IMG/VR virus record: IMGVR_UViG_3300043464_002284
Coordinates: 173,916 to 237,915 of that record
Strand: one strand, 5' to 3'
Length of the DNA: 64,000 nt
The notes beneath the pieces are model-generated. The model made no database searches and was not told the DNA's origin. It saw only the letters and a list, made by a program, of their open reading frames with translations. Position numbers and translations under genes: made by a program. Positions 1 to 64,000 of this stretch are shown here, piece by piece. Numbering within the stretch: position 1 is the first letter of the stretch; each line of letters begins with the position of its first letter.

Positions 1-504
1 ATACTATCTCAAATCCGTAAAATATCTGACATTATTAAGGTTATCTGGATTAGAGGCAATCATGATGGGCCTGCTGATATGGTGAGTCATTTGATTGGGG
101 TTGATTTTATGAATGAGTATAGTTTTATCAGCGGAGATGAAAAAATACTAATCTTGCATGGTGACATTTTTGATAATGTGATTTCAAAACATCCTAGATT
201 GACGAAAATAGCTGACTATGTTTACCGATGGCTACAGATTTATGCTGGGCTATATTTCTCCAACCTTGCTAAACGCAGCAGTAAAACCTTTTTAAGATGT
301 TCTCAGGAAGTTTGTGATAGGGCTAAGTCTTATTGTTCTATTAAGAAATGTGACTCAATAATTTGTGGTCATACTCATTTAGCTACAACTGATGTTTCTG
401 GATCAACCCATTACTATAATAGCGGATGCTGGACAGATCATCCATGTTCATATATTTCAATTAAAGATGGTCACATTAAAATAAATTATGTGGATATCCT
501 GTAG
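1..504 (+). CDS. Calcineurin-like metallophosphoesterase (LpxH/UDP-2,3-diacylglucosamine hydrolase-like), 5'-partial
   Basis: Frame 1 is open from base 1 (ILSQIRKISDIIKVIWIRGNHDGPADMV), giving the GNHD motif upstream of the track's Met79; also LHGD and CGHTH motifs. Confidence 0.85.
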   Translation: MLSQIRKISDIIKVIWIRGNHDGPADMVSHLIGVDFMNEYSFISGDEKILILHGDIFDNVISKHPRLTKIADYVYRWLQIYAGLYFSNLAKRSSKTFLRCSQEVCDRAKSYCSIKKCDSIICGHTHLATTDVSGSTHYYNSGCWTDHPCSYISIKDGHIKINYVDIL

Positions 505-541
505 ATTTTGAAAAAATCTCAGAACCACTAAAGAATCCCTC

Positions 542-569
542 TTGACAGTGCCGATAATTGAGTTATACT
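542..569 (+). promoter_or_regulatory. sigma70-type early promoter
   Basis: TTGACA-16 bp-TATACT upstream of ORF 606; spacer contains GCCGAT. Confidence 0.8.
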
Positions 570-605
570 TAGGATGTAACGTCAACAAACACAGGAGAAA
601 AGAAA

Positions 606-1010
606 ATGGGTAAGGGTCAAAAAACTTGTGAAAAATGTGGAGCTACCACAGGCCCGCGAGCTTATCTGTGTCCTAAATGCAATGCTCCGTTCGTCTTTAA
701 GGCAAAGAGCAAAGAGGCAAAGAACACAAAGATTATTCGTGACTTTAATTGGAAGGAACTGATCAAGGGAGACAGAATCAGGGTTGGTGGAGGCCCATAC
801 TTTGCTAAGGGTGCTGAATTCATCCCGATGGGTTATAGGGGTCGTTTTGTTGTCGAGGGGATCGACCAGCATGGAATTAAAGCATGGGGTCTGGACAAGC
901 ATCAAGGCTTCTGCCATATTTATATGGGGCCGGATATTCAGAACAAAGAGACTGGCGTTTGGAAGATTAAGCACAAGCTTATGAAACTCAAACAAAAGGT
1001 GGAGGCATAA
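606..1010 (+). CDS. Hypothetical protein with N-terminal zinc ribbon
   Basis: CEKC...CPKC; GGAG RBS upstream. Confidence 0.7.
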   Translation: MGKGQKTCEKCGATTGPRAYLCPKCNAPFVFKAKSKEAKNTKIIRDFNWKELIKGDRIRVGGGPYFAKGAEFIPMGYRGRFVVEGIDQHGIKAWGLDKHQGFCHIYMGPDIQNKETGVWKIKHKLMKLKQKVEA

Positions 1011-1291
1011 TGTCTCTCACCCAAGAACAAAAAGATCAGATCAATAGTCTGCTTGATAATAGAGACAAGATAGTCAATAGTCTCTATCATATCGAACGTA
1101 TTCTGAAAACCTATTTTCCAGAAGAATTTGAACGAGCAATCCAATTCTATCTACCTCAAATTACCACTGCTCTTTATGAGGATAAAAAGTGGCTAAGTAG
1201 GGGCGAATACAGTTTGCAGAACACTATTGACAATCTGCTTGAGCGGTGTAAAATTGATAGTGACGGTAAGGGTACTACAAAATATCTTTAA
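1010..1291 (+). CDS. Hypothetical protein
   Basis: Coupled TAATG junction with upstream ORF. Confidence 0.65.
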   Translation: MSLTQEQKDQINSLLDNRDKIVNSLYHIERILKTYFPEEFERAIQFYLPQITTALYEDKKWLSRGEYSLQNTIDNLLERCKIDSDGKGTTKYL

Positions 1292-1675
1292 TTGGAACAA
1301 ATAATGGAAAGCTATAGCGTTATTGATTTGGAAGGTTATGCAAAAGCTATGAGGGATGGGGCAGCATCTTCTTTTGAGAAGGATTATACTGAGAATTTGG
1401 ATGAGTTTATCACTATTGGTCAGGTGATCAACATGATTAAAAAGAACAACCTGGGTCTGGATGAGGAAGGACACTATCTAATCAATGAGGATATTTTTGA
1501 AGATGTATTCAACAATATCAGAACTTGGCTTTATGAAGTAGGTTTATGTAAACTAGCAGCAAAAGGCTTCGTAGACTGCTCATGGGATGATGAATCTAAC
1601 GAAATGGTATTCTGGTTGGCTAACAAAGATAAGACAGAAATTCCTGCTAAACCCTCAAAGGATAATGATGACTAA
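1292..1675 (+). CDS. Hypothetical protein, paralog family A
   Basis: C-terminal CSWDDESNEMVFW shared with the next ORF and with 20691..21167; probable start at ATG 1304. Confidence 0.7.
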   Translation: MEQIMESYSVIDLEGYAKAMRDGAASSFEKDYTENLDEFITIGQVINMIKKNNLGLDEEGHYLINEDIFEDVFNNIRTWLYEVGLCKLAAKGFVDCSWDDESNEMVFWLANKDKTEIPAKPSKDNDD

Positions 1676-2018
1676 TTATATTAAGATTAGAAACCTGAAG
1701 CTTTTTATTAATAGCATTAGAAAAAATGCCGCTATGGTTTTCCCAGAATCATATTATGAACAAATAGATCATTTAATTTCTTTGTCTCAAACAGAAAATC
1801 TAGCTAGACAATATATTGAGCCTGGATATAATAATGAATTTATTCTTAGCGATGAGAATTATGATCTTCTTTGTGAAGAAATTAAAAAGTGGATTTATAA
1901 CTCAAGTTTGAGCTTGGTGGCTTCATCTGGAAATATAGAGTGTGCTTGGGATGATGACTCTAATGAGATGATTTTTTGGCATCCAGAATCACACGAAACA
2001 TTCAACACTATTAAATAA
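1587..2018 (+). CDS. Hypothetical protein, paralog family A
   Basis: CAWDDDSNEMIFW; real start probably the ATGATG at about 1668, overlapping the previous stop. Confidence 0.7.
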   Translation: MMNLTKWYSGWLTKIRQKFLLNPQRIMMTNYIKIRNLKLFINSIRKNAAMVFPESYYEQIDHLISLSQTENLARQYIEPGYNNEFILSDENYDLLCEEIKKWIYNSSLSLVASSGNIECAWDDDSNEMIFWHPESHETFNTIK

Positions 2019-2019
2019 T

Positions 2020-2175
2020 ATGTCTCAACAAGAAATACAAGAACTTAAAGAGCAAATACATGACTTAAAGGAATATCTATATTCTGACTTGTGTAAGGCT
2101 TGTGGAGACGCAGCATTAGCTCTAGATAAAATTAGTGAAAGACTAAATCAGCTAGAGTCTCAACAAAATTCCTAA
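2020..2175 (+). CDS. Small coiled-coil hypothetical protein (51 aa, not in track)
   Basis: MSQQEIQELKEQIHDLKEYLYSDLCKACGDAALALDKISERLNQLESQQNS* fills the gap exactly. Confidence 0.55.
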   Translation: MSQQEIQELKEQIHDLKEYLYSDLCKACGDAALALDKISERLNQLESQQNS

Positions 2176-2180
2176 AGGTC

Positions 2181-2209
2181 TTGACAGTGGTTGGTCGATA
2201 TGATACAAT
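2181..2209 (+). promoter_or_regulatory. sigma70-type promoter for tRNA
   Basis: TTGACA-17-TACAAT with TGn extension, 13 nt before the tRNA. Confidence 0.8.
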
Positions 2210-2222
2210 AGAAAAATAACAC

Positions 2223-2295
2223 GGGGCGTTCGTCTAATGGTCTAAGACGCTAGTCTTATTAACTAGCTAAGGGAGTTCGATTCTCTCACGCCCTA
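2223..2295 (+). tRNA. tRNA-Ile(UAU), CCA not encoded
   Basis: Acceptor GGGGCGT/ACGCCCT, D stem GTCT/AGAC, anticodon stem CTAGT/ACTAG with loop CTTATTA (anticodon TAT), T arm GGGAG-TTCGATT-CTCTC. Confidence 0.8.
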
Positions 2296-2781
2296 TTTTT
2301 GCTTTATAGTAAACTTTCTAGTGCTATTCCCAATATTCCTTCCTTTAAAAGTAGGAAGCTGACTATCACAATTAGGACACACTAAACGAATATTAGATAC
2401 AGACCAGTTATCTGCCTTACCATCTATATGATCTACAATTAATGTCAACTGCTTTCCGTTCCAATTCTCTCCAGACTGATTACAAACGAAGCAATTATTT
2501 CCATGTTTTTTTATTAGATATTCTCTAATACTTTTGTTATTGTTCCAACTACTAGCAAAGCTACCACTTGTTTCAATTTTTTCTATCTTATATTCGTAAT
2601 GACATTGTTTAGAACAAAATTTTCTATTGCGTAGCCTATATGGATATTCTTTATTGCAAAACAAACAGAATTTTACTCTTTTCGTTCTTTTAGGTTTGGC
2701 CTTATTGTTATAAGAAACTCCACAAGAACGAGAGCAAAATTTAGGGTTATCAGTTAATTTATCACAATTTACACATTTCAT
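2293..2781 (-). CDS. HNH endonuclease (free-standing, homing-type) with Cys-rich N-terminal repeats
   Basis: LIVDHIDG...NWSVSNIRLVCPNCDSQ; N-terminal KFCSRSC/KFCSKQC repeats. Confidence 0.9.
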   Translation of the reverse strand: MKCVNCDKLTDNPKFCSRSCGVSYNNKAKPKRTKRVKFCLFCNKEYPYRLRNRKFCSKQCHYEYKIEKIETSGSFASSWNNNKSIREYLIKKHGNNCFVCNQSGENWNGKQLTLIVDHIDGKADNWSVSNIRLVCPNCDSQLPTFKGRNIGNSTRKFTIKQK

Positions 2782-2807
2782 AAATACCTCTCAAAAATGA
2801 ATCGAAC

Positions 2808-2835
2808 TTGACATAATATACACCGAAACTATAAT
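2808..2835 (+). promoter_or_regulatory. sigma70-type promoter overlapping a divergent GGTGTATA motif
   Basis: TTGACA-16-TATAAT; minus-strand GGTGTATA at 2817-2824; flanked by inverted repeat GAATCGAA (2799-2806)/TTCGATTC (2842-2849). Confidence 0.7.
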
Positions 2836-2866
2836 ATAGTATTCGATTCTTGATTGAAAGCAAGCA

Positions 2867-3049
2867 ATGAAACTTCAACCACTAACGGCTATTTTTGCAG
2901 GATTATTTCTAACATCATTAGGATTTAACATTCTTTTGAATGTAGAGATACAAAAACTAAAAAAGCTGGCAAACAAACCAGCAAGAATTATTATAGAAAG
3001 AGAACCGGAAATTCACATCAAACCAAAAGTTTGGGGGTATACTAAATAG
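2867..3049 (+). CDS. Small membrane-anchored hypothetical protein
   Basis: N-terminal hydrophobic helix; stop TAG overlaps the first base of tmRNA. Confidence 0.6.
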   Translation: MKLQPLTAIFAGLFLTSLGFNILLNVEIQKLKKLANKPARIIIEREPEIHIKPKVWGYTK

Positions 3050-3400
3050 GGCTAGTAAAGGTATCGACAGGTAAAATAGATATAGATGGCATCGACTGGT
3101 TAATCGACCGGCCAGTTTAAAAGTCGATTAAAATTGTTAATTGGCGAAGTTTCAACTCTCGCTCTCGCTGCCTAATTAGTTAGGTACGAGTGGGGCGGCA
3201 TGAGCCTTATTACCAAATCATGCTGACTCCGATATTCGGATATGGTAGTCCTACCAGACATAAATAGGAATGATGATTGTACTCAATCTGACTCAGATAA
3301 TTCTGATAGCTTTGTTGGTAGTGCGATAACAACTAAATAACGATGTAGAAGTTTATATTGATGTTTATTCTGGACGCGGGTTCGACTCCCGCCTAGTCCA
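3049..3400 (+). ncRNA. ssrA: tmRNA; tag peptide (A)GEVSTLALAA*
   Basis: Acceptor GGGCTAG/CTAGTCC with G3:U70 Ala identity pair and discriminator A; T arm GCGGG-TTCGACT-CCCGC; 5' TCGAC motif; tag frame 3143-3175 ending GCT GCC TAA. Confidence 0.95.
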
Positions 3401-3408
3401 CTTATATT

Positions 3409-3954
3409 ATGATAAGCTCTAATGATGTACTAACACATACAGTAGATCCAAAATTTGTAGACTTAATAATTACCAATGCTAAAAAAGCAGAAATTGGTGG
3501 CAGGTCTCAAATTAGGAACTCTAAAAGCAGAGTATCCAATCTATCAGAAGATCAATTGGTTGGTCAAATATCCACCTACTGTGCTTCAATGATCCTTACT
3601 GGTTCTCCAGAAGGATATATACAAGCAAGAGATAAAGCAAACGCTAATCCTCTGGCTGGAGATAATGGTGTAGATATATCTGGTCTACCCAATATGGATA
3701 TCAAAGGTAGCCTAATGAGATATTCAAATAACCCATTAAACTATAGATTATTGGTTAGGCCAAAAGAAAGACACGATAATTGGATTTATGTGTTGGCATT
3801 AGTACCAAAAGAAAGACCTTATAAGACTTATCTTGTTGGCTGGGCTAATGATAATGATTTACCTTTAAAGCCCTATGATGGAGAAATAAAGTCTTTACAT
3901 GGAGCATACGTTATAGAAGCTAAGAACCTAAGAAAGATTGCGGAACTAAGATGA
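3409..3954 (+). CDS. Hypothetical phage protein, possible PD-(D/E)XK nuclease fold
   Basis: GVD...MDIKGS pattern; weak. Confidence 0.5.
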   Translation: MISSNDVLTHTVDPKFVDLIITNAKKAEIGGRSQIRNSKSRVSNLSEDQLVGQISTYCASMILTGSPEGYIQARDKANANPLAGDNGVDISGLPNMDIKGSLMRYSNNPLNYRLLVRPKERHDNWIYVLALVPKERPYKTYLVGWANDNDLPLKPYDGEIKSLHGAYVIEAKNLRKIAELR

Positions 3955-5195
3955 ACCGAAGACATTTTTTAAATCACTGTGCCGCAACATCTTCTCTGGT
4001 AGCATCTTCGTCTTTTTTTACTCAGTCTATTTTAGCTAATGCTAATGATTTAAAGAAAAGACATAAGAGTGCTATTCTTTTATGGATGGGTGGTGGCCCA
4101 AGCACTATTGATCTATGGGATTTAAAGCCGGGTGCTGCTACTGGTGGAATTTTTAAGCCAGTATCTACTAGTGCTGATGGTATTCAGATTTGCGAACATC
4201 TGCCACTAATGGCACAGCAAATGCACCACATGAATATTGTACGATCTATGAGTACAAGAGAAGCAGACCACATGAGAGGTCGCTATTATATGCACACAGG
4301 ATATGTTCCTAATCCTAATGTTGAGCATCCTAGTTATGGATCAGTCATTTCTCATGAATTAATGTCTAGCATACCACAACTTGATATTCCTCCATTCGTT
4401 AGTATTGGAGGAACCAGTATTGGTGCTGGATTTTTGGGAACATCTTATTCTCCATTCGTAGTTAATTCTAATGGAACAGTTCGTGATCTTGATATGGGCA
4501 TAGATCAGTCTAGATTAGACCAAAGACTCAATATGCTTAAAACTATCGAAGATAAGTTTGTAAATGAAAAACGTGGAGACTATGCTTCTGACCACTCTAA
4601 ACTTTTGACTAAAACAGTCAAGCTAATGACTAGTCCTCAGATGGAAGTATTCAAAGTATCTAAAGAACCAAAAGAAGTTCAAGAAAGATATGGTAATACA
4701 GGATTTGGCCGAGGTTGTTTGATGGCACGAAGATTGGTGGAAATGGGTGTTCCATTTATTGAGGTTGATCTTGGCGGATGGGATAATCATACTGATATTT
4801 TTAAGACTCTACAGGATCAAAAACTTCCAGAACTAGATAAGGCTATGAGTGCCTTGATAAGCGACCTTAGCGATAAAGGACTGTTGCAGGATACTGCTAT
4901 TATTTGGATGGGTGAATTTGGACGAACGCCAAATATTAATGGTAATGGTGGGCGAGATCATTGGGCTAGAAGTTGGAGTGTCGTTGTTGGTGGAGCAGGA
5001 TTTAAGGGTGGTATTGTTGTTGGAGAAACTAGCAGTGATGGTAAGGAAGTAATTACGGAACCATACTCATCTCAAGACTTAATGGCTAGTGTTCTTAAAT
5101 CATTAGGAATATCTTTAGAAACCAATTTTACTGCTAAAAATGGACGACCAATGAGAATTGCTAATAGTGGCAAACTTATTAAAGAACTATTTTAA
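3951..5195 (+). CDS. DUF1501 family protein with Tat signal (Planctomycete-type)
   Basis: MNRRHFL twin-arginine signal; WMGGGPSTIDLWDLKP, GGWDNH, GEFGRTP, GRDHW motifs. Confidence 0.92.
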   Translation: MNRRHFLNHCAATSSLVASSSFFTQSILANANDLKKRHKSAILLWMGGGPSTIDLWDLKPGAATGGIFKPVSTSADGIQICEHLPLMAQQMHHMNIVRSMSTREADHMRGRYYMHTGYVPNPNVEHPSYGSVISHELMSSIPQLDIPPFVSIGGTSIGAGFLGTSYSPFVVNSNGTVRDLDMGIDQSRLDQRLNMLKTIEDKFVNEKRGDYASDHSKLLTKTVKLMTSPQMEVFKVSKEPKEVQERYGNTGFGRGCLMARRLVEMGVPFIEVDLGGWDNHTDIFKTLQDQKLPELDKAMSALISDLSDKGLLQDTAIIWMGEFGRTPNINGNGGRDHWARSWSVVVGGAGFKGGIVVGETSSDGKEVITEPYSSQDLMASVLKSLGISLETNFTAKNGRPMRIANSGKLIKELF

Positions 5196-5545
5196 TGTCT
5201 AGAAAAATTTGTACTTATTGTGAGAAACGTAAAAACTTAGCAAGTTTTCCCAAACATAGTATGTACAAAGACAATCTTGACAGTAGATGTAGAAAATGTG
5301 TCAAGAAACATTCTAAGATACGAGTTAAGCTACATAAAAAAGCGCCACCAAAACCAGAAGTATGTGAGTGCTGTAAAAAGGTTCCCTACAAATGGGCCTT
5401 AGATCATGATCATGATGATAATAGTTTTAGGGGTTGGCTCTGCGAACCTTGCAATACTGGTATAGGTAAATTGGGTGATGATTTTCAAAGCATCGTTAAC
5501 GCTATGAATTATTTTCTTTCAAGACAAAAACGATATGAAAAATAA
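5195..5545 (+). CDS. Recombination endonuclease VII family nuclease
   Basis: CECC...LDHDH...RGWLCEPCNTGIG. Confidence 0.88.
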   Translation: MSRKICTYCEKRKNLASFPKHSMYKDNLDSRCRKCVKKHSKIRVKLHKKAPPKPEVCECCKKVPYKWALDHDHDDNSFRGWLCEPCNTGIGKLGDDFQSIVNAMNYFLSRQKRYEK

Positions 5546-5750
5546 GATTAAAGAACACCTAGCAGAAAACAATATGACATACTATCAACATTTTAAATTT
5601 GCTGTATTTTTTGGATGCTTATCTTTATTGGCTGGATTTTGTTTGATAATTCATGCGTTTTTTCCATGTTGGTTTCAAACTTCTGGCAGCGATTTGGTTC
5701 AGTCTATGGCGATAGTATTTAAGAAACGAAACCGATTAGACGATACTTGA
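5535..5750 (+). CDS. Small membrane protein (DUF6356-like)
   Basis: YYQHFKFA...AG..LIIHAFFP pattern. Confidence 0.6.
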   Translation: MKNKIKEHLAENNMTYYQHFKFAVFFGCLSLLAGFCLIIHAFFPCWFQTSGSDLVQSMAIVFKKRNRLDDT

Positions 5751-5775
5751 CAAAGGGACTACCGTATGGTAGAGT
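5747..5775 (+). promoter_or_regulatory. sigma70-type promoter for DNA ligase
   Basis: TTGACA-17-TAGAGT with TGn. Confidence 0.7.
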
Positions 5776-7102
5776 TGGGACAACACAGGAGAAAATAAAA
5801 ATGTCGTTTGAGCATCTTAATGGTTTTGTTCGTGATTTGAAGTCAACTAGCAGCACACTTGATAAAGTTGGCATTATTGAGGATTATACTTCCTCTAATG
5901 AGAGTGGAGCAAATTTTCTTAAAAAGATTCTGCTCTATACTTATCATCCTCTTTGGCAGTACAATGTAACTAGTGATAATCTTAAAAAGAAAAGTCATCT
6001 GCGTGGTAAAGTATACAAGTCTATATTTGATCTGTTGGATGCTTTGAAGAATAGAGAAATCACAGGTCATGATGCTATTGGAGCAGTTAATAGCTTTATT
6101 GACAACCAAAGAGAATACGAAGAACTCGTTCATTGCATCATTGACAAGGATTTGAAAACCCGTGCTGGAGATAAGCTGATTAATAAGGCTATTCCAGATC
6201 ATATCCCAACATTTAGTGTTGCTCTAGCGGACAAGTATGTTCCTAAAATCGTAGACTGGAAGGATGGATGGTATGTTAGCAGGAAGATCGACGGTGCTAG
6301 ATGTATTGCTATTGTTGATAGTAATGGCAATACTACCTTTTATTCCCGCACGGGAAAAATCTTTGATACTCTTGATATTGTTAGCGGTGGGATTAAAGCT
6401 TTGGGACTTACTAATGTAGTTCTTGATGGAGAGCTTTGTCTTGTTGATAAAGATGGTAATGAAGATTTTCAGGGAGTAATGAAAGAACTTCGCAAAAAAG
6501 ATCATACTATTCCTAATCCTTCCTACAAGATTTTTGATATGATTACCCATGACGAATTCTATAGTCAGAAAGGCGAAAAGAATAGGCCGTTCAGTATCAG
6601 ACTCAAGAATCTTACAGAAATTATGAAGAAAAATGAGTGTCCTTGTTTGACACTTCTGGAACAGTCTTTGGTCAAGGATGAAAACCATTTTCAAGAGTTC
6701 GTGACTGAATCCAATCAAAATGGATATGAGGGGCTTATGCTTCGATCTGACGCTCCATATAAAGGTAAGCGATCCAAAGACCTATTGAAGTATAAAGCGT
6801 TTTCTGACGATGAATACGAGGTTGTGGATGTTGAAATGGGGCCATTTCGCTATGTTAAAGATGGTGCAGAGTGTGAGGAGACTATGCTCAGTTGCGTAAC
6901 CATTAAACATAAGGGTTACGATGTTAGGGTTGGGTCTGGTTTTAGTATCGAACAAAGACAAGAGTTTTATAAGAATCCTAAGAAAATTCTTGGAAAGCAA
7001 ATAACTGTACAATATTTTCAAGAGACAGAAAACGAGAAGGGTGGGCTTAGTCTTCGCTTCCCCACTTTTAAGATTCTTCATGGAGAAGAAAGAGATATAT
7101 AA
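5747..7102 (+). CDS. lig: ATP-dependent DNA ligase (T4 gp30-like); real start probably ATG 5801
   Basis: Motif I RKIDGAR, LDGEL, YEGLMLR, LLKYK, C-terminal OB fold with LRFP; CAGGAG RBS before 5801. Confidence 0.95.
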   Translation: MTKGLPYGRVGTTQEKIKMSFEHLNGFVRDLKSTSSTLDKVGIIEDYTSSNESGANFLKKILLYTYHPLWQYNVTSDNLKKKSHLRGKVYKSIFDLLDALKNREITGHDAIGAVNSFIDNQREYEELVHCIIDKDLKTRAGDKLINKAIPDHIPTFSVALADKYVPKIVDWKDGWYVSRKIDGARCIAIVDSNGNTTFYSRTGKIFDTLDIVSGGIKALGLTNVVLDGELCLVDKDGNEDFQGVMKELRKKDHTIPNPSYKIFDMITHDEFYSQKGEKNRPFSIRLKNLTEIMKKNECPCLTLLEQSLVKDENHFQEFVTESNQNGYEGLMLRSDAPYKGKRSKDLLKYKAFSDDEYEVVDVEMGPFRYVKDGAECEETMLSCVTIKHKGYDVRVGSGFSIEQRQEFYKNPKKILGKQITVQYFQETENEKGGLSLRFPTFKILHGEERDI

Positions 7103-7107
7103 TAATT

Positions 7108-8103
7108 ATGCCACCAGCATGGAAAGAGCTAGGTTTTAGGAGTTATGATGCCTATATAAAATCTAGGCTCTGGTGGAACATAAGGCAACTAGTCTTAGAA
7201 CGAGATGGTAAATGTTGTCAAGTTTGTGGCTCTCCATCTAAAATGGTTCATCATATTGATTACACAAAAATTATCATGCTGGGTCAAGGAGATCAGCATG
7301 AATTAATTACGTTATGTGAGCCATGTCATAATTTTGTTGAACAAGATAAAAGAGTTTCTGAAAAGAAAAGCTTGTTGAATAAACTATTTGGTCAGCATAG
7401 CAAAAATACTTTAGATGAATGGCAAATTTGGGCTGAAAAATTTAATAGCGATATTGGTTATAATAGATCTCAAATACTAGAGCCAAAAAATAACCGCAAG
7501 AAAAAATATAAGAAAAAGCCTATTGTTTTATCAGATAAAGGAACAATAGAAAAACAAAAAGAACAACCAAAACCTGAAATTAAATCTCTTAGAGATGATA
7601 TTGATTCTTATATCAAGACACATAAACGTAAAAGAAATAAGCAATACAAAACTCTTGCTCCTGCTACTGATGAAAACAGGAAAGAATTTATTACCAATAC
7701 GGTTCGCAAATACAGTAGAAAAAGCAAAAAAAATATTAGGAGATATTTAGATAATCATAGACCGCTAATAGAATTACTGTTTAATCATCCTGAGGCAAGT
7801 GATAAGCTAAAAAAAACTATTGCTGAACATCCATATTTCATTAAAGAATCAAGAAAAAATAATGACACAGAGGAACAAAAAAGACAACGCAGAGACGAAG
7901 AATATCGAAAGAAAAAACAAATAGAACAGGAAGAAATTGTTCAGATTCTTCACCAACAAGAATATAAAAAACAGAAACCTAGAAAAAGGGTAAATCCGTT
8001 TGGCAAATTGCCAGTATGGACAAAAAATCATAAGACCACAATACCAAAACAAGAAAATCCATTAATGAAATATGTAAGGGAAGTAAAAGATAAGACCAAT
8101 TGA
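7108..8103 (+). CDS. HNH endonuclease domain plus long Lys/Arg-rich C-terminal region
   Basis: RDGKCCQVC...VHHIDY...LITLCEPCH. Confidence 0.8.
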   Translation: MPPAWKELGFRSYDAYIKSRLWWNIRQLVLERDGKCCQVCGSPSKMVHHIDYTKIIMLGQGDQHELITLCEPCHNFVEQDKRVSEKKSLLNKLFGQHSKNTLDEWQIWAEKFNSDIGYNRSQILEPKNNRKKKYKKKPIVLSDKGTIEKQKEQPKPEIKSLRDDIDSYIKTHKRKRNKQYKTLAPATDENRKEFITNTVRKYSRKSKKNIRRYLDNHRPLIELLFNHPEASDKLKKTIAEHPYFIKESRKNNDTEEQKRQRRDEEYRKKKQIEQEEIVQILHQQEYKKQKPRKRVNPFGKLPVWTKNHKTTIPKQENPLMKYVREVKDKTN

Positions 8104-8117
8104 CCAGTTTCCAGTAT

Positions 8118-8125
8118 GGTGTATA
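8118..8125 (+). promoter_or_regulatory. Putative late-promoter motif GGTGTATA inside an RBS-occluding hairpin
   Basis: Motif recurs upstream of many genes; stem 8108-8116/8140-8148 covers GGAG. Confidence 0.5.
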
Positions 8126-8154
8126 AAATTATCCCGCCTTACTGGAGAAATTAA

Positions 8155-8565
8155 ATGATCAAAGTTATTCTTCGCTCTCTTATATATCCGTGGTTTATCT
8201 TATTTGTAGGATTTTCTATAGGTTTTATTTGCAATTCAGAATGGTTTGGCTACAAATATGTACTTGTGGAAAGATCAGTACGAAATATATTTTTTCCAAT
8301 CAAATATGACGAAAAAGTAGAAGAATGGGTTAAATCTAATGGACGATTAAGATTATGGGCAAGCCTAGACTGTCCAAAAGATTTTGAGATTGTTCATGAG
8401 TTTGTAAAAGGAGAAGAGCATTATTGGGCTGTTTATAAGATCAAAGACAAAAACGGAAAAGAAATTAAAGATATTGGCAGTGTTAGAGTGAAATGGAAAA
8501 CATGGGAATACTACTATAAATTAGATGAGATTTTAGATAAGTCTGGCGTTACGAAATTGGATTGA
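8155..8565 (+). CDS. Membrane-anchored hypothetical protein
   Basis: N-terminal TM helix; GGAG RBS. Confidence 0.65.
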   Translation: MIKVILRSLIYPWFILFVGFSIGFICNSEWFGYKYVLVERSVRNIFFPIKYDEKVEEWVKSNGRLRLWASLDCPKDFEIVHEFVKGEEHYWAVYKIKDKNGKEIKDIGSVRVKWKTWEYYYKLDEILDKSGVTKLD

Positions 8566-8580
8566 TTCAAGAACCGGGGC

Positions 8581-8609
8581 TTGACAAGACGATAGGACTA
8601 GTGTAGAAT
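8581..8609 (+). promoter_or_regulatory. sigma70-type promoter
   Basis: TTGACA-17-TAGAAT; spacer contains GACGAT. Confidence 0.8.
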
Positions 8610-8622
8610 GTGAGCATACACT

Positions 8623-9345
8623 TTGGAACCAACCTTTGAGGACATTATGACAGAGATTGTTGTTGAGAAAAAGCCGATTGTTATGAGTACCAGCAAGGCC
8701 GATGAGTTTTTCAAGAATTTTCCGAAGGATAAGGTAGTTGCCTATAAAGACTATTGGGAGAGTGTTCGCCCCAAGACTGACGAAGATATTTTCCGTCGCT
8801 ATCTCTTTGCCTATTGTTCAGTGCATACCACTTGGCAGGGTAATGTCAAGGGATACAATGCTATCAAGAATTTTAGCGAATGGGTAGATAGTAAAGAAAT
8901 TCTTTTGACAAAACTCCACAAGAGCGGCGTCGGTCTGCACAATAATCGTACCAATTATATCTGGGATTTTAGTACCAAGTTTTGGGCTAATCCTAAAGAT
9001 TTTTATCTGACTACTAAGAAGTATCATGTTAAGAAGCGAGACAGTATTCTGAATAAGATTAGCGGAATTGGTCTGGCTAAAATTAGCTTTGCTCTTGAGA
9101 TGATTCATCCCAATGAGGCAAGAGTATTGTGTGGAGATATTCATCAGCTTCGACTTTACGATGTTGAGGCTCTTAAATATAATAAAAGCAAGACTGGTTC
9201 GGCAATCTATAAGAAGATGGAGCGTCACTGGATGGTCAATTGTGGCAAATTGAAAGTTCCATCTTATGTAGCAAGGTCGATCTATTGGGATGATCTTCAA
9301 AAGAAAGAAGATAGTCGTTACTGGAGCTATGTTCTGGAGAGTTAA
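8623..9345 (+). CDS. HhH-GPD DNA glycosylase/AP lyase, Ogg (8-oxoguanine)-like; start probably ATG 8648
   Basis: ISGIGLAKISFAL helix-hairpin-helix and CGDIH, matching the IKGIGYKEASHF...DRH layout; GVGLHNNR. Confidence 0.75.
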   Translation: MEPTFEDIMTEIVVEKKPIVMSTSKADEFFKNFPKDKVVAYKDYWESVRPKTDEDIFRRYLFAYCSVHTTWQGNVKGYNAIKNFSEWVDSKEILLTKLHKSGVGLHNNRTNYIWDFSTKFWANPKDFYLTTKKYHVKKRDSILNKISGIGLAKISFALEMIHPNEARVLCGDIHQLRLYDVEALKYNKSKTGSAIYKKMERHWMVNCGKLKVPSYVARSIYWDDLQKKEDSRYWSYVLES

Positions 9346-9347
9346 TT

Positions 9348-9473
9348 ATGCGGAATGGTAAAGGTTCTAAAAGACGAGAGAGTTTGGTTTCTCAAGAGAC
9401 TTGGGATAAAAACTACGAAAGAATTTTTAGAAAGAAAAAAGATGGGAAGCGTAACAAATCTAAAGGAAAATAA
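9348..9473 (+). CDS. Small basic phage protein (41 aa, not in track)
   Basis: MRNGKGSKRRESLVSQETWDKNYERIFRKKK...; GKGSKRR...WD.N..RIF pattern is common among small phage ORFs; GGAG RBS. Confidence 0.7.
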   Translation: MRNGKGSKRRESLVSQETWDKNYERIFRKKKDGKRNKSKGK

Positions 9474-9720
9474 AACACTGTTCATCCCTTGTTCTTGCAA
9501 GAGCGAAATTTTAGTGATCGAATATGATCATGAAATTCAATTGGCTGATTTGGCAATATTTGAACATTACACAAACTATAGTCATAAGATGTCATTATGG
9601 CAGAGATTAAGGTATTGTTTTAAGGTATTGTTTGAAAAAAAACCATACGCCGATCAGATGGTACTTGACAATAAACAGCTTAAAGATTTGCAAAAATTCC
9701 TAAATGAACTTAATCTCTAA
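9442..9720 (+). CDS. Hypothetical protein (track ORF 9355..9720, start reassigned to MGSVTNLK)
   Basis: Upstream part of the track ORF is explained by the 9348 ORF; PCSCKSE motif. Confidence 0.6.
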   Translation: MGSVTNLKENKTLFIPCSCKSEILVIEYDHEIQLADLAIFEHYTNYSHKMSLWQRLRYCFKVLFEKKPYADQMVLDNKQLKDLQKFLNELNL

Positions 9721-9728
9721 GGTGTATA
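9721..9728 (+). promoter_or_regulatory. Putative late-promoter motif GGTGTATA
   Basis: Exact motif in an intergenic gap lacking TTGACA. Confidence 0.5.
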
Positions 9729-9765
9729 TTATAGGGTTATCAAACTCATCTTAAGGAGGCTAATC

Positions 9766-9981
9766 ATGGTTGTCAGAACAGCAACAGAATACATGAACGA
9801 TCAGTTAGCTAACAGAGTTAAATCTCTTCAGAAAGCTTTAAATCAAGCTGAAAAAATAATGAATACCCTTGAGATAGAAAATCAAAGACTAAAAGACGTT
9901 CTTGCTAACCTAACGTCAGAAAATAATCAAGGTTATATTCTCAATAGTGAGACCTTTAATGAGCCAGTGCTTACAGTCTAA
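9766..9981 (+). CDS. Coiled-coil hypothetical protein
   Basis: AAGGAGG RBS; heptad pattern. Confidence 0.7.
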   Translation: MVVRTATEYMNDQLANRVKSLQKALNQAEKIMNTLEIENQRLKDVLANLTSENNQGYILNSETFNEPVLTV

Positions 9982-10240
9982 GAACAAGAACAAAAGAATA
10001 ATAACACAAATTGGCGAATACGAATATTTGATTGAGGGCGAGAGCGATTGGGCGAAATTTGGTTGTCAATCAGATATTTCAATAATAACTTCTGCTAACT
10101 TAGACGGCGGGCCATTCTTATTGGTTGGTGATTCTTTCTTGGGTAAAGGAAGAATATCCTCAATACTAAATATTGACAGTGGGCGGGATGGGTATATAAT
10201 AATTAAGGTTACTCTATACTCACCAAAGGAAACATCATGA
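9947..10240 (+). CDS. Hypothetical protein
   Basis: Contiguous operon position. Confidence 0.6.
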   Translation: MRPLMSQCLQSKNKNKRIITQIGEYEYLIEGESDWAKFGCQSDISIITSANLDGGPFLLVGDSFLGKGRISSILNIDSGRDGYIIIKVTLYSPKETS

Positions 10241-10359
10241 TTTCAGAACTCATTCCCGTTATCGGTTATCATCAAGCAATGTTAATGTCTGGCTATTCAG
10301 AATATCAGATTCAACAAATTATTAAAGGATCTACTTATGAACCAATTTCACAAGAGTAA
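10237..10359 (+). CDS. Small hypothetical protein (40 aa, not in track)
   Basis: ATGA overlap with upstream stop, AAGGA RBS. Confidence 0.45.
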   Translation: MISELIPVIGYHQAMLMSGYSEYQIQQIIKGSTYEPISQE

Positions 10360-10522
10360 TAAGAATAGAGTTTTCTTTGGTGTTTGTGGAGGACTAGCAG
10401 AAAGTCTAGGATTAGATGTTTCTGTAGTTAGGCTGGGATTTGTTGCTGGTGCGATTTTCACCGGAAGTATTCTTTTCTGGGCATATTTACTAATGGCTCT
10501 GGTTCTTCCAACAGAGGATTGA
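10337..10522 (+). CDS. pspC: PspC domain membrane protein
   Basis: NRVFFGVCGGLAESLGLDVSVVRL...AYLLMALVLP, the classic PspC signature. Confidence 0.9.
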   Translation: MNQFHKSNKNRVFFGVCGGLAESLGLDVSVVRLGFVAGAIFTGSILFWAYLLMALVLPTED

Positions 10523-10526
10523 TCTA

Positions 10527-11147
10527 ATGGATAAGATAGTGGGTGGTCAGAAAGTATTTTTTACTGCTGATCTTCACCTTGGACATAAGAATATCATAGG
10601 ATATTGTAATCGTCCATTTTCTACTGGTGGAGAGATGGACGCTAAAATTATTTCTTCTATAAACGAAACAGTTGGACAAAACGATATTCTTTACGTTATA
10701 GGAGATTTCTGCCATAAAGGCGGAACGGCTCTATCTTATAGAGAAAGAATAGCTTGCCAAAATGTGCATATTATTCTTGGCAATCATGACGAACCAACTA
10801 AATTCACTAGCGGATTCTCTAGTGTCTCTGATCAAAAAATGATTCTGTATATCAATCAAAAAATATTCATGTGTCATTATCCTATGAGAAGTTGGTCTGG
10901 TAGCTATAGAAAAAGTTGGATGCTCTATGGTCATGTTCATGGCAGGCTGCATCGTGAGGACGTTGCTTCTGGAACCCTCACGCTTGATGTAGGCGTTGAT
11001 AATAAAAGAGATGGGGTAGGGTTTGGTACTCCTTGGAGTTTTAAAGACGTTCAACAGGAATTTCTGGCGAGAACGAAAAAAAAATCAAGGTCGCCCATTG
11101 ACATTGACGATACCATACTGTATAATCGAAGGAACAACGCGAGGTAA
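10527..11147 (+). CDS. Calcineurin-like phosphoesterase
   Basis: FTADLHLGH, GDF, GNHD, CHYP, LYGHVH motifs. Confidence 0.9.
   Translation: MDKIVGGQKVFFTADLHLGHKNIIGYCNRPFSTGGEMDAKIISSINETVGQNDILYVIGDFCHKGGTALSYRERIACQNVHIILGNHDEPTKFTSGFSSVSDQKMILYINQKIFMCHYPMRSWSGSYRKSWMLYGHVHGRLHREDVASGTLTLDVGVDNKRDGVGFGTPWSFKDVQQEFLARTKKKSRSPIDIDDTILYNRRNNAR
11098..11126 (+). promoter_or_regulatory. Consensus sigma70 promoter within the 3' end of the phosphoesterase gene
   Basis: TTGACA-17-TATAAT; spacer contains GACGAT. Confidence 0.85.
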
Positions 11148-11199
11148 GATCAGTCGCTCGACTGAGCCTAGCTTGTAAGATTGGTTAAGAATTTGGAGG

Positions 11200-11490
11200 T
11201 TGATTATGGCTGAAGTTACTACTACTGAGAAGCAGAGTCGTGTTCGTTGCAGTGATGACCAGTTCCTTGAGGCAGTTTTTTCCAGCAAGACTTATGCTGA
11301 GATTGCCGCTAAGACTGGTCAGAAGATTGCTAGTACGATGGCTCGTTACGCTCGTACCAAGGCTTCTCTGGCTAAGAAGGGTGAGGAATTGCCCGCGATG
11401 GAGCGAGCAAAGCCCACAAAGACAGTGGATAATGTCGAGGCTATGGCTGAGACAGTTCGCCGTCTAAAGGCCGCTCATTCTAACGGCTGA
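11200..11490 (+). CDS. Small basic protein, possible HTH/DNA-binding
   Basis: GGAGG RBS; KTYAEIAAKTGQKIAST helix-turn-helix-like segment. Confidence 0.65.
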   Translation: MIMAEVTTTEKQSRVRCSDDQFLEAVFSSKTYAEIAAKTGQKIASTMARYARTKASLAKKGEELPAMERAKPTKTVDNVEAMAETVRRLKAAHSNG

Positions 11491-11507
11491 GTCTTAGTTT
11501 AAACCAA

Positions 11508-11596
11508 ATGCTTCCAACTACATCCCTCATAAATATTAGTAGAGACAACATAGTCAACCATCTAACTAATCGTTATGATATGTAGTTCGGAAGTGT
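11508..11596 (+). ncRNA. Unclassified long rod-like hairpin RNA upstream of tRNA-Leu
   Basis: Stacked stems: 11508-11523/11580-11596, 11527-11532/11573-11578, 11535-11540/11565-11570, 11541-11543/11561-11563. Confidence 0.5.
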
Positions 11597-11599
11597 TAT

Positions 11600-11674
11600 G
11601 GGAGCGTAGTCCAATTGGCAGCAGACAAAGGACTTAAAATCCTTCCAGTGTGGGTTCGAGTCCCACCGCTCCTA
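11600..11674 (+). tRNA. tRNA-Leu(UAA) with short variable region, CCA not encoded
   Basis: Acceptor GGGAGCG/CGCTCCT plus A; anticodon arm AAGGA-CTTAAAA-TCCTT; T arm GTGGG-TTCGAGT-CCCAC; variable region CCAGT. Confidence 0.9.
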
Positions 11675-11704
11675 CTTAATCCTTTTTAAAATGAGTTTAC
11701 TCTT

Positions 11705-11935
11705 ATGACTTTTGACCACTGGATAAACGAAATCGAAGGATATAGCGTCAGACACGAAAGAGCTATAAGCGACATAAGAAACTGTGTTGCAAAAGGAAAA
11801 ACCGACGATATAATCAAATGGTTGATGGCAGCTTATGCTATGGGCCATGAACAAGGTTATGATGTTGGATATTATGACGCTAATGAAGAATGTCAAGAAA
11901 AGTTTGATGAATATCGAATGGGAGATGACTTTTAA
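11705..11935 (+). CDS. Hypothetical protein
   Basis: First of a tightly packed small-ORF run. Confidence 0.6.
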   Translation: MTFDHWINEIEGYSVRHERAISDIRNCVAKGKTDDIIKWLMAAYAMGHEQGYDVGYYDANEECQEKFDEYRMGDDF

Positions 11936-11937
11936 TT

Positions 11938-12156
11938 ATGCCATACAATCTATATAGCCTAACTACTGAAGAAATTAAAACAGCAATCATTCAATATATT
12001 GTTGAGAACAAAAAGATTTCTACTACTTCAGAACTTTACATAATGGAAAATAAGTATGACATTAGATTCATTCTTGAAGATACTTATCAGAAGGACAGTT
12101 TGACAGGATATTATAAGCCTGAATTGAAGGGCGTAGAAATTTCTATCTTAGAATGA
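11938..12156 (+). CDS. Hypothetical protein
   Basis: Operonic packing. Confidence 0.6.
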   Translation: MPYNLYSLTTEEIKTAIIQYIVENKKISTTSELYIMENKYDIRFILEDTYQKDSLTGYYKPELKGVEISILE

Positions 12157-12452
12157 TCGAAGAATATGAAAACTGGGAAGATGGTATAAGAAGAACCTTT
12201 ATAGAACTAGCTAATTATATGGAAAAACACGCTAACCCTCTTGAATCTATTATTGATTTTGCTTGGGCTTCTGGAGCTGATCTTTTCTTTGTGCAAAATG
12301 CCAAAGATGAACTAAAGAAACTAAAAGACAAGAATAAAGAGTGGGCTGAAGAAGTCTATAGGGCTAATGAGTTCGCCACTGAACAGATGAATCTATATCT
12401 GGAGAAAGTAGAAGAGCTAGAAAAATTTAAAAAACAAAGGATGGAAACATGA
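12153..12452 (+). CDS. Hypothetical protein
   Basis: ATGA overlap. Confidence 0.6.
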   Translation: MIEEYENWEDGIRRTFIELANYMEKHANPLESIIDFAWASGADLFFVQNAKDELKKLKDKNKEWAEEVYRANEFATEQMNLYLEKVEELEKFKKQRMET

Positions 12453-12652
12453 CAGAATATGAGAGACAATTAATAAAAAATCAAATAGTGGTTTTAGAAA
12501 AGAAGATTAAGCTTTTAGAAGAATCTTTTGACAAGCCTGTTGCTTGGGCTAGGATTAATGGTCGTGGTGATTTGTTTGATCTGAGAACTCAAAATAATCC
12601 GTATATTGATCAAAATACTGTAGTTCCTCTTTATAGGAAAAATCATGAGTAA
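12449..12652 (+). CDS. Hypothetical protein
   Basis: ATGA overlap; KPVAW...VVPLY pattern common in small phage ORFs. Confidence 0.6.
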   Translation: MTEYERQLIKNQIVVLEKKIKLLEESFDKPVAWARINGRGDLFDLRTQNNPYIDQNTVVPLYRKNHE

Positions 12653-12962
12653 TAGTTTGTGTAATGGGAGGGTTAAGAACAATAATCCAAAATCTCCAAT
12701 AGAATATTTCTTGTTGGTTACTGTAAGAGAGTTCAGCGACTATGAGGGTGGGTCTTATATAGACGAAATTAAGAGTGCTGAACATTTTCTAGATTCAGGA
12801 GAAGAAGCTCTTGATGATCCTTATTACCAAATCTATGGAGAAAGATACTCTCACGATACCGAATACAAATCTATTTTTCTTGGGGAATTTTATACCTTAG
12901 ATAAGGCAAAAGAGTTTTTGTATAATTTAACTGGCGAAGTTCCAGACATTATCTCTTATTGA
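12645..12962 (+). CDS. Hypothetical protein
   Basis: Operonic packing. Confidence 0.6.
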   Translation: MSNSLCNGRVKNNNPKSPIEYFLLVTVREFSDYEGGSYIDEIKSAEHFLDSGEEALDDPYYQIYGERYSHDTEYKSIFLGEFYTLDKAKEFLYNLTGEVPDIISY

Positions 12963-12963
12963 T

Positions 12964-13488
12964 ATGGTTAATACTAAACATAAGATTGATTTGTCTAACT
13001 ACTATAGTGACAATGGTGGTTACTGCACTCTGTTTAAAATATCTAATCAGCCATTTTTAGGCTTTAAAGAATTTATTTCCAAGTCTAGGGCAGAATATGC
13101 TAGAAAAATTCAGATCAAATTAAGTAAGTACGATCTCTCTCCCAAGGTATGTTCTGAATTATGTAAGATGGAGTATGAGCCATTCTTTCCTAATCAAATA
13201 AGTGGATGGGGATATATTACAGAATTAGCCAAGCCTACTAATACAAATATACAATCATGGAAAATACAAAGACTAGTCGATACTATTTACGATACAACAA
13301 AGTTAAAATTTTGGGACTGTCATTCGGCTAATCTTGGATATATCATAAGAGAAGGAAAGAAAAAGTTGGTTTGTATTGATACTGGTAAAGAAACTTGGGA
13401 TGGATATGCTAATTATTTTGGAAATTCTGATCCTGGCCCAAAGTGTTCGTATTGTTTAAGATATCAATGTAAGTGTGAAGGAATTTAA
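12964..13488 (+). CDS. Minimal protein-kinase-like fold protein
   Basis: NGGYCTLF (Gly loop), LGFKEF (beta3 Lys), WDCHSANLG (DxHxxN catalytic loop), CIDTG (DFG-like). Confidence 0.65.
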   Translation: MVNTKHKIDLSNYYSDNGGYCTLFKISNQPFLGFKEFISKSRAEYARKIQIKLSKYDLSPKVCSELCKMEYEPFFPNQISGWGYITELAKPTNTNIQSWKIQRLVDTIYDTTKLKFWDCHSANLGYIIREGKKKLVCIDTGKETWDGYANYFGNSDPGPKCSYCLRYQCKCEGI

Positions 13489-13840
13489 AATGCCATATAT
13501 AAAAGAAGAAAATAGATTATCTTTAGATGAATGTATAGACCATATGGTAATTTGTCTAAAAAACAGCGCTTTTAGATCATCATTTGATCCAAATAAAAAT
13601 AATTATCTGAATGAAGAACTGTGTAATGAAGATGTTCTAGCTATTCTTGGTGATATTAATTATGCTTTTAGTCGTATTTTAGGGGGTGTTATGGGAGATG
13701 TTTCATACTCTAAGATTGCTATGATTACTGGTGTATTAGAGAATATTAAGCAAGAACATTATCGTCGCGTGGCAGCACCATACGAAGATAAGAAAATCAT
13801 TGAAAATGGTGATATTAAAGAGTATAAACGCCTAAAATAA
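13475..13840 (+). CDS. Conserved phage protein (DUF6899-like); start probably ATG 13490
   Basis: MPYIK..R...GDINY...YRRVAAPYEDKKIIENGDI pattern. Confidence 0.7.
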   Translation: MKEFKMPYIKEENRLSLDECIDHMVICLKNSAFRSSFDPNKNNYLNEELCNEDVLAILGDINYAFSRILGGVMGDVSYSKIAMITGVLENIKQEHYRRVAAPYEDKKIIENGDIKEYKRLK

Positions 13841-13850
13841 AGAGGCCAAA

Positions 13851-14174
13851 ATGTCTAAAAATATTGATGATGTAATTAAAGAAGTAATGAAAAGCAATAA
13901 AGAAATCCACAATATGGATAATCATTTAACTAAAGATATTACTGAGGTTAAGAAAAGCATCAAAAATATTGAGAATAAGATCAAGACCTTAGAAAACAAG
14001 ATTGATCAAGCAATAGATATTTTAAATACATTCACCATTCTAATTTCTGACATGGACGATATGAATGATTCCGATATAGATGATGAAGAAGAGAATGAGG
14101 ATTGGACTCCATATGATCAGGCAGAAGATTATCAGTCTGATTATGATGAAGATACTGACGAAGATCAATACTAA
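13851..14174 (+). CDS. Coiled-coil protein with acidic tail
   Basis: Heptads followed by a D/E-rich C-terminus. Confidence 0.65.
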   Translation: MSKNIDDVIKEVMKSNKEIHNMDNHLTKDITEVKKSIKNIENKIKTLENKIDQAIDILNTFTILISDMDDMNDSDIDDEEENEDWTPYDQAEDYQSDYDEDTDEDQY

Positions 14175-14425
14175 TGGCTAGTTTAGCTCTACTAGTAACA
14201 ATAATTTTTTTATCTGTGCTAATTATAGGGCCATTAAGTTATCTTCTTTCATTATTTTCTTGGATGCCCAAACTTATTGTCTGGATAATGGGACTTCTCT
14301 GCATACTTGTTGGAGGAATGACATTCGCGTTACCAGTGGTCTTTTTAAAAGTTTTGGGTCTGATAGACATAGCCATAGGCTTTAAAATAATAGCCGACAG
14401 ACGAAAAAAGAAAACTGGAGCTTGA
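14174..14425 (+). CDS. Small membrane protein (3 TM)
   Basis: Strongly hydrophobic; basic C-terminus. Confidence 0.65.
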   Translation: MASLALLVTIIFLSVLIIGPLSYLLSLFSWMPKLIVWIMGLLCILVGGMTFALPVVFLKVLGLIDIAIGFKIIADRRKKKTGA

Positions 14426-14450
14426 CAAGACGGTTTGCCGATGATATACT
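14422..14450 (+). promoter_or_regulatory. sigma70-type promoter for rIIA
   Basis: TTGACA-17-TATACT with TGn; spacer contains GCCGAT. Confidence 0.8.
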
Positions 14451-14490
14451 TGAGCCATCACAGGAACGATAACACTTTTGGAGAAATAAG

Positions 14491-17175
14491 ATGAAGTTGG
14501 CAGATAGGACGATTGAGACTCACAGTATTGGCGTTGCAAGCAGGAATCAGTTTAACATTGCTCAGACGAGCAAAATGTTTAAAATCCTTTCAGACTCTCT
14601 TTATTCTGATAAGGTTATGGCTGCGATTCGTGAGCTTTCTACTAATGCTTATGATAGTCATATCTCTGCCGGTAATAAGAATCCCTTTAAGGTTACTCTC
14701 CCCACTGCTGCCAATCCCACCTTTGTGGTGAGAGATTATGGCACTGGTCTTAGTCAGACCGATATGGAGGACTTGTATACAACCTACGGAGCATCCAACA
14801 AGAATGATAGCAATGATTTTGTTGGTTGTCTTGGTCTAGGATCTAAGAGTCCCTTCGCATATACCAAGAGCTTTACAACCGCATCATATTACAACGGTAA
14901 GAAGTATACCTATATTGCTGCGATTGACGAGAGCGGAGTTCCTACTCTGAATCTTTTTAATACTTCTAATACGTCTGAGCCTAATGGTCTTGAAATTAGT
15001 TTCGCTGTTAAGCAGCATGACTTCCAAGAGTTTACCGACAAGGCTAAGAGAATCTTCCACTATTTCCGAATGAAACCCATCCTTGAAGGTGGTATCGGGA
15101 ATAATCTGCAAGATCATAAGTACAGCAATACCAACATTATCATTAGTGGTGATGGCTGGAGAGTTTGCCGTCTTAATAATGACAATAGCTATTTCCCCAG
15201 CAACTACCACCGAATTGATAGTGGTATCGTAGCTATCATGGGCAATATTGCCTATCCTGTTCAGACCGCACAGATTGTGGGTCAAGAAAAGGAAGAAATG
15301 CCCGATCATATTCAGAAGTGGAATAGGGCTTTCCAGAAAGCAGATATTGATTCTTGGAAGAGCTTTGTGGGAGAGATTCTTAACTCCGGCCTTTATCTGG
15401 AACTTGATTTTGGTATCGGTGAACTGGAAATGGACGTTTCCCGCGAAGGTTTGCAGTACACCAAGGATGTTATCAAGACTCTGCGTAAAAAGACTCAAGA
15501 AATCTATATGGAGATGAAGGAAGAATTCTCCAAGAAGATTAAATCTGCTCAGAATAAGGTAGAGGCAATTACTTCATACTATACTATGAATGAATTGGCT
15601 GGCGGCTGGGGTGTTGGTGCTACTTGGACTGATCCCAAGGGCAAAGATCATCCTATCAACTCTGGCAATGACTTGGAATATAAAATTCCTGCCGGTAAGA
15701 GTCTGTACGTTTTTAATTACAAGACTGCTGGCTATCGTTCTCGTCGCCAAGTTGCTCTGACAGACAGAATCCATCACGAAACCCTTACTGGTAAAGGTTC
15801 TTATTATTGGAATAACCAGAAGAAGAAGGGTAAGATGAGTTTCTTTGTGTGCGATGTTGCCAGCGAAGAAAGTGCTAAGAAGATTCTTACAAGGTTTTGT
15901 AATGCAAATGATTGCTTTGCATATCTCTTGATTGATACTAAAGATCACACAAAAAGTCGAGAAGGTTTTGATCAACTTATCGAAGATGTTGGGGCTGAAA
16001 ATCTGCTCAAGGTTTCAGACTACAAGCATCTGACACAAAGTTCTGGCCCAAGAAAATCTTACAATAGAAATTCTAATGGTAGCGTTAGTGATCAAGACGC
16101 ATTCTTTATCCACGGTTATGATAAGGACAGTAAACAGATTACTAATCCTTATAATGACGCTACTTGTCTCAGAATTCTTTCAGAAGAACAACTAGATGAT
16201 TTTCTGGAACAGGATGAGATTGTGTATGTTCCTATGCTTCGTTATAAGACCGAACCTGAGTCTGGCTATCCTGAGATTAACGACATTGCTATTACTCTTA
16301 GTGATGATAAGCTCAAGAGCATAGTCAAGGATTTGGTTGGTGATAATAAGATTTATGCTATCAAAACAGCTTTTGCTAAAAAGCTTGAGAAAGAAGGATA
16401 TAATCTTGTTAACTTCAATGATTTCTTGAAGCGTCAACTTAAAGTTGTTGCTAACAAACACTTTAAGAATCTTGCTTCTATCAACAAGCTTGTTGAATAT
16501 TGTAAGAAAGATTTCGCAACCGACGAAAAGACCAGTGGTGGATATAGGTATTATCAGTACGGAACAACAGATAAGCAGTTTATGTTTCATATTCTGAATA
16601 TCTTTGGATTGGATTATGATAAGTTTATCGGCAATAAGACTCTTGTTGATTGCTTGAATAAAACAATGCTAACAGAGTTCTTTGCTAATACTGTTCATAT
16701 TCATCCTTTTAATATCACTAAGTTCAATCAAACAGAATACCTCTCTCATATCTCTAAGCTTATGAAAGAGGCTGGGATTGAAGATGTTGACAGTAAAGAG
16801 ATTCGTAATGCTAATTTGGCCTATAACACCTTGACAAACATGATCGTCACTCGTTTGTATTCTGTGACTAATCAAGACAAGGCAGAGGGTTATCTCAAGA
16901 TTATTCGTGGAACTTCTACTGAAGATCTTAAGAGATGGAAAATCTCTGAAATTAGGGAGAAGATTAAGTCTGAAGTAGACAAGAATCCTATGCTGAAGTA
17001 TATTATGGGAACTCATCAAGTTAGTGGTAATCTGACAGACCTAAAGCCTAGTCAGAATCCTATTCTTGAAGATCGTAGCTCGTATTATGGAAAGTCTAGC
17101 AAGGATTGGATTGAGCAGATGAGTCAAGAGAATATTGACCTATTTAAGATTCAGTTGAGTAGTTTGATCAAGTAG
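14491..17175 (+). CDS. rIIA: rIIA-like protein (GHKL ATPase N-terminus); start probably ATG 14510
   Basis: LSDSLYSDK..AIRELSTNAYD, VRDYGTGL, GCLGLGSKSPFAY; followed by rIIB. Confidence 0.92.
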   Translation: MKLADRTIETHSIGVASRNQFNIAQTSKMFKILSDSLYSDKVMAAIRELSTNAYDSHISAGNKNPFKVTLPTAANPTFVVRDYGTGLSQTDMEDLYTTYGASNKNDSNDFVGCLGLGSKSPFAYTKSFTTASYYNGKKYTYIAAIDESGVPTLNLFNTSNTSEPNGLEISFAVKQHDFQEFTDKAKRIFHYFRMKPILEGGIGNNLQDHKYSNTNIIISGDGWRVCRLNNDNSYFPSNYHRIDSGIVAIMGNIAYPVQTAQIVGQEKEEMPDHIQKWNRAFQKADIDSWKSFVGEILNSGLYLELDFGIGELEMDVSREGLQYTKDVIKTLRKKTQEIYMEMKEEFSKKIKSAQNKVEAITSYYTMNELAGGWGVGATWTDPKGKDHPINSGNDLEYKIPAGKSLYVFNYKTAGYRSRRQVALTDRIHHETLTGKGSYYWNNQKKKGKMSFFVCDVASEESAKKILTRFCNANDCFAYLLIDTKDHTKSREGFDQLIEDVGAENLLKVSDYKHLTQSSGPRKSYNRNSNGSVSDQDAFFIHGYDKDSKQITNPYNDATCLRILSEEQLDDFLEQDEIVYVPMLRYKTEPESGYPEINDIAITLSDDKLKSIVKDLVGDNKIYAIKTAFAKKLEKEGYNLVNFNDFLKRQLKVVANKHFKNLASINKLVEYCKKDFATDEKTSGGYRYYQYGTTDKQFMFHILNIFGLDYDKFIGNKTLVDCLNKTMLTEFFANTVHIHPFNITKFNQTEYLSHISKLMKEAGIEDVDSKEIRNANLAYNTLTNMIVTRLYSVTNQDKAEGYLKIIRGTSTEDLKRWKISEIREKIKSEVDKNPMLKYIMGTHQVSGNLTDLKPSQNPILEDRSSYYGKSSKDWIEQMSQENIDLFKIQLSSLIK

Positions 17176-17196
17176 TCAGGAATTTCTCAAGACCCC

Positions 17197-17224
17197 TTGA
17201 CAAGCTTGCCGATTAGTGTAAAAT
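17197..17224 (+). promoter_or_regulatory. sigma70-type promoter for rIIB
   Basis: TTGACA-16-TAAAAT; spacer contains GCCGAT. Confidence 0.75.
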
Positions 17225-17271
17225 GACAGTATCACAGGTATCGTAACTATAAAGTATTAGGAGTTTGGATT

Positions 17272-18141
17272 ATGGCTGTTCCGTTTATGTTTGTGGATGG
17301 TAATTTGACGCTGGTTCTTAACAACCAGAGTTATCAGGTGTTGCCGGATCATATCAACTATAAGTTGATTCTGGAAAGACTTCCTACTGCTACGGCAGAG
17401 GAACTCTTGGAAGTTGTTGATGTTCAAAAGGCTGTTGCTACTTTTAGCGATGGTCTTGTGGAGATCAAGAACGGTCAGGTTCTCTACGAGGGTGAGGAAG
17501 TTCATGGTAGTATTAGTAAGCGTATTCTGGAGTTTATGAGCAAGGGATTGCCGTTTCAGCCCCTTGTTAATTTCCTGAATAATCTCATGGAAAATCCAAG
17601 TATGCAGAGTCAGAAGGAACTGTATGATTTCTTGGAGCATGAGCATCTGCCTATTACTGAGGATGGTTTCTTCCTCGCCTATAAGGCTGTTCGTTCAGAC
17701 TTTAAGGATAAGTATAGGGGAGTTTTTGACAACAGAGTTGGTAAGGTCTGTGAAATGCAACGAGCAAAGGTAGACGATGATCGTGGTCGTGGTTGTTCTA
17801 ATGGACTTCATGCTGGAGCATTGAATTATGTTGCTGGCTATGGTAGTCTTGAGGCTGGCGACCGCATTGTGATCGTCAAGATTAATCCCAAGGATGTTGT
17901 GAGTGTTCCTAGTGATTGTAACTATGAAAAGCTCCGCACTTGTCGCTACGAAGTAGTTGGTGAGTATGAGGGCGAATTGCTCAAGCCTCTTTATAAGGCT
18001 GATTTTAGTCAGGATGATTACGAGGATGATGACGACGATTATCTAAATGACTATGATGAAAGCTATTGGGATCAGTTTGACGAAGAAGATGAGGACGAAG
18101 ATGAGGATGAGGATTATGACGATGAGGATGACCAGTATTGA
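17272..18141 (+). CDS. rIIB: rIIB-like protein with acidic tail
   Basis: LPITEDG.FLAYK, CSNGLHAG, VKINPKDVVSVPSDCN..KLRTCRYEVV. Confidence 0.92.
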   Translation: MAVPFMFVDGNLTLVLNNQSYQVLPDHINYKLILERLPTATAEELLEVVDVQKAVATFSDGLVEIKNGQVLYEGEEVHGSISKRILEFMSKGLPFQPLVNFLNNLMENPSMQSQKELYDFLEHEHLPITEDGFFLAYKAVRSDFKDKYRGVFDNRVGKVCEMQRAKVDDDRGRGCSNGLHAGALNYVAGYGSLEAGDRIVIVKINPKDVVSVPSDCNYEKLRTCRYEVVGEYEGELLKPLYKADFSQDDYEDDDDDYLNDYDESYWDQFDEEDEDEDEDEDYDDEDDQY

Positions 18142-18153
18142 TTCTTGATAGTC

Positions 18154-18236
18154 AAGGTGGTGTTTGGTAACTTGTAAGATAGCACCTATATAGTTTCTGC
18201 TATCGTACAATAACGGTTCGATTCCGTTACCATCTT
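18154..18236 (+). ncRNA. tRNA-like structured RNA (8-bp acceptor-like stem, 5-bp T arm, no canonical anticodon arm)
   Basis: AAGGTGGT/ACCATCTT; AACGG-TTCGATT-CCGTT; internal TTGTA-A-GATAGCA/TGCTATC-G-TACAA stem. Confidence 0.6.
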
Positions 18237-18296
18237 TTCCGATATTGCTTTTGATGGTAGTGTTTACTGTCCCAATATCAAAATTGTAGGTAGGAA

Positions 18297-19469
18297 GTGG
18301 AAAAAGGAAAACAAATGTTTAGCGATACTTTGGCTTTTAATCCGTTCGATAAGACTCATAGTGCTATTGGAACAAGAGATCAGATTGCTTTGCGAAATAA
18401 GTTTTTTGATTCTTTTGGTGGTCAGCAGATTTTTTGCTATAACGGTGATCCTCGTAAGAAGATCAGCAGTATGAATCATACGGATCATCTTACCACCGTT
18501 GCTATTGCAAATGATAGTCAGGGTGCTGATGCTTACTTCTATGTTAATGGTGGACGTAAGCAATATGCTATTAGTAGAATTCGTGCTTGTTTTGTTGATA
18601 TGGATGCTGGGCGAGATGATCAAGGTCGTTATTTTAAACCCAGCATCGTCATGCAGAAGAAAAAGGAATTCTTGAACCAGATTAATAACTTTCCAGTAAA
18701 GCCAAGTTGGGTTGTTGATACTCGTAATGGTTATCAGTGCTATTGGATTCTAAACCAAAACAATATAAATCCTCACAAGACCTATTGGAATGGTATTCAA
18801 AAGAAACTTGTAAATCATTTTGGTGGTGATGCCCGAGCTATTAAAATCAATCAGATTTATAGGATCCCTTATACTTGGTGGAGGAAGGGTTGGGAAGGAA
18901 AGCAGCCTTATTTTACCAGTATTTTATCGGGATCAACTGGTGATTGGGTTAATATTGAACAGCTTAAAGAAGCTCTTGATGGTGTTTCTGCTGTGGTTAA
19001 TATTGTTGCTAATAAGACTAGTGACGAATGGTTTAAGGAATATGCTAAGGCTTATAAAAGGTCTGACGTTACTGGGGTTCCGGTATCAGTTAATGTTGCT
19101 GCAACCATTGCCAATCAGATGAACTCTTTAAACCTTAACACCTATACAAATAGTACAGACGATATCAAGAAGTATAACCATTCTAAGTATGTTTATACTA
19201 GTAGCGGCGCTCTGTTCAATAAGGCTTATGGTGATCCTACTCCAGTGTCTCCTGTGACTGAGGACGATACAGACGCTCTTGAGCCGCTTCCTGTTGACGC
19301 TGGGGGCGAGGATTTAGATCTTGACGGTTCACAGACCAAGCTTTTAAAGACGGTCGTGGAGTTCCTTAATCAAGTCTCAACGCCCCTCTACTTTAGTAAC
19401 AACAGATTCTTGTCTAATGCTGCTAAAGAACTAGCCTCTAAAATTAGTGACAAGTTTTGTATTGGATGA
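18297..19469 (+). CDS. RepB-type (AEP superfamily) DNA primase domain protein; start probably ATG 18315
   Basis: CFVDMD, PSWVVDTRNGYQCYW, QIYRIPYT. Confidence 0.75.
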   Translation: MEKGKQMFSDTLAFNPFDKTHSAIGTRDQIALRNKFFDSFGGQQIFCYNGDPRKKISSMNHTDHLTTVAIANDSQGADAYFYVNGGRKQYAISRIRACFVDMDAGRDDQGRYFKPSIVMQKKKEFLNQINNFPVKPSWVVDTRNGYQCYWILNQNNINPHKTYWNGIQKKLVNHFGGDARAIKINQIYRIPYTWWRKGWEGKQPYFTSILSGSTGDWVNIEQLKEALDGVSAVVNIVANKTSDEWFKEYAKAYKRSDVTGVPVSVNVAATIANQMNSLNLNTYTNSTDDIKKYNHSKYVYTSSGALFNKAYGDPTPVSPVTEDDTDALEPLPVDAGGEDLDLDGSQTKLLKTVVEFLNQVSTPLYFSNNRFLSNAAKELASKISDKFCIG

Positions 19470-19470
19470 G

Positions 19471-19517
19471 GGTTTAGTGTCAGGGGTATTGGAAATTCCA
19501 TACCCTTTGACACAACC
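19471..19517 (+). terminator. Strong intergenic hairpin (terminator, processing or regulatory)
   Basis: GTGTCA-GGGGTAT...ATACCCT-T-TGACAC plus flanking GGTT/AACC. Confidence 0.5.
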
Positions 19518-19534
19518 GCATAAGGAGAAAACAA

Positions 19535-19771
19535 ATGGGCAGACATACTAATAAATTAACACAGATGTTACTTAATGACGAATCAGCGAAACAAGCATTT
19601 GTTGAACTGATGAAGAAGTACAATTGTTCTTTCGATGTATATGAACACATAAAAAACAATGGTTTTAGAGGCATTAAATTCTATAACGGATATCAAACTA
19701 TGTGTCATGTTATACGTCGATTAGGGTTCAAGGGGCAAAAAGAGGAAGAAAACCAACAAGAGCAAATGTAA
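19535..19771 (+). CDS. Hypothetical protein
   Basis: AAGGAG RBS. Confidence 0.65.
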   Translation: MGRHTNKLTQMLLNDESAKQAFVELMKKYNCSFDVYEHIKNNGFRGIKFYNGYQTMCHVIRRLGFKGQKEEENQQEQM

Positions 19772-19819
19772 TTGCCAATACTGGATCAAGATGGTCTAAT
19801 ATAGAAAATTGAGAATTTT

Positions 19820-20236
19820 ATGGGACAGCAAGACGAAGATTTCAACTATGATGATGACTATGAAGATGATAGTCAGGACACTCCAGAGAGTCATTATAAA
19901 AAATACTTCAAGTTTGATCCCGATGCTTGGGATGCTTGGGGAAAAATGCTATATGATACTCTAAATGAAATAGTTGAATATCCTTCAAACGTATGGTATA
20001 TTGGCCCTAGCTTTCCGAAAGGTTCGTTACCTGTGAATGATTACTTCTCCAAATCAGGGAACTTTAAAAACTCTCTGTATTTGGGGAACAATCATTACAA
20101 AGAACCGATCTATAAAACACAATACTTTGTTCATGATAAATTGCAAAGCGGCTATAAGAATCACTTAAGATCAAACGCAGTTCATTTTTTACAACAGCCC
20201 AATTACTATAAAGGACTGTTCGATATCTTGAACTAA
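19820..20236 (+). CDS. Hypothetical protein with acidic N-terminus
   Basis: ORF fills the gap; D/E-rich start. Confidence 0.6.
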   Translation: MGQQDEDFNYDDDYEDDSQDTPESHYKKYFKFDPDAWDAWGKMLYDTLNEIVEYPSNVWYIGPSFPKGSLPVNDYFSKSGNFKNSLYLGNNHYKEPIYKTQYFVHDKLQSGYKNHLRSNAVHFLQQPNYYKGLFDILN

Positions 20237-20245
20237 GGAGCAAGG

Positions 20246-20494
20246 ATGTTACCAGCAGCACTTTTATATTTAGCAATAGCTCTTGGCTCATTAACGGAAA
20301 CTCCCTTTGTAGCCTATGATCTTGCCACTCATATGAGTAGGTCGCAAAGAGTAGAGTGGACAAAAATGACTGACGATAATGGGAATGTAAGATTTACTAT
20401 TACATTTCATAAGATGCCGATTTTAGATGAGTTAGGTTTTGAAAGAACTTTTGTAGACAAACACAACAACTGTCAGTCAGAAATCAAGAAATAA
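20246..20494 (+). CDS. Hypothetical protein, possible signal peptide
   Basis: AAGGAG RBS; hydrophobic N-terminus. Confidence 0.6.
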   Translation: MLPAALLYLAIALGSLTETPFVAYDLATHMSRSQRVEWTKMTDDNGNVRFTITFHKMPILDELGFERTFVDKHNNCQSEIKK

Positions 20495-20496
20495 AT

Positions 20497-20736
20497 ATGA
20501 ATACGTATTTTGAAATAAGGTTTAATAGAACAGAGTATAATAAAGCTTGTAATACAATGTCAGAGGTTATTCTAGCAATAGAAAAAGCTCTCAATGAAGA
20601 CAGAGTAATAGCTGAAACCATAACGGAAAAAGACAAAAAGACAGATAGAGTCACAACCATTTACAAACCCGACTTCTCTGCTAAACTGGAGTGGACAGAG
20701 ATTCCCAAATACAGAGGCGAAACCCTAGTATCATGA
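20497..20736 (+). CDS. Hypothetical protein
   Basis: Operonic packing. Confidence 0.6.
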   Translation: MNTYFEIRFNRTEYNKACNTMSEVILAIEKALNEDRVIAETITEKDKKTDRVTTIYKPDFSAKLEWTEIPKYRGETLVS

Positions 20737-21167
20737 AAGATGAACAATGGTTTTTTATTAATGATTTTGATGATTTTGTTGACCATTCAAGATCTTTAGT
20801 CTTTAAGTTTTTTGGAGCCGTAAATGAGATGGCTGATGATTCTATGACGGCATCTCTCACACAGATGAGCCAAGAAGAGTTAGAGGAGATGGATGAAACA
20901 CTAACTCATGATGAGTCTGCTATTATCATAAAAAATTACGCCAGAAAACAGGTCAATAGAAAAACAAAAGAAACCAGATATTGTCTAACAGACAAACTTC
21001 TTCAGTCTATTATAGAAGACATGAATAATAGAATGATTAGTAATATATTAAACTCTTTGGTCAATAAAGGAGTTCTTGATAGTGCATACGATAGTGATCA
21101 AAACGACTTTATTTTTTGGGTGAAAGATGACGACAATAAACAAAATCAAAAACCTGAGACCGACTGA
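20691..21167 (+). CDS. Hypothetical protein, distant member of paralog family A; start probably ATG 20733
   Basis: C-terminal LVNKGVLDSAYDSDQNDFIFW parallels LAAKGFVDCSWDDESNEMVFW. Confidence 0.65.
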   Translation: MDRDSQIQRRNPSIMKDEQWFFINDFDDFVDHSRSLVFKFFGAVNEMADDSMTASLTQMSQEELEEMDETLTHDESAIIIKNYARKQVNRKTKETRYCLTDKLLQSIIEDMNNRMISNILNSLVNKGVLDSAYDSDQNDFIFWVKDDDNKQNQKPETD

Positions 21168-21531
21168 GATTGACGGAAGTTTTAAGTATAGTTGCCCAAA
21201 CTGCTCTAGCGATTATTGGGCTACCTTAAAACAAGTCAGATGTAGAGAATTTGTAATAGTTTGTGATTGTGAAACTATTTTAAAACCAAAACCAGTAGAA
21301 CTTATTAGAATAGTATACAAAAAGAAAAAACAAAAAAAAGTATCAGAAGATGTTTTAGATCCTGAAATTTTGGATCGTTGTTGTAAGTCTTTAATGTCTT
21401 ATGGTTTTGACAAAGAAGAAGCAACAAAGCTAATACAAAAAGCCTATAAAGATACAAAAAATACTGATTGTGCTACTTTGGTAAAAATGTCCCTATCTAA
21501 TTTTGGAGAAAATAATGGCAAATGCAATTAG
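21127..21531 (+). CDS. Zinc-ribbon plus RuvA domain III-like protein
   Basis: CPNC...CDC N-terminus; C-terminal SLMSYGFDKEEA...TLVKMSL resembles the RuvA C-terminal domain; directly upstream of ruvB. Confidence 0.65.
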   Translation: MTTINKIKNLRPTEIDGSFKYSCPNCSSDYWATLKQVRCREFVIVCDCETILKPKPVELIRIVYKKKKQKKVSEDVLDPEILDRCCKSLMSYGFDKEEATKLIQKAYKDTKNTDCATLVKMSLSNFGENNGKCN

Positions 21532-22417
21532 ACCCACTCGTTTTAGTGAGATTATTGGTCAGGCAGAGGTTGTGAATCGACTAGGTATCGTTGTGGCGGG
21601 CTGTAAAAACTCAAATGGTGTGATGCCTCATGTTTTAATAGACGGCCCGCCTGGGCTTGGTAAGACCACCATAGCGAGTGCCATAGCTACAGAGATGGGT
21701 GAGAATCTTTATACTGTGAATGGTGCTAATGTACGGAGCGTAAAAAATCTGTTACCATATCTTATGGGTATTGCTCCAAGATCAGTTCTTTTTATTGATG
21801 AAATCCACAGACTTCCAAAAATAGTGGAAGAATTCCTTTATCCTGTTATGGAAGATTTCGTTCTTAGTATTGTAGTGGAAGATAAGCCAGAGAATATTGA
21901 ATTGCCAATGTTTACCTTGGTGGGGGCTACTACTAGTGGGGGTAGTTTAAGTCAACCATTTTATGATAGGTTTCAAATTAAAGAACATTTGTCTTTCTAT
22001 AGCGACGATGATTTAGCTAAACTCGCCAGGTCGAACGCAGACAAGCTCGGACTAATGATTGACGATAATGATTTGCTAGAAATCGCAAAGAGGAGCAAAG
22101 GAACTCCGCGTATTTTAAATGGTAGATTGCAGTGGTACAAGAATTGCGTCTCTTACTATGCGGATAAGAAGATGACAGTTGATGATATATTTAATAATCA
22201 GGGTATTGATAAAAACGGGTTGGATGTGTATGATAAGATGTATTTAACGGTACTTACTAAATCTCGGGGTACGGCATTGGGTTTGAAAAGCATTTCTTCT
22301 TTGACTGGCATAGCTATTGAAACTATTGAAAATAGCATAGAGCCATATCTTGTTCGTCGAGGTTTTGTGGTCAGAACCCAAAAGGGAAGGGTAATAGGCT
22401 CATATAAAAATGAATGA
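21503..22417 (+). CDS. ruvB: Holliday junction branch migration ATPase RuvB; start probably ATG 21515
   Basis: RPTRFSEIIGQ, GPPGLGKTT, LFIDEIHRL, GATT, RSKGTPR, IEPYL, RTQKGR. Confidence 0.95.
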   Translation: MEKIMANAIRPTRFSEIIGQAEVVNRLGIVVAGCKNSNGVMPHVLIDGPPGLGKTTIASAIATEMGENLYTVNGANVRSVKNLLPYLMGIAPRSVLFIDEIHRLPKIVEEFLYPVMEDFVLSIVVEDKPENIELPMFTLVGATTSGGSLSQPFYDRFQIKEHLSFYSDDDLAKLARSNADKLGLMIDDNDLLEIAKRSKGTPRILNGRLQWYKNCVSYYADKKMTVDDIFNNQGIDKNGLDVYDKMYLTVLTKSRGTALGLKSISSLTGIAIETIENSIEPYLVRRGFVVRTQKGRVIGSYKNE

Positions 22418-22742
22418 AATATCAATATCCATAAATTTACCAACTATAATTTTTTTCTCAATCACACTCCTAGTAATAGGGGTGTGTTTGTTTTTAATTG
22501 GCTATTTTATCGGAAAACAACACAGTGCTGGTGTATCTATTAGTGCTACTAATATAAGGCCAACAAGCTTTTTTGAAGAAGCAAAAAAAGAAAAACAAGC
22601 TTTGAGTATTGATGACACCAAGTATGTTGTTGATATTAAAACGTCAGGAATGGAAAAGAAATACGAGTCTTTAGGTGATATTAAAAAATCCGAAGAAAAC
22701 ATAAGCAATTCTATAAATAAACTTAAGAATATGAAGAGGTGA
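22410..22742 (+). CDS. Single-TM protein upstream of the actin-like ATPase
   Basis: N-terminal TM, soluble C-terminal tail. Confidence 0.65.
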   Translation: MNEISISINLPTIIFFSITLLVIGVCLFLIGYFIGKQHSAGVSISATNIRPTSFFEEAKKEKQALSIDDTKYVVDIKTSGMEKKYESLGDIKKSEENISNSINKLKNMKR

Positions 22743-22746
22743 AAAA

Positions 22747-23751
22747 ATGGCAGCTGGATTAGACGTCGGTACAAGCTATATTGTTTTATCAAAAGAAGAT
22801 AAAAAAAGCCACATCATGTATAAAGATTTTAGAGATGCATTTTATGTCATCAAACCCACAACACCAGTTGCTACAAAAATGATTGAAAAAGGTCTTGCTG
22901 GTAAGGTTTTCATTAAAGATAGTGACGGTTCTTTTGTTCTCTTAGGTAAAGATGCGATTGAAAAAGCCATAGAGAGAAACGACACAGCAAAAAGACCTAT
23001 GTATAAGGGTGTTGTTTCCGCTAAAGAAAAAGATGCCAAAAAGATCCTGGCTTTCATCTTGAAAGAAGTTGTTGGTCAAGCCTCAGAGGAAAACGAACAG
23101 CTTGTATTTTGCGTACCTGCTCAACCAGTAGATCAAGAAGATGAAGATTTTGATGTTGGATATCATGAAGATGTGGTAAAGACAATTTTAAGAGAGTGTG
23201 GATATAATGCAAAAGCAATAAATGAAGCCGAAGCTCTTTGTTACGCTGAATTAGATGTTGAGGACTATACGGGTATTGCTGTTAGTTGTGGTGCTGGGAT
23301 GACTAATGTTTGTGTTATGTTGAACGGTGAGCCTACTGTTGTTTTTAGTACAACTAAAAGTGGCGATTGGGTAGATCGTATGAGTGCCGTAGCAACGGGA
23401 GAACCAGACAGTGTTGTTCAAGCAGAGAAGGAGGGCGGGGGTTTTGTAATAGGAGAACCCAGCGATAGTCCTGTTTTGGGTGCTGTGTCAGCATACTATG
23501 AAAGACTGATCGACTATACAACTAAACAGTTAGCTCACGCACTATCTAATCATAAATCTTTGCCAAAGTTTAAAAATCCATTAACTATTGTTGTTGCTGG
23601 TGGAACTTCGCAAGCCGCTGGATATATTGAGCAATTTGCTAAAAAACTAGAAGAGAATGGATTTCCTCTTAAAATTAAAGAAGTAAAACATGCAGCAGAT
23701 CCACTGCACGCTGTTGCTAAGGGGTGTTTGATAGCAGCAAAGGTTTTGTAA
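22747..23751 (+). CDS. Actin-like ATPase (MreB/ParM/Hsp70 fold)
   Basis: Phosphate-1 GLDVGTS, connect INEAEA, phosphate-2 SCGAGMTN, adenosine VVAGGTS, AVAKG. Confidence 0.85.
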   Translation: MAAGLDVGTSYIVLSKEDKKSHIMYKDFRDAFYVIKPTTPVATKMIEKGLAGKVFIKDSDGSFVLLGKDAIEKAIERNDTAKRPMYKGVVSAKEKDAKKILAFILKEVVGQASEENEQLVFCVPAQPVDQEDEDFDVGYHEDVVKTILRECGYNAKAINEAEALCYAELDVEDYTGIAVSCGAGMTNVCVMLNGEPTVVFSTTKSGDWVDRMSAVATGEPDSVVQAEKEGGGFVIGEPSDSPVLGAVSAYYERLIDYTTKQLAHALSNHKSLPKFKNPLTIVVAGGTSQAAGYIEQFAKKLEENGFPLKIKEVKHAADPLHAVAKGCLIAAKVL

Positions 23752-24063
23752 ATGTTTAATTTTCTGAAAAAACTCAGATATGCGGTCCGGTCTCCAAAAT
23801 GGCAAAACGTAAGAAAAGAACACATTAAAAATAATCCGTCTTGTATTGCCTGTGGCAGAGATAGGAAATTAGAAGTACACCACATAAAGCCTGTACATTT
23901 ATTTCCTGAGCTAGAACTAGATCCTTCAAATCTTGTTACATTGTGTGCTGATCCATGTCACTTATTGTTTGGTCATTTAATGCATTTCAAGAGTTGGAAT
24001 AGCTCTGTTATAGAGGATAGTTCTGATTATTTAGATAAGATAAAACGCAGACCATATTTTTGA
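23752..24063 (+). CDS. HNH endonuclease
   Basis: CIACG...EVHHIKP...NLVTLC..PCH. Confidence 0.9.
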   Translation: MFNFLKKLRYAVRSPKWQNVRKEHIKNNPSCIACGRDRKLEVHHIKPVHLFPELELDPSNLVTLCADPCHLLFGHLMHFKSWNSSVIEDSSDYLDKIKRRPYF

Positions 24064-24109
24064 ATATAGTGTATGTATAATATGACCAAAATACCCAAGA
24101 GGTTATATT

Positions 24110-25060
24110 ATGGCTAAAAAAAGATCCAATAAAAATAATTGTGGACTGTTTCCGTATATCAAAGAAGAACTATACGGGGATTTCTCAGATGGTCAAAAAA
24201 TACCTTGGTCTATTGAGAAGTTTCATATAGATCAACTGTGGAATGCTTCAACTGGCGAAGGTATTAAGGTTGCTGTTATAGATAGTGGATGTGATTTAAA
24301 TCACGAAGATCTTAAAGACAATTTTATCCAGGGTAAAAACTTTGTTGAACCAAACAAAGACCCTATGGACGAGAACAGTCACGGTACTCATGTTGCTGGT
24401 ACTATCTGTGCAAAAAATAATAATCTGGGGGTTGTTGGAATAGCCCCAAACGTACAGATCATGCCCATTAAAGTCTTTGGGGCTGATGGTCGTGGCGACA
24501 ACAGAACGGTCTCTAATGCGATTGTGTGGGCTGCTGATCATGGCGCTGATATCCTGTGTATGTCTTTGGGTTCTCCGTATCAGTCAGCAGATCTGGAATC
24601 AGCTATTAATTATGCTCTTAAAAAAGGAGCTGTTTCATTTTGTGCTGCTGGCAATGGTGGTGAATCATCAGAAATATATTATCCAGCTAGGTATGAGCAA
24701 ACAGTTAGCACCGGAGCAATTGACGAAAAATTAAATCGAGCTTACTTCACATGCAAGGGTAGCGAATTAGATTTTCTGGCTCCAGGATTTAATATCTTAA
24801 GTACTATTCCTGGAAATAAATATGCTTTGATGAGCGGCACCAGTATGGCTAATCCATTTGTTGTGGGATGCGCATCATTATTGCTGTCTTATGTAAGAAA
24901 AGCCAAACTAAATACTAAATTAAAAACAGCAAATGACTATATAGAAATTTTACAAAAATACACATTTAATTTATCTAATCCTAATTATTCTAATCATAAA
25001 GAATACGAAGGAAACGGTGTGCTAGACCCAAGGAAATTCAACGGATGGCAAGACCTGTGA
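24110..25060 (+). CDS. Subtilisin-like serine peptidase (S8), intracellular type
   Basis: VAVIDSG, HGTHVAG, AAGN, SGTSMA; no signal peptide; N-terminal GLFPY resembles the LIPY motif of ISPs. Confidence 0.95.
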   Translation: MAKKRSNKNNCGLFPYIKEELYGDFSDGQKIPWSIEKFHIDQLWNASTGEGIKVAVIDSGCDLNHEDLKDNFIQGKNFVEPNKDPMDENSHGTHVAGTICAKNNNLGVVGIAPNVQIMPIKVFGADGRGDNRTVSNAIVWAADHGADILCMSLGSPYQSADLESAINYALKKGAVSFCAAGNGGESSEIYYPARYEQTVSTGAIDEKLNRAYFTCKGSELDFLAPGFNILSTIPGNKYALMSGTSMANPFVVGCASLLLSYVRKAKLNTKLKTANDYIEILQKYTFNLSNPNYSNHKEYEGNGVLDPRKFNGWQDL

Positions 25061-25074
25061 AATGAGGTGATAAG

Positions 25075-25833
25075 ATGTTTAGATCTTTATTATTGATATT
25101 TTTTATTCTGTCTGGTATTCAATTAGGATTTGCTGGCACAATAGACCCTAACACTCCAGACTCAAAGCATATAGAATATGGGTCTAAATTTCATAGTGTA
25201 GTCAAGCTATGTTGTTTTGATGGAAAAGGAATGTCTTGTGGTTCTGCCGTAGTAATAGATCCACACTGGATAATTACTGCTGCTCATGTAGTAGAGAATT
25301 GCCATAGTTGGTCAGTCACAGTAGGAGAAGAACATTACAAAATTGATAAAATAATTATGCATGAAGATTATAAGACTGATATATTTGGATATAACGACAT
25401 CGCTTTAGGTTATTTAGAGAAAGAGATAAAACTAGATCACTACCCTGATCTATATAAAGATTCTGACGAGGTTGGGAGGGTGTGTTCGATGGCAGGATGG
25501 GGTTTTACCGGAACATTTAATACTGGAATAGAGAAAGCCGACGGAAAAAGAAGAGCCGGATCTAATTTTATAGATAGAACAGAACGAAAAATTCTGGTTT
25601 GCTCTCCCTCAAGACGTAATGAAAAAACCACAGAACTTGAATACCTCATAGGTAGCGGAGATAGTGGTGGGGGTCTATTTATAAACAATAAGCTTGCGGG
25701 AATTCACTCTTCTGTTATTGGATATGATGGTAAGCCAAATTCTACTTACACAGATGAGAGTTGTCATACGAGGATTAGTTTATATTCTGATTGGATTGAT
25801 TTGACAATCAAGGGGAATACAAATCCTCAATAG
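25075..25833 (+). CDS. Secreted trypsin-like serine protease (S1)
   Basis: Signal peptide; TAAHV, NDIAL, GDSGG. Confidence 0.92.
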   Translation: MFRSLLLIFFILSGIQLGFAGTIDPNTPDSKHIEYGSKFHSVVKLCCFDGKGMSCGSAVVIDPHWIITAAHVVENCHSWSVTVGEEHYKIDKIIMHEDYKTDIFGYNDIALGYLEKEIKLDHYPDLYKDSDEVGRVCSMAGWGFTGTFNTGIEKADGKRRAGSNFIDRTERKILVCSPSRRNEKTTELEYLIGSGDSGGGLFINNKLAGIHSSVIGYDGKPNSTYTDESCHTRISLYSDWIDLTIKGNTNPQ

Positions 25834-26224
25834 CTTCCCGTCCCCAGAGTCCCTCTTTTTTCAGTCTGGCTTTCTCTTCTCTTCTCCATACCTCCAGCTC
25901 TTTATAGTATGAATTCATTCTTCTTGTTTCAAAAACAGTATAAGTATGGACTATTCTGGGATTATATAGATGGTGTGGATTGTTAGTATTTAATCCAGCA
26001 CTATTTCTAGGAGTATAATTACTACTCTGAATACGATCCGCATATAAGTATGATTCTCCATATATTCTTCCAGACTGACCATAGCCAGAAGTTTCTGCTA
26101 CTTTAGCCGTATTGATAAAGCTACCCAAATTTTGATTAATGGGTAGTAAATCCATAGACTGTTGAGCAATAGCCGTCGAGTTAGTTGAAGCTATCAGTAA
26201 AATAAAAAAAACTGAACGAAACAT
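25808..26224 (-). CDS. Hypothetical secreted protein
   Basis: Signal-peptide-like N-terminus; GAGG RBS on minus strand. Confidence 0.6.
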   Translation of the reverse strand: MFRSVFFILLIASTNSTAIAQQSMDLLPINQNLGSFINTAKVAETSGYGQSGRIYGESYLYADRIQSSNYTPRNSAGLNTNNPHHLYNPRIVHTYTVFETRRMNSYYKELEVWRREEKARLKKEGLWGREAIEDLYSP

Positions 26225-26292
26225 AAAAGTACCTCATAGTGTCAATTATAGCCTATGATAGTAGTCAGGTCCAGTTGGTGGTCAATTATTTT

Positions 26293-27267
26293 TCATAAAA
26301 CCACATCAACGAGATTATTGCCTAATCCTATGATTCTCTCTTTTGTTCCTAATGTATGTACTAAATATGGCGATTCAACATTTAAATTATATTCAACATT
26401 AGGTAGGCCATAGTTGTCTGCTAGTTCACAGTATGTAGATGCGTATTGTGGATTTTGTTGCATAAAAAGGTTGAGCTTGTCAATGCTTCCGTCAAAATTC
26501 CTGATATGTGCAACTGTATTTCTGTTAAATTCTGAATTTTCATATATTTTGTTTAAGCTATTATGAAAACCTATGGGTATTTCGGTATCTAAGGTGCTCC
26601 ATATTGTTCTCTGGTAGTTTCCCCATATCCATTGACTATAATTGACTGGCCCAAGTGAGGGCTGTAGAGTTGAAATAAATCCTACTCCATGATGAAATAT
26701 TTGGACATTTGTTGCTAAAGAATTAAATCCACAATAAGTAAGATAGGGTAAGATATCATCTATAGCTAATCTGTCTCTATGATAATTAAAGTTTTTTAGA
26801 ACATATTGGTATGCTCTTTTTTTGATTATATATGCCCACCCTCCAGTTGATTTGAAATTTTTTGATAAATGAGGAGATATTGGTATGCAGTGTTTTCTTC
26901 CATTAAATCCGAGCAATACAACATCCCAATCAGAATCAAGTAGATGACTACACAGTTCTGGCAAATATTCTCTCAGTGGCAAGACGTTGCTGTCAAATAA
27001 AACGCTAACATTATTATATAACTGAAAGTCATCTTCAAAAACACAAACACTTTCATACCCTCTTTCATCAGATATTTCAAGTGCTCTAAAGTGGCTTTTG
27101 GTTGCAGAAGCCTGATGTAGGGAGTCTTTGAGTGCTTCTAATCTTGTTAGTCCTTGTATTTCAAACTCATCTATTTGTTTTTCTACATTGGATAATCTGT
27201 CTATAGAACTAGGTAAGTTTATATAAAAAGCATGATCAGATAATACATTGTTGTGTAATGAAAACAT
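26293..27267 (-). CDS. Glycosyltransferase family 25-like
   Basis: FYINLPSSIDRL, SHFRAL, CVFEDD, GGWAYIIKK, AIDD. Confidence 0.85.
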   Translation of the reverse strand: MFSLHNNVLSDHAFYINLPSSIDRLSNVEKQIDEFEIQGLTRLEALKDSLHQASATKSHFRALEISDERGYESVCVFEDDFQLYNNVSVLFDSNVLPLREYLPELCSHLLDSDWDVVLLGFNGRKHCIPISPHLSKNFKSTGGWAYIIKKRAYQYVLKNFNYHRDRLAIDDILPYLTYCGFNSLATNVQIFHHGVGFISTLQPSLGPVNYSQWIWGNYQRTIWSTLDTEIPIGFHNSLNKIYENSEFNRNTVAHIRNFDGSIDKLNLFMQQNPQYASTYCELADNYGLPNVEYNLNVESPYLVHTLGTKERIIGLGNNLVDVVL

Positions 27268-27924
27268 TTAGTTATTCAAATAAAAGTTGTGTGATTTTCT
27301 AGTATTATAATTCCGTTCGTCTTCGTTGTTGAAATTCCAATTTTTATTTGCTGTTGGATCAGATATGACATAATTGTGAGTAAATATCTGATTTTGAATA
27401 TATTTGTGTTTACCTAAAATTTTAGCCACTTCCATGTACTCATTATCACAGTAGATGCTTTTATATGTAGGATTGTATATAAAATTAAATCTATCATAAT
27501 ATTTTTTAGTCATTATGCATCCTATGTCTAATCTTTCTTCCCAGCTAGGATTCATATAGTGTAAAGTTCCATCCATATCTGGATGATACTCAATCATATT
27601 TTTCACTATGATGTCATCGTAATCTTGAACTATAGGGAACAGATCGTCTGCGGCTAATATCAGTATATCGTAATCATTGGCATTATCCATATCGGCATTT
27701 ATTGCTTCAATTTTATTGCTTGATGTTCCATAATAGTATTCTATATTGGATTTGTTATTCAGGTAGTTTTTTATTTCTTCTGAGTTCATGCTCTCGTCAT
27801 CAGTATCAAATGAACATATAAATTTAAGAGTGTGTTTATGTGATTGCTTATCTATATACTCTGATAATACTTGTTTAAATTTTTCTGGACGACCCCTAGA
27901 AGGGAATTTTATTAAGATTTTCAT
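27268..27924 (-). CDS. GT-A fold (GT2-like) glycosyltransferase
   Basis: LIKFPSRGRPE, SFDTDD, AINAD, LAADDLFP, YCDNE. Confidence 0.75.
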   Translation of the reverse strand: MKILIKFPSRGRPEKFKQVLSEYIDKQSHKHTLKFICSFDTDDESMNSEEIKNYLNNKSNIEYYYGTSSNKIEAINADMDNANDYDILILAADDLFPIVQDYDDIIVKNMIEYHPDMDGTLHYMNPSWEERLDIGCIMTKKYYDRFNFIYNPTYKSIYCDNEYMEVAKILGKHKYIQNQIFTHNYVISDPTANKNWNFNNEDERNYNTRKSHNFYLNN

Positions 27925-28496
27925 AGTCTTTTACTTTCTGTTTTTTGTGCCAATGATGTCCAGCCATTGGTTCCTGTATTTTTGATTATTTTATAGTGGT
28001 TGTTTTCTAGATAATTATACACATTAGATTTTAAATGTAGATTTTCAAAATATATATTCAGGATATTAAATCGGCTAAAATCAATTGTTTGTATTATTCC
28101 ATCATCTAGGCCCTCTGTATCAATAAATAATATATCTATAGTATTAATATTATATCTATCAAATAGACCGTTTATTGTTTGACATGCTATCTTTTTTTCT
28201 ATAATGCCGTCTTCATCATATCCGTGTTTCAGTATGTGGCTTTTGTCTAAAGATGCAACCTCATACAAAGGTCCATCATTTTTGTGATAATAAAAGCTTG
28301 TTTCTGTTGCATCATTCTTTATTGATACTGCTATGTTTTCTATATGTTTATTTTTGATATGACTATAGCATTTCTCTATGTCTGAATTATGAAAGTCTAA
28401 TGGTTCGACTAAAACAAGTAAGTCAATATCTTTGTTTTTAATGATTTCCGTTAGGTCATCATTTCCTTTACAAACGCCTAGCTGAAATATTTTCAT
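27921..28496 (-). CDS. FkbM family methyltransferase
   Basis: QLGVCKGND, LVEP, IDILFIDTEGLD, IYFE. Confidence 0.85.
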   Translation of the reverse strand: MKIFQLGVCKGNDDLTEIIKNKDIDLLVLVEPLDFHNSDIEKCYSHIKNKHIENIAVSIKNDATETSFYYHKNDGPLYEVASLDKSHILKHGYDEDGIIEKKIACQTINGLFDRYNINTIDILFIDTEGLDDGIIQTIDFSRFNILNIYFENLHLKSNVYNYLENNHYKIIKNTGTNGWTSLAQKTESKRL

Positions 28497-29368
28497 ACAA
28501 ATTCCTTGACTAATTTTATAAATTCAGACGCTCTATTTTGGTAGCTGTGATTTTTTATTACTTTATTGTATCCAGATTCAGCGATTTGTTTTGTCAGTCT
28601 TAGGTCGTTAATCAACATATTTGCTTTGTATGTTAAGTCTTGCATATTATGATATATGACAATATCTTCCATATCAATAAACAGTTTATCAATATTTTCT
28701 GTGTGGTTTGTTAATAGTGCCGTTTTACACGCTAGTGTCTCGAATACTCTGTAGTTTATATCTTTGCTTATTGTTTTGTTTAGATGTATATCATAGGTAT
28801 TAATAGCAGACACCATGTCGTAACCTATATGCCAAACATCTTTTTGTATATTTATATCTAGATTTTTTTCTAATTCCTTTATGAGAGATTCTCTTTCTGG
28901 AAAAAGAGTACCACAAAATCCTATGTTGTATAATTTATTTGCTTTAAAAATTGGTTGAATTAAATCAGTATCTACAGCGTTAGGAAAATAATATGTTTTA
29001 GCTCCCAGAGCAGAAAAATGTTCTTGATCAGATTCTATTGAGCATAGAACGCCGTCTATTTTATGCTTTTGAACAGTTACCTTGTGAGCATTTAAATTAC
29101 AGTGAGAATCTATGCTCCAAAAAAATTTAGGTATTTTTATAGAAGATAGATCTGGTACCCAAGACGTTGTGTCGTAATTTTCTAGTAACAATACAGCATC
29201 ATGAGATGTGACTAAATCTTGAATATTGCTGGGGTGGTTGGGGTAGTTAAGACCCCAAACTGTACAGGAGTCACCATTTTTTTCAAAAGCTCTTTGAAGA
29301 CTCAGTGATTCTCTAAATAATTGATTTTTTTCGTGCCGACCCTTTTCTTGAATAATTAGTATTTTCAT
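28493..29368 (-). CDS. CgeB-like GT-B glycosyltransferase
   Basis: GFCGT...R, INYRVFETLAC...LLT, DIVIY, HSYQNRA. Confidence 0.85.
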   Translation of the reverse strand: MKILIIQEKGRHEKNQLFRESLSLQRAFEKNGDSCTVWGLNYPNHPSNIQDLVTSHDAVLLLENYDTTSWVPDLSSIKIPKFFWSIDSHCNLNAHKVTVQKHKIDGVLCSIESDQEHFSALGAKTYYFPNAVDTDLIQPIFKANKLYNIGFCGTLFPERESLIKELEKNLDINIQKDVWHIGYDMVSAINTYDIHLNKTISKDINYRVFETLACKTALLTNHTENIDKLFIDMEDIVIYHNMQDLTYKANMLINDLRLTKQIAESGYNKVIKNHSYQNRASEFIKLVKEFV

Positions 29369-29379
29369 TATTTAATTAT

Positions 29380-29991
29380 TTATTGTGGTATAAAAAATGT
29401 ATTACCAGAAGTTTTTGCATATTCTTTATAGTTTATGCTTTTAATAAAATCAATCAGAACGTATGTTTCCATGCTGTGTTCTACGCAAACAAGAGATGGT
29501 CTATTTTTAGTCCAGTCATTTGATGATAATACCTCCATATCCACACCTTCTGCATCTACACTTAAAAAGTCTACTAAATTATTATTTATGATACTATTTA
29601 GTGTTTTTGTTTGCGTTTTCACTGGATGATATTCAAACTTATCTCCGTGTTTTGATATCACTCTATTTTTAAAAGATTCAGAAATAGTAGAAACACAGGC
29701 ATCCTGTCCAGTAGAATACATAAAAAAATCGACTTCAGTTTCTTTATTTAAACAGGCGTTATTTAGTATAGTTATTTGATCATTATTACCATATAGTGAT
29801 TTTAGTGTTTCAAAAAAAACAGGGTGTGGTTCTACCAGAATTCCTCTCCAATTATATTGTTCTACTAAATATCTTGTATTAGAATAAGTAATCCCATCCA
29901 TTGCTCCTATATCCACAAAAAATCCATTTGTTTTCCCATTAAAAAATGGAATTATTATTGATTCCTCACCATATTGTGCATAAAATGACAT
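29380..29991 (-). CDS. FkbM family methyltransferase
   Basis: YAQYGEE, FVDIGAMDGITYSNT, GILVEP, DFLSVDAEG. Confidence 0.9.
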   Translation of the reverse strand: MSFYAQYGEESIIIPFFNGKTNGFFVDIGAMDGITYSNTRYLVEQYNWRGILVEPHPVFFETLKSLYGNNDQITILNNACLNKETEVDFFMYSTGQDACVSTISESFKNRVISKHGDKFEYHPVKTQTKTLNSIINNNLVDFLSVDAEGVDMEVLSSNDWTKNRPSLVCVEHSMETYVLIDFIKSINYKEYAKTSGNTFFIPQ

Positions 29992-30005
29992 AAATATTCC
30001 TAATA

Positions 30006-30692
30006 TTATAACATTGTGTAGTGATCTGGGTGTCTATTATTATATTCGTCATATATTTCTCCAACAAATCCACTATTTGTTCTTTCTGTTGGAAATGACT
30101 TGCTTTGATTCTCATCCAAAAGACGATATGAATCATGAATAAAAGAATACTCTTTAACTTTAGGATAGACGTATTCTCTTAGAAAGTTTTGATCAACTTG
30201 CCAGAAATTACCGTCCTCTGGAACAACCATAGCAATCTCCAGCCTGTTTAGTAAATTATTCCTACATCCCCACATTCCTCCTAATATAGCGGTATTGTGA
30301 TAAGGATGATCTCTCATAATATGAAAATCTTTATCGGAAGCCAACCATTCAGCAACAGCGTCCCCTTCCCTACTGCTTAATCTACTGTCAGCATCACGAG
30401 AAAGCATAACGTCTATCTTTTCATCGAAAGCCGGAAGAAATCTCCAAAACATTCCGGTCCAATTCCCCGGCTGATCCATAAAAATCAACTCAGTATTATC
30501 TATTCTTCTAAGAACGGCTACAGTAGATGATGGAACAGACTGACCTAGATAAACAATGGTTTTCCAGTCAGGGTATATTTGTAATCTCAGTTTAGCATTT
30601 TCTATTACCCCAATATTATATTTGGGATGATTTCCCCATAGACTGAAACATACTGCTTTGGTCATAGGTTTCCCGTGATTCTCTCGCACCAT
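30006..30692 (-). CDS. GT-A-like putative glycosyltransferase; start probably MTKAVCFSLWG (30664)
   Basis: FSLWG..PKY, GMFWRF, SRDADSR (DxD), FHIMRDHPYH, ILGGMWG. Confidence 0.6.
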   Translation of the reverse strand: MVRENHGKPMTKAVCFSLWGNHPKYNIGVIENAKLRLQIYPDWKTIVYLGQSVPSSTVAVLRRIDNTELIFMDQPGNWTGMFWRFLPAFDEKIDVMLSRDADSRLSSREGDAVAEWLASDKDFHIMRDHPYHNTAILGGMWGCRNNLLNRLEIAMVVPEDGNFWQVDQNFLREYVYPKVKEYSFIHDSYRLLDENQSKSFPTERTNSGFVGEIYDEYNNRHPDHYTML

Positions 30693-31936
30693 CCTTTTGA
30701 TTTGCTATAAGGCCACACAACCCAGTATTTGGGTTTAATATCAGTAGAGAATTCTCTCCAAATTTTACAGTATTTATCAGGGTCATTTTTCATCATATTG
30801 ATTTCATTGTCGTCTGCATCTTTTCGGAATAGGGTATTATCGTGCTCATCGTGGAATGCAACTACCCAGAAATCATAATCGGTTTCTGGAACCCTTTCGT
30901 ATCCAACATCTATACAATGTTTGAAAATCTTTAACAGAGCAATATCAAATTCTTCGTCAGAAGCATTTTGTAAAAGATCAGGAGGAGCTTTATGGTCTAA
31001 TACGTGTCTCTGGATAGCTCTTTTACCGAATGATAGTCCAGAATATTTTTCATAATCTCTTAGTGATCTAACTTTTCCAAATCCATAGGGTCCGAAATCA
31101 ATATCTCTTTTTTCTCCATCCATTTCAAAGAGTTTTCTATTTCTCAGATGAGATTCGTTATTTCTATTGACCCAGATAGGATCGTCGTCCCATTGTTTTG
31201 TTCGTCCTTTTCTGGTATATTCATGCCAACAAACAACTTTATGAGGATGATATAAGTCATATCCCTGAGTATAGGCTCTGGCTGCTATGCTTATTTCTTC
31301 TCCATGAAAATAATAATTAGGATCATGCTTTACTTCTTTGCAAAATTCTCCGACAGTAAAAGCAAAATGAGCACTATAAAATCTAGCTGGTAAAGGCTTA
31401 GTTTTATCGTCCCATGAATCAAATGATGCAGGAAGAAAAAAGACAGCTCCTTCTGGTATAAATCTATCAAAATTCATTTTCCATGGTTCTTGAACCCTCG
31501 CGGCTGGATCGTTATCTGGATCAAAACTGGGGATATAAGCCGTTAATAGGGGTTTGGGACTTCCGTTTTTTTGTAGTTCGGTTATCATTTCTATTAATGT
31601 TTCATCCCAATCTTGAACAAATCTATGATGACTATCGAGTTGTAGAGTATATTTTTCTCCTTGATATAATGCCTGAACAGCATTTCTGGCCCAGCATACA
31701 CCCTTGGACTCTTTGTAGTTTACGTCTAGGATTCTAAATCTTGAATCGTTTTTATATTCAGATATATCATCCCAATCATCTCCGTCTTTATGTTGCCATG
31801 CTATCCCGATCCTTAAATTTTCTGGATATTTAGCTTTCTCTATCATGTCCTTGAGAGTGGGGGATAGTTGAGGATCTCTATAAGCGGCTATTTGTACAAA
31901 AATTGTATTAGTTTTCTCTTCGCTCATGGGCTTCAT
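30662..31936 (-). CDS. GT60-like GlcNAc transferase (Skp1 hydroxyproline GlcNAc-transferase Gnt1 family)
   Basis: IFVQIAAYRDPQL, GVCWAR, LQLDSHHRF..WDETL, KPLLTAY, SAHFAF, FHGEE..IAARAYTQGYDLYHP, HEY. Confidence 0.85.
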   Translation of the reverse strand: MKPMSEEKTNTIFVQIAAYRDPQLSPTLKDMIEKAKYPENLRIGIAWQHKDGDDWDDISEYKNDSRFRILDVNYKESKGVCWARNAVQALYQGEKYTLQLDSHHRFVQDWDETLIEMITELQKNGSPKPLLTAYIPSFDPDNDPAARVQEPWKMNFDRFIPEGAVFFLPASFDSWDDKTKPLPARFYSAHFAFTVGEFCKEVKHDPNYYFHGEEISIAARAYTQGYDLYHPHKVVCWHEYTRKGRTKQWDDDPIWVNRNNESHLRNRKLFEMDGEKRDIDFGPYGFGKVRSLRDYEKYSGLSFGKRAIQRHVLDHKAPPDLLQNASDEEFDIALLKIFKHCIDVGYERVPETDYDFWVVAFHDEHDNTLFRKDADDNEINMMKNDPDKYCKIWREFSTDIKPKYWVVWPYSKSKGWCERITGNL

Positions 31937-33560
31937 AAAAATGTACTCTGTTGTGTGTTATGGGGCTTGCAAGTAGTATTGCTGATCTAATTTTATCTTC
32001 TCTGGTTAAACTATAAATATGACTCATCCATGTTTGTTCGTAAGGATGAGCCCATGTAGTATCTAAAAATAGTTTTTGATTGCCTTCTTGATCTATAATA
32101 TGAGGCCAATTGGAGTAGTAAATCTCTCCTTCAGCATAAGGATTCTGATTTAGCGTTTTAATAGCCTTGAATTTTGTAAATGGTTTTTTATTAATAGGAC
32201 CAAAGTATTCTATTTTCTTTGCCATTGGTACATTATGCCAACTCCACTGTTCTCCATTATGGCCATAAAATTCGCTAAAGCTAAACTTTAGAAAATCGTA
32301 CTCTTCAGTATCCATTATTCTAATAACACTATTAAAAAGATCATTGACATATTTAGATAATCCGAAATCGCATCTAGTATTTTTTTCTAGATCTATTAAC
32401 ATGTCGTCTTCAAAAAACATCATATACTTAGAGCCTAAATCCCTAAAATGTTCAGCTGCTAATTGTCTGCCTCCGCAAACTCCTATATTTCCTTTTCTTA
32501 TCTCGGTAAAACCATATTCCGATGAAATTCTATCGTATGCAGGGAAGAGTTCTTCTTTTGTGGTATTATTAATTAGATACTTATCTGTTTTCTTCAGAAA
32601 ATTGGCATCATATTTTTCGAATGAGTCTAGAACCATCTGCAACTGCGCTGGCGAATTAAATGCATTAATATACAAAACATTATTATTGTTCGAGGGCTGT
32701 TTGCGTTTTGTTACTTTAGACTCAAGTGTTGTGGTGTTGTTTTTGACATTCTCAAAAAAAGTACTAATTAATCCATCTTCATTGATTTTTTCGTATTCAT
32801 AAATATCTGGTTGAAGGTATGTCATTAGGGTAAATATGCTTTCTTCAGTACCCATAAAACCTTCGGATAGAGAATCTCTTAGGAGTCCATAGTAAAGTTC
32901 ATTGGCTTGGGATATGTATTCTTTATGTCCACCAAAAAATCCACCTCTAGCTACCCTATTCACTGTAGGAGAGTTAGCGAATTTTTTCATGCCATTAATG
33001 TCAAAACCATGAATTTCAGTAGACGTTTCATAAGGAAAACATATAAACATAAATTTTTTAACTAATTTGTCTATTTTTTCCATCACTTTGTCATGTGTAA
33101 AATAGCCGGGGTGAACAGTATTGGTAATACCACCATCAAGCCAGAATAGATAATCAGTATTAAAGAAATTAAATACTTTAGCATTATGTAATAAAAACAT
33201 CTTGCTCATAACCATAGGATTATACCACTCCATAGATCCTTGGGTACTATCTTTAAGCCAGCCTACTTGGTTTTGCCACTCGGGATTATTTCTTATTTCC
33301 TGAACTCTGTCAAAAAACGGGAAAAATGGTGACGTAAACTGGTCCTTTGAGTGATAAACTACTCTTGTGTTTTCTTTATTCCTTATTTCCCAAACGATAT
33401 CTTCTATAGAAGGGTCTATAAAAATACACATGGGTATCTCTTTAGCAGATAGTAGTCTCTTGAAATTGGTTAGATAGTGATCAAATCCTCTACTCCAACC
33501 CCCCTTTGCTTCACCTCTTCCGAGATCCCATACGCCAGTTACTATTGTGGAATTTATCAT
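31908..33560 (-). CDS. HtrL/YibB-like domain fused to a GT-A domain
   Basis: TIVTGVWDLGR, YNPMVMSKMFLL, N.FNTDYLFWLDGG, GGFFGG, EESI; C-terminal FFEDDM. Confidence 0.8.
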   Translation of the reverse strand: MINSTIVTGVWDLGRGEAKGGWSRGFDHYLTNFKRLLSAKEIPMCIFIDPSIEDIVWEIRNKENTRVVYHSKDQFTSPFFPFFDRVQEIRNNPEWQNQVGWLKDSTQGSMEWYNPMVMSKMFLLHNAKVFNFFNTDYLFWLDGGITNTVHPGYFTHDKVMEKIDKLVKKFMFICFPYETSTEIHGFDINGMKKFANSPTVNRVARGGFFGGHKEYISQANELYYGLLRDSLSEGFMGTEESIFTLMTYLQPDIYEYEKINEDGLISTFFENVKNNTTTLESKVTKRKQPSNNNNVLYINAFNSPAQLQMVLDSFEKYDANFLKKTDKYLINNTTKEELFPAYDRISSEYGFTEIRKGNIGVCGGRQLAAEHFRDLGSKYMMFFEDDMLIDLEKNTRCDFGLSKYVNDLFNSVIRIMDTEEYDFLKFSFSEFYGHNGEQWSWHNVPMAKKIEYFGPINKKPFTKFKAIKTLNQNPYAEGEIYYSNWPHIIDQEGNQKLFLDTTWAHPYEQTWMSHIYSLTREDKIRSAILLASPITHNRVHFYEAHERREN

Positions 33561-33604
33561 TGATATGGATTAGTTATAAAGAGGTTATCTGCCCGGCCTG
33601 CATA

Positions 33605-33684
33605 ATATTATTCCTTCTCCATCTGGTTGTCAATGCTTAATTTTTTTAGCAACATCTTGACTTTTTGAAAGATACGATTATACT
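33605..33684. promoter_or_regulatory. Divergent sigma70-type promoter pair driving both arms of the glycosylation island
   Basis: Minus: TTGACA (33633-33628)-17-TAATAT; plus: TTGACT (33657)-16-TATACT. Confidence 0.65.
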
Positions 33685-33735
33685 AATATTGGTTGTCGGT
33701 TTGAAAATTAATACGATTTTTTTAGCGAAAAGGCA

Positions 33736-33933
33736 ATGAAAAAGCAGAATAATGAAGGTGAATGGGACAAGAAGGAAGCAAGAAGAAAAAAGCTTCAGGA
33801 AAAGAGCCTATTTAAGGACGATCCCAAAAACGAAAAAACAGTGTCTCATTCTCTAAAGAAAGAGCTTAAAAAGAAAAAGCAGGAAATAGACGAAGAAGAG
33901 TGGGAAGATTGGGACAGGCATTATAATAGATAA
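33736..33933 (+). CDS. Small charged hypothetical protein
   Basis: K/E-rich. Confidence 0.6.
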   Translation: MKKQNNEGEWDKKEARRKKLQEKSLFKDDPKNEKTVSHSLKKELKKKKQEIDEEEWEDWDRHYNR

Positions 33934-33935
33934 TC

Positions 33936-34190
33936 ATGGAAAAATTTATCGAGGAACTCGGTGCTGGGGACATCTTTGAGGTAGAAAATCAAAGATTTGT
34001 AATAACATCTGATTTTAAGAAAAATGGAGATAGGCTTTGCATAAATCTTAATACTGGAAACGTTAGATGGTTTAAATCAGATTCTCACGTTATTCATATT
34101 AGTCTATATGCAATGGATAATAATAACAATTTTCATCCTATAAAAGAGATTAAATCAGATGTATCTACTAAAATTCAAAGTATTTTTTAA
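33936..34190 (+). CDS. Hypothetical protein
   Basis: Operonic packing. Confidence 0.6.
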   Translation: MEKFIEELGAGDIFEVENQRFVITSDFKKNGDRLCINLNTGNVRWFKSDSHVIHISLYAMDNNNNFHPIKEIKSDVSTKIQSIF

Positions 34191-34407
34191 GTCCTTGCTA
34201 TTTCATGTTTATTCAGGATTCCCAAAATCCACACAACAGCAAATCAACGATAGATACTCTATATGTATATCTTGTGAAAAATTCAATAAACAGAAATCAG
34301 AGTGTTCAGTTTGTGGATGTCTTATAGGAAAGAAAAAAAGATTTCTCAATAAATTAGCATGGGCAGATCAAGAATGCCCGATAGGCAAATGGAATAAACT
34401 CATTTAA
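34159..34407 (+). CDS. Small Cys-rich zinc-binding phage protein
   Basis: RYSICISC...CSVCGC...K...CPIGKW. Confidence 0.7.
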   Translation: MYLLKFKVFFKSLLFHVYSGFPKSTQQQINDRYSICISCEKFNKQKSECSVCGCLIGKKKRFLNKLAWADQECPIGKWNKLI

Positions 34408-34419
34408 TGGAGACCAATA

Positions 34420-34971
34420 ATGCAAACCAAAACAAGACAAAACCAAAACTATTATTTGATCAACAATAACGATATCTTTGAGTGCATCAAAAAAAGAACC
34501 CAAGCAGAAAGTAACGGATCAACAGTTATTGTTCCGCATGTATGTAATAATATTGATTTGTTTGACGCTGGCTTCGCTGGGCAAGTTGCACAATATTATC
34601 CAGAAGTAAAAGCCAATTATCACATGCTTGGAAAAACCTTTTTGAAAAACAATTTAGGACATGCACAAATAATTAAAGTTTATGAGCAACCAAAATACAA
34701 ACACAAACTATATTTTGTTAATATGATTTCTCAGAATGGGGTACGTAGTCCCAAAAATCCAAGACCCTTAAACTATGCGGCTTTAATAAGAAGCATGATC
34801 CATGTTAGTCAATTTATTCATAGTAACACTTCTTTTTTCCAAAAAAACGAAAACGTAGAAATCCATGCTCCTAAATTTGGGAGCGGCCTTGCTGGGGGTA
34901 ATTGGAATTTTATTAATGATTTGATTGATGATATTTGGTCAAAATATTCAGTATACATATATAATCAATAA
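34420..34971 (+). CDS. Macro domain (Appr-1''-p processing; T4 tk.4-like) protein
   Basis: PHVCNN...AGFA, VNMISQ, APKFGSGLAGGNW. Confidence 0.85.
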   Translation: MQTKTRQNQNYYLINNNDIFECIKKRTQAESNGSTVIVPHVCNNIDLFDAGFAGQVAQYYPEVKANYHMLGKTFLKNNLGHAQIIKVYEQPKYKHKLYFVNMISQNGVRSPKNPRPLNYAALIRSMIHVSQFIHSNTSFFQKNENVEIHAPKFGSGLAGGNWNFINDLIDDIWSKYSVYIYNQ

Positions 34972-34985
34972 GATATACTATTATT

Positions 34986-35648
34986 ATGAAAATACTAATT
35001 CTAGGCGGAACACAAATGCTAGGCAGGGATCTCGTTGAAAGATTACGAGATAATACAAATTATGACATAACTTTGGCTAATAGAGGAATAACTAATTCTA
35101 ATATTTTTCCAGAACTTAAACGTATAAAGCTAGATAGAAACAATAAAGAATCCTGTCTAGTATTGTCTAATAACGCTTATGATTATATACTAGATTTTTC
35201 TTGTTATAATTTAGCACAATTTCAAAATACCTGTCACTCAATACGCGGGAATAACTACATATATATATCCACACTTGGTGTTTTTGATGTTTCTGACGAT
35301 AACTACCTAAGTAATGATACTCCATATAGAAGATATATAAACTATTGTATAGACAAAAAAAGTATAGAACAATATATTTCTCAAACAGAATTTGCTTACA
35401 ACATCTTTATTATCAGACCATGTATCATATACGGAGAAAATGACTATACTCAAAGATTTGAACAAAGAAATAACATATACTATTGGAAGGGGACCGACAC
35501 CAAAGCAGACGAAGCAACTAATTGTGTAAATGTCTCAGTTGTTACACAAAAACTAGTAGGAATCTTAGAGAATGAGACCGAAAACAATAACAAAAAACAA
35601 ATTATTAATATAGGAAAAATACCCAATGCTCCAATATCAGCTCAATAG
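34986..35648 (+). CDS. NAD-dependent epimerase/dehydratase (SDR)
   Basis: ILILGGTQMLG, YIYIST, YCIDK, IRPCIIYG. Confidence 0.8.
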   Translation: MKILILGGTQMLGRDLVERLRDNTNYDITLANRGITNSNIFPELKRIKLDRNNKESCLVLSNNAYDYILDFSCYNLAQFQNTCHSIRGNNYIYISTLGVFDVSDDNYLSNDTPYRRYINYCIDKKSIEQYISQTEFAYNIFIIRPCIIYGENDYTQRFEQRNNIYYWKGTDTKADEATNCVNVSVVTQKLVGILENETENNNKKQIINIGKIPNAPISAQ

Positions 35649-36534
35649 AGATCCCAATTTACTTGAATCTCTGAAAGCACACAGCTATATCAATTCAAAT
35701 ATAAATATTGAGTACTACGATACTCCATTCCACCACATCCTTCTGAATAATGTCTTCACCCCTGAAGCATATCAATTATTGTGTGATAATTTTAGCGAAT
35801 ATATTAGCAGAACAGGACCATACAAAGACCAGCCAGGAGCGGTTCATGATTATGCCGGATATATATATGGCTTAAAAACAGCAGATTGTACTAATGGATA
35901 TGATTTCTTTATAAGTCCTATTTGGAAAAATTTTTGTTCTAGTATATTTAACATAGAGACAAATCAATATACTGCACTTAGCGCTCATTGGCATAAATCT
36001 CCAGCTAAACCTGGATTTGTACATAAAGACTTAAATATATGCTCAACATTACCGTCTAACGATGAAAATATTCAACTTACCGGCAATTGTTATTATTCTG
36101 ATGATTCTATAGACACACAACCCAACACCATTAAAATAATACGAAGCATAGCCCTCTTGTTTTATTTTAACAATAAAGACATTTTGGAAGAAAACGACAA
36201 GGGAGGAACAAGCATATATACAAATTGGAATTTTGATAGTTTTGTAAAAGAGATTAAACCAGTTAACAATAGTCTTTTTATATTTGAGGTTTGTCCTGAT
36301 TCTTTTCATGGATTTTCTGGAGCAAATTTCGATAGATCCAGTGTTGTACAATGGTTCCATTCTTCTCCAGCAGCACACCTTCATAGGCATTTAGATCGGG
36401 TCAAATATTATCATAAACACCATAATATGGCATACGAAAGATGGAACAGAAACAATAATCCGTGGCCAATAGAGCATGATGTTGAGTACCATAAATATTT
36501 CCAAAAAGACTTTCACAGTACGCTAAACGATTAG
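35626..36534 (+). CDS. 2OG-Fe(II) oxygenase (prolyl-hydroxylase-like)
   Basis: PFHHILLNNVF, HKD facial motif, GGT, KP..NSLFIF, SFHG, R for 2OG. Confidence 0.8.
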   Translation: MLQYQLNRDPNLLESLKAHSYINSNINIEYYDTPFHHILLNNVFTPEAYQLLCDNFSEYISRTGPYKDQPGAVHDYAGYIYGLKTADCTNGYDFFISPIWKNFCSSIFNIETNQYTALSAHWHKSPAKPGFVHKDLNICSTLPSNDENIQLTGNCYYSDDSIDTQPNTIKIIRSIALLFYFNNKDILEENDKGGTSIYTNWNFDSFVKEIKPVNNSLFIFEVCPDSFHGFSGANFDRSSVVQWFHSSPAAHLHRHLDRVKYYHKHHNMAYERWNRNNNPWPIEHDVEYHKYFQKDFHSTLND

Positions 36535-36555
36535 ACAGAAGACAAAAGAAAAGCA

Positions 36556-36584
36556 TTGCCTAGTCCCAGCGTCCCATGTATAAT
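36556..36584 (+). promoter_or_regulatory. sigma70-type promoter
   Basis: TTGCCT-17-TATAAT. Confidence 0.65.
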
Positions 36585-36623
36585 GTAATACTGGGAAAAG
36601 TCTACACTTTGGAGTAACATATT

Positions 36624-36764
36624 GTGCTTGGTTTTATTCTCGTCCTAACAGCGATATACGCTATCTTGAAAGCCCTTTGTGAAATACATGTCAATAGCAC
36701 AGATCCCTCAAAGAGCGTAAAATCCTCAAAAAACCTAATTTCTTTTTTATTCAATCTGGACTGA
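36624..36764 (+). CDS. Small membrane peptide (46 aa, GTG start, not in track)
   Basis: GGAG 9 nt upstream; MLGFILVLTAIYAILKALCEIHV... Confidence 0.45.
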   Translation: MLGFILVLTAIYAILKALCEIHVNSTDPSKSVKSSKNLISFLFNLD

Positions 36765-36771
36765 ATCCCAA

Positions 36772-37521
36772 ATGTCAAAATCGGCTATCTTTACTACCTA
36801 TTTTTCTCAAAAAAAACACCCTAACGATCCAAATGATCAGGCTGTAATAGGTAGAGGTAACGATGGTAGGGTATTGCAAAACTCAATCAAATACATAGAA
36901 CCTTGGTATGATTCGGTCGATAAGCTCAAAATTAATGGCGTTGTTTTTTACGATAATCTAGATAAAGACTTTATAAAAAAACATGAAACCGACTTGATTA
37001 AGTTCGTAAAAGTAGAGACATCAGAATATTCCAATAACGACTGGAGATTTTTTTGTTATCGTAAATATCTGGAAGACAACCCAGTAGACTCTGTATTTTT
37101 ATCAGATGGCTCAGATGTGATCGTTGTTCAAGAACCGTCCGACATTCTTAAAAAATATCCAGAAACAGACATATTCGTTTGTAAAGACTCAATCAAATTA
37201 TTCCAGTTTCCATACATATCAATACACAGAGAAGCTAAATGGGATGGGTATATATTTTTCTTATTGAACCAATATAAGCTAGATTTAATAAATATGGGTG
37301 TGATTGGCGGCGATTATAGCAATATTATGGATTTCTTGGATAAGTTTTGCCTTACAAGACTACAATTAGGCTCCCCAGATTTTAATTCGGACATGTGGAT
37401 CGGACAGTATGTTTTTAGATATTTAATGCAAAACAAGAATATACTAATTGGAGATCCATTTACCAGTAATTTTAAACAATACGAATACTCTAGAAAGGAT
37501 GTATATTTTATTCACAAATGA
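36772..37521 (+). CDS. GT-A-like putative glycosyltransferase
   Basis: VFLSDGSDVIV and LINMGVIGG, reminiscent of the lysyl-hydroxylase (PLOD) GT domain motifs FTDSYDV/LNSGGFIG. Confidence 0.55.
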   Translation: MSKSAIFTTYFSQKKHPNDPNDQAVIGRGNDGRVLQNSIKYIEPWYDSVDKLKINGVVFYDNLDKDFIKKHETDLIKFVKVETSEYSNNDWRFFCYRKYLEDNPVDSVFLSDGSDVIVVQEPSDILKKYPETDIFVCKDSIKLFQFPYISIHREAKWDGYIFFLLNQYKLDLINMGVIGGDYSNIMDFLDKFCLTRLQLGSPDFNSDMWIGQYVFRYLMQNKNILIGDPFTSNFKQYEYSRKDVYFIHK

Positions 37522-38432
37522 AATTTCATCTTATTAGCGATGGCTCGATACCAGTACCTCCCGTAATGGGATGGGGAGCATTAGAACGTGTAGTCTGGGC
37601 CTATAAAATAGAATTAGAAAAAGCTGGACACGAAGTCCTTATATCTAATCACATAGAAGACTTTATGGTTCTAGAAGACTATCGAAAATTCAAACCAGAC
37701 GTTGTACATAATCATCTAGGTAAGCACTATATGCCATTTAGTATGATGAAAGCACAACACAAGATTTTTACTAATCACGGAGGTGCTTTTAGATATTCAA
37801 TATCTTTTTGGAAAAGCATTTTGCCATTTTTACAAAAATCAAAAGCATTTATATTATCTAATATAGAAGAGTCCTTTTTTTTGGCTAATAATATAGATAC
37901 TCAAATTATGCCTAATGGAGTATTTTGTGATGAGATATCTTTCAACAACCAAGCAAAATATGATGCTTCTATATATCTAGGTAAAATAATGTCTATAAAA
38001 AGACAGGCAATTTTCCAGAGATTGGGTTTAGATGTAGTATATGTAGGAAATCAAGAAGACAGCAATTTTAATTACTCATCAGATAGGTACCTAGGCTCTT
38101 GGAATTACGAACAAGTTAAGGCTAACTTAACCCAATTCAGTAATCTTGTGTTACTCAGCCAGGACGAACTTCAGCCCTTGGTGTGTTTAGAAGCAATGTC
38201 TGCTGGTCTTGGACTAGTATTATCAGAGCCAGCAAGTCAATCACTAGATAAAACCAAACCCTGGATAACAGTAATACCAGAAACAAGAATTCAAGACATA
38301 GACTATATTAATAATACTATATCTAACAATAGACAAATTAGCAATCTAATGAGAACAGAGATTAGAACATATGCAAAAACTTTTGACTGGTCTAATATTA
38401 TTACAAATTACCTATCACAAATCATAATATGA
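37518..38432 (+). CDS. GT4-like glycosyltransferase
   Basis: PVPPVMGWGALERVV; ELQPLVCLEAMSAG (Ex7E); FDW. Confidence 0.8.
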   Translation: MKFHLISDGSIPVPPVMGWGALERVVWAYKIELEKAGHEVLISNHIEDFMVLEDYRKFKPDVVHNHLGKHYMPFSMMKAQHKIFTNHGGAFRYSISFWKSILPFLQKSKAFILSNIEESFFLANNIDTQIMPNGVFCDEISFNNQAKYDASIYLGKIMSIKRQAIFQRLGLDVVYVGNQEDSNFNYSSDRYLGSWNYEQVKANLTQFSNLVLLSQDELQPLVCLEAMSAGLGLVLSEPASQSLDKTKPWITVIPETRIQDIDYINNTISNNRQISNLMRTEIRTYAKTFDWSNIITNYLSQIII

Positions 38433-39100
38433 ACATACAAACAATATTATTTATGTGTAATGATTTCGAACGAGCTTTCTTTACACTACACTCTTTTCGT
38501 AGACATCATTCCAATATCCCAATAAGAGTAATTAATGCTGGTGGTAAAGATCCATCAAAGTATTTATCTTCTATTGGCGTGGAAGTAATAAATACAGACA
38601 ATCTATGGCATAAAAAAACCCACTGCGGTGTTGGATCTTTCAGCCCAGACTTTGCTAATCATCTATTTGAATACGGACTAAATCCTAAATATGACTACAC
38701 TCTATTCCTAGAAACAGATGTCCTAACAAATAGAACCATAAAGATTAAACCAAAGTATCACATCTCTGGGGTAACAAATCCATGTGGACCAAAAGAATCT
38801 ATTCTATATACTCACTTGGGTATTACTAATAATTTCTTACACACAGGATGTGGCGGAACTATCTTTTCTAAAGAATATTTTAGTCATATACATAATACAA
38901 ATTTTCACTTTTTTACTGAAATGTTTATTAAGTATCCGGAAAATTATTTTATGGATCTTATCCTCACCCTGGCTGCTAGAACAGCAGGACTGTCTTTTGG
39001 ATATTGGGAAGAGGTATCTAATATCCCCATACATTTTATTGGAGATAAACAATATAATGCAAACTATAACCAAACACTAGTACATAATTTTAAAATATGA
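38429..39100 (+). CDS. GT-A-like putative glycosyltransferase
   Basis: LFLETDVL DxD-like motif, GCGGTIF; cluster context. Confidence 0.55.
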   Translation: MNIQTILFMCNDFERAFFTLHSFRRHHSNIPIRVINAGGKDPSKYLSSIGVEVINTDNLWHKKTHCGVGSFSPDFANHLFEYGLNPKYDYTLFLETDVLTNRTIKIKPKYHISGVTNPCGPKESILYTHLGITNNFLHTGCGGTIFSKEYFSHIHNTNFHFFTEMFIKYPENYFMDLILTLAARTAGLSFGYWEEVSNIPIHFIGDKQYNANYNQTLVHNFKI

Positions 39101-39930
39101 GCAATCGTTTACTATATATATATCAGAAAGAGAGAGTATTAAAAGTCTATCATGGGGCAGAAGTCTATGAATCCAGAGGTATAATACTTGAAAAGATGAT
39201 AAAAGAAGCAGCAGAGTCTCAGGAGATAAATCAAAACTATAGATTTTTGATTAACACAGATGACTCCCCAATACAACATAATATTAATGGCATATCCTGT
39301 TATTCTTTTAGCACAATAACAAAAGACTACGATCATTGCTGTCCGTGTTATATTTTTCATAGCTGGCCCGAAGTAGGTATCGACAACTATTCTCGTCTGA
39401 CGGATTCCTTTATCGACTCTGAACCAGAATCATCAAAAGTTGGATGGATAGGACATCCAATGAGTATACCAAGAAAAATATTTAACGCTTATTATTCTAA
39501 CACATATTTTAGTCAAAGCCTAATTAATGATTGGAATAGATCAGACCCAAAACAACTACATATTCACACTAAAACATATTTGACTTTTCAGCAACAAATA
39601 GACAAATGGAAATACCTGATAGACTTCGAAGGAGCAGGATATTCTGGCAGAACTAAAATTTTATTAAATTCTCCTAGAATTGTTTTCTTTGTGGATCGAG
39701 AATATCAAGAATTTTGGCAGAAAAAATTAATACCCTGGAAACATTATGTTCCAGTTAAAAAAGACCTATCTGATCTGGAAGAAAACTACTCTAAAATAGA
39801 AAAAGATAAAGATTTACAACGATATATTAAAAATGAACAAAAACAATTTTGTCAAGAAAATCTTTTATACAAACACGCTATCCTTGAACTACAAAGAATA
39901 ATTAAAGAAAATATATATGTTGAAAGCTAA
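39097..39930 (+). CDS. GT90 / CAP10 domain glycosyltransferase
   Basis: KWKYLIDFEGAGYSGR, EFW...LIPWKHYVPVKKDLSDL. Confidence 0.85.
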   Translation: MSNRLLYIYQKERVLKVYHGAEVYESRGIILEKMIKEAAESQEINQNYRFLINTDDSPIQHNINGISCYSFSTITKDYDHCCPCYIFHSWPEVGIDNYSRLTDSFIDSEPESSKVGWIGHPMSIPRKIFNAYYSNTYFSQSLINDWNRSDPKQLHIHTKTYLTFQQQIDKWKYLIDFEGAGYSGRTKILLNSPRIVFFVDREYQEFWQKKLIPWKHYVPVKKDLSDLEENYSKIEKDKDLQRYIKNEQKQFCQENLLYKHAILELQRIIKENIYVES

Positions 39931-40930
39931 AATTATAGGTTGTGGACTAAGTGGTGTAACATCAGCAATTATCCTCAAAGAACGAGGATATGATGTGGAA
40001 ATATTTGATAGTAGAAGTCATATAGCCGGAAATTGTTATGACACAAAAGAAAATGATGTAACTGTACACAAGTACGGAGCACATATATTCCACACAAACG
40101 ATGAAGAGGTTTGGAGATTTTTAAATAGATACACATCTTTTAATTCTTATTCACACAAAGTAAGAGCTAATACTGACTATGGTTTAATTTCTATTCCCTA
40201 TAACTACCTTACACGCGATCAGATAGGAAAAGATTTAAGTCCGGAAGAAATACAGAAAACTATTTTTGTTGACTATTCTGAAAGACACTGGGGTATACCG
40301 TGGAAAGATCTGCCAAAATCTATTTCCTCAAGATTACCAAATAAGAGAGAGAACTATGACGATAGATACTTTACAGATAAATATCAAGGTATTCCATCTC
40401 TTGGATATACTTCTATGTTTTCAAATATGCTGGATGGTATAAAAGTAAATCTAGATGTACCAAAAAACCTTTACAAAAAAATTCTTAGAGATAACAATTA
40501 TGACATATTAGTATATACAGGCAAGCCAGATGATTATTTTGAATATTGTTATGGAGAACTAGAATATAGATCTCTCAAATTTGAGCATACTATCGCACCA
40601 AAGAATGGTCTATTTTCTTGGGAAAACGGGGCAGTAATTAATGAATGCAATAAATTATTATATAACAGAACTGTTGATAACTCTGTATTTTTAAATGAAG
40701 AAGTTAATCATACAGTATACACACGAGACTATCCAGAAGAACACAATAGCACCAACGACCCTATCTATCCCAAAAATTTTGGAAGTCACAACGATAAATA
40801 TAGCTTATATAACAGGCTGATGCATCAACAGAATAAAACAATATTTGTTGGAAGATTAGCTACTTATAAATATCTTGATATGTGGATGGCTATTAAACAA
40901 GTTTTTCAAAAACTAGAATTTAATATATGA
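39917..40930 (+). CDS. glf: UDP-galactopyranose mutase
   Basis: GCGLSG, HIAGNCYD, HKYGAHIFHT, WG, YFTDKYQGIP, LEYRSL, YTR, GRLATYKYLDM. Confidence 0.95.
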   Translation: MLKAKIIGCGLSGVTSAIILKERGYDVEIFDSRSHIAGNCYDTKENDVTVHKYGAHIFHTNDEEVWRFLNRYTSFNSYSHKVRANTDYGLISIPYNYLTRDQIGKDLSPEEIQKTIFVDYSERHWGIPWKDLPKSISSRLPNKRENYDDRYFTDKYQGIPSLGYTSMFSNMLDGIKVNLDVPKNLYKKILRDNNYDILVYTGKPDDYFEYCYGELEYRSLKFEHTIAPKNGLFSWENGAVINECNKLLYNRTVDNSVFLNEEVNHTVYTRDYPEEHNSTNDPIYPKNFGSHNDKYSLYNRLMHQQNKTIFVGRLATYKYLDMWMAIKQVFQKLEFNI

Positions 40931-40943
40931 GTTATGAAATAAT

Positions 40944-42251
40944 TTAAAAATTATTCCTTTCATAAAAACACATATATTCTTGATGTCCAATATTTCTGTA
41001 CTTGTTATTTATCTCATCAAAATGAGAATAAAACTTATACAAAAACTTATACATATCAGATACAGAAGCAATAAAAATATTATCTATACCCATTACAGGA
41101 TTATTAGAAATAAACTTTATCCTTTCTCCGTCTGTAGATAAATGCAGAGGAGTATTTTGATTTATAAAATCTATAATTTGGTGTTTTTTCAAAGGAAAAG
41201 GATTAGATAATATGTCAAATCGGAATTGTATAACTTTCTCGTTAGGATCGGTATTGTTATATAGATATTCTGCTATTTTTGCTTTACCGTATAACATATT
41301 TTTAAAACCTTTAACTGGGCACCTAGTACTACCAACAAATCCATCAAGATCACCTAATAGTTCTATATTGTTATCATCGTCTATTATAACATGTTTTATC
41401 TTAGCAGAAATATGCTCTCCAAAATAATTTCTAATGACGTTCTCATCAATCATAGAGTAGTCGTTGCTCATAGCTCGGTAACTAAGACTATTCTGTACAA
41501 TATTCCAAGAATGCACGTATATATTAACATCAAAGCTGCAAGAAATATCATCAATCAAATCCTTTAAATCTTTATTCAAAAAAGAATTTCTAATATGTCC
41601 TCTTAAAATAATATTTAATTTAGGTTTTGCAAAAGGAACTATAGGTAAGAAAGTAGCATCTGATAAAAATAGAGCACCCTCATCTTTTTCGTCTACTCTT
41701 AGAAAACCGCTTTGATGTCTTAAATATTTATTAGAATTAACAAGCTTTAAAGATATATGCCAAAAATTATACAAACCATTAACAACACTAAAATTTGCTA
41801 CTTCAGATAAATTAGATGTTAATGTAATTTTATTTTGACTATCAACAGAAAAAAATAAACCAGGATATTCTACAGACTCCAACTGAACATATTGGTCACC
41901 ACTAACGTCAGTTACTGGAATAAACCTAAACTGAAAAGCTTGATGAACATAATGAGTTAACTTAAAATCAGTTTTTTTAAATTTAAAATGCAAATTACTA
42001 GCACATATATATGAATTATATGTTGTATGACATTGTAGAATTAGCGGATCATACAACTTTAATTTACCTGGAACTACTAAAGACCCAACAGGAAAATAAA
42101 TGTCATTTGAATTAGTTTCTTTTGTCATATCCTTTTTTTCTATTTCTGGCTTTTTTTTTACATCGAGATTGGTTGTCTTAATTGTTTTTTTATTCCACCA
42201 TAAAAACATATAATAGATCTTTTTTATAAAAACGTTATGAATCAATATCAT
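40944..42251 (-). CDS. AbfB/CBM42-like beta-trefoil fused to a C-terminal GT-like domain
   Basis: LESVEYPG, KYLRHQSGFLRV...LFLSDATF (AbfB repeats); C-terminal IILRGHIR, VYVHSW, RFD. Confidence 0.7.
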   Translation of the reverse strand: MILIHNVFIKKIYYMFLWWNKKTIKTTNLDVKKKPEIEKKDMTKETNSNDIYFPVGSLVVPGKLKLYDPLILQCHTTYNSYICASNLHFKFKKTDFKLTHYVHQAFQFRFIPVTDVSGDQYVQLESVEYPGLFFSVDSQNKITLTSNLSEVANFSVVNGLYNFWHISLKLVNSNKYLRHQSGFLRVDEKDEGALFLSDATFLPIVPFAKPKLNIILRGHIRNSFLNKDLKDLIDDISCSFDVNIYVHSWNIVQNSLSYRAMSNDYSMIDENVIRNYFGEHISAKIKHVIIDDDNNIELLGDLDGFVGSTRCPVKGFKNMLYGKAKIAEYLYNNTDPNEKVIQFRFDILSNPFPLKKHQIIDFINQNTPLHLSTDGERIKFISNNPVMGIDNIFIASVSDMYKFLYKFYSHFDEINNKYRNIGHQEYMCFYERNNF

Positions 42252-42291
42252 ATATTCTCATTTTACACCATTAATTCACAATATCTCACGA

Positions 42292-42319
42292 TTGACAGAA
42301 AACAGACTTTCAGTATTAT
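42292..42319 (+). promoter_or_regulatory. sigma70-type promoter
   Basis: TTGACA-16-TATTAT; divergent GGTGTAAA on the minus strand at 42262-42269. Confidence 0.65.
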
Positions 42320-42345
42320 AAGACATACCAAGGAGAAAACAAGAC

Positions 42346-42876
42346 ATGAATAGGTTGGAGAATCAAAGAGTTTATTTAGCAGGGGCAATGGACAGAGTGG
42401 CTGATCGTGGTGCTACTTGGAGAGACAATATTACTCCATTTTTGACCGAAATGGGCATAGTAGTTTTTAATCCAATAAGCAAACCAACAGATGTAGGCTT
42501 GGAAGATCAAGATACACATACCATCAAAACCAAGCTTAAAGAAAAAGGCAGATACGACGAACTTTCTGCTATGATGAAAATGATTCGATCCGTAGATCTA
42601 AGATTAGTCGATATTAGTGATTTTATGATAGTTAATTTAGACCTTAATGTACATCCTTGTGGTACACTGGAAGAAATTTTTTGGGCTAACCGACAAAAAA
42701 AACCTATCATAGTACATATGGTTCAAGGTAAAAACCAAACGCCAGACTGGCTATTTGGAACAATCCCTCACCAACTAATTTTCTCAACATGGGAAGAAAT
42801 ACAGTCTTATTTGATACATATTCATTCTGCCGAAAACATAGACACTCACAAAAGATGGTATTTTTTTTCAGTATAA
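42346..42876 (+). CDS. Nucleoside 2-deoxyribosyltransferase-like protein
   Basis: RVYLAGAM, WR, VFNP, DLRLVDISDF, GTLEE...A....KP. Confidence 0.8.
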   Translation: MNRLENQRVYLAGAMDRVADRGATWRDNITPFLTEMGIVVFNPISKPTDVGLEDQDTHTIKTKLKEKGRYDELSAMMKMIRSVDLRLVDISDFMIVNLDLNVHPCGTLEEIFWANRQKKPIIVHMVQGKNQTPDWLFGTIPHQLIFSTWEEIQSYLIHIHSAENIDTHKRWYFFSV

Positions 42877-42890
42877 TTTAAGTAGACCAT

Positions 42891-43091
42891 ATGCCCAAAT
42901 ACTATGTTCAGTCTGGACAGATTAAGACAGTAATAGATAGACTAAATCATAAAACAGCAATACTAGATGTTTTACGAGAGCATAGAGGCAAAGGTATGCT
43001 AACTGTTGAAAAAATATGCTTAAGCGAAACCGGATGGACTGCGGACTTAAAATGTTATGATGTTGACCCTTATTTAAAACTAATACAATGA
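42891..43091 (+). CDS. Hypothetical protein
   Basis: Operonic packing. Confidence 0.6.
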   Translation: MPKYYVQSGQIKTVIDRLNHKTAILDVLREHRGKGMLTVEKICLSETGWTADLKCYDVDPYLKLIQ

Positions 43092-43492
43092 TTCAAACAA
43101 TATTTCAAATACAAGACAATATTATTGTTGGGGACTCTAAAATTCACGGTCGTGGAGTTTTTGCTACCAAAGACATACCAGAAGGCACCGTAATAGAAAA
43201 GTGTCCAATGTTAAAACTAGATTTCCCATCAAAATATCATGCTGATCTTAAAGTTCTAGACTACGCCTTTGCTAGACCATCTGAAGCAAATTGGCAGGAC
43301 CACGGATGGGATCTTTATTTGATGATGGGATACGGGATGATGTATAATCATCAAGATATTCCTAACTCATCCATTTCTTTCGATTATGAAAAGAATATAG
43401 CCCAGATAACCGCAACACAATATATTAAAGAAAATTCAGAAATCTACATATCATACGGACCAATGTATTTCCTCAACAAAAAGAAGATATAA
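43088..43492 (+). CDS. SET domain protein (putative lysine methyltransferase)
   Basis: SKIHGRGVFATKDIPEG, MMYNHQDIPN, EIYISYG. Confidence 0.9.
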   Translation: MIQTIFQIQDNIIVGDSKIHGRGVFATKDIPEGTVIEKCPMLKLDFPSKYHADLKVLDYAFARPSEANWQDHGWDLYLMMGYGMMYNHQDIPNSSISFDYEKNIAQITATQYIKENSEIYISYGPMYFLNKKKI

Positions 43493-43496
43493 TACT

Positions 43497-44180
43497 ATGA
43501 ATACAAATAAAATATACGATAAAGTTTTTAATGAAGTCATAATAGCAATTAAAGACGAATACATAACAAAGATAGGAGGAGAAGAGTATGTGGCTAACAA
43601 CCATCATCAGGCTTCGACTCAAGCACACGATGGTTCTATCAAACAAATAGATATCCAACACCTACCACAACTAATCAATAAAAAAATTAGAAACTACCTA
43701 GAAATAGGATCCTATATAGGGGTGAGTTTTAGAATACTTAATGAAATTTTCAGTCCGGATGTTTGTTATTCTGTAGACCCTAACATACCACACAGGGTCT
43801 TTGCAAAACCCAGGAATGTTTTTAGAAAGCTTAATAGTAGCTATTTAAATAAAACAACTTTGCTTGATGCTTATTGGGTACAAGGAGGAAGTCCCACAAT
43901 AGATTCATCATATTTTACTCAATTAGGAATTCAGTTTGATCTTATTTTTATAGATGCTATGCACACATACGAATCTGTAAAATCTGATTTTTTTGAAGCA
44001 ATAAAAATCTTGTCCCCTGATGGTTTAGTATTATTGCATGACGTATACACTTGGCCAGAGGTTGGGCAATTTGTTGAGGAATTAGCATCAGACGATACGT
44101 ATATTATCAAGTACTCTCCTAAAGATGTTGCTATAGACGGATTTTGTACCATAGGCATAAATTATGCAAAAAATAATTAA
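43497..44180 (+). CDS. Class I SAM-dependent methyltransferase (Methyltransf_24-like)
   Basis: YLEIGSYIG, FDLIFIDAMHTYESVKSD, LSPDGLVLLHD. Confidence 0.9.
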   Translation: MNTNKIYDKVFNEVIIAIKDEYITKIGGEEYVANNHHQASTQAHDGSIKQIDIQHLPQLINKKIRNYLEIGSYIGVSFRILNEIFSPDVCYSVDPNIPHRVFAKPRNVFRKLNSSYLNKTTLLDAYWVQGGSPTIDSSYFTQLGIQFDLIFIDAMHTYESVKSDFFEAIKILSPDGLVLLHDVYTWPEVGQFVEELASDDTYIIKYSPKDVAIDGFCTIGINYAKNN

Positions 44181-45294
44181 TGAAATCAAGTTAGATTTTG
44201 ACGATGTCTTAATAAGACCAAAGAGATCAACACTCTCAAGTAGATCAGAAGTTAATCTAATTAGAGACTTCCACTTCAAGAATTCTCCAAGAAAAATTTC
44301 CGCTATACCAGTAGTAGTGGCTAATATGGATACTACCGGAACATTCCGTATGGCGAACGTGGTTTGTGAGAATCAAGCCATGGTGGCATTACACAAACAC
44401 TATAAACCAGAACAACTAATAGAATATTATTGTAGCAGTACTAATGATCATAAAGAACTAACGTTTTATTCCACAGGAACATCGTCTTCAGATATTGAAA
44501 AACTTACATATGTTTTCAATGCCATAAAAAATAAAGGATGTCTACTACCCAATATCTGTGTTGATGTTGCTAATGGATATAGTGAAAAATTTGTAAAAAC
44601 AGTAGCTCACATCAGAAAACTATATGAAGAAATAGTAATAATGGCCGGTAATGTCGTCACACCAGAAATGGTGGAAGAGCTTATTTTACATGGTAGGGTC
44701 GATATAGTAAAAGTTGGCATAGGACCAGGGTCGGTTTGTACTACCAGATTAAAAACGGGCGTAGGATACGCACAAATATCAGCTTGTTTGGAATGTTCGG
44801 ACGCTGCTCATGGTCTTGGTGGACACATTTGTGGAGATGGTGGATGTAAACACGTTGGAGATATTTGTAAAGTTTTTGGTAGTAATGCTGATTTTGTAAT
44901 GTGTGGAAACTTTTTCGCTGGATGTGAAGAATGCGAAGGAGAATGGGAATACGAATATCAGGCTGGAGTCGGCGTGGCATTAGCAGAGCCATTCTGGCAA
45001 CCATTTGATCCTGGGACTGGCGGCCCCAAAAGAAAGAAGAACCTAAAATTTTATGGAATGAGTAGCAAAGAAGCTATGGAAAAACATAATAATGGAGTTG
45101 CTAACTATAGAACAAGCGAAGGAAGATGCGTTACGGTTCCATATAAAGGACATGTTGAAGATGTTTTACTAGATATCTTTGGCGGACTAAGAAGCGCATG
45201 TACATACATTGGAGCATCTAAAATGAAAGATTTTGGTAAAAAAACCACATTCGTAATGGTCAACAATACTCATACAAAGACGTACGACAAATGA
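44164..45294 (+). CDS. guaC: GMP reductase
   Basis: LDFDDVLIRPKRS, ANMDT, ICVDVANGY, MAGNV, VGIGPGSVCTTR, CGDGG, FYGMSS, YRTSEG, GGLRSACTYIG. Confidence 0.95.
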   Translation: MQKIINEIKLDFDDVLIRPKRSTLSSRSEVNLIRDFHFKNSPRKISAIPVVVANMDTTGTFRMANVVCENQAMVALHKHYKPEQLIEYYCSSTNDHKELTFYSTGTSSSDIEKLTYVFNAIKNKGCLLPNICVDVANGYSEKFVKTVAHIRKLYEEIVIMAGNVVTPEMVEELILHGRVDIVKVGIGPGSVCTTRLKTGVGYAQISACLECSDAAHGLGGHICGDGGCKHVGDICKVFGSNADFVMCGNFFAGCEECEGEWEYEYQAGVGVALAEPFWQPFDPGTGGPKRKKNLKFYGMSSKEAMEKHNNGVANYRTSEGRCVTVPYKGHVEDVLLDIFGGLRSACTYIGASKMKDFGKKTTFVMVNNTHTKTYDK

Positions 45295-46364
45295 CAAAAA
45301 TCAACCTATCTTGTCCAATTAACCAAACTGGTTATGGTATTTCATCTTTAAATATTCTCAAAGAGTTAATTCAAATATCTGAATTAAGTTATTTGCCTAT
45401 CGGGCAACCTTCTGTTGGAACTCAAGAAGACTACAACATAATACAGTCACTCCTAAACAATCAAGATTTAGCAAATATTAATTCGCCATTTATCAAGATT
45501 TGGCACCAGTTCGATCTTGGTACTCGTTTTGGTCGTGGTAAATATTTTGCATTTCCCTTTTTTGAACTAGATACATTCAACACCAGAGAAAAGCAGCATC
45601 TATCTGTTCCAGATGTTTTATTTGCCACCTCTGAGTGGGCAAAAAACGTAATGACCAATAACGATATAACCACACCCATAGAAGTAATACCTCTGGGAGT
45701 TGATATGTCTATTTTTAATTATCTTGAAAACCCAAAACAGACTGACAAATACATATTTTTAAATATTGGTAAATGGGAAGTTAGAAAAGGTCACGATATT
45801 TTACATGAATTATTTAAAAAAGCTTTTCCAAATGAAACAGATGTAGAGTTATGGGTGCTGGCGTCAGAAACTACTAATTCTTATTCTAGTGAAGAACAAT
45901 TAGTTGAATGGAAAAACTTATATAGTAATGATAACAGAATTAAAATATCTTCTGGAGTTACATCACAAAAAGAAATAGCTCAAATTATGTCGCAAGCTAG
46001 TTGTGGTATTTTTCCTTCCAGAGCAGAGGGATGGAATTTAGAACTATTGGAAATGATGGCCATGAATAAACCAGTTATAGCAACTAACTACTCCGCACAT
46101 ACCGAGTTTTGTGATAAAAATAATTCCTATTTAGTAGATATTGAAACAACAGAACCGGCTAATGATAAGAAGGCATTTTATGGTCAAGGCAATTGGGCTA
46201 AATTAGGCCAAAATCAACAAGATCAGATTATTGAACATATGAGATATGTTTATCAAAACAAGATTCTCACCAACACGTCGGGACTAACAACGGCTAAAAT
46301 CTTTTCTTGGAAAAATTCGGCCAGTAAAATTTTGAGGTGTATACAAGAGTATACAGGAGAATAA
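45291..46364 (+). CDS. GT4 glycosyltransferase
   Basis: TGYG, FLNIGKWEVRKG, PSRAEGWNLELLEMMAMNKPVIATN, FSW. Confidence 0.9.
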   Translation: MTKINLSCPINQTGYGISSLNILKELIQISELSYLPIGQPSVGTQEDYNIIQSLLNNQDLANINSPFIKIWHQFDLGTRFGRGKYFAFPFFELDTFNTREKQHLSVPDVLFATSEWAKNVMTNNDITTPIEVIPLGVDMSIFNYLENPKQTDKYIFLNIGKWEVRKGHDILHELFKKAFPNETDVELWVLASETTNSYSSEEQLVEWKNLYSNDNRIKISSGVTSQKEIAQIMSQASCGIFPSRAEGWNLELLEMMAMNKPVIATNYSAHTEFCDKNNSYLVDIETTEPANDKKAFYGQGNWAKLGQNQQDQIIEHMRYVYQNKILTNTSGLTTAKIFSWKNSASKILRCIQEYTGE

Positions 46365-46876
46365 TTATGCCTATTCCTCAACCAAATCCAAATGAAGATA
46401 AAGAAAAATTTGTATCTCGATGCATGTCTAACGAGACAATGAAAAAAGAGTACAGTGACTCAAAACAAAGAGTAGCTGTTTGCTTAGGTCAAACCAAAGC
46501 AGAAGAAAATTGCTTATTGAGCGAAATTCAAGACGTTATACTGTCTAGTCAAGAATATGATGAGGAGTGGGATGAGTTTGTATATGATATTGAAGCGTTC
46601 CATATTTATGATGAAGACGAAAAGCTAGTAGCTGCCGAAAAAAATGGACGTAAAGTTACGCTTAACAAACCCTTTAGAACACCTGATGGTCCTAAAAAAT
46701 TTAGCGTTTATGTCAAAAATGGTAGTGGCAATGTTGTCAAAGTAAATTTTGGCGACCCAAACATGGAAATCAAAAAAGACATTCCAGCAAGAAGAAAAAG
46801 CTTTAGAGCTAGAATGAGATGTGATACTCCTGGTCCCAAATGGAAAGCCAGATACTGGGCATGTAAGAGCTGGTGA
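46337..46876 (+). CDS. Conserved large-phage protein; start probably ATG 46367
   Basis: MPIPQP...EKFVSRCM...QRVAVC N-module; C-terminal KVTLNKPFRT...KVNFGDP...ARYWAC module; GGAG RBS before 46367. Confidence 0.65.
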   Translation: MYTRVYRRIIMPIPQPNPNEDKEKFVSRCMSNETMKKEYSDSKQRVAVCLGQTKAEENCLLSEIQDVILSSQEYDEEWDEFVYDIEAFHIYDEDEKLVAAEKNGRKVTLNKPFRTPDGPKKFSVYVKNGSGNVVKVNFGDPNMEIKKDIPARRKSFRARMRCDTPGPKWKARYWACKSW

Positions 46877-47448
46877 ATAATATGACAAACAAAACAATAG
46901 AAGAATTACTAAACGAAACTCCCGAGATAAAGGAAAATCAAGTGGACGAGACACAAGCGAATGAAACGATAGAGAGCGCAGTATCTGAGACCAATACTGT
47001 AATCGAATTACTAAAAAAATCTCTAAACATACACTGGCAACAAACCACATCTCTAACTGCACAAGCTGCCCACCTAGACAGATGGGGTTACAAAAAACTA
47101 GCAGCAATCATCAAAATAGATGCAGAACAAGAGCACGAACATTCGCTAGAGAATATCAAAAGACTAGAGTTTTTTGATGCTGACTATCAACCCCTTGTAG
47201 TATCCCCACCATCTTGGACAAGACACGATATGCTGTCCATGATCCGATACAATCTTGATTCTGTTAGAGAAGCTGCCGCTGCTGAAAAAGCAACAATTGT
47301 TGCTGCTAGAGCTGTTGGAGACGAACTAACTGCTAATATCATGATTCCTCTTCTTCAAGGCAGTGAAGATGGTATCGCTTTATATGAAGGTTTCTTGAAG
47401 ATGATTGAACAAATGGGTCTAGATAACTTCCTTAGTATACAGGTGTAA
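46873..47448 (+). CDS. Bacterioferritin/ferritin-like protein
   Basis: WGYKKL...EQEHEH...RLEF helix pair, E..A..A, EED-like ligands, ends MGLDNFL (cf. Bfr MGLQNYL). Confidence 0.75.
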   Translation: MNNMTNKTIEELLNETPEIKENQVDETQANETIESAVSETNTVIELLKKSLNIHWQQTTSLTAQAAHLDRWGYKKLAAIIKIDAEQEHEHSLENIKRLEFFDADYQPLVVSPPSWTRHDMLSMIRYNLDSVREAAAAEKATIVAARAVGDELTANIMIPLLQGSEDGIALYEGFLKMIEQMGLDNFLSIQV

Positions 47449-47450
47449 TT

Positions 47451-48044
47451 ATGGATCGTATAAATAATATTCTCTCTGATGTTAATAGTGCTCTAACTCA
47501 ACAGGCTAGGTCTTGTGACGATATGATCAATGACCCAAGACTAACACTAGAAGACATGCAAGAACTACTAGAAATACAAGCCATTCAAAAAAAACTTAAT
47601 CAACTAAAAAACACCAAAGCTGAAGATGGCGATTTTTTAGAGGTCGAAAATACGGAAATTGAATCTATTGAACAGGAAATGATGGAGTATAAGAAAGATT
47701 TCTATGACATGAGTGTAGGATCTCTCATGGCAATTATGTCGAACGCTCAGAAAATAGTAGAAAATCTGTCCAATCCCCAAGTAGCAGAAAACTTGACAGA
47801 GAGCTGGCTACAGGGTAAAATCGCCATAACTGAGGACTACATGCGAACTATTCACGATTTTGTCATGTACGTCAACCAGTCTGACGATAACACAGAAGCG
47901 GCCAATCGGCCAGGACTATGGGAAAATATCCGCAGAAAAAAAGAGAGGATGGGCAAAAACTATAAACCAGCAAAGACTGGAGACAAGGACAGACCGGATT
48001 CAAAAACATGGAAAAAGCTAACAGACGAAAACAAAAAAGTCTAA
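47451..48044 (+). CDS. Hypothetical protein with basic C-terminal phage module
   Basis: RPGLWENIRRKK...KDRP tail. Confidence 0.6.
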   Translation: MDRINNILSDVNSALTQQARSCDDMINDPRLTLEDMQELLEIQAIQKKLNQLKNTKAEDGDFLEVENTEIESIEQEMMEYKKDFYDMSVGSLMAIMSNAQKIVENLSNPQVAENLTESWLQGKIAITEDYMRTIHDFVMYVNQSDDNTEAANRPGLWENIRRKKERMGKNYKPAKTGDKDRPDSKTWKKLTDENKKV

Positions 48045-48676
48045 AAGCTCGTAGGACTTTAAAAACAAAAAAACAAGGAAAACAAATGGACAAACAATTT
48101 GAGTCGCTATCTTTCTATATCAACCTAGCTAAAAAAACTATTTCTAAATTCGCCCCAAAGTTTTACAATGGACTCTCTGTTGAAATGCTCAAAAATGAGG
48201 ACGCTGTATCAGATATAGCTACTGCATTGATGTATGCCGATTGGAGATATGATGAAAATCGCAAGGGCAAAACAGGTTTACAGAAAACATTATACTCATA
48301 CCGCAACCAGTGTGCTATATGGGCTATTAAAACTTATGTAACCAATAAGTATAAGCAAACTAAACTATCTAGCTTAGACTTTGAACTGGATAATGAAAAA
48401 TTCTTAGATTCTATTATTCAAGATAAGAAGCACTTGTCTCCTTTAGAGATCATTATAGATCAAGAGTATACTGATAATCTATCTCTGTCTATAGACACTC
48501 TGTTATCTAATAATCTTCTTAGCGAAAAGCAAAAAACGCAAATTAAGATGTATTACTTTGAAGAAAAAACTTTGTCTGAAATAGGAGACACATTCGGGGT
48601 TTCCAGAGAGGCAGTAAGACAGAATATCAAAAGGGGTCTTGAGATAATCAAGAGCTACGATCCAGCAAATGCTTAA
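48008..48676 (+). CDS. sigma70-family RNA polymerase sigma factor; start probably ATG 48086
   Basis: Region 4 HTH LLSEKQK...KTLSEIGDTFGVSREAVRQ; region-2-like N-terminal half. Confidence 0.85.
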   Translation: MEKANRRKQKSLKARRTLKTKKQGKQMDKQFESLSFYINLAKKTISKFAPKFYNGLSVEMLKNEDAVSDIATALMYADWRYDENRKGKTGLQKTLYSYRNQCAIWAIKTYVTNKYKQTKLSSLDFELDNEKFLDSIIQDKKHLSPLEIIIDQEYTDNLSLSIDTLLSNNLLSEKQKTQIKMYYFEEKTLSEIGDTFGVSREAVRQNIKRGLEIIKSYDPANA

Positions 48677-49097
48677 ACCTATCAAAAGATTTTTATCGTA
48701 TCTATTTGGTTTTATTGATGAGACTAAGAACAATAAAACAGAAACAGAAACAGATAAGCAAGAAGCTGTCGGAGGCATCACATTTAAACTAAATGATGAT
48801 CAGACTATAAACATATCTTGTTATATTCCAGAGACCCAAAATCTCTCGGTAGATAATATAACGTCTATGGCAGAAAATTATGCAGAATTATTGATGTATA
48901 TTAACGATGGATTATTGTCTGGTAAAATTATTAACTTTATTAAGGAAACCATTAAAAAGTCCGAACATGAGCAAGATAAGTTATTTTTTGAGAACGTTCT
49001 AGTTTTTTGGGTTATGCATCATGTTGAGCACCTAAAAGAAGAGAAGAGCAAAAGTAACCAACCCTTAATTATGCCATCCAGAGTTTTTAACGCTTAA
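48669..49097 (+). CDS. Hypothetical protein
   Basis: Operonic packing. Confidence 0.6.
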   Translation: MLKPIKRFLSYLFGFIDETKNNKTETETDKQEAVGGITFKLNDDQTINISCYIPETQNLSVDNITSMAENYAELLMYINDGLLSGKIINFIKETIKKSEHEQDKLFFENVLVFWVMHHVEHLKEEKSKSNQPLIMPSRVFNA

Positions 49098-49144
49098 TTT
49101 GCAGGACTTCTCTTCTTGCTTACTATATTTAGGAGGTTTTACAT

Positions 49145-49594
49145 ATGGATCCAAAAATAGTCTGGCAAAAATGGATGGACCCGTTCGGTTCTGATGATGA
49201 GAATTTATTGACCGATGAAGATGGTGAGCCAAAATTTTTAGACGATGAAAATAGTGGTGATATATACAGTAATAAAAATAAGAACGATGGTCCACCAGAA
49301 CCGTATGAAAAATTTAAAGACTTAAAATCACATACGGTTAGAGTAATGGCTACTCCTATGGGTATTATTCCTATAACAGAAAATACAGCTAGTAGTAAAA
49401 TTTTTAATTTTTGGACAGGACATACAAATTTTAACATCACACGAAAAGTAGCAGAAATAATAGAAAATACAGAAGGGGTTGAAGCTTTAGATATTTTTAC
49501 CAGATATAGATTTAGAATAGCAATAGGTAAAGTATTTACAGATTCTGATGTCATGAGAAATATTAATGACAATGTTTATACATACTTAGGATAA
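49145..49594 (+). CDS. Hypothetical phage protein
   Basis: GGAGG RBS; WTGHTNF.IT...IE..EGVE.L....RYRF pattern. Confidence 0.65.
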   Translation: MDPKIVWQKWMDPFGSDDENLLTDEDGEPKFLDDENSGDIYSNKNKNDGPPEPYEKFKDLKSHTVRVMATPMGIIPITENTASSKIFNFWTGHTNFNITRKVAEIIENTEGVEALDIFTRYRFRIAIGKVFTDSDVMRNINDNVYTYLG

Positions 49595-49598
49595 TATA

Positions 49599-50273
49599 GT
49601 GGTACAAAATAAAGACACCAACGATATAGCATATTTACATGATCATAATATAGATATTTCTAATAGAGAAATATATCTTCACTCTTACATAGGGGAGGGT
49701 GATGAAGAGGGAGGAGTAGACTATAGAAGTTCTGTTAAGTTTGAAAAAAATCTTAGACATTTAAATTTAATATCTTTAGAGCCAATATTAGTACATATGC
49801 ATTTGCCCGGTGGGGATTGGCAAGATTGTTTAGGTATGTACGATGCTATTAAAGCGTCCAAAGCAAAAGTGATTATTCTAGCGTATGCTAAAGCAGAATC
49901 TTCTAGTAGTGTTTTATTACAGGCGGCTGATTTGAGAATATTAATGCCGAACACAAATGTATTAATCCACTATGGTTCATTTAGCGTAGACGCAGAGCAC
50001 AGCAAGGCGGCTGCTGCTGGCATACAATGGAACGAAAGAGAGTGTGACAAGATGGTGGATGTATTCACTGATCGGTGTATGAGTAGTATTATATGTAAAG
50101 AAAAAAATTGGAAAAGAATGATGGCAAAAAAACACATTGTTTCTCAGTTAGCCAATAAATGCGATTGGATCCTAACCGCTCAACAAGCTGTTGACTATGG
50201 TTTTGCTGATGGTATTTTGGGTACTAAAAAATTTCCAAATATGGACTATTTAAAAACATACGCCAAGAGATAA
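49599..50273 (+). CDS. clpP: ClpP-like (S14) protease subunit
   Basis: LPGG, YDAI, AESS (Ser), LIHY (His), CDWILTAQQAVDYGFAD (Asp). Confidence 0.85.
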   Translation: MVQNKDTNDIAYLHDHNIDISNREIYLHSYIGEGDEEGGVDYRSSVKFEKNLRHLNLISLEPILVHMHLPGGDWQDCLGMYDAIKASKAKVIILAYAKAESSSSVLLQAADLRILMPNTNVLIHYGSFSVDAEHSKAAAAGIQWNERECDKMVDVFTDRCMSSIICKEKNWKRMMAKKHIVSQLANKCDWILTAQQAVDYGFADGILGTKKFPNMDYLKTYAKR

Positions 50274-50275
50274 CT

Positions 50276-50929
50276 ATGCAACTAGAGTATGCTTGCTATG
50301 ATGTAGCAATAAATGAAGACGAAGTAAAAAAAAATATTCAAAATGCAATACAATATAATCCCTATTGTATTTCTATTCATCCATATTCATTGTCGTCAGT
50401 AAAAACATTAATTCCAGAAAATATAAAACTCTCATGTGCTATTGATTACCCAATGGGACTAACTGACGTAACCACAAGAAATCAAATTGTTCAACAGGTA
50501 GCTAAAAATAATCAAGTCTCTATTATAGACCTAAATATTCCATCTAAATCAATTGTTAATCGAAAATATGACAAGTTTAGAGAAGATATCAAGCTCAATT
50601 CTGAAACATGCAAAGAGCACAATGTTGAGTTAAGGTATGTTTTAGAATATAGGGTATTTAGTCACGAAATACTGGCTAAACTTTGTCAAATCCTAAAAAC
50701 CTTTGATATTGGCCATGTTTTCCCAGCCTCTGGCTTTCTTTTAGATGACATTAACGACAATATTATTGCGGCCAAATATTTAATGGCTAAATCTAATATG
50801 AAAGTTATCTGTAATGGCAATGTATGGACTAAGCAGCAAGTGGAAAATGTTCGTAAATCAGGAGTGACTGGTCTTAGGGTTTCAAACATACCATCACTCG
50901 AATTAGCTGCTAAAAATAACGCTTTTTGA
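50276..50929 (+). CDS. DeoC (deoxyribose-phosphate aldolase)-like TIM barrel, probably inactive
   Basis: AIDYPMG, IIDLN, LRYVLEY, GVTGLRVS; FIKTSTGF segment reads HVFPASGF. Confidence 0.7.
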   Translation: MQLEYACYDVAINEDEVKKNIQNAIQYNPYCISIHPYSLSSVKTLIPENIKLSCAIDYPMGLTDVTTRNQIVQQVAKNNQVSIIDLNIPSKSIVNRKYDKFREDIKLNSETCKEHNVELRYVLEYRVFSHEILAKLCQILKTFDIGHVFPASGFLLDDINDNIIAAKYLMAKSNMKVICNGNVWTKQQVENVRKSGVTGLRVSNIPSLELAAKNNAF

Positions 50930-50984
50930 TTTTTTGGGGTATAAAGAGTATGACTAGTCATCACTTTTATCCTAGGAGATTAAA

Positions 50985-51527
50985 ATGGCAACACAACAAG
51001 TTAATGGTTCGGCCGTAACTGGCAACTATCGTTTTGGCGGTTCCACCAAAAACAATAATGGTGTTGCTGTCAATGCTGGTAGTCCAACAGGCAGAGTATC
51101 CAAGGTAGGTCTTGGTAGAAGTCATGTAACAACTGGCTCAGTAGTAGTAGACAGAGAAACAACAGACAAAGCTGTTAGTGCTGGCGCTTTTGCTTATAGT
51201 ACACAAAAGCCTATTTCAGCCAGACTATCAGTGGTAGTCGGAGCTACTTCAAGCAATGTTCTTCTTGGACTTGCTAATGTTCCAAGTCAGATTAAAAGTA
51301 TCCACAAAATTGAGTCTCGCAGAGTTGTTCGCAAAGCAACAGCTATGAGAGCTGGTAACTTTAATCTAATTACAGGTAAGTTCACAGTTAACCCAACATC
51401 AGCAACAGATAGTTTCGGTTCGGACGTTGCAGCAAGCCCAACAAGAGCCGTTCCTGGCAAACTTGTTTACAAGCTTGGTTCTCGTACTCCGGTCAGAACT
51501 GATTATAAGGCCAAAACTGGCGGTTGA
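50985..51527 (+). CDS. Putative abundant virion structural protein
   Basis: G/S/T/V-rich, strongly biased codon usage, AGGAG RBS, followed by a strong hairpin. Confidence 0.5.
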   Translation: MATQQVNGSAVTGNYRFGGSTKNNNGVAVNAGSPTGRVSKVGLGRSHVTTGSVVVDRETTDKAVSAGAFAYSTQKPISARLSVVVGATSSNVLLGLANVPSQIKSIHKIESRRVVRKATAMRAGNFNLITGKFTVNPTSATDSFGSDVAASPTRAVPGKLVYKLGSRTPVRTDYKAKTGG

Positions 51528-51553
51528 TTTTATTAGATTTTAAAATTTTCATT

Positions 51554-51597
51554 AAGGTCACTGATACAGTGTATAATACATAAGTATCAGTGGCCTT
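51554..51597 (+). terminator. 14-bp hairpin enclosing AGTGTATA motif
   Basis: AAGGTCACTGATAC/GTATCAGTGGCCTT followed by T-rich sequence. Confidence 0.6.
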
Positions 51598-51943
51598 TCT
51601 GATTTTATGGAGCTTTATTATGAGTGATACTAATCTAGCACATGTCTGGCAAATTGTTGCAACCACCAGCATAGGGATTATAGTTACATTGATCACATTC
51701 TGGGCAGCATTAGTTCGTCATGTTGTAACTAAATCTGAAATTGAGAATTTGATACAAACTCATTCTCCATATTTGCAAGATCGTCAGTTTATTATGGAAA
51801 GGCTAGCCAGCAACAAAGAAAGCCAAAATGCATTTTCCATGGCACTACAAAGGAATACAGAAGTCATGAATGAATTAAAAGTGCAAATTGCAATGTTGGC
51901 TAAAACTCTTGAAGCTATAGAATATAGAATAGAAAAAACTTAA
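51590..51943 (+). CDS. TM plus coiled-coil protein; start probably ATG 51620
   Basis: One TM then heptads; GGAG RBS before 51620. Confidence 0.6.
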   Translation: MAFLILWSFIMSDTNLAHVWQIVATTSIGIIVTLITFWAALVRHVVTKSEIENLIQTHSPYLQDRQFIMERLASNKESQNAFSMALQRNTEVMNELKVQIAMLAKTLEAIEYRIEKT

Positions 51944-51959
51944 TTAAGGAATTTTTATA

Positions 51960-53348
51960 ATGAGCACACCAGACATAACAAAGGCCATCTCTGCTAACGA
52001 TATTAAAAACGGAGCGTCATTATTATTAATTAATAAAACTGGCATAGAAACACTTTTTGATAACAGTAGAGATGCCGAACAAGGACTAAGTCCATTAGGC
52101 CCCGAAACAACAGATAGATTTGATGACGTAGGATACTATCTACTGCCAACATCATCCCCTGGACCAGTTAACACAGACACACTTGATAATGTTACTGATC
52201 GTGGAGCAATAACTACCAATGGAATAACTGTAAGCTCTTTGACACTATCTCAAGGTAGCAAAATAAGCGAAACAAATAATACAATATTACTAGCACCCCC
52301 AACAGCAGCATCCGGACAAAGTTTAGTAATTCGCCCAACTGCTGCTCCCGACCATAGCCATGTGCATCTTGTTGCGGAGGATCCCTCAACCGTGGACCTG
52401 TGCTTGGGCGACGATGATCAATATGTTAAGATTCAAAAAAATGGTGGAGACGTTATTGTTGGCACACAAAGAACACTTACTACCAATAACAACTATATAA
52501 ATGGTACTGATTTTTCAACAGATGTTGATCTAGGTATCGGAATAGGTATAATAGCAGGTTGGTATCAACGAAACGCAAGCCAAATTGAATTTGCATTATT
52601 TGGAAATTCTGTATTTCAATCATACCTTACTGGACTGGCATTAGGTAGAACTGTAATTGTTACATATACCAATGGCGCCACTCCGAGTGGCACCGCTACA
52701 CTTACAGCAACATTAACACAAGTATTTAGTAGCACAGGACAAGCTGATCCTAATAATCCTACTTGGAGTCGGGTTAGTGGTAGAATAGATGCAACATTAC
52801 CAACTGTAGTAGGCGAATTGAGCATTGTTAGTATTAACTTCCCAGTATACTCTACGGATACAAATAACTGGACATTTGGCACAGATGGCAAATTAATATT
52901 GCCAGGAGGATATGCTCAAGTTGTTGTAGAGGGAGATAGTGGTGTTCGTATTGGAACAGCAGGAACTAATGTCGCTCCTAATAGCCAAATTAAAATTGGC
53001 GGTGCTGAACATGCGTTTGAAATCTTCGGAGGGCCTCCTGGGTATAGCTGGACGTTTGACGGAAATGGTGAACTAACATTACCAACTAGCGGTAGCATCA
53101 CATTCCCAAATAACACAACCCAAACTTCTGCTGGAATACCAAGTAATACTGGATTGGTTCCAAATTCAGATAGTATTACTAATATTGTTAGTATATGTCA
53201 AGCAGCTTATGATGGTCTTATTACTAAAAATTCTAGTACTCTATATATTATCTTAGAGTCTTGTGGAGGCGGCGGTCCTGGCGGTGGTAATCCTTTTCCT
53301 CCTGGTAGTGGCCCCGGTCCCGGTCCTGGCCCCGGTCCCGGAGGCTAA
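51960..53348 (+). CDS. Putative tail fibre/appendage protein
   Basis: Beta-rich T/G/S composition; WTFG.DG.L.LP repeats; ITNIVSICQAAYDGL...TLYII fibre C-terminal motif; Gly-Pro tail. Confidence 0.65.
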   Translation: MSTPDITKAISANDIKNGASLLLINKTGIETLFDNSRDAEQGLSPLGPETTDRFDDVGYYLLPTSSPGPVNTDTLDNVTDRGAITTNGITVSSLTLSQGSKISETNNTILLAPPTAASGQSLVIRPTAAPDHSHVHLVAEDPSTVDLCLGDDDQYVKIQKNGGDVIVGTQRTLTTNNNYINGTDFSTDVDLGIGIGIIAGWYQRNASQIEFALFGNSVFQSYLTGLALGRTVIVTYTNGATPSGTATLTATLTQVFSSTGQADPNNPTWSRVSGRIDATLPTVVGELSIVSINFPVYSTDTNNWTFGTDGKLILPGGYAQVVVEGDSGVRIGTAGTNVAPNSQIKIGGAEHAFEIFGGPPGYSWTFDGNGELTLPTSGSITFPNNTTQTSAGIPSNTGLVPNSDSITNIVSICQAAYDGLITKNSSTLYIILESCGGGGPGGGNPFPPGSGPGPGPGPGPGG

Positions 53349-53353
53349 ACAAT

Positions 53354-54334
53354 ATGTCTATATTCTTAAATAATTCTGAAATATCTGCTATTAAATTAGG
53401 TAATAATAATGTTTCTAAAATATTTTTAGGAAACAATTTAGTATTCCCTCCTACTACCCCTACTCCTACATGTCCTGACTCAACCTCTAGCGTTAAAATG
53501 ACTGGATGGTTTGTTGGTGATCGAATTCTTGCTCCTTGGGGATATGCTCCATATGGACGCGAAACTTATATTTATGGGGATGAAGCTGTTCGATATGAAA
53601 CTGGAGTATGGATTTACACAAATACGACGTACGGAGAACTGGCGCGGGCGTATAGTTATGCAGATTGGCCTTGGTTAGTAGATTGGCCGTCTCCTTATGC
53701 TGCTGAGAAAGTTCGTCAAGACGGCACAAGTTGTGGTTCTCCAGTTTCCACTCCTACTCCCACACCCACGCCTAGCCCCACACCTCCAGCTTTTGGTAGC
53801 TCAGGATTTCAGTGGATGACGATGAATTCTATTACGGAATCTACAGCATCAGGCATTGGTCAAAATAATATAACAATAAGTGTTACCCAAACCGGCGGGG
53901 GTATGTTTCTACATAATGGAGCGGTTGGCGCTACACTGTTTCCTCCAGAATATGGAGTACCAACTGATGGTAATCAAATTGCAAATACCCAGCCCGGAGT
54001 ATTTACTGCAACATTTAGTTCACCCGTCACAGATGCTTTAGTTGCATTTGCCAGTGTCGGACAGTACGGATTGCAAGTTCCTGTTATGGTACTTGATGAG
54101 AATTCTAATCCAAAACCTTTTACCCCCATTTGGTCGTCAAACGGTATTGTCCCAGGAACACAAACAACATACTTAAATCAAGTAAGTCCAACTCAATACA
54201 CACAATTTATTGGAGAAGAAGGATTCAATATTATTCGAATCGATGGAACAATGAGCAGTGTGACATTCAACTACGGTTCTGCCGAATTTTATTGTACGGT
54301 TTGTTTCGGATTTGTTGATCAAAATGTTCCATAA
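53354..54334 (+). CDS. Putative virion appendage protein with PT linkers
   Basis: SAIKLGNNNVSKIFLGNNLVFP N-motif typical next to fibre genes; TPTPTPTPSPTP linker. Confidence 0.6.
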   Translation: MSIFLNNSEISAIKLGNNNVSKIFLGNNLVFPPTTPTPTCPDSTSSVKMTGWFVGDRILAPWGYAPYGRETYIYGDEAVRYETGVWIYTNTTYGELARAYSYADWPWLVDWPSPYAAEKVRQDGTSCGSPVSTPTPTPTPSPTPPAFGSSGFQWMTMNSITESTASGIGQNNITISVTQTGGGMFLHNGAVGATLFPPEYGVPTDGNQIANTQPGVFTATFSSPVTDALVAFASVGQYGLQVPVMVLDENSNPKPFTPIWSSNGIVPGTQTTYLNQVSPTQYTQFIGEEGFNIIRIDGTMSSVTFNYGSAEFYCTVCFGFVDQNVP

Positions 54335-54358
54335 ATAATTAATTAAAGAGACTTCATT

Positions 54359-54562
54359 ATGAGCACGCTTAATATTACAACAGTTATATCATCTAATGCA
54401 ATTAAAAATGGAGCATCCCTATTATCAGTTACAAAAACTGGTTTAGAGACAACTTTTGACAACAGCAAAGACACTGAACAAGGACTATCTTCTCTAGACA
54501 GCTTTACAAATAATCGTTTTGATGATACGAGTTATTATATTCCCAGAGGAACACCCTCATAA
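54359..54562 (+). CDS. Stand-alone copy of the N-terminal module of 51960..53348
   Basis: MST..IT..IS.N.IKNGASLL...KTG.ET.FDNS.D.EQGLS...RFDD..YY aligns along its length. Confidence 0.7.
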   Translation: MSTLNITTVISSNAIKNGASLLSVTKTGLETTFDNSKDTEQGLSSLDSFTNNRFDDTSYYIPRGTPS

Positions 54563-54577
54563 TTTGGAGATTAATAT

Positions 54578-54913
54578 ATGGTTAAACCTGGATATAGAAC
54601 TAGTGAATTTTGGTTTACTATGGTTAGCTTTATTTTTAGTGGACTTTATCTTGTTGGTCTTATAAGTGAAAATTCTCAAAAAGAAGATTTAATTCAAGAA
54701 ACTACCAGAGGAGTAGAAGCTACTATTCTTATTATAGGGCAATTAACGGTATTATTTAAATATATTAACGGAAGAACAGATCTTAAGAAAACTTGGTGGA
54801 GTACCGCAACACCCGAAGAAAGAAAAGTGGCAAATAAAGCAAATGATAGAAGCAAAAAGAAAACAACCAAAAAGAAACCAGTAACCAAAACCAAAGCTAA
54901 GCCATTGACCTAA
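54578..54913 (+). CDS. Holin-like membrane protein
   Basis: KPGYRTSEFW N-motif, two TMs, highly basic C-terminus. Confidence 0.6.
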   Translation: MVKPGYRTSEFWFTMVSFIFSGLYLVGLISENSQKEDLIQETTRGVEATILIIGQLTVLFKYINGRTDLKKTWWSTATPEERKVANKANDRSKKKTTKKKPVTKTKAKPLT

Positions 54914-54922
54914 TTTCTCTAT

Positions 54923-55387
54923 TTGGTGTATTCTATTATAACAATAGGAGTTTTTATGGATATTAATATTCTCGGTTTAGAACTATCTTCTAAGTTAGAA
55001 GATCTTGTGAATAAAGTTAAAAGCACCCTAGCTAATAGCAAATCTGTTGCTGTAACTCAAGCGTGGGGAATCCTACAACTTGCAGTAGCAGATACAGTAC
55101 AAGTTATTGAAGACAATAATCCTTCTTTGAAGGGATCTAGTAAAAAAGAAATTGCTTTGAGCATGATAAGTAATTTTTATGATAAGGTTTTTCTAGTGGT
55201 GAACATCCCCTTTGTTCCGGTCATGTTCCAGCCTATTATACAAAAGCACATCAAAGCTCTTTTGATGTTGTTGGTAAGTTCGACTATAGATTCTATGGTT
55301 GAAATTTTCAGGCAAACCGGTGTGTTTGAAGATCATAATACCGTTGATCCAAGTGTAGATAATACCCCAAAAGTTTCAGATAAATAA
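54923..55387 (+). CDS. Hypothetical protein; start probably ATG 54956
   Basis: AGGAG RBS before 54956; helical. Confidence 0.6.
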   Translation: MVYSIITIGVFMDINILGLELSSKLEDLVNKVKSTLANSKSVAVTQAWGILQLAVADTVQVIEDNNPSLKGSSKKEIALSMISNFYDKVFLVVNIPFVPVMFQPIIQKHIKALLMLLVSSTIDSMVEIFRQTGVFEDHNTVDPSVDNTPKVSDK

Positions 55388-55402
55388 AACGAGGAATATA
55401 AA

Positions 55403-55801
55403 ATGAATTTTACAGAAAGCTTTCAAGAGTTTAGTAGCAAGTTGAGCACAACGGATTTGGCTCTTTACGCTGGTGTAGGTTTAGTGTTATGGGTACTATT
55501 TAAGGATAAACTTAGTCCCGTACAACAACTACTAACTTCTGTTATGGACAGAGTTAAGGGCTTAACGTCTGGTGGTGGAATGAAGCTACCAACAGTTGAT
55601 GTTCCAAAGTTTGACCCAGTTGTACTACCTAAAGCAGTCGGTGATAAAGATGATATATTTTTTAAGCTTGTGGTATCATGGAAGCAAACTCGTGATTTAG
55701 CAGAAAAGAGTGGCTGTGCCGAAGCTATTAAGGTTGCCGATCAGATGTTTCCATTTCTAAGTCCTAATGTATGTGCTAAAAAAGAGGATAAAGTTGTATG
55801 A
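55403..55801 (+). CDS. Single-TM hypothetical protein
   Basis: GAGG RBS; one TM. Confidence 0.6.
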   Translation: MNFTESFQEFSSKLSTTDLALYAGVGLVLWVLFKDKLSPVQQLLTSVMDRVKGLTSGGGMKLPTVDVPKFDPVVLPKAVGDKDDIFFKLVVSWKQTRDLAEKSGCAEAIKVADQMFPFLSPNVCAKKEDKVV

Positions 55802-56292
55802 AAAACAATAATTTATTACTAGTAGTTGCTGGCTTACTTATTCTGGTTGGATTAACTAAGTTTGATTTCTCAGGATTCAATATTCTGCCAAATAGACCCA
55901 ATGTTGTTGATGTATTAGAACTACCAGAACCAACAGACGAAACTGTTAAAAAAGAAGCTGATGATGTTGTTGCAGTATTAAAAGAGTCTGGAGCAAAGGG
56001 TGATGCTAAGAGATTAAGAGACCTATATCTTGATCTAGCAAAGCTTGTTGAGCTTGACGGAGAAAACGAAGTAGTTAAGAGTACAGAAGAAATTCGCCAA
56101 GCAAATAGTTTAGCTGGTGTTATGCTTAGACTAGACATTAAAGGCAAATATCCCAATCTAGCAAAAGAGGCAAAAGAAGTAGTTGTTGCTTCAATTGGCG
56201 ATGATCAAATTCTATTATCTAAAGAGCTAAGAGTTAAAGCCGTAGAAGGCCTTAATGCTTTAGCTTGGGCTTGTAATATGGGGTCAAAATAA
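55798..56292 (+). CDS. Membrane-anchored/secreted hypothetical protein
   Basis: N-terminal hydrophobic segment; ATGA overlap. Confidence 0.6.
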   Translation: MKNNNLLLVVAGLLILVGLTKFDFSGFNILPNRPNVVDVLELPEPTDETVKKEADDVVAVLKESGAKGDAKRLRDLYLDLAKLVELDGENEVVKSTEEIRQANSLAGVMLRLDIKGKYPNLAKEAKEVVVASIGDDQILLSKELRVKAVEGLNALAWACNMGSK

Positions 56293-57215
56293 TGCCAAGA
56301 CTATCTCCAAAAGAACTATACGATAATTATCGCAAAGGATTCAGCGGGTGCTTATGGGAACAGCACATATACGATGCTTTAATGGAACACTCTAAGTATC
56401 CATTATTTGGTGATGCTAGTAAAAAAATTAGCGGTAGTGGTAAAGGTAAACTTTCAACACCATACAAGAGCGTATTAAAATTTGATAAGCATCCTTATAA
56501 CGAAAGACAAACCACTGGGGATTGTGTTAGTCATGGAACACGAAATGCTTGTGACGTTTCGCGGGCAGTAGAAATAGATATACATAATGAGAGAGAAGAC
56601 TGGATAGCAAGGGGTGCAACAGAGGCTATCTATGGATATAGAGGATTCAGTGGACAAGGCATGAGTTGTGCAAGAGCAGCTGAATTTGTTAGTAAGGTTG
56701 GTGGCCTTGTTGTTAGAAAGAATTACGGCTTTGTAGACTTCAGTAAATACAATGGTAATTTAGGAGCGGGCTGGGGCGGTAGGGGTCTCCCTGATAAAGT
56801 ATTAGATCTTTCTAATGACCACCAAATTAAGACGGCTTCACTGATTAGAACAGTAGAAGAAGCTCGTGATGCTCTTGCTAATGGTTATGGATTAGCAGTA
56901 TGTTCTAATTATGGATTTAGTAATACCAGAGATAAAAAGGGATTTGCTAGAACATCTGGTAACTGGGCTCATTGTATGGCTTGGATAGCATGTGACGATA
57001 CTGGTAGTGAGCCAGCATTCTTAGTACAAAATAGCTGGGGTAAATGGAATGACGGAGGACATCCAGAATGGGGACCTATTCCAGAAGGGTCATTTTTAAT
57101 TCATGCTGATGCTGCTGCTGGAATGTTATCAGCTAATGGTTCTTATGCTTTTAGTGGTTTTGATGGTTTTCCTCTTCAAAAACTACCAAGTTATGGATTT
57201 GACGACTATTTGTAG
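56292..57215 (+). CDS. Papain-like cysteine peptidase (C1-like)
   Basis: QTTGDCVSHG (Gln oxyanion plus Cys), WAHCMAWIA (His), LVQNSWG (Asn). Confidence 0.88.
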   Translation: MPRLSPKELYDNYRKGFSGCLWEQHIYDALMEHSKYPLFGDASKKISGSGKGKLSTPYKSVLKFDKHPYNERQTTGDCVSHGTRNACDVSRAVEIDIHNEREDWIARGATEAIYGYRGFSGQGMSCARAAEFVSKVGGLVVRKNYGFVDFSKYNGNLGAGWGGRGLPDKVLDLSNDHQIKTASLIRTVEEARDALANGYGLAVCSNYGFSNTRDKKGFARTSGNWAHCMAWIACDDTGSEPAFLVQNSWGKWNDGGHPEWGPIPEGSFLIHADAAAGMLSANGSYAFSGFDGFPLQKLPSYGFDDYL

Positions 57216-57306
57216 TCTAGCCGTTTGAAATAATCAGGGACGTAAAACTAATCAAAGAAATTTGGTGTATATATTTATGTCCTTTTTTAAATAAGAGATT
57301 ATTTCT

Positions 57307-57495
57307 ATGAGACTAATAGACAAAATAGTTTTGAATAGATCAGTAAAAATACTTTTGGATTTTATCTTGTCTGTGCTCAAGATATTTGAAAAACACATTC
57401 CAGAAGATAAGCCTGATGGTCCGGTGAAACCAAAGCCAAAACCCAAAAGACCCTTAAAAGATCTGGTAGATAATATCTTACCATGGAGAAAGTAA
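57307..57495 (+). CDS. Small hypothetical protein
   Basis: Amphipathic N-terminus, PKPKPK, ends PWRK. Confidence 0.55.
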   Translation: MRLIDKIVLNRSVKILLDFILSVLKIFEKHIPEDKPDGPVKPKPKPKRPLKDLVDNILPWRK

Positions 57496-57496
57496 A

Positions 57497-57829
57497 ATGA
57501 ATAAATTATTTATAGGTCTATTTTGCGTTAGCCTATTGTTTACTGGATCTAACTACTATGGGTCAACAACAGCCCCAGTAACTCTTGCTGGAGGAATTAT
57601 TAAAGCCAAGCATACACAGGAGAGTGTCTCAAAATATAAAAGAAAAGATTGTCCAGTTTGCAAGGGTAAAGGATATTATATTAGTGGAGATGGTATTCTT
57701 AAAATAGATTGCACATATTGCGAACCAGACAAAGGAGCTATTACTGTTGGACCAATAAAATCTATAACCCCAACACAAAAAACACCATCTAAAAATAGTT
57801 GCATTACTGGCCAGTGTCCTTTAAAATAA
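57497..57829 (+). CDS. Secreted protein with DnaJ-type CxxCxGxG zinc motif
   Basis: Signal peptide; CPVCKGKG...CTYC. Confidence 0.65.
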   Translation: MNKLFIGLFCVSLLFTGSNYYGSTTAPVTLAGGIIKAKHTQESVSKYKRKDCPVCKGKGYYISGDGILKIDCTYCEPDKGAITVGPIKSITPTQKTPSKNSCITGQCPLK

Positions 57830-57886
57830 TTGGAATGTATGGTGTAGTCTATTGTAGACGCATTCTGTATATGTTTAGGAAACACT

Positions 57887-58798
57887 ATGGCCAAACAATT
57901 AGATCCATTTGTAAAATTTGTGGGACAAATATGTCGCAAGTGTTGCGATTGTAGGATATTAGACCCAAATGGAACCAACCCAAATTTAAAGTGCTGTAAT
58001 AGTTTGGAAGGAGTTACGCCACAATGTTACGATCCCAAAGACAGTTGTATGGAATGCATAGATGTATTCCCGGCGCCTGCTGCAAATTCAAATGAACCAA
58101 AACAAAAATTAGTACCTAAATGCCAAGAACAATCATTAAAATTTGTACATGAAAATAAAAACAAATGTTGTGATGGTGAATGTTATGATAATTGTAGTGA
58201 GTGTATAGAGAAAAAAGTTCAATTAAAATTTAATAATAGTACACCCCCCGCAAAAAAAGAATCAAAAACCGATCCAGACAAGATATATATCTGTTGTGGT
58301 GGAACAACAGTCTCAGCCCCCAAAAGAGAAGCTGATTGTTATGAGTGTGTAGATACACTAGAAAAATACATCTTAAATGATGGCAGAGAAGTTACATATA
58401 CTAAGAGTGTTCCAAGACTAAAAGAACCACCACAGGGCAAAACAACATGCTGTTACGGAGAATGGTATGATCCTAAGGAACCCTGCGATACATGCGACGA
58501 TGATGGAAAAAAATTAATCAAATTAGCATGCAATCCGCCTAAATTTGCAACAAACATATGGGATTATGTGCTTAATAAGGCATGCTGTAATGGTGAATGT
58601 TATAATCCAACATGTTATGACTGTATTAAAACAGAAGCTGGTACTTCGACTATAACACCAAAACTTGATTGCAAATGCTGTATTAATTATAGCTATCCGA
58701 TTTCAAGTCAATGTTGTAAGGGTAAACAATTGTGCTGTGTTGGTAGCTCATCTGAGCCTTCAGAATGCTATGATCCTAATTGCGATGTGTGTACCTAA
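57887..58798 (+). CDS. Cys-rich repeat protein
   Basis: Repeated CC..G.CY.P..C..C units. Confidence 0.75.
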   Translation: MAKQLDPFVKFVGQICRKCCDCRILDPNGTNPNLKCCNSLEGVTPQCYDPKDSCMECIDVFPAPAANSNEPKQKLVPKCQEQSLKFVHENKNKCCDGECYDNCSECIEKKVQLKFNNSTPPAKKESKTDPDKIYICCGGTTVSAPKREADCYECVDTLEKYILNDGREVTYTKSVPRLKEPPQGKTTCCYGEWYDPKEPCDTCDDDGKKLIKLACNPPKFATNIWDYVLNKACCNGECYNPTCYDCIKTEAGTSTITPKLDCKCCINYSYPISSQCCKGKQLCCVGSSSEPSECYDPNCDVCT

Positions 58799-58816
58799 TT
58801 TTTAAAGAAATATTTT

Positions 58817-61800
58817 ATGCCCGTTAAAAAAACAGTCTGCGAAAAACCACTCGAATGTTGCAAAGACCAAGCTACTCAAACAACGGAATGCTATGATCCA
58901 ACAAAATGTGAAGTTTGTGTTGGAGGAAAAGTTATCAAAGAGGCATCTAATAATGATGAATTAAAAAAGAAATGTAAAGAATGCCAGAAAACTGAAGTTA
59001 AAGATGTGGCTGATCCGACAATAGTCATTCATACACTGTATAATACAATTGATTTGTGTGATAATCCGGAATTTGGAACACAGAATAAGCCAAATTGTTG
59101 TTTTGGTACTTGTTGGAATGAAGATACTGATAAGTGTAAAAGATGTGACGCTACTCTTGGAGTAGTAGATAAATATGATAGCTTTAACATATGCGAAATA
59201 TGTGATCCAGCAACAGGAAACAAAATAACGAAACCATGCCCACAAGGCAAAGAATGTTGTCCTTCTCAATCTGAAGAATGTGTTGACATTTGTCATTGCG
59301 ATGGAGACAATACTATGACTCCTTGCGGCGCCTGTGGGTGTTGCGAACCATGCGAAAAATGTGAAAATGGAAATAAAATTACGGGCGCTTCAATTTCGTC
59401 ATCTGACGAATTTGAATGTAAAGTTTGTGACAAAGGAGAAAAAGTAAGCGCATGTGGAACTTGGGGTACGTGTTGTGGCGGAAAATGTATTAGCAATAAT
59501 GCTTCGGCTTGTGAATATTGTGGTTATTCCGGTTCTCCAACAAGTACTTGTACTAATTTCAGTCCAAATTGTTGTGGTACTGAATGTTGGAATCAAGATA
59601 CTGATAGGTGTTACAAGTGCGTGTCGGGTCCAAATAGGCCTCCAGTATTGGTTGCAAAATGTGGTATTTCGGATCCTAACCATATAGCAGATAAGCCGTT
59701 ATGTTGTAATGGTCAGTGTTACGATCCGAAAGGATGCGAGATATGCATTAATAATACCACTCTGAGATACATTATAGAAACTGATTCAGAAGGCTGCTGT
59801 ACTAATTATGATGGCGATAGAATAGTTTCAAGAAAATATACAAAAGCTACACATACTTGCTGTAATGGAGATATAGTTCCAAAAAATGAGTGTTGTGGTA
59901 ATTCTAGAATAAATACTAATGGCATTAAATGTTGTAATGATCTACCATATAATACAGATACAGATATGTGCTGTGATAACAAAATAATCAAAAAAACAGA
60001 TGATATTGATTGTTGTGTATATAAAGATCCTGTGGGAGATATTTTTTTAGAAAGAACATATGAAACAAGATGTGAAAAATGCACAACAGACGGAGTCATC
60101 AAAACATATGATGAGGGATGCTATAGCTGTTCATGGGAAGAAGGTCCAGTATTGATATGTGACAGTAAAAAACCTGACTGTTGTAGCTCCTGGAATATAG
60201 ACACAGCAAACGACAAAAAGGGGAAATGTTGGAATAAAGAACTACAAAAATGCGAGATGTGCGATGATGGTTCAATAGTCCCAGTAAAAGGATTAGTAGA
60301 ATTTCCTAGCTACGACCCACCTCATAAGACTGCTTTAGATGCCGATGACCTTCGTGGGGTAGCGACATGTTGCGGAGGAAAGTGGTACAGAAATACTGAC
60401 GATAGTTTACTCTTACAAGACTGGGCCCCTGAATTTCTTGAATTTCTTGGTCCGTTAAATATAGGACCAAAAACATGCTATGAGTGTATTAATGACTCAG
60501 TTGATAAATATTGTCTTTTTGAATATGACATTACCGAAAAACTATGGAAACCAAAAGATGTCAAAAAAGATCCAAAGATCGAATGCTGTATAGTTAATGG
60601 AGTAAGACAATGTTATAGTAAATGCGAATACAGATGCGTTCCAGACGGAAACACCTTCAAGCTTGAAGAAAACACCTCTGGATCATTGTCTCTAATACAA
60701 GATGTCACAAATGCTAAATTCAAATGTTGTCTTTTTACTCAAACACAATTCAATGAAAATTGTGAAATTTGCACCCCGATGGGCGTCTTGCCAAGATTAG
60801 ACTGTAAGTCTTGTTGTGATTATTTATGTTGCAAAAATGATTGTTGCGATGGTACTCCAGAATTTTGTTGTCCAGATAATTCTCCCAAATGTGTGGGTGG
60901 CGGTTTATGTTGCAAAAATGATGAAATAAAATGCGGATCGGTTTGCTGTCCATCAAATAGATGTAGTGGTAATGGTATCTGCTGTCCAGAGGGACAAGAA
61001 GTTTGCGGATCCTCTGGCGCATGCTGCCCAATAGGGTCTTGCTGCGCCAATGGAGAATGCGCATCTAGCAATCAAATTTGTTGTGGTGGATCTCCTAAAA
61101 ATCTCAATGAGTGCTCTGAATGCTGCAATAATACTTGTGTAAATACTTCACAAAAATGCTGTAACGATACTGATAATAATCAGTTTATCTGTAGCGATAA
61201 TCAAATATGTTGCGGTGATTCTTGTTGCAATAGCGGTGACGCATGTTGCGATGGAACTTGTTATAATTCGCTAAACTGCGAAAAATGTACAAATTTTGGT
61301 ATAGTAGGCCTAGAACTAAATGAAGCTTGTTGTGCTGGTATGACATATAGACCGATTGATTGTGAGAAATGTGAAAACGGAGTTAAAAAACCTTATATAA
61401 GTACTAGTAATGTCTGTTTTTGTTATAAAGGACAAGAATATTGTACATGTCCAATAGCTGGTTTGCGCATAGAAATAGATACGGAAAATACAGGACATTG
61501 CTGTGATGCTGCTACTTTTAAGGTTAGGCTGGTTAGTGCTTTGAGTGGTCAAGGCTCAATAATTGGTTCAGTTAATTTAAATAATTCAGATTCCTGCATC
61601 CCACCATTCAGACAAATAACTGTATCAGACGATGCAGCCAGGGATCTATTAAATAATTTAGTTGGACAAGATTGTTGTAATTTTAGGTTAGAATTAGTAT
61701 GCGACCCAACTGGATTCGGTGCCTTTCAGCCCTTCGGTCCTGATCAATGTCATACCTCCATAGCGAACGGAAGAGTCTTTAAGACACTATCTAACGGATC

Positions 61801-61876
61801 AGAATCACTGATATGGAGTGGGTATTTAGATAATACTGGAACATTTAATATTTGTGATGAAACACTATTACCATAA
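58817..61876 (+). CDS. Giant Cys-rich repeat protein (1019 aa)
   Basis: Many CC-x-G-x-C-[YW]...C-E-x-C repeats; distinct C-terminal domain; no signal peptide. Confidence 0.8.
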
Positions 61877-61893
61877 TTGTAGGTAAAATTATA

Positions 61894-63051
61894 ATGGCAG
61901 AAATAGACATTAATAAAAGTAAACCAGATAAAGAAGTAGATAATAGCGACTTGTTCGTTAATTATCCATTTCAAGGACAAGGAAGAACTGATGGGGATAC
62001 TCCAGCAGAAATAGATAGATTAAATAATTTTGCTAATTTATTAGCTGGTAGGTTTTTTAGATCAAACAGAAATCCTGTCAATACTCCTACTCCTACTCCT
62101 AGTTACGGGGCTCCACCTACTCCAACCCCAACAAATAGTAGAACACCCACACAAACCAGAACTCCAACCCCAACCTTAACACCAACACAATCGGTCACCC
62201 CCACCTTAACAGTAACTCCCACAAGCACAATAACTCCTACGCTAACCGCATCTGTAAGTCCCACAAATACTCCGACGAATACTCCAACAGCAACAACCAC
62301 TCCTACTCCAACAGCTACTAGTACGGCTACGCCAACGGCTACGGCTTCAGCTACGCCAACAGTTACACCAACCAACACGCCAACTAACACACCAAGCGTT
62401 ACTGCAACGCCAACAGCAACAAATACAGCTACCCCAACCGTTACGCCAACAGTTACGCCAACGGCTACAGCGTCAGCTACTCCAACAGCCACAGTATCGG
62501 CTACTCCAACTAACACTTCAAGCGCCACACCTACTGTAACTCCAACGGCCACGGCTTCGGCTACTCCGACATCTACAGTAACCGCAACTCCAACTGAAAC
62601 TCCAACAGCTACCCCAACCAACACGCCAACTAACACACCAAGCATAACACCCACAGAAACTCCTACTAATACTCCGTCGGTAACGCCTACTAACACATCA
62701 ACAGTCACAGCTACTCCAACAGCCACCCCAACCCCATCAGCATACTCTGGTTTTGATGTATATCTTGGCATAACATCAGGGAACTATGTTTCTGGCGGCG
62801 GAGTAACTCTATATGGAGCAACTGGTAGTCGTTTATATTTTGACGAGCTATCTTCGATTAATAATCCTTTGAACTTTACAGAAATTAGATTATACATAAA
62901 CAATACATATACTTATCGAATGACGGTATTCACTGAAATCATAACGGCAAACCTACCATTTGTATTAATATCTAGTACTGGTGTCGTATATCAGTCTAGT
63001 TTTGGGGCAGGATATAGTGTTGGAGCAGATAGGAGAATAGATTTAGTCTAA
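61894..63051 (+). CDS. Mucin-like Pro/Thr-repeat protein
   Basis: About 200 residues of TP/TAT/TVT repeats between globular ends. Confidence 0.85.
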
Positions 63052-63062
63052 ACGGATATAAT

Positions 63063-64000
63063 ATGAAACAAGATAAACAAATAATAGACGACCTATCTGC
63101 TTTATATGTACCACCAGCTCCGGGCGGCGGTCCACCTCCAGGCGGACCTCCACCCCCACCAGGACCGGGTGGGTATGTCGGCCAACCATGGAATATTAAT
63201 GCTGGTAAAATTTTAACAGAATATCTAGGCACTGATATTATTTCTATTGACTCTTTAAATAGTTTACAGTATATAGATAAAATTTGTAAATATGTTAATG
63301 GTTCTCTTATTTGCTGGGATGGGGACGAGCCATCTTTTTTAAGAGGTTTTAGTACATTAGATCCTAATACTGGTTATTTAATATTATCTAAAAGTTCTGC
63401 TGTCTTTCCTTATGTTATCTGGTACTACGATCCTGTAGTTCCATCAACGAGATCCATAACATCAGCTTATCAGATAGTCACATACCTAGGTTCTGAATTA
63501 GTATTAGATGACAACCCAGACTTTATCAATAACATTGTCAAAATTTTTAATCTCAACAATAACAGTCCGTTAACATGGATTAAAGCAGAACCATCTTTTG
63601 CTCAAGGGTTTGGTTCTTTGGAGTACGGCAAGACCTACTTATTTGTAAGCTCCAACACACCGTACTTGCTATATAATAGTGTCACGCCTACCCCAACAGC
63701 CACACAAACACAAACTCCTACAATCACGCCAACCAGCACGGCTACGCCAACAGCCACAGCGTCAGCTACTCCAACAGCAACAGCCACGGTAACTCCAACT
63801 GAAACCCCAACAGTTACCCCAACCGAAACACCTACTAACACGCCCAGTGTAACTCCCACTGAAACACCAACAGCAACCAGCACGGCTACGCCAACAGCCA
63901 CAGCGTCAGCTACTCCAACAGCAACAGCCACGGTAACTCCAACTGAAACCCCAACAGTTACCCCAACCGAAACACCTACTAACACGCCCAGTGTAACTCC
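63063..64000 (+). CDS. Second mucin-like Pro/Thr-repeat protein, 3'-partial (not in track)
   Basis: Open from ATG 63063 to the window end; Pro/Gly N-terminus, duplicated YLG...I.KI...N...W...EPSF..GF..L...Y domain, then TP repeats. Confidence 0.85.
63731..64000 (+). repeat. Exact 144-bp intragenic tandem duplication (48 codons)
   Basis: aaccagcacggctacgcc... starts at 63731 and 63875; identical to the window end. Confidence 0.9.

What the first reader, a model, noticed from the sequence alone, without database searches (positions are those of the whole stretch)
21127..22417. RuvB paired with a Zn-ribbon/RuvA-domain-III chimera instead of RuvA
The ORF overlapping the ruvB start ends in a segment (SLMSYGFDKEEATKLI...TLVKMSL) matching the pattern of RuvA domain III, the RuvB-binding domain. 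The OB and HhH junction-binding domains are replaced by a CPNC...CDC zinc ribbon. This implies a different loader that recruits the RuvB motor to another substrate, or a RuvA competitor. No ruvC is in the window, and endonuclease VII (5195) could be the resolvase.
Basis: partly seen in the sequence, partly recalled or inferred. Interest (0 to 1): 0.65.

Follow-up and report, generated by a model that had tools for sequence, protein, structure and literature searches.

The report
Phage RuvB with zinc-ribbon RuvA-tail partner
A large uncultured phage carries its own RuvB DNA motor, and the small gene overlapping its start encodes a zinc ribbon joined to the RuvB-binding tail of RuvA, so the motor's usual Holliday-junction clamp appears to have been replaced by a different, unstudied adaptor.

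Summary
ORF A (21127-21531, 134 aa) overlaps a genuine ruvB (ATG 21515-22417) by 17 nt.

**C-terminal domain.** Residues about 79-130 are homologous to RuvA domain III.
- Family profile against PDB: 1ixs_A, E 1.8e-4.
- hhalign against 61 bacterial RuvAs: probability 90%, E 1.5e-6.
- Pfam RuvA_C hits 13 of 150 family members. No other family hits more than 2.
- In the AF2 model, the top 11 structural matches are all RuvA domain III (Z 6.0-8.2).

**N-terminal domain.** It is a C4 zinc ribbon (C23, C26, C46, C48, invariant or nearly so), joined to domain III by a linker of variable length. No OB or HhH domain, RuvA_N or RuvC was found in the 238-kb phage genome. Endonuclease VII, a ligase and a RecA/UvsX-like gene are present.

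**Family and linkage.** The family is large (567 cluster representatives) and unannotated. It sits directly upstream of ruvB in 69 of 80 related phage loci, and was lost at least 5 times while ruvB stayed.

**Complex prediction.** Only weak support: ipSAE 0.60 against 0.01 for the best control.

**Best reading.** ORF A is a phage-specific RuvB adaptor and activator. What the zinc ribbon binds is unknown. It is a new variant of a known kind.

The parts
21127..21531 (+). ORF A, 134 aa: zinc ribbon - linker - RuvA-domain-III protein. It belongs to a large unannotated phage family.
   Evidence: ORF. 16 close homologues. 567 cluster representatives at E<=1e-3, and the best 150 all have the same two-domain architecture at 105-184 aa.
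21160..21294 (+). Zinc-ribbon domain, residues about 12-56, preceded by a basic N-terminal tail. Ligands are C23, C26, C46 and C48. Y21, H/Y30, W31 and F42 are conserved.
   Evidence: Cysteines invariant or nearly so in 150 members. AF2 model shows beta-hairpins 18-22 and 29-33 with pLDDT 81-91. Scattered weak hits to zinc-ribbon Pfam families. The N-terminal tail carries a mean net charge of +3.6.
21295..21360 (+). Lys-rich linker, residues about 57-78. Its length varies from 15 to 80 residues across the family.
   Evidence: pLDDT 55-63. Length and charge statistics from A6.
21361..21516 (+). RuvA domain III homologue, residues about 79-130. It is a three-helix bundle with conserved L89, Y/F92, G93, F/Y94, E98, L118, K120 and L123.
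21505..21508 (+). GGAG ribosome-binding site for ruvB, lying inside the ORF A coding sequence 6 nt before the ATG.
   Evidence: Sequence read directly.
21515..22417 (+). ruvB, 300 aa from ATG 21515. It is an AAA+ motor with intact Walker A and B, sensor and arginine-finger positions, a lid and a C-terminal winged helix. The presensor-1 hairpin is shorter than the bacterial one.
   Evidence: Pfam. NCBIfam NF000868 above cut-off. Columns invariant against bacterial RuvBs. Hairpin region.
20733..21167 (+). Conserved upstream gene of 144 aa from the ATG (158 aa from GTG 20691). It overlaps the ORF A start by 41 nt and is present in 80 of 80 related loci. Fold and function are unknown, and it is not RuvA-like.
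   Evidence: hhalign against RuvA, probability 0.2%; best Z 5.6.
22410..22742 (+). 110-aa predicted membrane protein overlapping the ruvB stop by 8 nt. It is conserved in close relatives and has no assigned function.
5195..5545 (+). Endonuclease VII homologue, the candidate junction resolvase of the phage.
   Evidence: PF02945, 5.2e-13, 49.1 bits against a cut-off of 23.6.

Best explanation
ORF A is a phage-specific partner of the phage's own RuvB motor. It takes over the RuvB-facing half of RuvA's job.

**Proposed mechanism.**
- Its C-terminal three-helix domain is a true homologue of RuvA domain III. It docks on the presensor-1 beta-hairpin and helix alpha3 surface of RuvB (inferred).
- By analogy with RuvA D3, it recruits RuvB and stimulates nucleotide exchange and ATP hydrolysis (inferred).
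- The variable, flexible linker corresponds to RuvA's domain II-III tether.
- The N-terminal C4 zinc ribbon, with its basic tail and conserved aromatic residues, replaces RuvA's OB and HhH junction clamp. It supplies the anchor, most likely on DNA (inferred, untested).
- The resulting motor would drive branch migration or fork remodelling during recombination-dependent replication of a T4-like jumbo phage. Endonuclease VII, not RuvC, would resolve junctions.

**Shown:** domain identities, homology to RuvA D3, tight gene linkage and translational coupling with ruvB, and absence of RuvA and RuvC from the genome.

**Inferred:** physical binding, stimulation of RuvB, and the zinc ribbon's ligand.
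For: **Homology to RuvA D3**
- PDB profile hits 1ixs_A at 1.8e-4 and 1ixr_A at 9.4e-4 (repeated with 150 sequences, 2.6e-4).
- The family HMM run against 1,898 ORFs from 80 bacterial ruvB loci hits almost only the C-terminal 50 aa of the RuvA ORFs, best 5e-8.
- hhalign probability 90%, E 1.5e-6.
- Pfam RuvA_C in 13 of 150 members.
- NCBIfam ruvA is the only hit for the window protein.
- VIA-align Z 6.0-8.2 for 11 RuvA entries, above all UBA domains.

**Linkage to ruvB**
- 17-nt overlap, with the ruvB RBS inside ORF A.
- ORF A lies directly upstream of ruvB in all 7 loci found through ORF A and in 69 of 80 loci found through RuvB.
- The same arrangement holds on two distant contigs, one of them a TARA marine sample.

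**The RuvB is a functional-looking motor**.

**No other RuvA-like gene and no RuvC in the genome**. Endonuclease VII, a ligase and a RecA/UvsX-like gene are present.

**Complex prediction.** ipSAE 0.60 in 3 runs against a best control of 0.01. Partner pLDDT at least 83 and at least 86% contact agreement between runs. The tool's verdict was 'weak support'. In its calibration, 58 of 80 solved complexes and 2 of 110 mismatched pairs reached the mark. Only 7 of those 80 solved complexes passed at 0.60 or under, as did both mismatches that passed.

**Literature.** RuvA D3 binds the PS1 hairpin and alpha3, and acts as nucleotide-exchange factor and ATPase activator, with RuvA as the fulcrum (PMC9477746; PMC10272136).
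Against: - ORF A is missing from 11 of 80 related loci and from five whole relatives' records. Two of those records have terminal repeats, and four are estimated complete. The positive control for that search worked. These relatives also have no RuvA_C or RuvA_N.
- The RuvB tree needs at least 5 losses. RuvB can therefore persist without ORF A.
- The complex score is only 'weak', and may reflect memory of solved RuvA-D3/RuvB complexes.
- Nothing shows that the zinc ribbon binds DNA. No informative sequence or fold match was found for it.
- A monomeric adaptor lacks RuvA's four-fold junction clamp, so branch migration of a Holliday junction is not guaranteed.
Confidence: 0.6

Rival explanations
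1. Modulator or competitor rather than loader. The free-standing D3 module titrates or re-tunes RuvB hexamers. It could shield the phage RuvB from capture by host RuvA, or bind host RuvB and disable or hijack host RuvAB. In this reading the zinc ribbon is only a stabilising or regulatory module.
For: - ORF A is dispensable in several lineages that keep ruvB. That fits an accessory or conflict-related role.
- RuvA and RuvB pair across species (PMC9477746 used S. typhimurium RuvA with S. thermophilus RuvB), so a D3 module could act on host RuvB.
- ORF A diverges much faster than RuvB: 27-54% against 72-88% identity in the same loci.
Against: - Strict gene order and translational coupling with the phage's own ruvB point to a 1:1 working partner.
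- The zinc ribbon has more invariant positions than D3, which is not expected for a passive appendage.
- No test of binding to host proteins was possible, because the host is unknown.
Confidence: 0.17
2. Protein-protein bridge. The zinc ribbon binds another phage protein rather than DNA. Candidates are the always-adjacent 144-aa upstream gene product, the prim-pol-like protein or another replisome component. RuvB would then be tethered to a protein complex.
For: - The upstream gene is present in 80 of 80 loci and overlaps the ORF A start.
- The cluster sits among replication genes: a prim-pol-like gene at 18297-19469 and rIIB in relatives.
- Zinc ribbons often mediate protein contacts (general knowledge).
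Against: - The upstream gene stays next to ruvB even where ORF A is lost, so its role does not depend on ORF A.
- It has no recognisable DNA-binding or RuvA-like fold: hhalign probability 0.2%, best structural Z 5.6.
Confidence: 0.15
3. Coincidence. The C-terminal bundle is a generic UBA-like three-helix domain unrelated in function to RuvA, and the adjacency to ruvB is just inherited synteny within one phage lineage.
For: - All loci belong to one monophyletic phage RuvB clade, so the linkage counts are not independent.
- Small helical bundles give middling Z-scores easily (note).
- The window sequence alone gets no Pfam hit.
Against: - Sequence profiles pick RuvA specifically. None of the 150 members matched a Pfam UBA model, and RuvA_C is the only recurrent family.
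- hhalign E 1.5e-6.
- RuvA entries outrank UBA domains by 2-3 Z units.
- The conserved hydrophobic positions coincide with the conserved L..LGY...EA....LI+..L pattern of RuvA D3 (alignment).
- Linkage persists at ORF A identities down to about 27%.
Confidence: 0.05

Closest known systems
Bacterial RuvA, the Holliday-junction binding subunit of RuvAB (e.g. PDB 1IXR, 1C7Y, 7PBL series)
   Same: - The C-terminal domain is homologous to RuvA domain III in sequence and predicted fold.
- It is tethered by a flexible linker.
- The gene lies immediately upstream of ruvB and is translationally coupled to it.
   Different: - It lacks domain I (OB fold, RuvA_N) and domain II (helix-hairpin-helix), which build the tetramer and clamp the junction.
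- They are replaced by a roughly 45-residue C4 zinc ribbon with a basic tail.
- The protein is 134 aa against about 200 aa.
- Oligomeric state and DNA specificity are unknown.
- It has been lost repeatedly without loss of ruvB.
Isolated RuvA domain III fragment, as co-crystallised with T. thermophilus RuvB (1IXS) and seen on RuvB in cryo-EM (7PBL-7PBT, 7X7P)
   Same: - It is the best sequence-profile hit (E 1.8e-4).
- It is also a structural match: Z 6.9, rmsd 1.9 A, 50 residues aligned.
- It is expected to use the same hydrophobic face.
   Different: - The fragment is a laboratory construct, whereas here nature has put the module on a different N-terminal domain.
- Identity is only 12-18%.
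- The phage RuvB hairpin it should bind is several residues shorter than the bacterial one, or carries an acidic insertion.
UBA-like three-helix domains (UBA, CUE)
   Same: They share the overall three-helix bundle fold. They appear lower in the structural hit list, at Z 4.9 or less.
   Different: - No UBA or CUE Pfam model matched any of the 150 family members.
- There is no ubiquitin system in this context.
- RuvA D3 scores clearly higher.
T4-type recombination-dependent replication (UvsX, UvsW branch-migration helicase, gp49 endonuclease VII)
   Same: The genome has endonuclease VII, a RecA/UvsX-like protein, a ligase, and rIIB in relatives. RuvB with ORF A could fill the branch-migration slot.
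   Different: - T4 uses the SF2 helicase UvsW, not an AAA+ RuvB.
[quoted passage not shown]
- Whether this genome also has UvsW was not checked.

Membership tests
RuvA | Domain I: N-terminal OB fold (Pfam RuvA_N, PF01330) | tested here: not met
   No hit in ORF A at E<=1. No hit in the whole genome in six frames, and the controls rang. The AF2 model shows a zinc ribbon instead.
RuvA | Domain II: two helix-hairpin-helix motifs | tested here: not met
   No HhH family among the Pfam hits of ORF A or of 150 family members. The model has no helices between residues 39 and 78.
RuvA | Domain III (Pfam RuvA_C, PF07499), the RuvB-binding three-helix domain | tested here: met
   Family profile against 1ixs_A, 1.8e-4. 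hhalign probability 90%, E 1.5e-6. RuvA_C in 13 of 150 members. Z 6.0-8.2 to 11 RuvA entries. The window sequence alone is below Pfam's threshold.
RuvA | Gene adjacent to and co-transcribed with ruvB | tested here: met
   17-nt overlap. Adjacent in 69 of 80 plus 7 of 7 related loci.
RuvA | Physical binding of D3 to the RuvB presensor-1 hairpin | tested here: inconclusive
   Complex prediction gave ipSAE 0.60 against a best control of 0.01, verdict 'weak support'. No interface was reported, and the result may reflect memory of solved complexes.
RuvA | Tetramer that clamps a four-way junction | not testable with these tools
   No oligomer or DNA-complex prediction was available. The domains that do this in RuvA are absent.
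RuvB | RuvB_N AAA+ domain, RuvB lid and RuvB C-terminal winged helix, scoring above curated cut-offs | tested here: met
   PF05496 157 bits, PF17864 33.5 bits, PF05491 62 bits. NF000868 at 298.5 bits exceeds its 282 cut-off. TIGR00635 at 272.6 bits falls below its 299 cut-off.
RuvB | Catalytic motifs: Walker A, Walker B, sensor 1, arginine finger, sensor 2 | tested here: met
   G44-T52, V91-R99, T139-T140, R152 and T197-R199 are invariant across 15 phage and 33 bacterial RuvBs.
RuvB | Presensor-1 beta-hairpin, the RuvA-binding element | tested here: inconclusive
   The segment is present and conserved in the phage clade. It is shorter than the bacterial consensus, or carries an acidic insert. 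Its structure and contacts were not examined.
Zinc ribbon (C4) | Two CxxC / CxC knuckles on beta-hairpins | tested here: met
   C23 in 148 of 148, C26 in 149 of 149, C46 in 150 of 150 and C48 in 149 of 150 members. Beta-hairpins are present in the model. Metal binding itself is not testable here.
UBA-like domains | Match to UBA or CUE sequence models | tested here: not met
   No UBA or CUE family among the Pfam hits of 150 members. Structural Z 4.9 or less, below RuvA D3.
Endonuclease VII (candidate resolvase, 5195-5545) | Pfam PF02945 above the gathering cut-off | tested here: met
   49.1 bits against a cut-off of 23.6, E 5.2e-13. Activity not tested.

The most novel reading that the evidence does not exclude
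The zinc-ribbon/D3 protein is a new class of AAA+ adaptor that retargets a RuvB motor away from four-way junctions. The target could be another DNA structure or a protein complex, such as stalled or reversed forks, recombination D-loops, or concatemer branches ahead of packaging. The same D3 'plug' may also act on host RuvB. RuvA domain III would then be a portable RuvB-recruitment module that evolution has moved onto a different targeting domain.
Probability: 0.25. Interest if true: 0.8.

Novelty: new variant of a known kind. Interest (0 to 1): 0.6.

Why it matters
RuvAB is a textbook machine in which RuvA does two jobs. It recognises the junction through domains I and II, and it operates the RuvB motor through domain III.

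Here a large natural family separates those jobs. The family has 567 clusters at 50% identity. It is found in freshwater and marine phage contigs and has no annotation. It keeps the motor-operating module and swaps the recognition module for a zinc ribbon.

This gives a direct experimental handle on three questions:
- What does D3 alone contribute to RuvB loading, nucleotide exchange and force generation?
- Can a RuvB motor work without a tetrameric fulcrum?
- How do jumbo phages that lack RuvC process branched DNA?

It also assigns a probable role to a widespread 'hypothetical protein', and flags a clade of uncultured phages with their own RuvB. No cultured phage in GenBank has a RuvB closer than about 40% identity.

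Tried and rejected
**Searches that gave nothing decisive**
- Pfam and PHROGs on the window's ORF A alone gave only noise-level hits.
- A Pfam RuvA_C six-frame search of the genome missed ORF A. The model is too insensitive for this family.
- megablast of the region and tblastn of ORF A against 50,697 GenBank phage records found no match.
- RuvB tblastn in that collection returned only bacterial-type RuvBs at about 40% identity or less, in prophage-edge or contaminated records, plus clamp-loader or RarA-like hits.

**Ideas rejected**
- 'Split RuvA': the conserved upstream gene might supply the junction-binding half. Rejected so far. hhalign against RuvA gave probability 0.2%. PDB profile hits had E>0.5. 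Foldseek gave only weak MarR/SarA-like rows at E>0.1. The exhaustive structural search had a best Z of 5.6, with no RuvA entry.
- Frameshift fusion of ORF A to RuvB. Unlikely, because the junction varies from a 2-nt gap to a 29-nt overlap among relatives, and ruvB has its own RBS and ATG.
- Phage PaBG's 'RuvB helicase-like protein' is a 221-kDa virion protein (PMC7412058), not a relative of this system.

**Zinc-ribbon function.** BFVD, the ESM Atlas (by features and by structure) and PDB gave only generic zinc-ribbon look-alikes.

**Relaxation of the RuvB hairpin in lineages without ORF A.** Three of these lineages have polar substitutions (L031/39/41, L046, L049), but the L014-L019 group is unchanged. 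The result is suggestive only.

**Complex prediction.** The verdict was 'weak support', so it is not used as proof of binding.

**Literature.** Searches found no description of a phage RuvB partner of this kind. The library does not hold most subscription journals.
Full report
**Setting.** The window is the last 64 kb of a 237,915-bp virus record, a jumbo-size phage with GC about 35%. The finding covers two overlapping + strand ORFs: ORF A (21127-21531, 134 aa) and a 300/304-aa ORF ending at 22417.

**The motor is a real RuvB.**
- Pfam gives RuvB_N 3.4e-46 over the full model, the RuvB lid at 3.5e-8, and the RuvB C-terminal winged helix at 5.1e-17.
- It passes the NCBIfam RuvB equivalog NF000868, 298.5 bits against a cut-off of 282. 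It falls just under TIGR00635, 272.6 against 299.
- In an alignment with 33 bacterial RuvBs, the Walker A, Walker B, sensor 1, arginine-finger and sensor 2 positions are invariant.
- The likely start is ATG 21515, with GGAG 6 nt upstream inside ORF A. The overlap with the ORF A stop is 17 nt, and gene callers on relatives chose the same start.
[quoted passage not shown] It is shorter than the bacterial consensus, or in some relatives carries an acidic insert.

**ORF A alone is nearly invisible to family libraries.**
- Pfam and PHROGs gave only noise.
- A six-frame Pfam RuvA_C search of the genome found nothing.
- The one exception is NCBIfam. The only hit under E 0.01 is TIGR00084 (ruvA), E 0.0048, with residues 72-123 aligned to model positions 150-201 of 202.

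**With relatives the signal becomes significant.**
- The word search found 16 homologues.
- IMG/VR scans found 7 loci through ORF A and 80 of at least 351 loci through RuvB.
- The exhaustive HMM search found 567 cluster representatives at E<=1e-3, of which 115 are at E<=1e-30. The best 150 are all 105-184 aa and cover both domains.
- A 41-sequence profile hits the T. thermophilus RuvA domain III chain that was crystallised on RuvB (1ixs_A) at E 1.8e-4, and full RuvA (1ixr_A) at 9.4e-4. Other RuvA D3 chains follow. The 150-sequence profile gives 2.6e-4.
- Run against all 1,898 ORFs of 80 bacterial ruvB loci, the family HMM picks almost only the last 50 residues of the roughly 200-aa ORF upstream of ruvB, which is RuvA. 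The best hit is 5e-8.
- hhalign against an alignment of 61 of those RuvAs gives probability 90%, E 1.5e-6. Query residues 77-127 align to the extreme C-terminus of RuvA.
- The same test with the neighbouring gene family gives probability 0.2%, which serves as a negative control.
- Scanning 150 members one by one against Pfam, RuvA_C is the only recurrent family: 13 members, best 3.5e-6. Every other family has 1-2 members, and those are mostly assorted zinc ribbons.

**Structure.**
- The AF2 model has mean pLDDT 74. It shows a zinc ribbon (strands 18-22 and 29-33, pLDDT 81-91), a poorly ordered linker (55-77), and a three-helix bundle (79-130, pLDDT 82-88).
- Foldseek ranks RuvA chains first. 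For 2h5x_C it gives probability 1.00 and rmsd 1.1 A over 47 columns, and for 1ixs_A a TM-score of 0.78 by target. E-values are only 0.2-1 because the domain is small.
- Re-alignment with VIA-align puts 11 RuvA entries on top, at Z 6.0-8.2, rmsd 1.2-2.2 A and 46-52 residues aligned. UBA and CUE domains start at Z 4.9.
- The tool warns that Z under 8 is common for small helical domains. The structural result is therefore corroboration, not proof.

**Conservation pattern in 150 members.**
- C23, C26, C46 and C48 are invariant or nearly so. P12, Y21, H30 (Y in the window) and W31 are near-invariant, and F42 (83%) and Y64 (85%) are strongly conserved.
- The N-terminal tail is basic, with a mean charge of +3.6.
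- The linker ranges from 15 to 80 residues.
- D3 has a constant length of 47-52 residues, with conserved L89, Y/F92, G93, F/Y94, E98, L118, K120 and L123.
- In the hhalign alignment these fall on the conserved L..LGY...EA....LI(R/K)..L pattern of RuvA D3.
- From my own recollection, not tested here, the E. coli equivalents (L167, L170, Y172, L199) are the hydrophobic RuvB-contact residues.

**Linkage.**
- ORF A lies directly upstream of ruvB, with anything from a small gap to a 29-nt overlap, in all 7 loci found through ORF A and in 69 of the 80 best RuvB loci.
- The same holds on two distant short contigs, one from a TARA marine sample.
- The close relatives L002-L006 share the whole gene order: rIIB, prim-pol-like gene, small ORFs, upstream 144-aa gene, ORF A, ruvB, a 110-aa membrane protein, an actin-like gene, HNH, and proteases.
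- All of these RuvBs form one clade on a long branch from bacterial RuvBs, which are at most 45% identical. The nearest are Planctomycetota MAGs. The linkage counts are therefore not independent events.

**Losses.**
- Eleven of the 80 loci have no ORF A. There the upstream gene abuts ruvB.
- Five such records have no ORF A homologue anywhere. Two of them have terminal repeats, and four are estimated 100% complete. The positive control on the window's own genome scored 3e-49.
- These records also have no RuvA_C or RuvA_N.
- On the RuvB tree the absence needs 7 changes by parsimony, and at least 5 are forced by well-supported branches.
- ORF A is therefore ancestral to the sampled clade but repeatedly dispensable.
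- From general knowledge, E. coli RuvB alone can drive branch migration in vitro at high protein and Mg2+ concentrations. A RuvB without a D3 partner is thus not absurd, and host RuvA might also substitute.

- It gave ipSAE 0.60, 0.59 and 0.60, against 0.01 for the best of three controls.
- Partner pLDDT was at least 83, and at least 86% of contacts agreed between runs.
- The tool's verdict was 'weak support'.
- In its calibration, 58 of 80 solved complexes and 2 of 110 mismatched pairs reached the mark. At 0.60 or under, only 7 of those 80 solved complexes passed, as did both mismatches that passed.
- Because RuvA-D3/RuvB complexes are solved, a pass may show likeness rather than binding. No interface was reported.

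**Rest of the pathway.**
- No RuvC, RuvA_N or RuvA_C was found in the genome.
- Endonuclease VII lies at 5195-5545 (5.2e-13), and an ATP-dependent DNA ligase at 5747-7102.
- A RecA/UvsX-like gene lies outside the window, at G000 34302-35120.
- This resembles T4-style recombination-dependent replication, with a RuvB motor added.
- No cultured phage record has a RuvB of this clade.

**Mechanism.**
- Cryo-EM work shows that RuvA D3 binds a hydrophobic surface made of RuvB helix alpha3 and the presensor-1 hairpin. It acts as a wedge that promotes ADP release and, by inter-subunit signalling, ATP hydrolysis. It also tethers the motor to the RuvA-junction core, which serves as the fulcrum (PMC9477746; see also PMC10272136).
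- By homology I propose that ORF A's D3 does the first two things for the phage RuvB.
- The zinc ribbon with its basic tail would then provide a different anchor, probably DNA.
- This last step is inference only. No search gave the zinc ribbon a specific relative.
- Three rivals remain. ORF A could be a competitor or modulator of host or phage RuvAB. It could be a bridge to another protein, such as the always-adjacent upstream gene product. Or the resemblance could be a coincidental UBA-like domain, which is now unlikely.

**Verdict.** The domain interpretation is supported, and the functional interpretation is plausible but untested. ORF A is not a RuvA, because two of the three defining RuvA domains are absent. 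It is a new architecture built on RuvA's RuvB-operating module, in a large unannotated phage family.

**Limits.**
- The 81-bp 'terminal repeat' lies inside a tandem-repeat coding region, so genome completeness is likely but not certain.

Noticed in passing
window 22747-23751 (+): An actin-like ATPase of 334 aa matches Pfam Volactin at 2.7e-62 over the full length. NCBIfam gives weak hits to salactin, BeeR and MamK. It lies two genes downstream of ruvB and is syntenic in most related phage loci. A phage-encoded actin homologue of an archaeal-named family is unusual and could serve DNA positioning.
   Followed up: partly
window 20733 (or GTG 20691)-21167 (+): The conserved 144/158-aa gene upstream of ORF A is present in 80 of 80 related loci and abuts ruvB where ORF A is lost. 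The AF2 model has pLDDT 77 but no convincing known fold: Foldseek E>0.1 with MarR/SarA-like rows, and best VIA Z 5.6. It shows no similarity to RuvA.
   Followed up: yes
window 3951-5195 (+), and loci L094-L099: A DUF1501 protein (1.8e-103) has a twin-arginine-like N-terminus. The nearest bacterial RuvBs (43-45% identity) come from Planctomycetota MAGs. Together these are a faint hint at a Planctomycetota-type host, and nothing more.
   Followed up: no
window 63063-64000 (+), runs off the end; G000 ends: The record's 'direct terminal repeat' is only 81 bp. It lies within a Thr/Pro-rich tandem repeat of an ORF that runs off the contig end, in a region of GC 0.44 and GC skew -0.31. It may be a repeat-induced assembly overlap rather than a true terminal redundancy.
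   Followed up: partly
window 2223-2295 and 11600-11675 (+): Two tRNA genes: tRNA-Ile(TAT) and tRNA-Leu(TAA).
   Followed up: no
window 18297-19469 (+): A 390-aa protein has weak prim-pol or RepB-primase-like matches (PHROG 3123 at 8e-9, PHROG 2478 'DNA polymerase/primase'). It heads the gene cluster that contains ORF A and ruvB.
   Followed up: no
window 23752-25060 (+) and relatives: An HNH endonuclease (2.5e-8) is followed by a subtilisin-like S8 peptidase. In relatives a trypsin-like protease also follows, directly after the actin-like gene.
   Followed up: no
loci L031, L039, L049, L057 (about 3890-4260 in L031): In several lineages without ORF A, a roughly 124-aa protein with a signal-peptide-like N-terminus is inserted just downstream of ruvB. 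Whether this relates to the loss of ORF A is unknown.
   Followed up: no
window about 26000-44000: GC skew turns from positive to slightly negative and GC content drops to 0.29-0.33. This is consistent with a block of genes on the opposite strand.
   Followed up: no

What the first reader, a model, noticed from the sequence alone, without database searches (positions are those of the whole stretch)
26293..46364. 20-kb phage glycosylation island, likely building a virion glycan coat
About 12 GT-like ORFs (GT25, GT2-like, CgeB, GT60, HtrL+GT-A, two GT4, GT90, several GT-A-like), UDP-Galp mutase, an SDR epimerase, three methyltransferases and a 2OG oxygenase are arranged around a divergent promoter pair. 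No Wzx/Wzy/ABC exporter or polyprenyl-phosphate priming transferase is visible, which favours cytoplasmic protein acceptors over capsule or LPS. The window also encodes cytoplasmic mucin-like TP-repeat proteins (61894, 63063) and PT/PG-rich fibres. Virion glycosylation is known in some mycobacteriophages and giant viruses, but a pathway this large in a putative Planctomycete phage looks undescribed.
Basis: partly seen in the sequence, partly recalled or inferred. Interest (0 to 1): 0.8.

Follow-up and report, generated by a model that had tools for sequence, protein, structure and literature searches.

The report
Phage mucin-type protein glycosylation island
A lake-water jumbo phage carries a real cluster of about a dozen sugar-transferring enzymes, built around a conserved enzyme of the type that starts mucin-like sugar coats on threonine/proline-rich proteins in protists, and it most likely sugar-coats the phage's own threonine-proline repeat proteins, which has not yet been shown directly.

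Summary
Window 26293-46364 is packed with soluble glycosyltransferases (11 ORFs, 12 GT domains) and sugar-tailoring enzymes in two divergent arms.

It is a composite, not one 20-kb pathway:
- A conserved two-gene core: a GT60 polypeptide-type HexNAc transferase (30662-31936) and a tandem GT-A enzyme (31908-33560).
- Two hypervariable tailoring cassettes (25808-30692 and 34986-42251).
- A conserved nucleotide-metabolism block (42346-45294).
- A conserved GT4 (45291-46364).

The core pair occurs in over 100 IMG/VR jumbo-phage contigs and in cultured Xanthomonas/Stenotrophomonas phages. One of these, XacN1, has published Schiff-positive virion proteins.

Evidence for a protein acceptor:
- The GT60 has the DxH motif.
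- Its 49 best PDB structural matches are all mucin-type ppGalNAc-transferases.
- In one subclade, TP-repeat protein genes directly flank the operon.
- A blind TP-repeat scan of IMG/VR recovered GT60 or its partner in 11 of 120 loci.

Protein O-glycosylation of TP tracts is the best explanation (about 0.55). Rivals are host envelope remodelling, DNA glycosylation and host-protein modification. A Planctomycetota host is supported by one gene. Phage virion glycosylation is known; this variant is new.

The parts
25808..26224 (-). small ORF (138 aa) of unknown function at the outer edge of variable cassette A
   Evidence: No Pfam or PHROG match. Homologues in only 8 of 79 related loci.
26293..27267 (-). 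GT25-like glycosyltransferase (cassette A)
   Evidence: Atlas feature score 0.96 to PF01755 clusters, structural TM 0.58/0.87. Weak PHROG glucosyltransferase match. Found in 11 of 79 loci.
27268..27924 (-). small glycosyltransferase (cassette A)
   Evidence: phrog_14945 glycosyltransferase, 3.2e-11. Found in 4 of 79 loci.
27921..28496 (-). FkbM-family methyltransferase (probable sugar O-methylase)
   Evidence: PF05050, 1.9e-10.
28493..29368 (-). CgeB-like GT-B glycosyltransferase
   Evidence: PF13524 Glyco_trans_1_2, 1.9e-22.
29380..29991 (-). second FkbM-family methyltransferase
   Evidence: PF05050, 1.4e-19.
30006..30692 (-). GT-A-like hexosyltransferase; overlaps the GT60 gene by 31 nt
   Evidence: Atlas: phage 'hexosyltransferase' clusters at 0.99; structure of the top hit resembles GT2/GT8. 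DAD motif at residues 100-102. Found in 18 of 79 loci.
30662..31936 (-). conserved core gene 1: GT60 polypeptide-type retaining HexNAc transferase, with its own C-terminal beta domain (about residues 335-424)
   Evidence: PF11397, 3.9e-76. DSH (DxH) motif at residues 101-103, invariant in 29 sequences. AF2 pLDDT 92. Top 49 PDB fold matches are all GT27 ppGalNAc-transferases. At least 105 IMG/VR relatives. 6953 proteins at E<=1e-5.
31908..33560 (-). conserved core gene 2: tandem GT-A enzyme (HtrL_YibB-like N-domain 1-275, second GT-A domain 294-550 with invariant EDD 384-386)
   Evidence: PF09612, 3.1e-15. Found in 67 of 79 loci. 40% identical over full length to XacN1 ORF330. AF2 pLDDT 88. Fold hits are LH3, LARGE1, K4CP, ColGalT1 and PmHS2. 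Invariant residues.
33561..33935 (.). divergent intergenic region between the two arms
   Evidence: 375-bp gap. Sigma70-like sites: 33657-33684 (+), 33633-33605 (-), 33705-33677 (-). These are not more than chance region-wide.
33936..34971 (+). three conserved backbone ORFs (84 aa, 82 aa, and a 183-aa phosphatase-like protein) facing the core pair
   Evidence: Found in 25-27 of 79 loci. 34420 matches phrog_335 'phosphatase', 1.4e-19.
34986..35648 (+). short SDR (epimerase/reductase-like), cassette B
   Evidence: PF01370, 9.4e-08. GGTxxxG and YxxxK motifs present. Found in 1 other locus.
35626..36534 (+). 2OG-Fe(II) oxygenase of the protein-hydroxylase type (P4H/OGFOD1-like), accessory
   Evidence: PF13661 1.6e-06, PF13640 4.2e-05. 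OGFOD1 at 0.04 in PDB. HKD at residues 133-135. No TET/JBP match. Present in only one other locus, L003.
36772..37521 (+). glycosyltransferase (PHROG family)
   Evidence: phrog_1579, 1.4e-08.
37518..38432 (+). weak GT-B/GT4-like ORF
   Evidence: PF00534 at 8.4e-04, below cutoff. VpsD at 2.5e-05, below cutoff.
38429..39100 (+). GT-A-like ORF
   Evidence: Atlas structural TM 0.72-0.81 to GT8/GT2 clusters. No Pfam match.
39097..39930 (+). GT90 glycosyltransferase (POGLUT-like)
   Evidence: PF05686, 1.2e-18. PDB hits: POGLUT1 7.5e-12, Rumi, POGLUT2.
39917..40930 (+). UDP-galactopyranose mutase (supplies UDP-Galf)
   Evidence: PF03275, 4e-47. TIGR00031 at 251 bits, below the 304-bit equivalog cutoff.
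40944..42251 (-). CBM42/AbfB (furanose-binding beta-trefoil) domain protein
   Evidence: PF05270, 1.4e-10. PDB 3kmv, 3.4e-08.
42346..45294 (+). not glycan machinery: NDT-like protein, SET-domain protein, Methyltransf_24, GMP reductase. 42346 and 44164 are conserved backbone.
   Evidence: GMP reductase NF003470 at 461.6 bits vs cutoff 397. 42346 and 44164 conserved in 13-17 loci.
45291..46364 (+). GT4 glycosyltransferase, conserved backbone
   Evidence: PF13692 7.8e-15, PF00534 6.2e-14, GT4-conflict 3.3e-08. Found in 11 loci, limited by flank length.
51960..54334 (+). fibre-like protein with a C-terminal Pro/Gly tail (51960-53348) and a protein with two TP linkers (53354-54334): candidate acceptors
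   Evidence: Translations. Weak Phage_tail_C match. TP scan.
61894..63051 (+). mucin-like TP-repeat protein (about 230 aa of TPTxTPT; no signal peptide): prime candidate acceptor
   Evidence: T 27%, P 13%. 207 TP-rich windows. Non-repeat domain found only in the closest relative.
63063..64000 (+). second TP-repeat protein (PPPGG tract plus TP repeats), truncated by the contig end
   Evidence: The window end is the contig end.

Best explanation
The island is a phage-encoded cytoplasmic protein O-glycosylation system.

Proposed steps:
1. The conserved GT60 enzyme transfers a HexNAc (probably GlcNAc) from a UDP-sugar onto Thr (possibly Ser, or hydroxy-Pro) in the TP-repeat, mucin-like tracts of phage proteins. 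This happens while they are still in the host cytoplasm.
2. The conserved tandem GT-A partner adds the next one or two sugars, or polymerises a disaccharide.
3. The genes of the two hypervariable cassettes finish the glycan. In this phage these are GT25-like, GT-A-like, CgeB-like, GT90 and GT4-like transferases, a UDP-Galf supply, FkbM O-methylases, an SDR and a 2OG hydroxylase.
4. Because the cassettes differ from phage to phage, related phages would display different glycans. This resembles O-antigen diversification.

What is shown: gene content, conservation pattern, enzyme family, fold and motif, soluble nature, and synteny with TP-protein genes in relatives.

What is inferred: donor sugar, acceptor residue, order of steps, and that the glycoproteins end up on the virion.
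For: 1. GT60 identity.
- PF11397 at 3.9e-76.
- Conserved DxH motif, which characterises GT27/GT60 (PMC7185993).
- Top 49 PDB fold matches are all mucin-type ppGalNAc-Ts.
- Characterised GT60 enzymes start mucin-type O-glycans on Thr-rich tracts. In T. cruzi these are then extended with Gal and Galf (PMC8724618, PMC9472816). The island encodes a UDP-Galp mutase.

2. Conservation pattern.
- GT60 and the tandem GT-A are the only island genes conserved across relatives: 79/79 by construction, and 67/79.
- The intervening and flanking cassettes hold 325 ORFs in 111 families, dominated by FkbM, GT25, GT10, GT34, GT2, GT8, GT15, carbamoyl-, TylF- and cytidylyl-transferases.

3. Linkage to TP-repeat proteins.
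- In the subclade where the tandem GT-A lies downstream of GT60, 11 of 27 unique loci have a co-oriented TP-repeat gene ending within 400 bp upstream of the operon. 7 of 27 have one starting right after it.
- A scan of IMG/VR for TP-repeat DNA, blind to GT60, returned 120 loci. 11 of them carry GT60 and/or its partner. In at least six the TP tract lies 0.5-1.5 kb away. Distant GT60 homologues of 26-41% identity are included.

4. Cultured relatives.
- XacN1 carries GT60 (49.5% identity) and the tandem GT-A (40% identity).
- Its virions show at least two Schiff-positive protein bands (PMC5852040).
- Its DNA is cut by BssHII, NaeI and SpeI.
- It encodes TP-rich ORF350 and a TP segment in the 3313-aa baseplate-adjacent ORF325. 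That segment is also present in Xoo-sp13.

5. No island gene has a TM segment.

6. Other island families have protein-glycosylating members: GT90/POGLUT and a P4H/OGFOD1-like oxygenase.
Against: - No direct evidence that any TP protein is glycosylated or is in the virion.
- The Schiff-positive XacN1 bands were not assigned to proteins.
- In the window's own clade, TP genes are not adjacent to the core. The nearest in the window is 20 kb away, and 8 of 29 clade loci have one within 10 kb.
- TP-gene density in this lineage is about 0.04 per kb. Mere presence within 10 kb is therefore expected by chance.
- The adjacent cases are related phages, so they are not independent events.
- The XacN1 ORF350 homologues in Xoo-sp13 and RAS14 lack the TP tract.
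- HtrL_YibB, GT25 and Glf are typical of LOS/LPS outer-core loci (PMC4172580).
- Prokaryotic GT60 members have no characterised acceptor.
- TP tracts can be plain linkers.
Confidence: 0.55

Rival explanations
1. Host envelope remodelling. The soluble GTs act on host undecaprenyl-linked LPS, LOS or capsule intermediates and use host flippases. This changes the infected cell's surface, for example to exclude superinfecting phages.
For: - Polymorphic GT clusters in jumbo cyanophages were read this way by Iyer et al. (PMC7824862) and for S-SCSM2R (PMC12801897).
- HtrL_YibB, GT25 and Glf occur together in A. baumannii LOS outer-core loci (PMC4172580).
- O-antigen GTs are normally soluble or peripheral, so the absence of TM proteins does not exclude this.
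- Cassette hypervariability is what surface-glycan loci show.
Against: - The conserved, most constrained enzyme is of the polypeptide-type GT60/GT27 kind. It is not a lipid-linked-sugar GT.
- TP-protein genes sit in the operon in one subclade.
- XacN1 virion proteins stain as glycoproteins.
- No priming transferase, flippase, polymerase or ligase is present in the window.
Confidence: 0.17
2. Glycosylation of a protein other than virion TP proteins: a host protein (takeover or anti-defence) or a single conserved non-structural phage protein. This would be analogous to Skp1 Hyp-glycosylation or to bacterial effector GTs.
For: - GT60 is very strongly conserved: median 67.5% identity, and 170 of 424 positions at 90% or more. 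That would fit one conserved target.
- A 2OG protein-hydroxylase-like gene lies in the island.
- GT60 domains are fused to a 2OG hydroxylase-like domain in a metagenomic giant protein.
- Promoter-like sites are sigma70-type, which would fit early or middle expression.
Against: - A single-site modification does not need up to 12 GT domains and cassettes that differ between close relatives.
- The 2OG oxygenase is present in only one other locus.
- TP-gene synteny.
- The Schiff-positive material is in purified virions.
Confidence: 0.12
3. DNA hypermodification. The GTs decorate hydroxylated bases in phage DNA to block restriction, with Galf supplied by the mutase.
For: - Phage DNA glycans can be complex (bioRxiv 10.1101/2023.12.21.572611).
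- Pootjesviridae use a phage UDP-Gal mutase for DNA glycosylation (PMC13326640).
- The C-domain of 31908 weakly matches a PHROG of T-even beta-glucosyl-HMC alpha-glucosyltransferase (7.2e-04).
- NDT-like, GMP reductase and 'GT4-conflict' genes lie nearby.
Against: - No thymidylate-synthase-like hydroxymethylase, C5-methyltransferase or TET/JBP gene was found among the 80 window ORFs scanned with Pfam, nor among the 25 most frequent families listed for relatives' cassettes.
- The 2OG oxygenase matches P4H/OGFOD1-type families, not TET_JBP.
- XacN1 DNA is digested by BssHII, NaeI and SpeI.
- The GT60 fold neighbours are peptide GTs, not T4 BGT, JGT or TarP.
- Only 64 kb of the 238-kb genome was inspected.
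Confidence: 0.06
4. The island makes a free, lipid-linked or small-molecule glycoconjugate (secondary metabolite or storage/osmolyte oligosaccharide), and the TP tracts are plain linkers.
For: Carbamoyltransferase, TylF and FkbM methylases, and sugar kinase/cytidylyltransferase genes in relatives' cassettes also occur in natural-product glycosylation. Iyer et al. raise a metabolite reading for a second cyanophage cluster.
Against: - No aglycone-building genes (PKS, NRPS, terpene) were seen in the window or among the 25 most frequent families listed for the cassettes.
- GT60 family and fold.
- TP synteny.
Confidence: 0.05

Closest known systems
Protist mucin-type O-GlcNAc initiation by GT60 pp-alphaGlcNAc-transferases (Dictyostelium; T. 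cruzi TcOGNT), and the related animal GT27 ppGalNAc-Ts
   Same: - Same Pfam/CAZy family signature and DxH motif.
- Nearest solved folds are ppGalNAc-Ts.
- Candidate acceptors are Thr/Pro-rich repeats.
- A UDP-Galf supply is present, as in T. cruzi mucin glycans, which carry Galf on the GlcNAc (PMC9472816).
   Different: - The phage enzyme is encoded by a bacteriophage and has no signal anchor, so it would work in the bacterial cytoplasm, not the Golgi.
- It has its own conserved C-terminal beta domain instead of the ricin lectin domain.
- It is partnered with a tandem GT-A enzyme and with swappable tailoring cassettes.
- Its activity and acceptor are untested.
Xanthomonas phage XacN1 (with Xoo-sp13 and Stenotrophomonas phages CM1 and RAS14)
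   Same: - Carries the same core: GT60 at 49.5% identity and tandem GT-A at 40% identity, as one operon with tailoring genes between them.
- Virion proteins are Schiff-positive.
- TP-rich ORF350 and a TP segment in the giant baseplate-adjacent protein.
   Different: - Only about 3 tailoring genes (carbamoyltransferase plus two ORFs), against about 16 here.
- Gammaproteobacterial hosts and high-GC genomes.
- The authors suggested phage GTs make the glycoproteins but did not identify the family, the partner, the acceptors or the wider clade.
Mycobacteriophage virion glycosylation (Freeman et al. 2023, as summarised in PMC12619734)
   Same: Phage-encoded GTs glycosylate phage structural proteins in the host cytoplasm. 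The glycans shield the virion.
   Different: - There the glycans sit on C-termini of capsid and tail-tube subunits.
- There are few GTs and no GT60.
- No mucin-like TP repeats or hypervariable multi-gene cassettes are described.
- I could not read the primary paper.
Chlorovirus PBCV-1 capsid glycosylation and Megavirinae fibril glycosylation clusters (own knowledge; PBCV-1 cited in PMC5852040)
   Same: - The virus encodes most of its own cytoplasmic glycosylation machinery, including multi-domain GTs and sugar methyltransferases.
- Clade-specific cluster content gives clade-specific glycans.
   Different: - These are eukaryotic giant viruses.
- PBCV-1 makes atypical N-linked glycans on the capsid protein.
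- GT60 is not the initiating enzyme.
Polymorphic GT clusters of jumbo cyanophages (Iyer et al. 2021, PMC7824862; S-SCSM2R with 13 GTs, PMC12801897)
   Same: Many GT families plus sugar-nucleotide enzymes in large phages, with content that is polymorphic between relatives.
   Different: - Those clusters were interpreted as host outer-polysaccharide or DNA modification.
- No GT60/TP-repeat link was noted.
- Their function is also untested.
Bifunctional tandem GT-A enzymes (LARGE1, K4CP chondroitin polymerase, PmHS2, LH3/ColGalT1)
   Same: The model of 31908-33560 has two GT-A domains. Its best PDB matches are these enzymes (E 4e-10 to 1e-6). The second domain has an invariant EDD motif.
   Different: - Whole-chain TM is only about 0.25, because domain packing differs.
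- Sequence identity is about 10%.
- Polymerase activity is pure inference.

Membership tests
CAZy GT60 / Pfam PF11397 (polypeptide alpha-GlcNAc transferases) | Sequence match to the family model above its curated threshold | tested here: met
   257.2 bits vs gathering score 21, E 3.9e-76, covering profile positions 95-350 of 352.
CAZy GT60 / Pfam PF11397 (polypeptide alpha-GlcNAc transferases) | DxH in place of the GT-A DxD metal-binding motif (shared with GT27; PMC7185993) | tested here: met
   D101-S102-H103 is invariant in a 29-sequence alignment and at least 90% conserved in 81 sequences.
CAZy GT60 / Pfam PF11397 (polypeptide alpha-GlcNAc transferases) | GT-A fold closest to the polypeptide GalNAc-transferases | tested here: met
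   AF2 model pLDDT 92, pTM 0.88. Foldseek PDB ranks 1-49 are all ppGalNAc-Ts, best E 4.8e-10, TM about 0.5.
CAZy GT60 / Pfam PF11397 (polypeptide alpha-GlcNAc transferases) | Transfers GlcNAc from UDP-GlcNAc to Thr, Ser or Hyp of a polypeptide | not testable with these tools
   Needs an enzyme assay. Supported only indirectly, by TP-gene synteny and XacN1 glycoprotein staining.
Skp1-type hydroxyproline glycosylation (P4H + GT60 Gnt1) | A prolyl 4-hydroxylase is obligatorily paired with the GT60 enzyme | tested here: not met
   A 2OG oxygenase of the P4H/OGFOD1 type is present in the window. It has a homologue in only 1 of 79 related loci, whereas GT60 is in all. No Skp1 homologue was looked for.
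Phage DNA sugar-hypermodification gene clusters (Pyle et al.; NAR 2026) | GT genes adjacent to a 5-methylpyrimidine dioxygenase plus C5-MT, or to a thymidylate-synthase-like hydroxymethylase or hydroxylase | tested here: not met
   None among the 80 window ORFs scanned with Pfam, nor among the 25 most frequent families listed for relatives' cassettes. The remaining 174 kb of the genome was not available.
Phage DNA sugar-hypermodification gene clusters (Pyle et al.; NAR 2026) | Virion DNA resistant to ordinary restriction enzymes | tested here: not met
   Literature only, and for the relative XacN1: its DNA was mapped with BssHII, NaeI and SpeI (PMC5852040). Not known for the window phage.
Wzx/Wzy- or ABC-dependent surface polysaccharide locus | Polyprenyl-phosphate priming transferase, flippase, polymerase or ABC exporter in the locus | tested here: not met
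   No island gene has a hydrophobic 19-residue segment on its coding strand. The only multi-TM ORFs in the window are shadow frames and an 83-aa ORF at 14174.
Mycobacteriophage-type virion glycosylation | Glycans demonstrated on virion structural proteins and dependent on phage GT genes | not testable with these tools
   Only Schiff staining of unassigned XacN1 virion bands exists.
Bifunctional tandem GT-A glycan polymerases (LARGE1/K4CP/PmHS2 type) | Two GT-A domains, each with an acidic metal/donor motif | tested here: inconclusive
   The two-domain model and its best fold hits fit. EDD 384-386 is invariant and D142 is invariant in the N-domain. The N-domain motif is not a canonical DxD, and whole-chain TM is only about 0.25.

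The most novel reading that the evidence does not exclude
A large, globally recurring clade of jumbo phages runs a eukaryote-like mucin-type O-glycosylation pathway inside bacterial cells. The clade includes lake-water phages that probably infect Planctomycetota, and XacN1-like phages.

- A GT60 enzyme primes Thr in TP-repeat tracts of phage proteins.
- A tandem GT-A enzyme extends or polymerises the chain.
- O-antigen-like swappable cassettes diversify it.

The result would be virions with a mucin- or proteoglycan-like coat whose composition is under diversifying selection. This would also make phages a reservoir, and a possible evolutionary source, of the GT60/GT27 polypeptide-glycosylating enzymes of eukaryotes.
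Probability: 0.35. Interest if true: 0.85.

Novelty: new variant of a known kind. Interest (0 to 1): 0.72.

Why it matters
Phage virion glycosylation is known from only a few systems, and its genetic rules are unclear.

What this finding offers:
- A simple, testable rule: a GT60 initiator, a tandem GT-A extender and variable tailoring cassettes, acting on TP-repeat tracts.
- The system is very common. It gives 6953 protein clusters at E<=1e-5 and recurs in lake metagenomes from 2016 to 2024.
- It has culturable members (XacN1, Xoo-sp13, RAS14, CM1) in which it can be knocked out.

If confirmed, it would:
- explain what many 'orphan' GT clusters in large phages do;
- add a glycan layer to phage-host and phage-grazer interactions in freshwater;
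- provide soluble enzymes for cytoplasmic mucin-type O-glycosylation of tagged proteins in bacteria;
- bear on the origin of eukaryotic mucin-type glycosylation enzymes.

Tried and rejected
1. Sequence search of PDB with the GT60 protein found nothing at E<=1. The fold search was needed instead.
2. I tried to trace the window's two TP proteins across phages by their non-repeat domains. Only the closest relative has them. There is no homology to the TP family flanking the operon in other clades and no match in cultured phages. Co-occurrence therefore cannot be tested gene by gene. TP tracts sit in many unrelated proteins.
3. Pfam on ten TP proteins gave only a P_proprotein beta-sandwich domain in some. 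A structural role is not shown.
4. I considered that the GT90/POGLUT-like enzyme acts on the two Cys-rich proteins. Neither contains a C-x-S-x-[PA]-C site. Dropped.
5. The window's 2OG oxygenase has no BLASTP similarity to the hydroxylase-containing GT60 giant protein P0121. The fusion is only a loose lead, with an LH3-like domain at 3e-4.
6. The promoter scan gave sites no more frequent than in shuffles. No timing inference was made.
7. The XacN1 supplement does not say which proteins are Schiff-positive or list the virion proteome in text.
8. The XacN1 ORF350 homologues in Xoo-sp13 and RAS14 lack the TP tract. That gene is therefore not a conserved acceptor.
9. No RNA run was listed for the GT60 gene.
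10. The Freeman 2023 primary paper is not held.
11. The 'moraphage' paper (PMC12619734) concerns a different lineage with predicted Bacteroidota hosts.

Full report
WHAT THE WINDOW IS

The window is the last 64 kb of IMG/VR contig IMGVR_UViG_3300043464_002284 (237,915 bp). Evidence that it is a tailed jumbo phage:
- rIIA (14491-17175) and rIIB (17272-18141).
- A ClpP-like head-maturation protease (49599-50273).
- RuvB, an ATP-dependent ligase, endonuclease VII and a volactin-like actin.
- Two tRNAs and a tmRNA.

GC content is about 35%. The same sequence recurs in lake-water and freshwater metagenomes from 2016 to 2024.

The DUF1501 gene (3951-5195) is 63-80% identical at the protein level to genes on genuine bacterial contigs of Planctomycetota. 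Those contigs have 50-70% GC and carry no other phage gene. They include a complete Pirellulaceae chromosome.

CHECK OF THE OBSERVATION

ORF coordinates are as stated. Eight minus-strand genes (26293-33560) face a plus-strand arm (33936-46364) across a 375-bp gap.

Pfam, PHROGs, NCBIfam, PDB sequence searches and ESM-Atlas leads give 11 GT-like ORFs with 12 GT domains:
- GT25-like: 26293.
- PHROG glycosyltransferases: 27268 and 36772.
- CgeB-like: 28493.
- GT-A-like: 30006 and 38429.
- GT60: 30662.
- HtrL plus a second GT-A domain: 31908.
- Weak GT4: 37518.
- GT90: 39097.
- GT4: 45291.

Tailoring and accessory genes:
- UDP-Galp mutase: 39917.
- A short SDR: 34986.
- A 2OG oxygenase: 35626.
- Two FkbM methyltransferases: 27921 and 29380.
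- A class-I methyltransferase: 43497.
- A CBM42-domain protein: 40944.

The assignments for 26293, 30006, 38429 and 37518 rest on weak or lead-level evidence.

The stretch also contains genes that are not glycan enzymes: an NDT-like protein (42346), a SET-domain protein (43088) and a GMP reductase (44164, above the NCBIfam cutoff).

None of the island genes has a transmembrane-like segment.

The TP-repeat proteins at 61894 and 63063, the TP-linker protein at 53354 and the PG-tailed fibre-like protein at 51960 are real.

Sigma70-like hexamers occur on both strands of the divergent gap. Such sites are no more frequent in the region than in shuffles.

ANATOMY FROM COMPARISON

The GT60 protein retrieves at least 105 IMG/VR loci at 58-82% identity, on contigs up to 334 kb. 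It retrieves 6953 proteins at E<=1e-5 in the 5.8-billion-protein collection and 4764 clusters at 50% identity.

I ran tblastn of every island ORF against 79 related loci of +/-10 kb. Only two island genes are generally conserved:
- GT60, with a median identity of 67.5%.
- The 550-aa neighbour 31908-33560, found in 67 of 79 loci at a median of 62%.

In the window's clade the backbone order is:
1. RuvB, volactin, subtilase, trypsin-like protease.
2. Variable cassette A (window 25808-30692).
3. GT60 and the tandem GT-A.
4. Three small conserved ORFs.
5. Variable cassette B (window 34986-42251).
6. NDT-like, GMP reductase, GT4.

In a second clade and in cultured relatives the order is GT60, then 1.6-8.3 kb of variable genes, then the tandem GT-A, all on one strand.

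The variable stretches of 67 unique loci hold 325 ORFs in 111 families. The commonest Pfam families are FkbM methyltransferases, GT25, Methyltransf_24, GT10, RXYLT1_C, GT34, GT2, GT8, GT15, carbamoyltransferase, TylF, PfkB kinase and cytidylyltransferase.

So the '20-kb island' is a conserved two-gene core flanked by fast-turnover glycan-tailoring cassettes, plus an unrelated nucleotide block. This window has unusually large cassettes.

THE TWO CORE ENZYMES

The GT60 protein:
- It matches PF11397 at 3.9e-76.
- It has an invariant D101-S102-H103. DxH replacing DxD is the hallmark of GT27 and GT60 (PMC7185993).
- Its AlphaFold model (pLDDT 92) has ppGalNAc-transferases as its 49 best PDB neighbours. 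These are the enzymes that initiate animal mucin-type O-glycans.
- It carries its own conserved C-terminal beta domain where those enzymes carry a lectin domain.

Characterised GT60 enzymes are polypeptide alpha-GlcNAc transferases that start mucin-type glycans on Thr-rich tracts in Dictyostelium and T. cruzi. In T. cruzi the GlcNAc is extended by Gal and Galf (PMC8724618, PMC9472816).

The partner protein (31908-33560):
- Its model has pLDDT 88.
- It has two GT-A domains.
- Its best PDB matches are two-domain enzymes: LH3, LARGE1, K4CP, ColGalT1 and PmHS2.
- EDD 384-386 is invariant.

LINK TO TP-REPEAT PROTEINS

TP-repeat ORFs are common in this lineage, at about 0.04 per kb. Presence within 10 kb of GT60 therefore means little by itself.

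The placement is not random, however. In the clade with the GT60...GT-A operon:
- 11 of 27 unique loci have a co-oriented TP-repeat gene ending within 400 bp upstream of GT60 (gaps of about 40-70 bp where I read them).
- 7 of 27 have one starting just after the tandem GT-A.
- 19 of these TP proteins form one family.

These loci are related, so the synteny is inherited and these are not independent events.

As a reciprocal test I scanned IMG/VR for DNA encoding TPTxTPTxTPTxTPT, blind to GT60. The scan was truncated at 120 loci. Eleven of those loci contain GT60 and/or the tandem GT-A within the few kb fetched. In at least six the TP tract lies 0.5-1.5 kb away. Three GT60 homologues of only 26-41% identity are among them.

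Under the most conservative null, every one of the 120 loci belongs to a GT60 genome and TP genes are placed at random. Adjacency within 1.5 kb would then be expected in about 1% of loci. I observed about 5-6%.

CULTURED RELATIVES

XacN1, Xoo-sp13, CM1 and RAS14 are the only 4 of 50,697 phage records with the GT60 gene.

In XacN1 the operon is ORF334 (GT60), ORF333 (carbamoyltransferase), ORF332, ORF331 and ORF330. ORF330 is a full-length homologue of the tandem GT-A at 40% identity.

The XacN1 paper reports:
- At least two Schiff-positive bands in purified virions. The authors suggest phage GTs make them (PMC5852040).
- DNA mapped with BssHII, NaeI and SpeI.

XacN1 encodes a strongly TP-rich ORF350 next to structural genes. 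It also has a TP segment in the 3313-aa protein next to the baseplate wedge, and that segment is conserved in Xoo-sp13. The ORF350 homologues of Xoo-sp13 and RAS14 lack the TP tract.

INTERPRETATION

The best-supported reading is cytoplasmic O-glycosylation of TP tracts in phage proteins. GT60 initiates, the tandem GT-A extends, and the cassette enzymes finish the glycan. Cassette turnover generates glycan diversity between phages.

In this window the cassettes would add Galf (mutase), O-methyl groups (FkbM) and several hexoses. The P4H-like oxygenase might hydroxylate prolines in the same tracts, but it is accessory (one other locus).

That the products coat the virion is inferred from three things:
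- The XacN1 staining.
- The position of TP genes in the window's putative morphogenesis region (49-64 kb), which holds the head protease and a weak tail-tip match.
- The XacN1 TP proteins lying next to structural and baseplate genes.

RIVALS

Host-envelope remodelling is the main rival. HtrL, GT25 and Glf are LOS-type families (PMC4172580). Earlier authors read polymorphic GT clusters in jumbo phages this way (PMC7824862). The soluble nature of the GTs does not exclude it.

DNA glycosylation is unlikely:
- No base-hydroxymethylating or TET-type gene was found in the window or among the listed cassette families.
- XacN1 DNA is restrictable.
- The GT60 fold is of the peptide-GT type.

However, 174 kb of this genome was not seen.

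A single non-virion protein target and a non-protein glycoconjugate are minor rivals.

NOVELTY

I found no paper linking GT60 to phages or describing a mucin-type, TP-repeat-directed glycosylation system in phages.

Already known:
- Virion glycosylation in mycobacteriophages, chloroviruses and mimiviruses.
- GT-rich clusters in cyanophages.
- The XacN1 staining result.

I therefore rate this a new variant of a known kind. The next steps are clear and experimentally accessible in culturable relatives.

Noticed in passing
window 3049-3403 (+); 2223-2295 (+); 11600-11675 (+): A phage-encoded tmRNA (Rfam RF00023, 91.5 bits), tRNA-Ile(UAU) and tRNA-Leu(UAA). Both tRNAs read A-ending codons. This fits a 35% GC phage in a much higher-GC host.
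   Followed up: no
window 3951-5195 (+): The DUF1501 gene is 63-80% identical in protein sequence to genes on genuine 50-70% GC Planctomycetota contigs, including a complete Pirellulaceae chromosome. It looks like a host-derived auxiliary gene and is the only host clue.
   Followed up: partly
window 57887-58798 and 58817-61876 (+): Two very Cys-rich proteins (303 aa with 39 Cys; 1019 aa with 142 Cys). CC doublets are enriched (35 vs 20 in shuffles). No Pfam, PHROG or cultured-phage match. They lie just upstream of the TP-repeat genes. In relatives, TP tracts and Cys-rich segments occur in the same ORF (e.g. L050 1176-4115).
   Followed up: partly
window 22747-23751 (+): A volactin-like actin homologue (PF25216, 2.7e-62). 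It is the most conserved gene near the island, with 83% median identity among relatives.
   Followed up: no
window 24110-25833 (+): A subtilase and a trypsin-like protease are conserved side by side next to variable cassette A in most relatives. The trypsin-like protease has an N-terminal hydrophobic segment.
   Followed up: no
window 42346-48676 (+): A conserved block of non-glycan auxiliary genes: NDT-like protein, SET-domain protein, GMP reductase, ferritin-like protein and a sigma-70 region-4 protein.
   Followed up: partly
P0121 (metagenomic protein, 2461 aa), P0123, P0124: GT60-like domains occur up to four times in giant metagenomic proteins. P0121 also has a peroxiredoxin-like domain and a 2OG hydroxylase-like domain (LH3, 3e-4). 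This hints at a hydroxylase-GT60 functional link.
   Followed up: partly
window 9721-10526 and 11148-12644: Two long stretches (806 and 1497 bp) have no ORF of 100 aa or more. The second holds the tRNA-Leu. The rest is unexplained.
   Followed up: no
L013-L016, L022, L026 (about 16-20 kb in locus coordinates): In several relatives of the window's own clade, one to three TP-repeat genes are inserted between the homologues of window genes 23752 and 22747 (volactin). The window has none there.
   Followed up: no

What the first reader, a model, noticed from the sequence alone, without database searches (positions are those of the whole stretch)
30662..37521. Hydroxylate-then-glycosylate module: GT60 Gnt1-like, 2OG oxygenase and PLOD-like GT
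In Dictyostelium a prolyl 4-hydroxylase (PhyA) and GT60 Gnt1 modify Skp1 hydroxyproline, and trypanosome GT60s start O-glycans on Thr of mucins. Here a GT60-like gene, a prolyl-hydroxylase-type 2OG oxygenase, and an almost adjacent GT-A protein with lysyl-hydroxylase-GT-like motifs co-occur with Pro/Thr- and Pro/Gly-rich structural proteins (53354, 51960 tail GPGPGPG, 63063 [13 protein letters not shown]). This would be a eukaryote-style post-translational pathway in a phage.
Basis: partly seen in the sequence, partly recalled or inferred. Interest (0 to 1): 0.75.

Follow-up and report, generated by a model that had tools for sequence, protein, structure and literature searches.

The report
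Phage glycan island: three separate cassettes
The three genes are real, but across related phages they are inherited separately: the GT60 sugar transferase tracks Thr-Pro-repeat (mucin-like) virion proteins, while the prolyl-hydroxylase-like oxygenase is tied to a dehydrogenase, not to the transferases.

Summary
The window is the last 64 kb of a 238-kb T4-like (rIIA/rIIB) phage genome from a metagenome. All three genes exist.
- 30662-31936(-) is a clear GT60/PF11397 enzyme (E 4e-76, invariant D-S-H).
- 35626-36534 is a 2OG oxygenase of the prolyl-hydroxylase fold with an invariant HxD...H...R. Its best solved match is OGFOD1 (Z 18.5), closely followed by PolD and PasI (PasI solved with an octanosyl-acid phosphate ligand).
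- 36772-37521 is a GT-A enzyme with an invariant DxxD. Its fold ties between the LH3/PLOD3 GT domain and GT6.

They do not form one module. GT60 travels with a two-domain HtrL transferase (64/80 loci) and almost never with the oxygenase (1/80). Six complete GT60 genomes lack the oxygenase, and two complete oxygenase genomes lack GT60. The oxygenase travels with, or is fused to, a short SDR (34/41 loci). The GT-A gene belongs to a GT4/unknown/GT90/UDP-Galf-mutase block.

GT60 presence tracks TPTxTPT repeat coding (12/13 against 1/10 records, plus the unrelated phage XacN1). This suggests direct Thr O-glycosylation of virion linker proteins without hydroxyproline. The oxygenase substrate stays open: the fusions favour a sugar or small molecule, and a weak (GP)n association keeps protein proline possible.

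The parts
26293..30692 (-). Distal part of the minus-strand glycan operon. It holds 324-aa and 218-aa unknowns, FkbM methyltransferase (27921-28496), a Glyco_trans_1_2 enzyme (28493-29368), FkbM methyltransferase (29380-29991) and a 228-aa unknown (30006-30692).
   Evidence: Pfam: PF05050 1.9e-10 and 1.4e-19; PF13524 1.9e-22. The genes overlap or abut. The 228-aa gene lies near GT60 in 18/80 loci. No protein has a TM segment.
30662..31936 (-). GT60-family glycosyltransferase (424 aa). Proposed to start O-glycans on Thr/Ser of TP-repeat proteins.
   Evidence: PF11397 3.9e-76; phrog_24687 1e-170. D101-S-H103 is invariant. It is soluble. It co-occurs with TP repeats.
31908..33560 (-). Two-domain HtrL/WlaTC-type glycosyltransferase (550 aa), the conserved partner of GT60.
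   Evidence: PF09612 3.1e-15 on residues 4-256; the C-terminal part weakly matches phrog_842. It lies within 10 kb of GT60 in 64/80 loci. It sits 4 kb from GT60 in XacN1 at 40% identity over the full length. Atlas clusters are virus-dominated and often fused to methyltransferases.
33561..33735 (.). Divergent intergenic gap between the GT60 operon and the plus-strand genes.
   Evidence: Sigma-70-like sites lie on both strands: + 33657-33684, - 33633-33605 and - 33705-33677. These are consensus matches only; the region as a whole is not enriched.
33736..34971 (+). Three small ORFs (65, 84 and 82 aa) and a macro-domain-like protein (34420-34971).
   Evidence: phrog_335 1.4e-19. The order s84-s82-macro is conserved next to the oxygenase in marine relatives.
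34986..35648 (+). Short NAD(P)-dependent SDR of the epimerase/dehydratase family (220 aa), overlapping the oxygenase start by 23 nt.
   Evidence: PF01370 9.4e-8. G7, G8, G13, S95, Y120 and K124 are invariant. The profile's PDB hits are YlbE and NDP-sugar SDRs. It lies beside the oxygenase in 34/41 loci and is fused to it in L026, L044 and P0043.
35626..36534 (+). Fe(II)/2OG oxygenase of the prolyl-hydroxylase (OGFOD1/PolD-like) fold; substrate unknown.
36772..37521 (+). Stand-alone GT-A glycosyltransferase with DxxD, first gene of a separate block.
   Evidence: A promoter-like site lies at 36556-36584 in the 237-nt gap upstream. Its neighbours across 58 loci are GT4 (22), the 223-aa gene (14) and UGM (11).
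37518..40930 (+). Rest of that block: a GT4-like enzyme (37518-38432), a 223-aa unknown (38429-39100), a GT90 POGLUT-like enzyme (39097-39930) and UDP-galactopyranose mutase (39917-40930).
   Evidence: phrog_33732 3e-64. PF05686 1.2e-18 and PF03275 4e-47. POGLUT1 7.5e-12.
40944..42251 (-). 435-aa protein with an AbfB (arabinofuranose-binding type) domain.
   Evidence: PF05270 1.4e-10.
51960..54334 (+). Candidate acceptor proteins. One is 462 aa with a phage-tail-tip-like motif and a (GP)n C-terminus. The other is 326 aa with PTPTPT linkers.
61894..64000 (+). Candidate acceptor proteins. One is 385 aa with about 250 aa of TP repeats. A second TP-repeat gene starts at 63063 (N-terminal [13 protein letters not shown]) and runs off the record's end.

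Best explanation
The 6.9-kb span is not one pathway. It is the junction of three cassettes inside a roughly 16-20-kb island of soluble, cytoplasmic sugar-handling enzymes in a 238-kb T4-like phage.

- Cassette A (minus strand) holds GT60, the two-domain HtrL transferase, further transferases and two FkbM methyltransferases. I infer that it starts and extends methylated O-glycans directly on Thr/Ser of the TP-repeat linkers of about ten large fibre-, lectin- or decoration-like phage proteins. That would make mucin-like virion glycoproteins without any hydroxyproline step.
- Cassette B is a catalytically intact short SDR plus the P4H-fold oxygenase, translationally coupled. I infer a two-step redox tailoring pair: hydroxylation followed by NAD(P)-dependent oxidation or reduction. 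Its substrate would be a sugar, nucleotide sugar or other small molecule feeding or decorating the glycans.
- Cassette C (GT-A/DxxD, GT4-like, 223-aa unknown, GT90, UDP-Galp mutase) adds further sugars, including galactofuranose.

Shown here: the gene families, the catalytic motifs, the independent inheritance, the fusions and the GT60-TP-repeat co-occurrence. Inferred: the donors, the acceptors, and the assumption that the TP-repeat proteins are in the virion.
For: Independence of the cassettes:
- Searches give neighbour counts of 64/80, 1/80, 34/41, 1/41 and 1/58.
- Searches cover whole genomes, with positive controls.

SDR-oxygenase coupling:
- The two genes overlap by 23 nt.
- They are fused in both orders.
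- Members of the wider family are fused to adh_short SDRs and Stf0 sulfotransferases.
- Distant bacterial homologues sit beside an SDR and sulfotransferases.
- An Atlas cluster from giant viruses carries Epimerase/Polysacc_synt_2 families and matches the oxygenase model at TM 0.60.
- PolD and PasI score nearly as high as OGFOD1; the PasI entry has a bound octanosyl-acid phosphate.
- The SDR triad is intact.

GT60 and TP repeats:
- 12/13 against 1/10 records, Fisher 1.1e-4.
- At protein level, GT60+ genomes carry 34-696 residues of TP runs (G017 is the exception, with 0). GT60- genomes carry 0, 0 and 32.
- XacN1, an independent lineage, has GT60+HtrL and 51 TP-pattern hits, several of them in large proteins next to tail genes.

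Cytoplasmic acceptor: no island protein has a TM segment and the genome has no Wzx/Wzy-like protein.

The TP-repeat proteins carry RCC1, PA-IL lectin and DUF642 domains. They also have weak tail, fibre and head-decoration hits.

From established knowledge, all characterised GT60 enzymes are polypeptide alpha-GlcNAc transferases. GT90 includes protein O-glucosyltransferases.
Against: - No biochemical or proteomic data exist; the phage is known only from a metagenome.
- No bacterial or phage GT60 has a known acceptor.
- The TP-repeat association rests on related records, many of them incomplete. I count perhaps 3-4 independent contrasts. Two exceptions exist: G017 is GT60+ without TP repeats, and G011 is GT60- with one (TP)14 linker.
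- The oxygenase's best solved match is a protein prolyl hydroxylase (OGFOD1, Z 18.5, 21% identity).
- Exact GPGPGPG coding occurs only in oxygenase-bearing records (5/11 against 0/23).
- The GT60-operon/oxygenase juxtaposition is conserved in marine relatives at about 50% identity. Those relatives have no homologue of this SDR beside the oxygenase.
- The complex prediction for oxygenase and SDR gave no answer.
Confidence: 0.5

Rival explanations
1. The oxygenase is a true peptidyl-prolyl hydroxylase acting on Pro-rich linkers of phage structural proteins: (GP)n, (SPP)n and poly-Pro. The hydroxyproline is then glycosylated, either by GT60 as in the Skp1 pathway or by other island enzymes. The latter would give extensin-like Hyp-O-Galf/Araf.
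For: - The best solved match is OGFOD1; Tpa1, bacterial P4H, PHD2 and PhyA all score Z 15 or more. PF13661 passes its threshold.
- Exact GPGPGPG coding occurs only in oxygenase-bearing records (5/11 against 0/23, Fisher 0.0017). The hits lie in large proteins and include (GP)21 and (GP)13 in the 1833-aa protein of this genome.
- G010 and G017, both oxygenase-bearing, have long (SPP)n linkers.
- The island also encodes UDP-Galf mutase and an AbfB-domain protein.
- An Atlas cluster of chlorophyte proteins fuses PF11397 with PF13640/PF13661, so the logic exists in eukaryotes.
- GT60-operon/oxygenase synteny is conserved in marine relatives.
Against: - GT60 occurs without the oxygenase in 79/80 loci and in 6/6 complete genomes. 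The oxygenase occurs without GT60 in G008 and G018.
- The SDR and sulfotransferase fusions have no role in any known protein prolyl hydroxylation.
- PPxPPxPP-type repeats are also common in records lacking the oxygenase. Records with 4 or more hits number 6/23 without it against 9/17 with it, and G026 has about 100 aa of (PPG/PPS)n.
- PolD and PasI show that this fold also accepts non-protein ligands.
Confidence: 0.27
2. The island does not modify phage proteins. Its soluble transferases and sugar-nucleotide enzymes act on the host's lipid-linked LPS, capsule or cell-wall precursors during infection, for example to block superinfection or adsorption of released progeny.
For: - HtrL/YibB and GT25-like families are named after LPS-core loci.
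- Related islands carry Capsule_synth, CMP-sugar synthetase and DegT-type genes.
- Soluble GTs acting on lipid-linked acceptors are common (established knowledge).
Against: - Neither the island nor the genome encodes an initiating polyprenyl-phosphate transferase, flippase, polymerase or ligase.
- The phage looks strictly lytic (T4-like).
- The GT60 and GT90 families are known as protein O-transferases.
- This model does not explain the GT60-TP-repeat co-occurrence in two unrelated phage lineages.
Confidence: 0.15
3. The enzymes hypermodify phage DNA: hydroxylation of a base followed by glycosylation, as in T-even hmC glucosylation or base J.
For: - The genome is T4-like.
- The C-terminal half of the HtrL protein weakly matches a PHROG named for T-even beta-glucosyl-HMC alpha-glucosyltransferase (7e-4).
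- A nucleoside 2-deoxyribosyltransferase-like gene lies nearby.
Against: - The genome has no thymidylate-synthase-family hydroxymethylase; the control search rang in 10 of 14 genomes.
- The oxygenase is of the P4H/OGFOD1 type, not TET/JBP.
- The PHROG match is marginal.
Confidence: 0.03

Closest known systems
Skp1 hydroxyproline glycosylation pathway of Dictyostelium/Toxoplasma (PhyA prolyl 4-hydroxylase, then GT60 Gnt1)
   Same: A GT60/PF11397 enzyme and a P4H-fold 2OG oxygenase are encoded within 4 kb of each other. Both are soluble and cytoplasmic. PhyA (6t8m) is a structural neighbour of the oxygenase at Z 15.1.
   Different: The two phage genes are not co-inherited. The oxygenase is closer to OGFOD1 and PolD than to PhyA. 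It is coupled to an SDR. No Skp1-like target was sought or seen.
Trypanosoma cruzi mucin UDP-GlcNAc:polypeptide alpha-GlcNAc transferases and Dictyostelium pp-alpha-GlcNAc-T2 (GT60 acting on Thr/Ser of mucin-like repeats)
   Same: The family is the same (PF11397, with a DxH motif). The genome is full of Thr/Pro-rich repeat proteins, and these track the presence of GT60.
   Different: The eukaryotic enzymes are Golgi membrane proteins; the phage enzyme has no TM segment and carries a 120-aa C-terminal extension. Neither donor nor acceptor has been tested.
Virus-encoded protein modification systems: Mimivirus L230 (collagen lysyl hydroxylase plus glucosyltransferase), PBCV-1 prolyl 4-hydroxylase, mycobacteriophage capsid/tail-tube glycosylation (Freeman et al. 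2023, cited in PMC12619734)
   Same: A virus brings its own cytoplasmic enzymes to decorate its structural proteins. The stand-alone GT-A here resembles the LH3 GT domain in fold and in its DxxD motif.
   Different: There is no lysyl-hydroxylase domain and no collagen G-X-Y repeats. The GT-A gene ties with GT6 enzymes in fold search and is not linked to the oxygenase. The GT families differ from those I recall for mycobacteriophages (not checked here).
OGFOD1/Tpa1 ribosomal prolyl hydroxylases, and the PolD/PasI 2OG oxygenases
   Same: The DSBH core, the HxD...H triad and the Arg for 2OG are shared. Z scores are 18.5 (OGFOD1), 16.9 (PolD), 16.7 (Tpa1) and 16.6 (PasI).
   Different: Identity is only 15-21%. 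The phage protein has its own N-terminal (1-110) and C-terminal (248-302) elements with invariant Trp and Tyr residues. It lacks the second domain of OGFOD1/Tpa1. Its partner is an SDR.

Membership tests
CAZy GT60 / Pfam PF11397 (polypeptide alpha-GlcNAc transferases) | Significant full-domain match to the family profile | tested here: met
   E 3.9e-76, 257 bits against a cut-off of 21; profile positions 1-44 and 95-350 of 352 are covered.
CAZy GT60 / Pfam PF11397 (polypeptide alpha-GlcNAc transferases) | GT-A metal-binding DxH motif | tested here: met
   D101-S102-H103 is invariant in 10 diverse phage homologues, including XacN1 and a 625-aa variant.
CAZy GT60 / Pfam PF11397 (polypeptide alpha-GlcNAc transferases) | UDP-GlcNAc donor and a Thr/Ser/Hyp polypeptide acceptor | not testable with these tools
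   The only evidence is indirect: co-occurrence with TP-repeat proteins.
PhyA-Gnt1 type hydroxylate-then-glycosylate pair | Hydroxylase and GT60 are co-inherited (linked or fused) as one functional unit | tested here: not met
   The oxygenase lies near GT60 in 1/80 loci. It is absent from 6/6 complete GT60+ genomes. GT60 is absent from the complete oxygenase-bearing genomes G008 and G018.
Prolyl-hydroxylase-like 2OG oxygenases (PF13640/PF13661) | DSBH fold with an HxD...H iron triad and a basic 2OG-binding residue | tested here: met
   H133, D135, H228 and R237 are invariant. The model has pLDDT 93.5. Z is 15-18.5 to OGFOD1, Tpa1, P4H and PHD2.
Prolyl-hydroxylase-like 2OG oxygenases (PF13640/PF13661) | Score above the Pfam gathering threshold | tested here: met
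   PF13661 scores 28.9 against 27, which is marginal. PF13640 scores 24.9 against 27 and falls below.
Prolyl-hydroxylase-like 2OG oxygenases (PF13640/PF13661) | Peptidyl-proline is the substrate | tested here: inconclusive
   For: OGFOD1 is the best match, and GPGPGPG occurs only in oxygenase-bearing records. Against: the SDR and sulfotransferase fusions, near-equal scores for PolD and PasI, and Pro-rich repeats in records lacking the oxygenase.
LH3/PLOD3 glycosyltransferase domain | GT-A fold close to the LH3 GT domain, with a DxxD metal motif | tested here: met
   6wfv scores Z 15.8 with rmsd 2.9 over 182 residues. This ties with GT6 enzymes at Z 15.7 over 207 residues. D112 and D115 are invariant.
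LH3/PLOD3 glycosyltransferase domain | Physical or genetic coupling to a lysyl or prolyl hydroxylase | tested here: not met
   The protein is a stand-alone 249 aa. The oxygenase lies within 8 kb in 1/58 loci. The conserved neighbours are GT4, the 223-aa gene and UGM. The best AFDB matches are C-terminal domains of eukaryotic proteins; two of the top six carry an epimerase/dehydratase annotation.
Extended SDR, NDP-sugar epimerase/dehydratase family (PF01370) | Rossmann glycine motif and a Ser...YxxxK catalytic triad | tested here: met
   G7, G8, G13, S95, Y120 and K124 are invariant in 17 sequences. PF01370 9.4e-8.
Extended SDR, NDP-sugar epimerase/dehydratase family (PF01370) | C-terminal substrate-binding domain (proteins of about 300 aa or more) | tested here: not met
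   The protein is only 220 aa, and the best PDB hit is the 219-aa YlbE. It belongs to the widespread short (200-245 aa) clusters of this family.

The most novel reading that the evidence does not exclude
Large aquatic phages, and independently Xanthomonas jumbo phages, make true mucin- or extensin-like virion glycoproteins. A eukaryote-type polypeptide GlcNAc-transferase (GT60) with an HtrL partner would glycosylate Thr in TP repeats. In a subset of these phages, a P4H-fold oxygenase would hydroxylate (GP)n/(SPP)n linkers for further furanose glycosylation. Together these would form a complete, modular, cytoplasmic protein O-glycosylation toolkit in bacteriophages.
Probability: 0.15. Interest if true: 0.85.

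Novelty: new variant of a known kind. Interest (0 to 1): 0.6.

Why it matters
Virion glycosylation in phages has so far been shown in mycobacteriophages, as cited in PMC12619734. My literature searches found nothing on GT60 enzymes or TP-repeat glycoproteins in phages.

The GT60+HtrL cassette is very common in uncultured large phages. Atlas clusters of the two families are virus-dominated; the largest HtrL cluster has 3,145 members. If the cassette decorates Thr/Pro-repeat fibres, a large class of phage surface proteins would be glycoproteins. That would bear on host recognition, on sticking to mucus or particles, on protease resistance and on antigenicity.

The SDR-oxygenase pair is fused in both gene orders, and its wider family is fused to sulfotransferases. 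It is an uncharacterised two-enzyme unit worth biochemical study, whatever its substrate.

Tried and rejected
- DNA search of the region against 50,697 phage records found no match. The oxygenase has no tblastn hit there either.
- DNA hypermodification was rejected. The genome has no ThyA-family hydroxymethylase and the oxygenase is not of the TET/JBP type.
- A cyanophage origin was not supported: there is no psbA.
- The T4 late-promoter motif TATAAATA is not enriched (9 found against 10 expected). Sigma-70-like and terminator scans do not exceed shuffles. I therefore infer nothing about timing of expression.
- The complex prediction for oxygenase and SDR returned 'no answer'. I do not use it as evidence either way.
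- phmmer of GT60 and HtrL against PDB found no usable hit.
- I tested 'Pro/Gly-rich repeats mark the oxygenase' in two ways. The exact GPGPGPG pattern supports it. The general PPxPPxPP pattern does not separate the groups. That pattern is strand- and frame-blind, and both it and GPGPGPG read the same backwards, so the reversed-pattern control says nothing.
- The paper on 'moraphages' (PMC12619734) mentions glycosyltransferases only in general terms.

Full report
**Setting.** The window is the last 64 kb of a single-contig, 237,915-bp virus record. IMG/VR classes it as complete with terminal repeats. It encodes rIIA and rIIB, has about 35% G+C and has no close relative among 50,697 deposited phage genomes. 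Between about 26.3 and 46.4 kb lies a dense island of sugar-handling genes:
- two FkbM methyltransferases
- a Glyco_trans_1_2 enzyme
- GT60
- a 550-aa HtrL/YibB protein
- a short SDR
- a 2OG oxygenase
- a Pfam-less GT-A protein
- a GT4-like enzyme
- GT90
- UDP-galactopyranose mutase
- an AbfB-domain protein
- a dehydrogenase and one more transferase

None of these proteins has a hydrophobic segment. The genome has no credible Wzx/Wzy-type membrane protein.

- GT60 (30662-31936, minus strand) matches PF11397 at E 3.9e-76. Its D-S-H motif is invariant in ten diverse phage homologues.
- The oxygenase (35626-36534) passes PF13661 marginally. H133, D135, H228 and R237 are invariant in 36 homologues, and the model is confident (pLDDT 93.5).
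  - Foldseek ranks PolD and PasI first, then prolyl hydroxylases. PasI is solved with an octanosyl-acid phosphate ligand.
  - VIA-align ranks human OGFOD1 first (Z 18.5, rmsd 2.2 Å, 21% identity). PolD (16.9), Tpa1 (16.7), PasI (16.6), Pseudomonas P4H (15.7), PHD2 (15.4) and Dictyostelium PhyA (15.1) follow.
  - It is therefore a member of the prolyl-hydroxylase-like superfamily, but the fold alone does not say whether the substrate is a protein.
- The third gene (36772-37521) is a GT-A enzyme (pLDDT 93.4) with D112 and D115 invariant. VIA-align puts the LH3/PLOD3 glucosyltransferase domain first (Z 15.8), level with GT6 enzymes (Z 15.7-15.0). Foldseek prefers GT6. The best AlphaFold-DB matches are C-terminal domains of eukaryotic proteins (TM about 0.8, 20-25% identity). 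Two of the top six carry an epimerase/dehydratase annotation.

**The three genes are not one module.** I collected 41 oxygenase loci, 80 GT60 loci and 58 GT-A loci from IMG/VR, with flanks of 8-10 kb. I then asked which window proteins recur near each gene.
- GT60 is accompanied by the HtrL protein in 64/80 loci. The oxygenase, the SDR and the GT-A gene each appear in 1/80.
- The oxygenase is accompanied by the SDR in 34/41 loci, on either side. GT60 appears in 15/41 and the GT-A gene in 1/41.
- The GT-A gene is followed by the GT4-like gene (22/58), the 223-aa gene (14) and the mutase (11). The oxygenase appears in 1/58.
- At whole-genome level, six complete GT60-bearing genomes lack the oxygenase, while the same profile found it in 5/5 known carriers.
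- Conversely, the complete oxygenase-bearing genomes G008 and G018 lack GT60.
- A further 17 GT60-bearing records also lack the oxygenase.
- The juxtaposition seen in this window is conserved in a marine subgroup at about 50% identity. It is therefore not random, but it is not obligatory either.

**The oxygenase is tied to an SDR.**
- In the window the SDR gene overlaps the oxygenase start by 23 nt.
- Single polypeptides exist in both orders: SDR-oxygenase (L026, 496 aa; P0043, 506 aa) and oxygenase-SDR (L044, 490 aa; P0178; P0187).
- The SDR keeps its glycine motif and its Ser-Tyr-Lys triad. Its profile finds YlbE and nucleotide-sugar SDRs in the PDB.
- A profile search of 1.84 billion representatives found 656 family members. 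Among the long ones, four are fused to classical SDRs and six to Stf0-type sulfotransferases. I know Stf0 as a carbohydrate sulfotransferase.
- Distant bacterial homologues lie between an SDR and sulfotransferases.
- An Atlas cluster of 869-aa giant-virus proteins carries Epimerase/Polysacc_synt_2 families and matches the oxygenase model at TM 0.60.
- These partners make sense for tailoring a sugar or small molecule (hydroxylate, then oxidise or sulfate). They have no known role in protein prolyl hydroxylation.
- The complex prediction gave no answer.

**GT60 tracks Thr-Pro repeats.** This genome has ten ORFs with TP-rich stretches, including proteins of 1,833 and 1,236 aa and the 385-aa protein at 61894-63051. 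They carry RCC1 propeller, PA-IL lectin and DUF642 domains, plus weak tail, fibre and head-decoration hits. I searched for a coding pattern for TPTxTPT.
- It gave 14-88 hits in 12 of 13 GT60-bearing records and hits in 1 of 10 GT60-lacking records. The reversed-pattern control gave 0-2. Fisher's test gives 1.1e-4.
- Among complete genomes the split is 9/9 against 0/2.
- Protein-level counts in 13 fully fetched genomes agree.
- The oxygenase shows no positive association with TP repeats (7/17 with it, 6/6 without it).
- XacN1, an unrelated Xanthomonas jumbo phage, carries GT60 (49%) and the HtrL protein (40%) 4 kb apart. It has 51 hits against 0 in the control, several of them in large hypothetical proteins beside tail genes.
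- Caveats: the records are related, many are fragments, and two exceptions exist (G017, G011).

**Could the oxygenase still be a prolyl hydroxylase?** Some evidence says yes.
- The exact GPGPGPG coding pattern occurs in 5 of 11 oxygenase-bearing records and in 0 of 23 records without it (Fisher 0.0017).
- The hits lie in large proteins. They include (GP)21 and (GP)13 in the 1,833-aa protein of this genome.
- G010 and G017 have long (SPP)n linkers.

Other evidence weakens this.
- G026, which lacks the oxygenase, has about 100 aa of (PPG/PPS)n.
- A general PPxPPxPP pattern with four or more hits occurs in 6/23 oxygenase-lacking against 9/17 oxygenase-bearing records. That is only a trend.
- An Atlas cluster of chlorophyte proteins fuses PF11397 with PF13640/PF13661.

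**Other readings.**
- DNA glycosylation is unlikely, because there is no thymidylate-synthase-family hydroxymethylase.
- Host-envelope remodelling cannot be excluded. However, no initiating transferase, flippase or polymerase is encoded, and that reading does not explain the TP-repeat association.

**Verdict.** Literature searches found no description of GT60 enzymes or TP-repeat glycoproteins in phages. The most interesting outputs are two testable units: a widespread GT60+HtrL cassette that may make mucin-like phage surface proteins, and an uncharacterised SDR-oxygenase pair.

Noticed in passing
window 57887-58798 and 58817-61876: Two extremely cysteine-rich proteins (303 and 1019 aa) built of repeated C-x-x-C / CC-x-G-x-C-Y-D/N-P units. 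The 1019-aa protein has no PHROG match; the 303-aa one was not scanned.
   Followed up: no
window 63063-64000 and G000:1-2194: The record's roughly 225-bp 'terminal repeat' lies inside TP-repeat coding DNA. The gene starting at 63063 probably continues into the RCC1-propeller ORF at G000:236-2194. The repeat may therefore be an assembly end caused by the TP repeats rather than a true genome terminus.
   Followed up: partly
G000:72848-78349 (-) and G000:81201-100883 (-): A 1833-aa protein carries TP repeats, (GP)21 and (GP)13, with weak head-decoration and tail-fibre hits. Next to it lies a 6560-aa ORF.
   Followed up: partly
L018:2021-4187, L032:10888-12244, L048:10882-12913: In related phages, the space between oxygenase and SDR is filled by HTTM-domain proteins (vitamin-K-carboxylase-like), DUF6445, DUF6734 and a methyltransferase matching PF13578, CmcI and TylF. 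The cassette can evidently grow into a longer pathway.
   Followed up: partly
L188 (Xanthomonas phage XacN1, AP018399.1 214153-231505): GT60 and the HtrL-type transferase flank a carbamoyltransferase and two unknown genes. The same phage has TP repeats in an ORF232-237 paralogue family, in ORF369-372 beside tail genes, and in the large (about 2820-aa) ORF384.
   Followed up: partly
window 34420-34971: A macro-domain-like protein (phrog_335 'phosphatase') is preceded by two conserved small ORFs. This trio is conserved upstream of the oxygenase in marine relatives that have no homologue of this SDR beside the oxygenase.
   Followed up: no
window 21503-25833: A RuvB-like AAA protein, a Volactin homologue (83% identical in relatives), an S8 peptidase and a trypsin-like protease form a conserved backbone. 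In other phages the SDR-oxygenase cassette is inserted into this backbone instead of the glycan island.
   Followed up: partly
window 40944-42251 (-): A 435-aa protein with an AbfB (arabinofuranose-binding type) domain sits next to the UDP-galactopyranose mutase. It could be a furanose-binding or furanose-trimming component.
   Followed up: no
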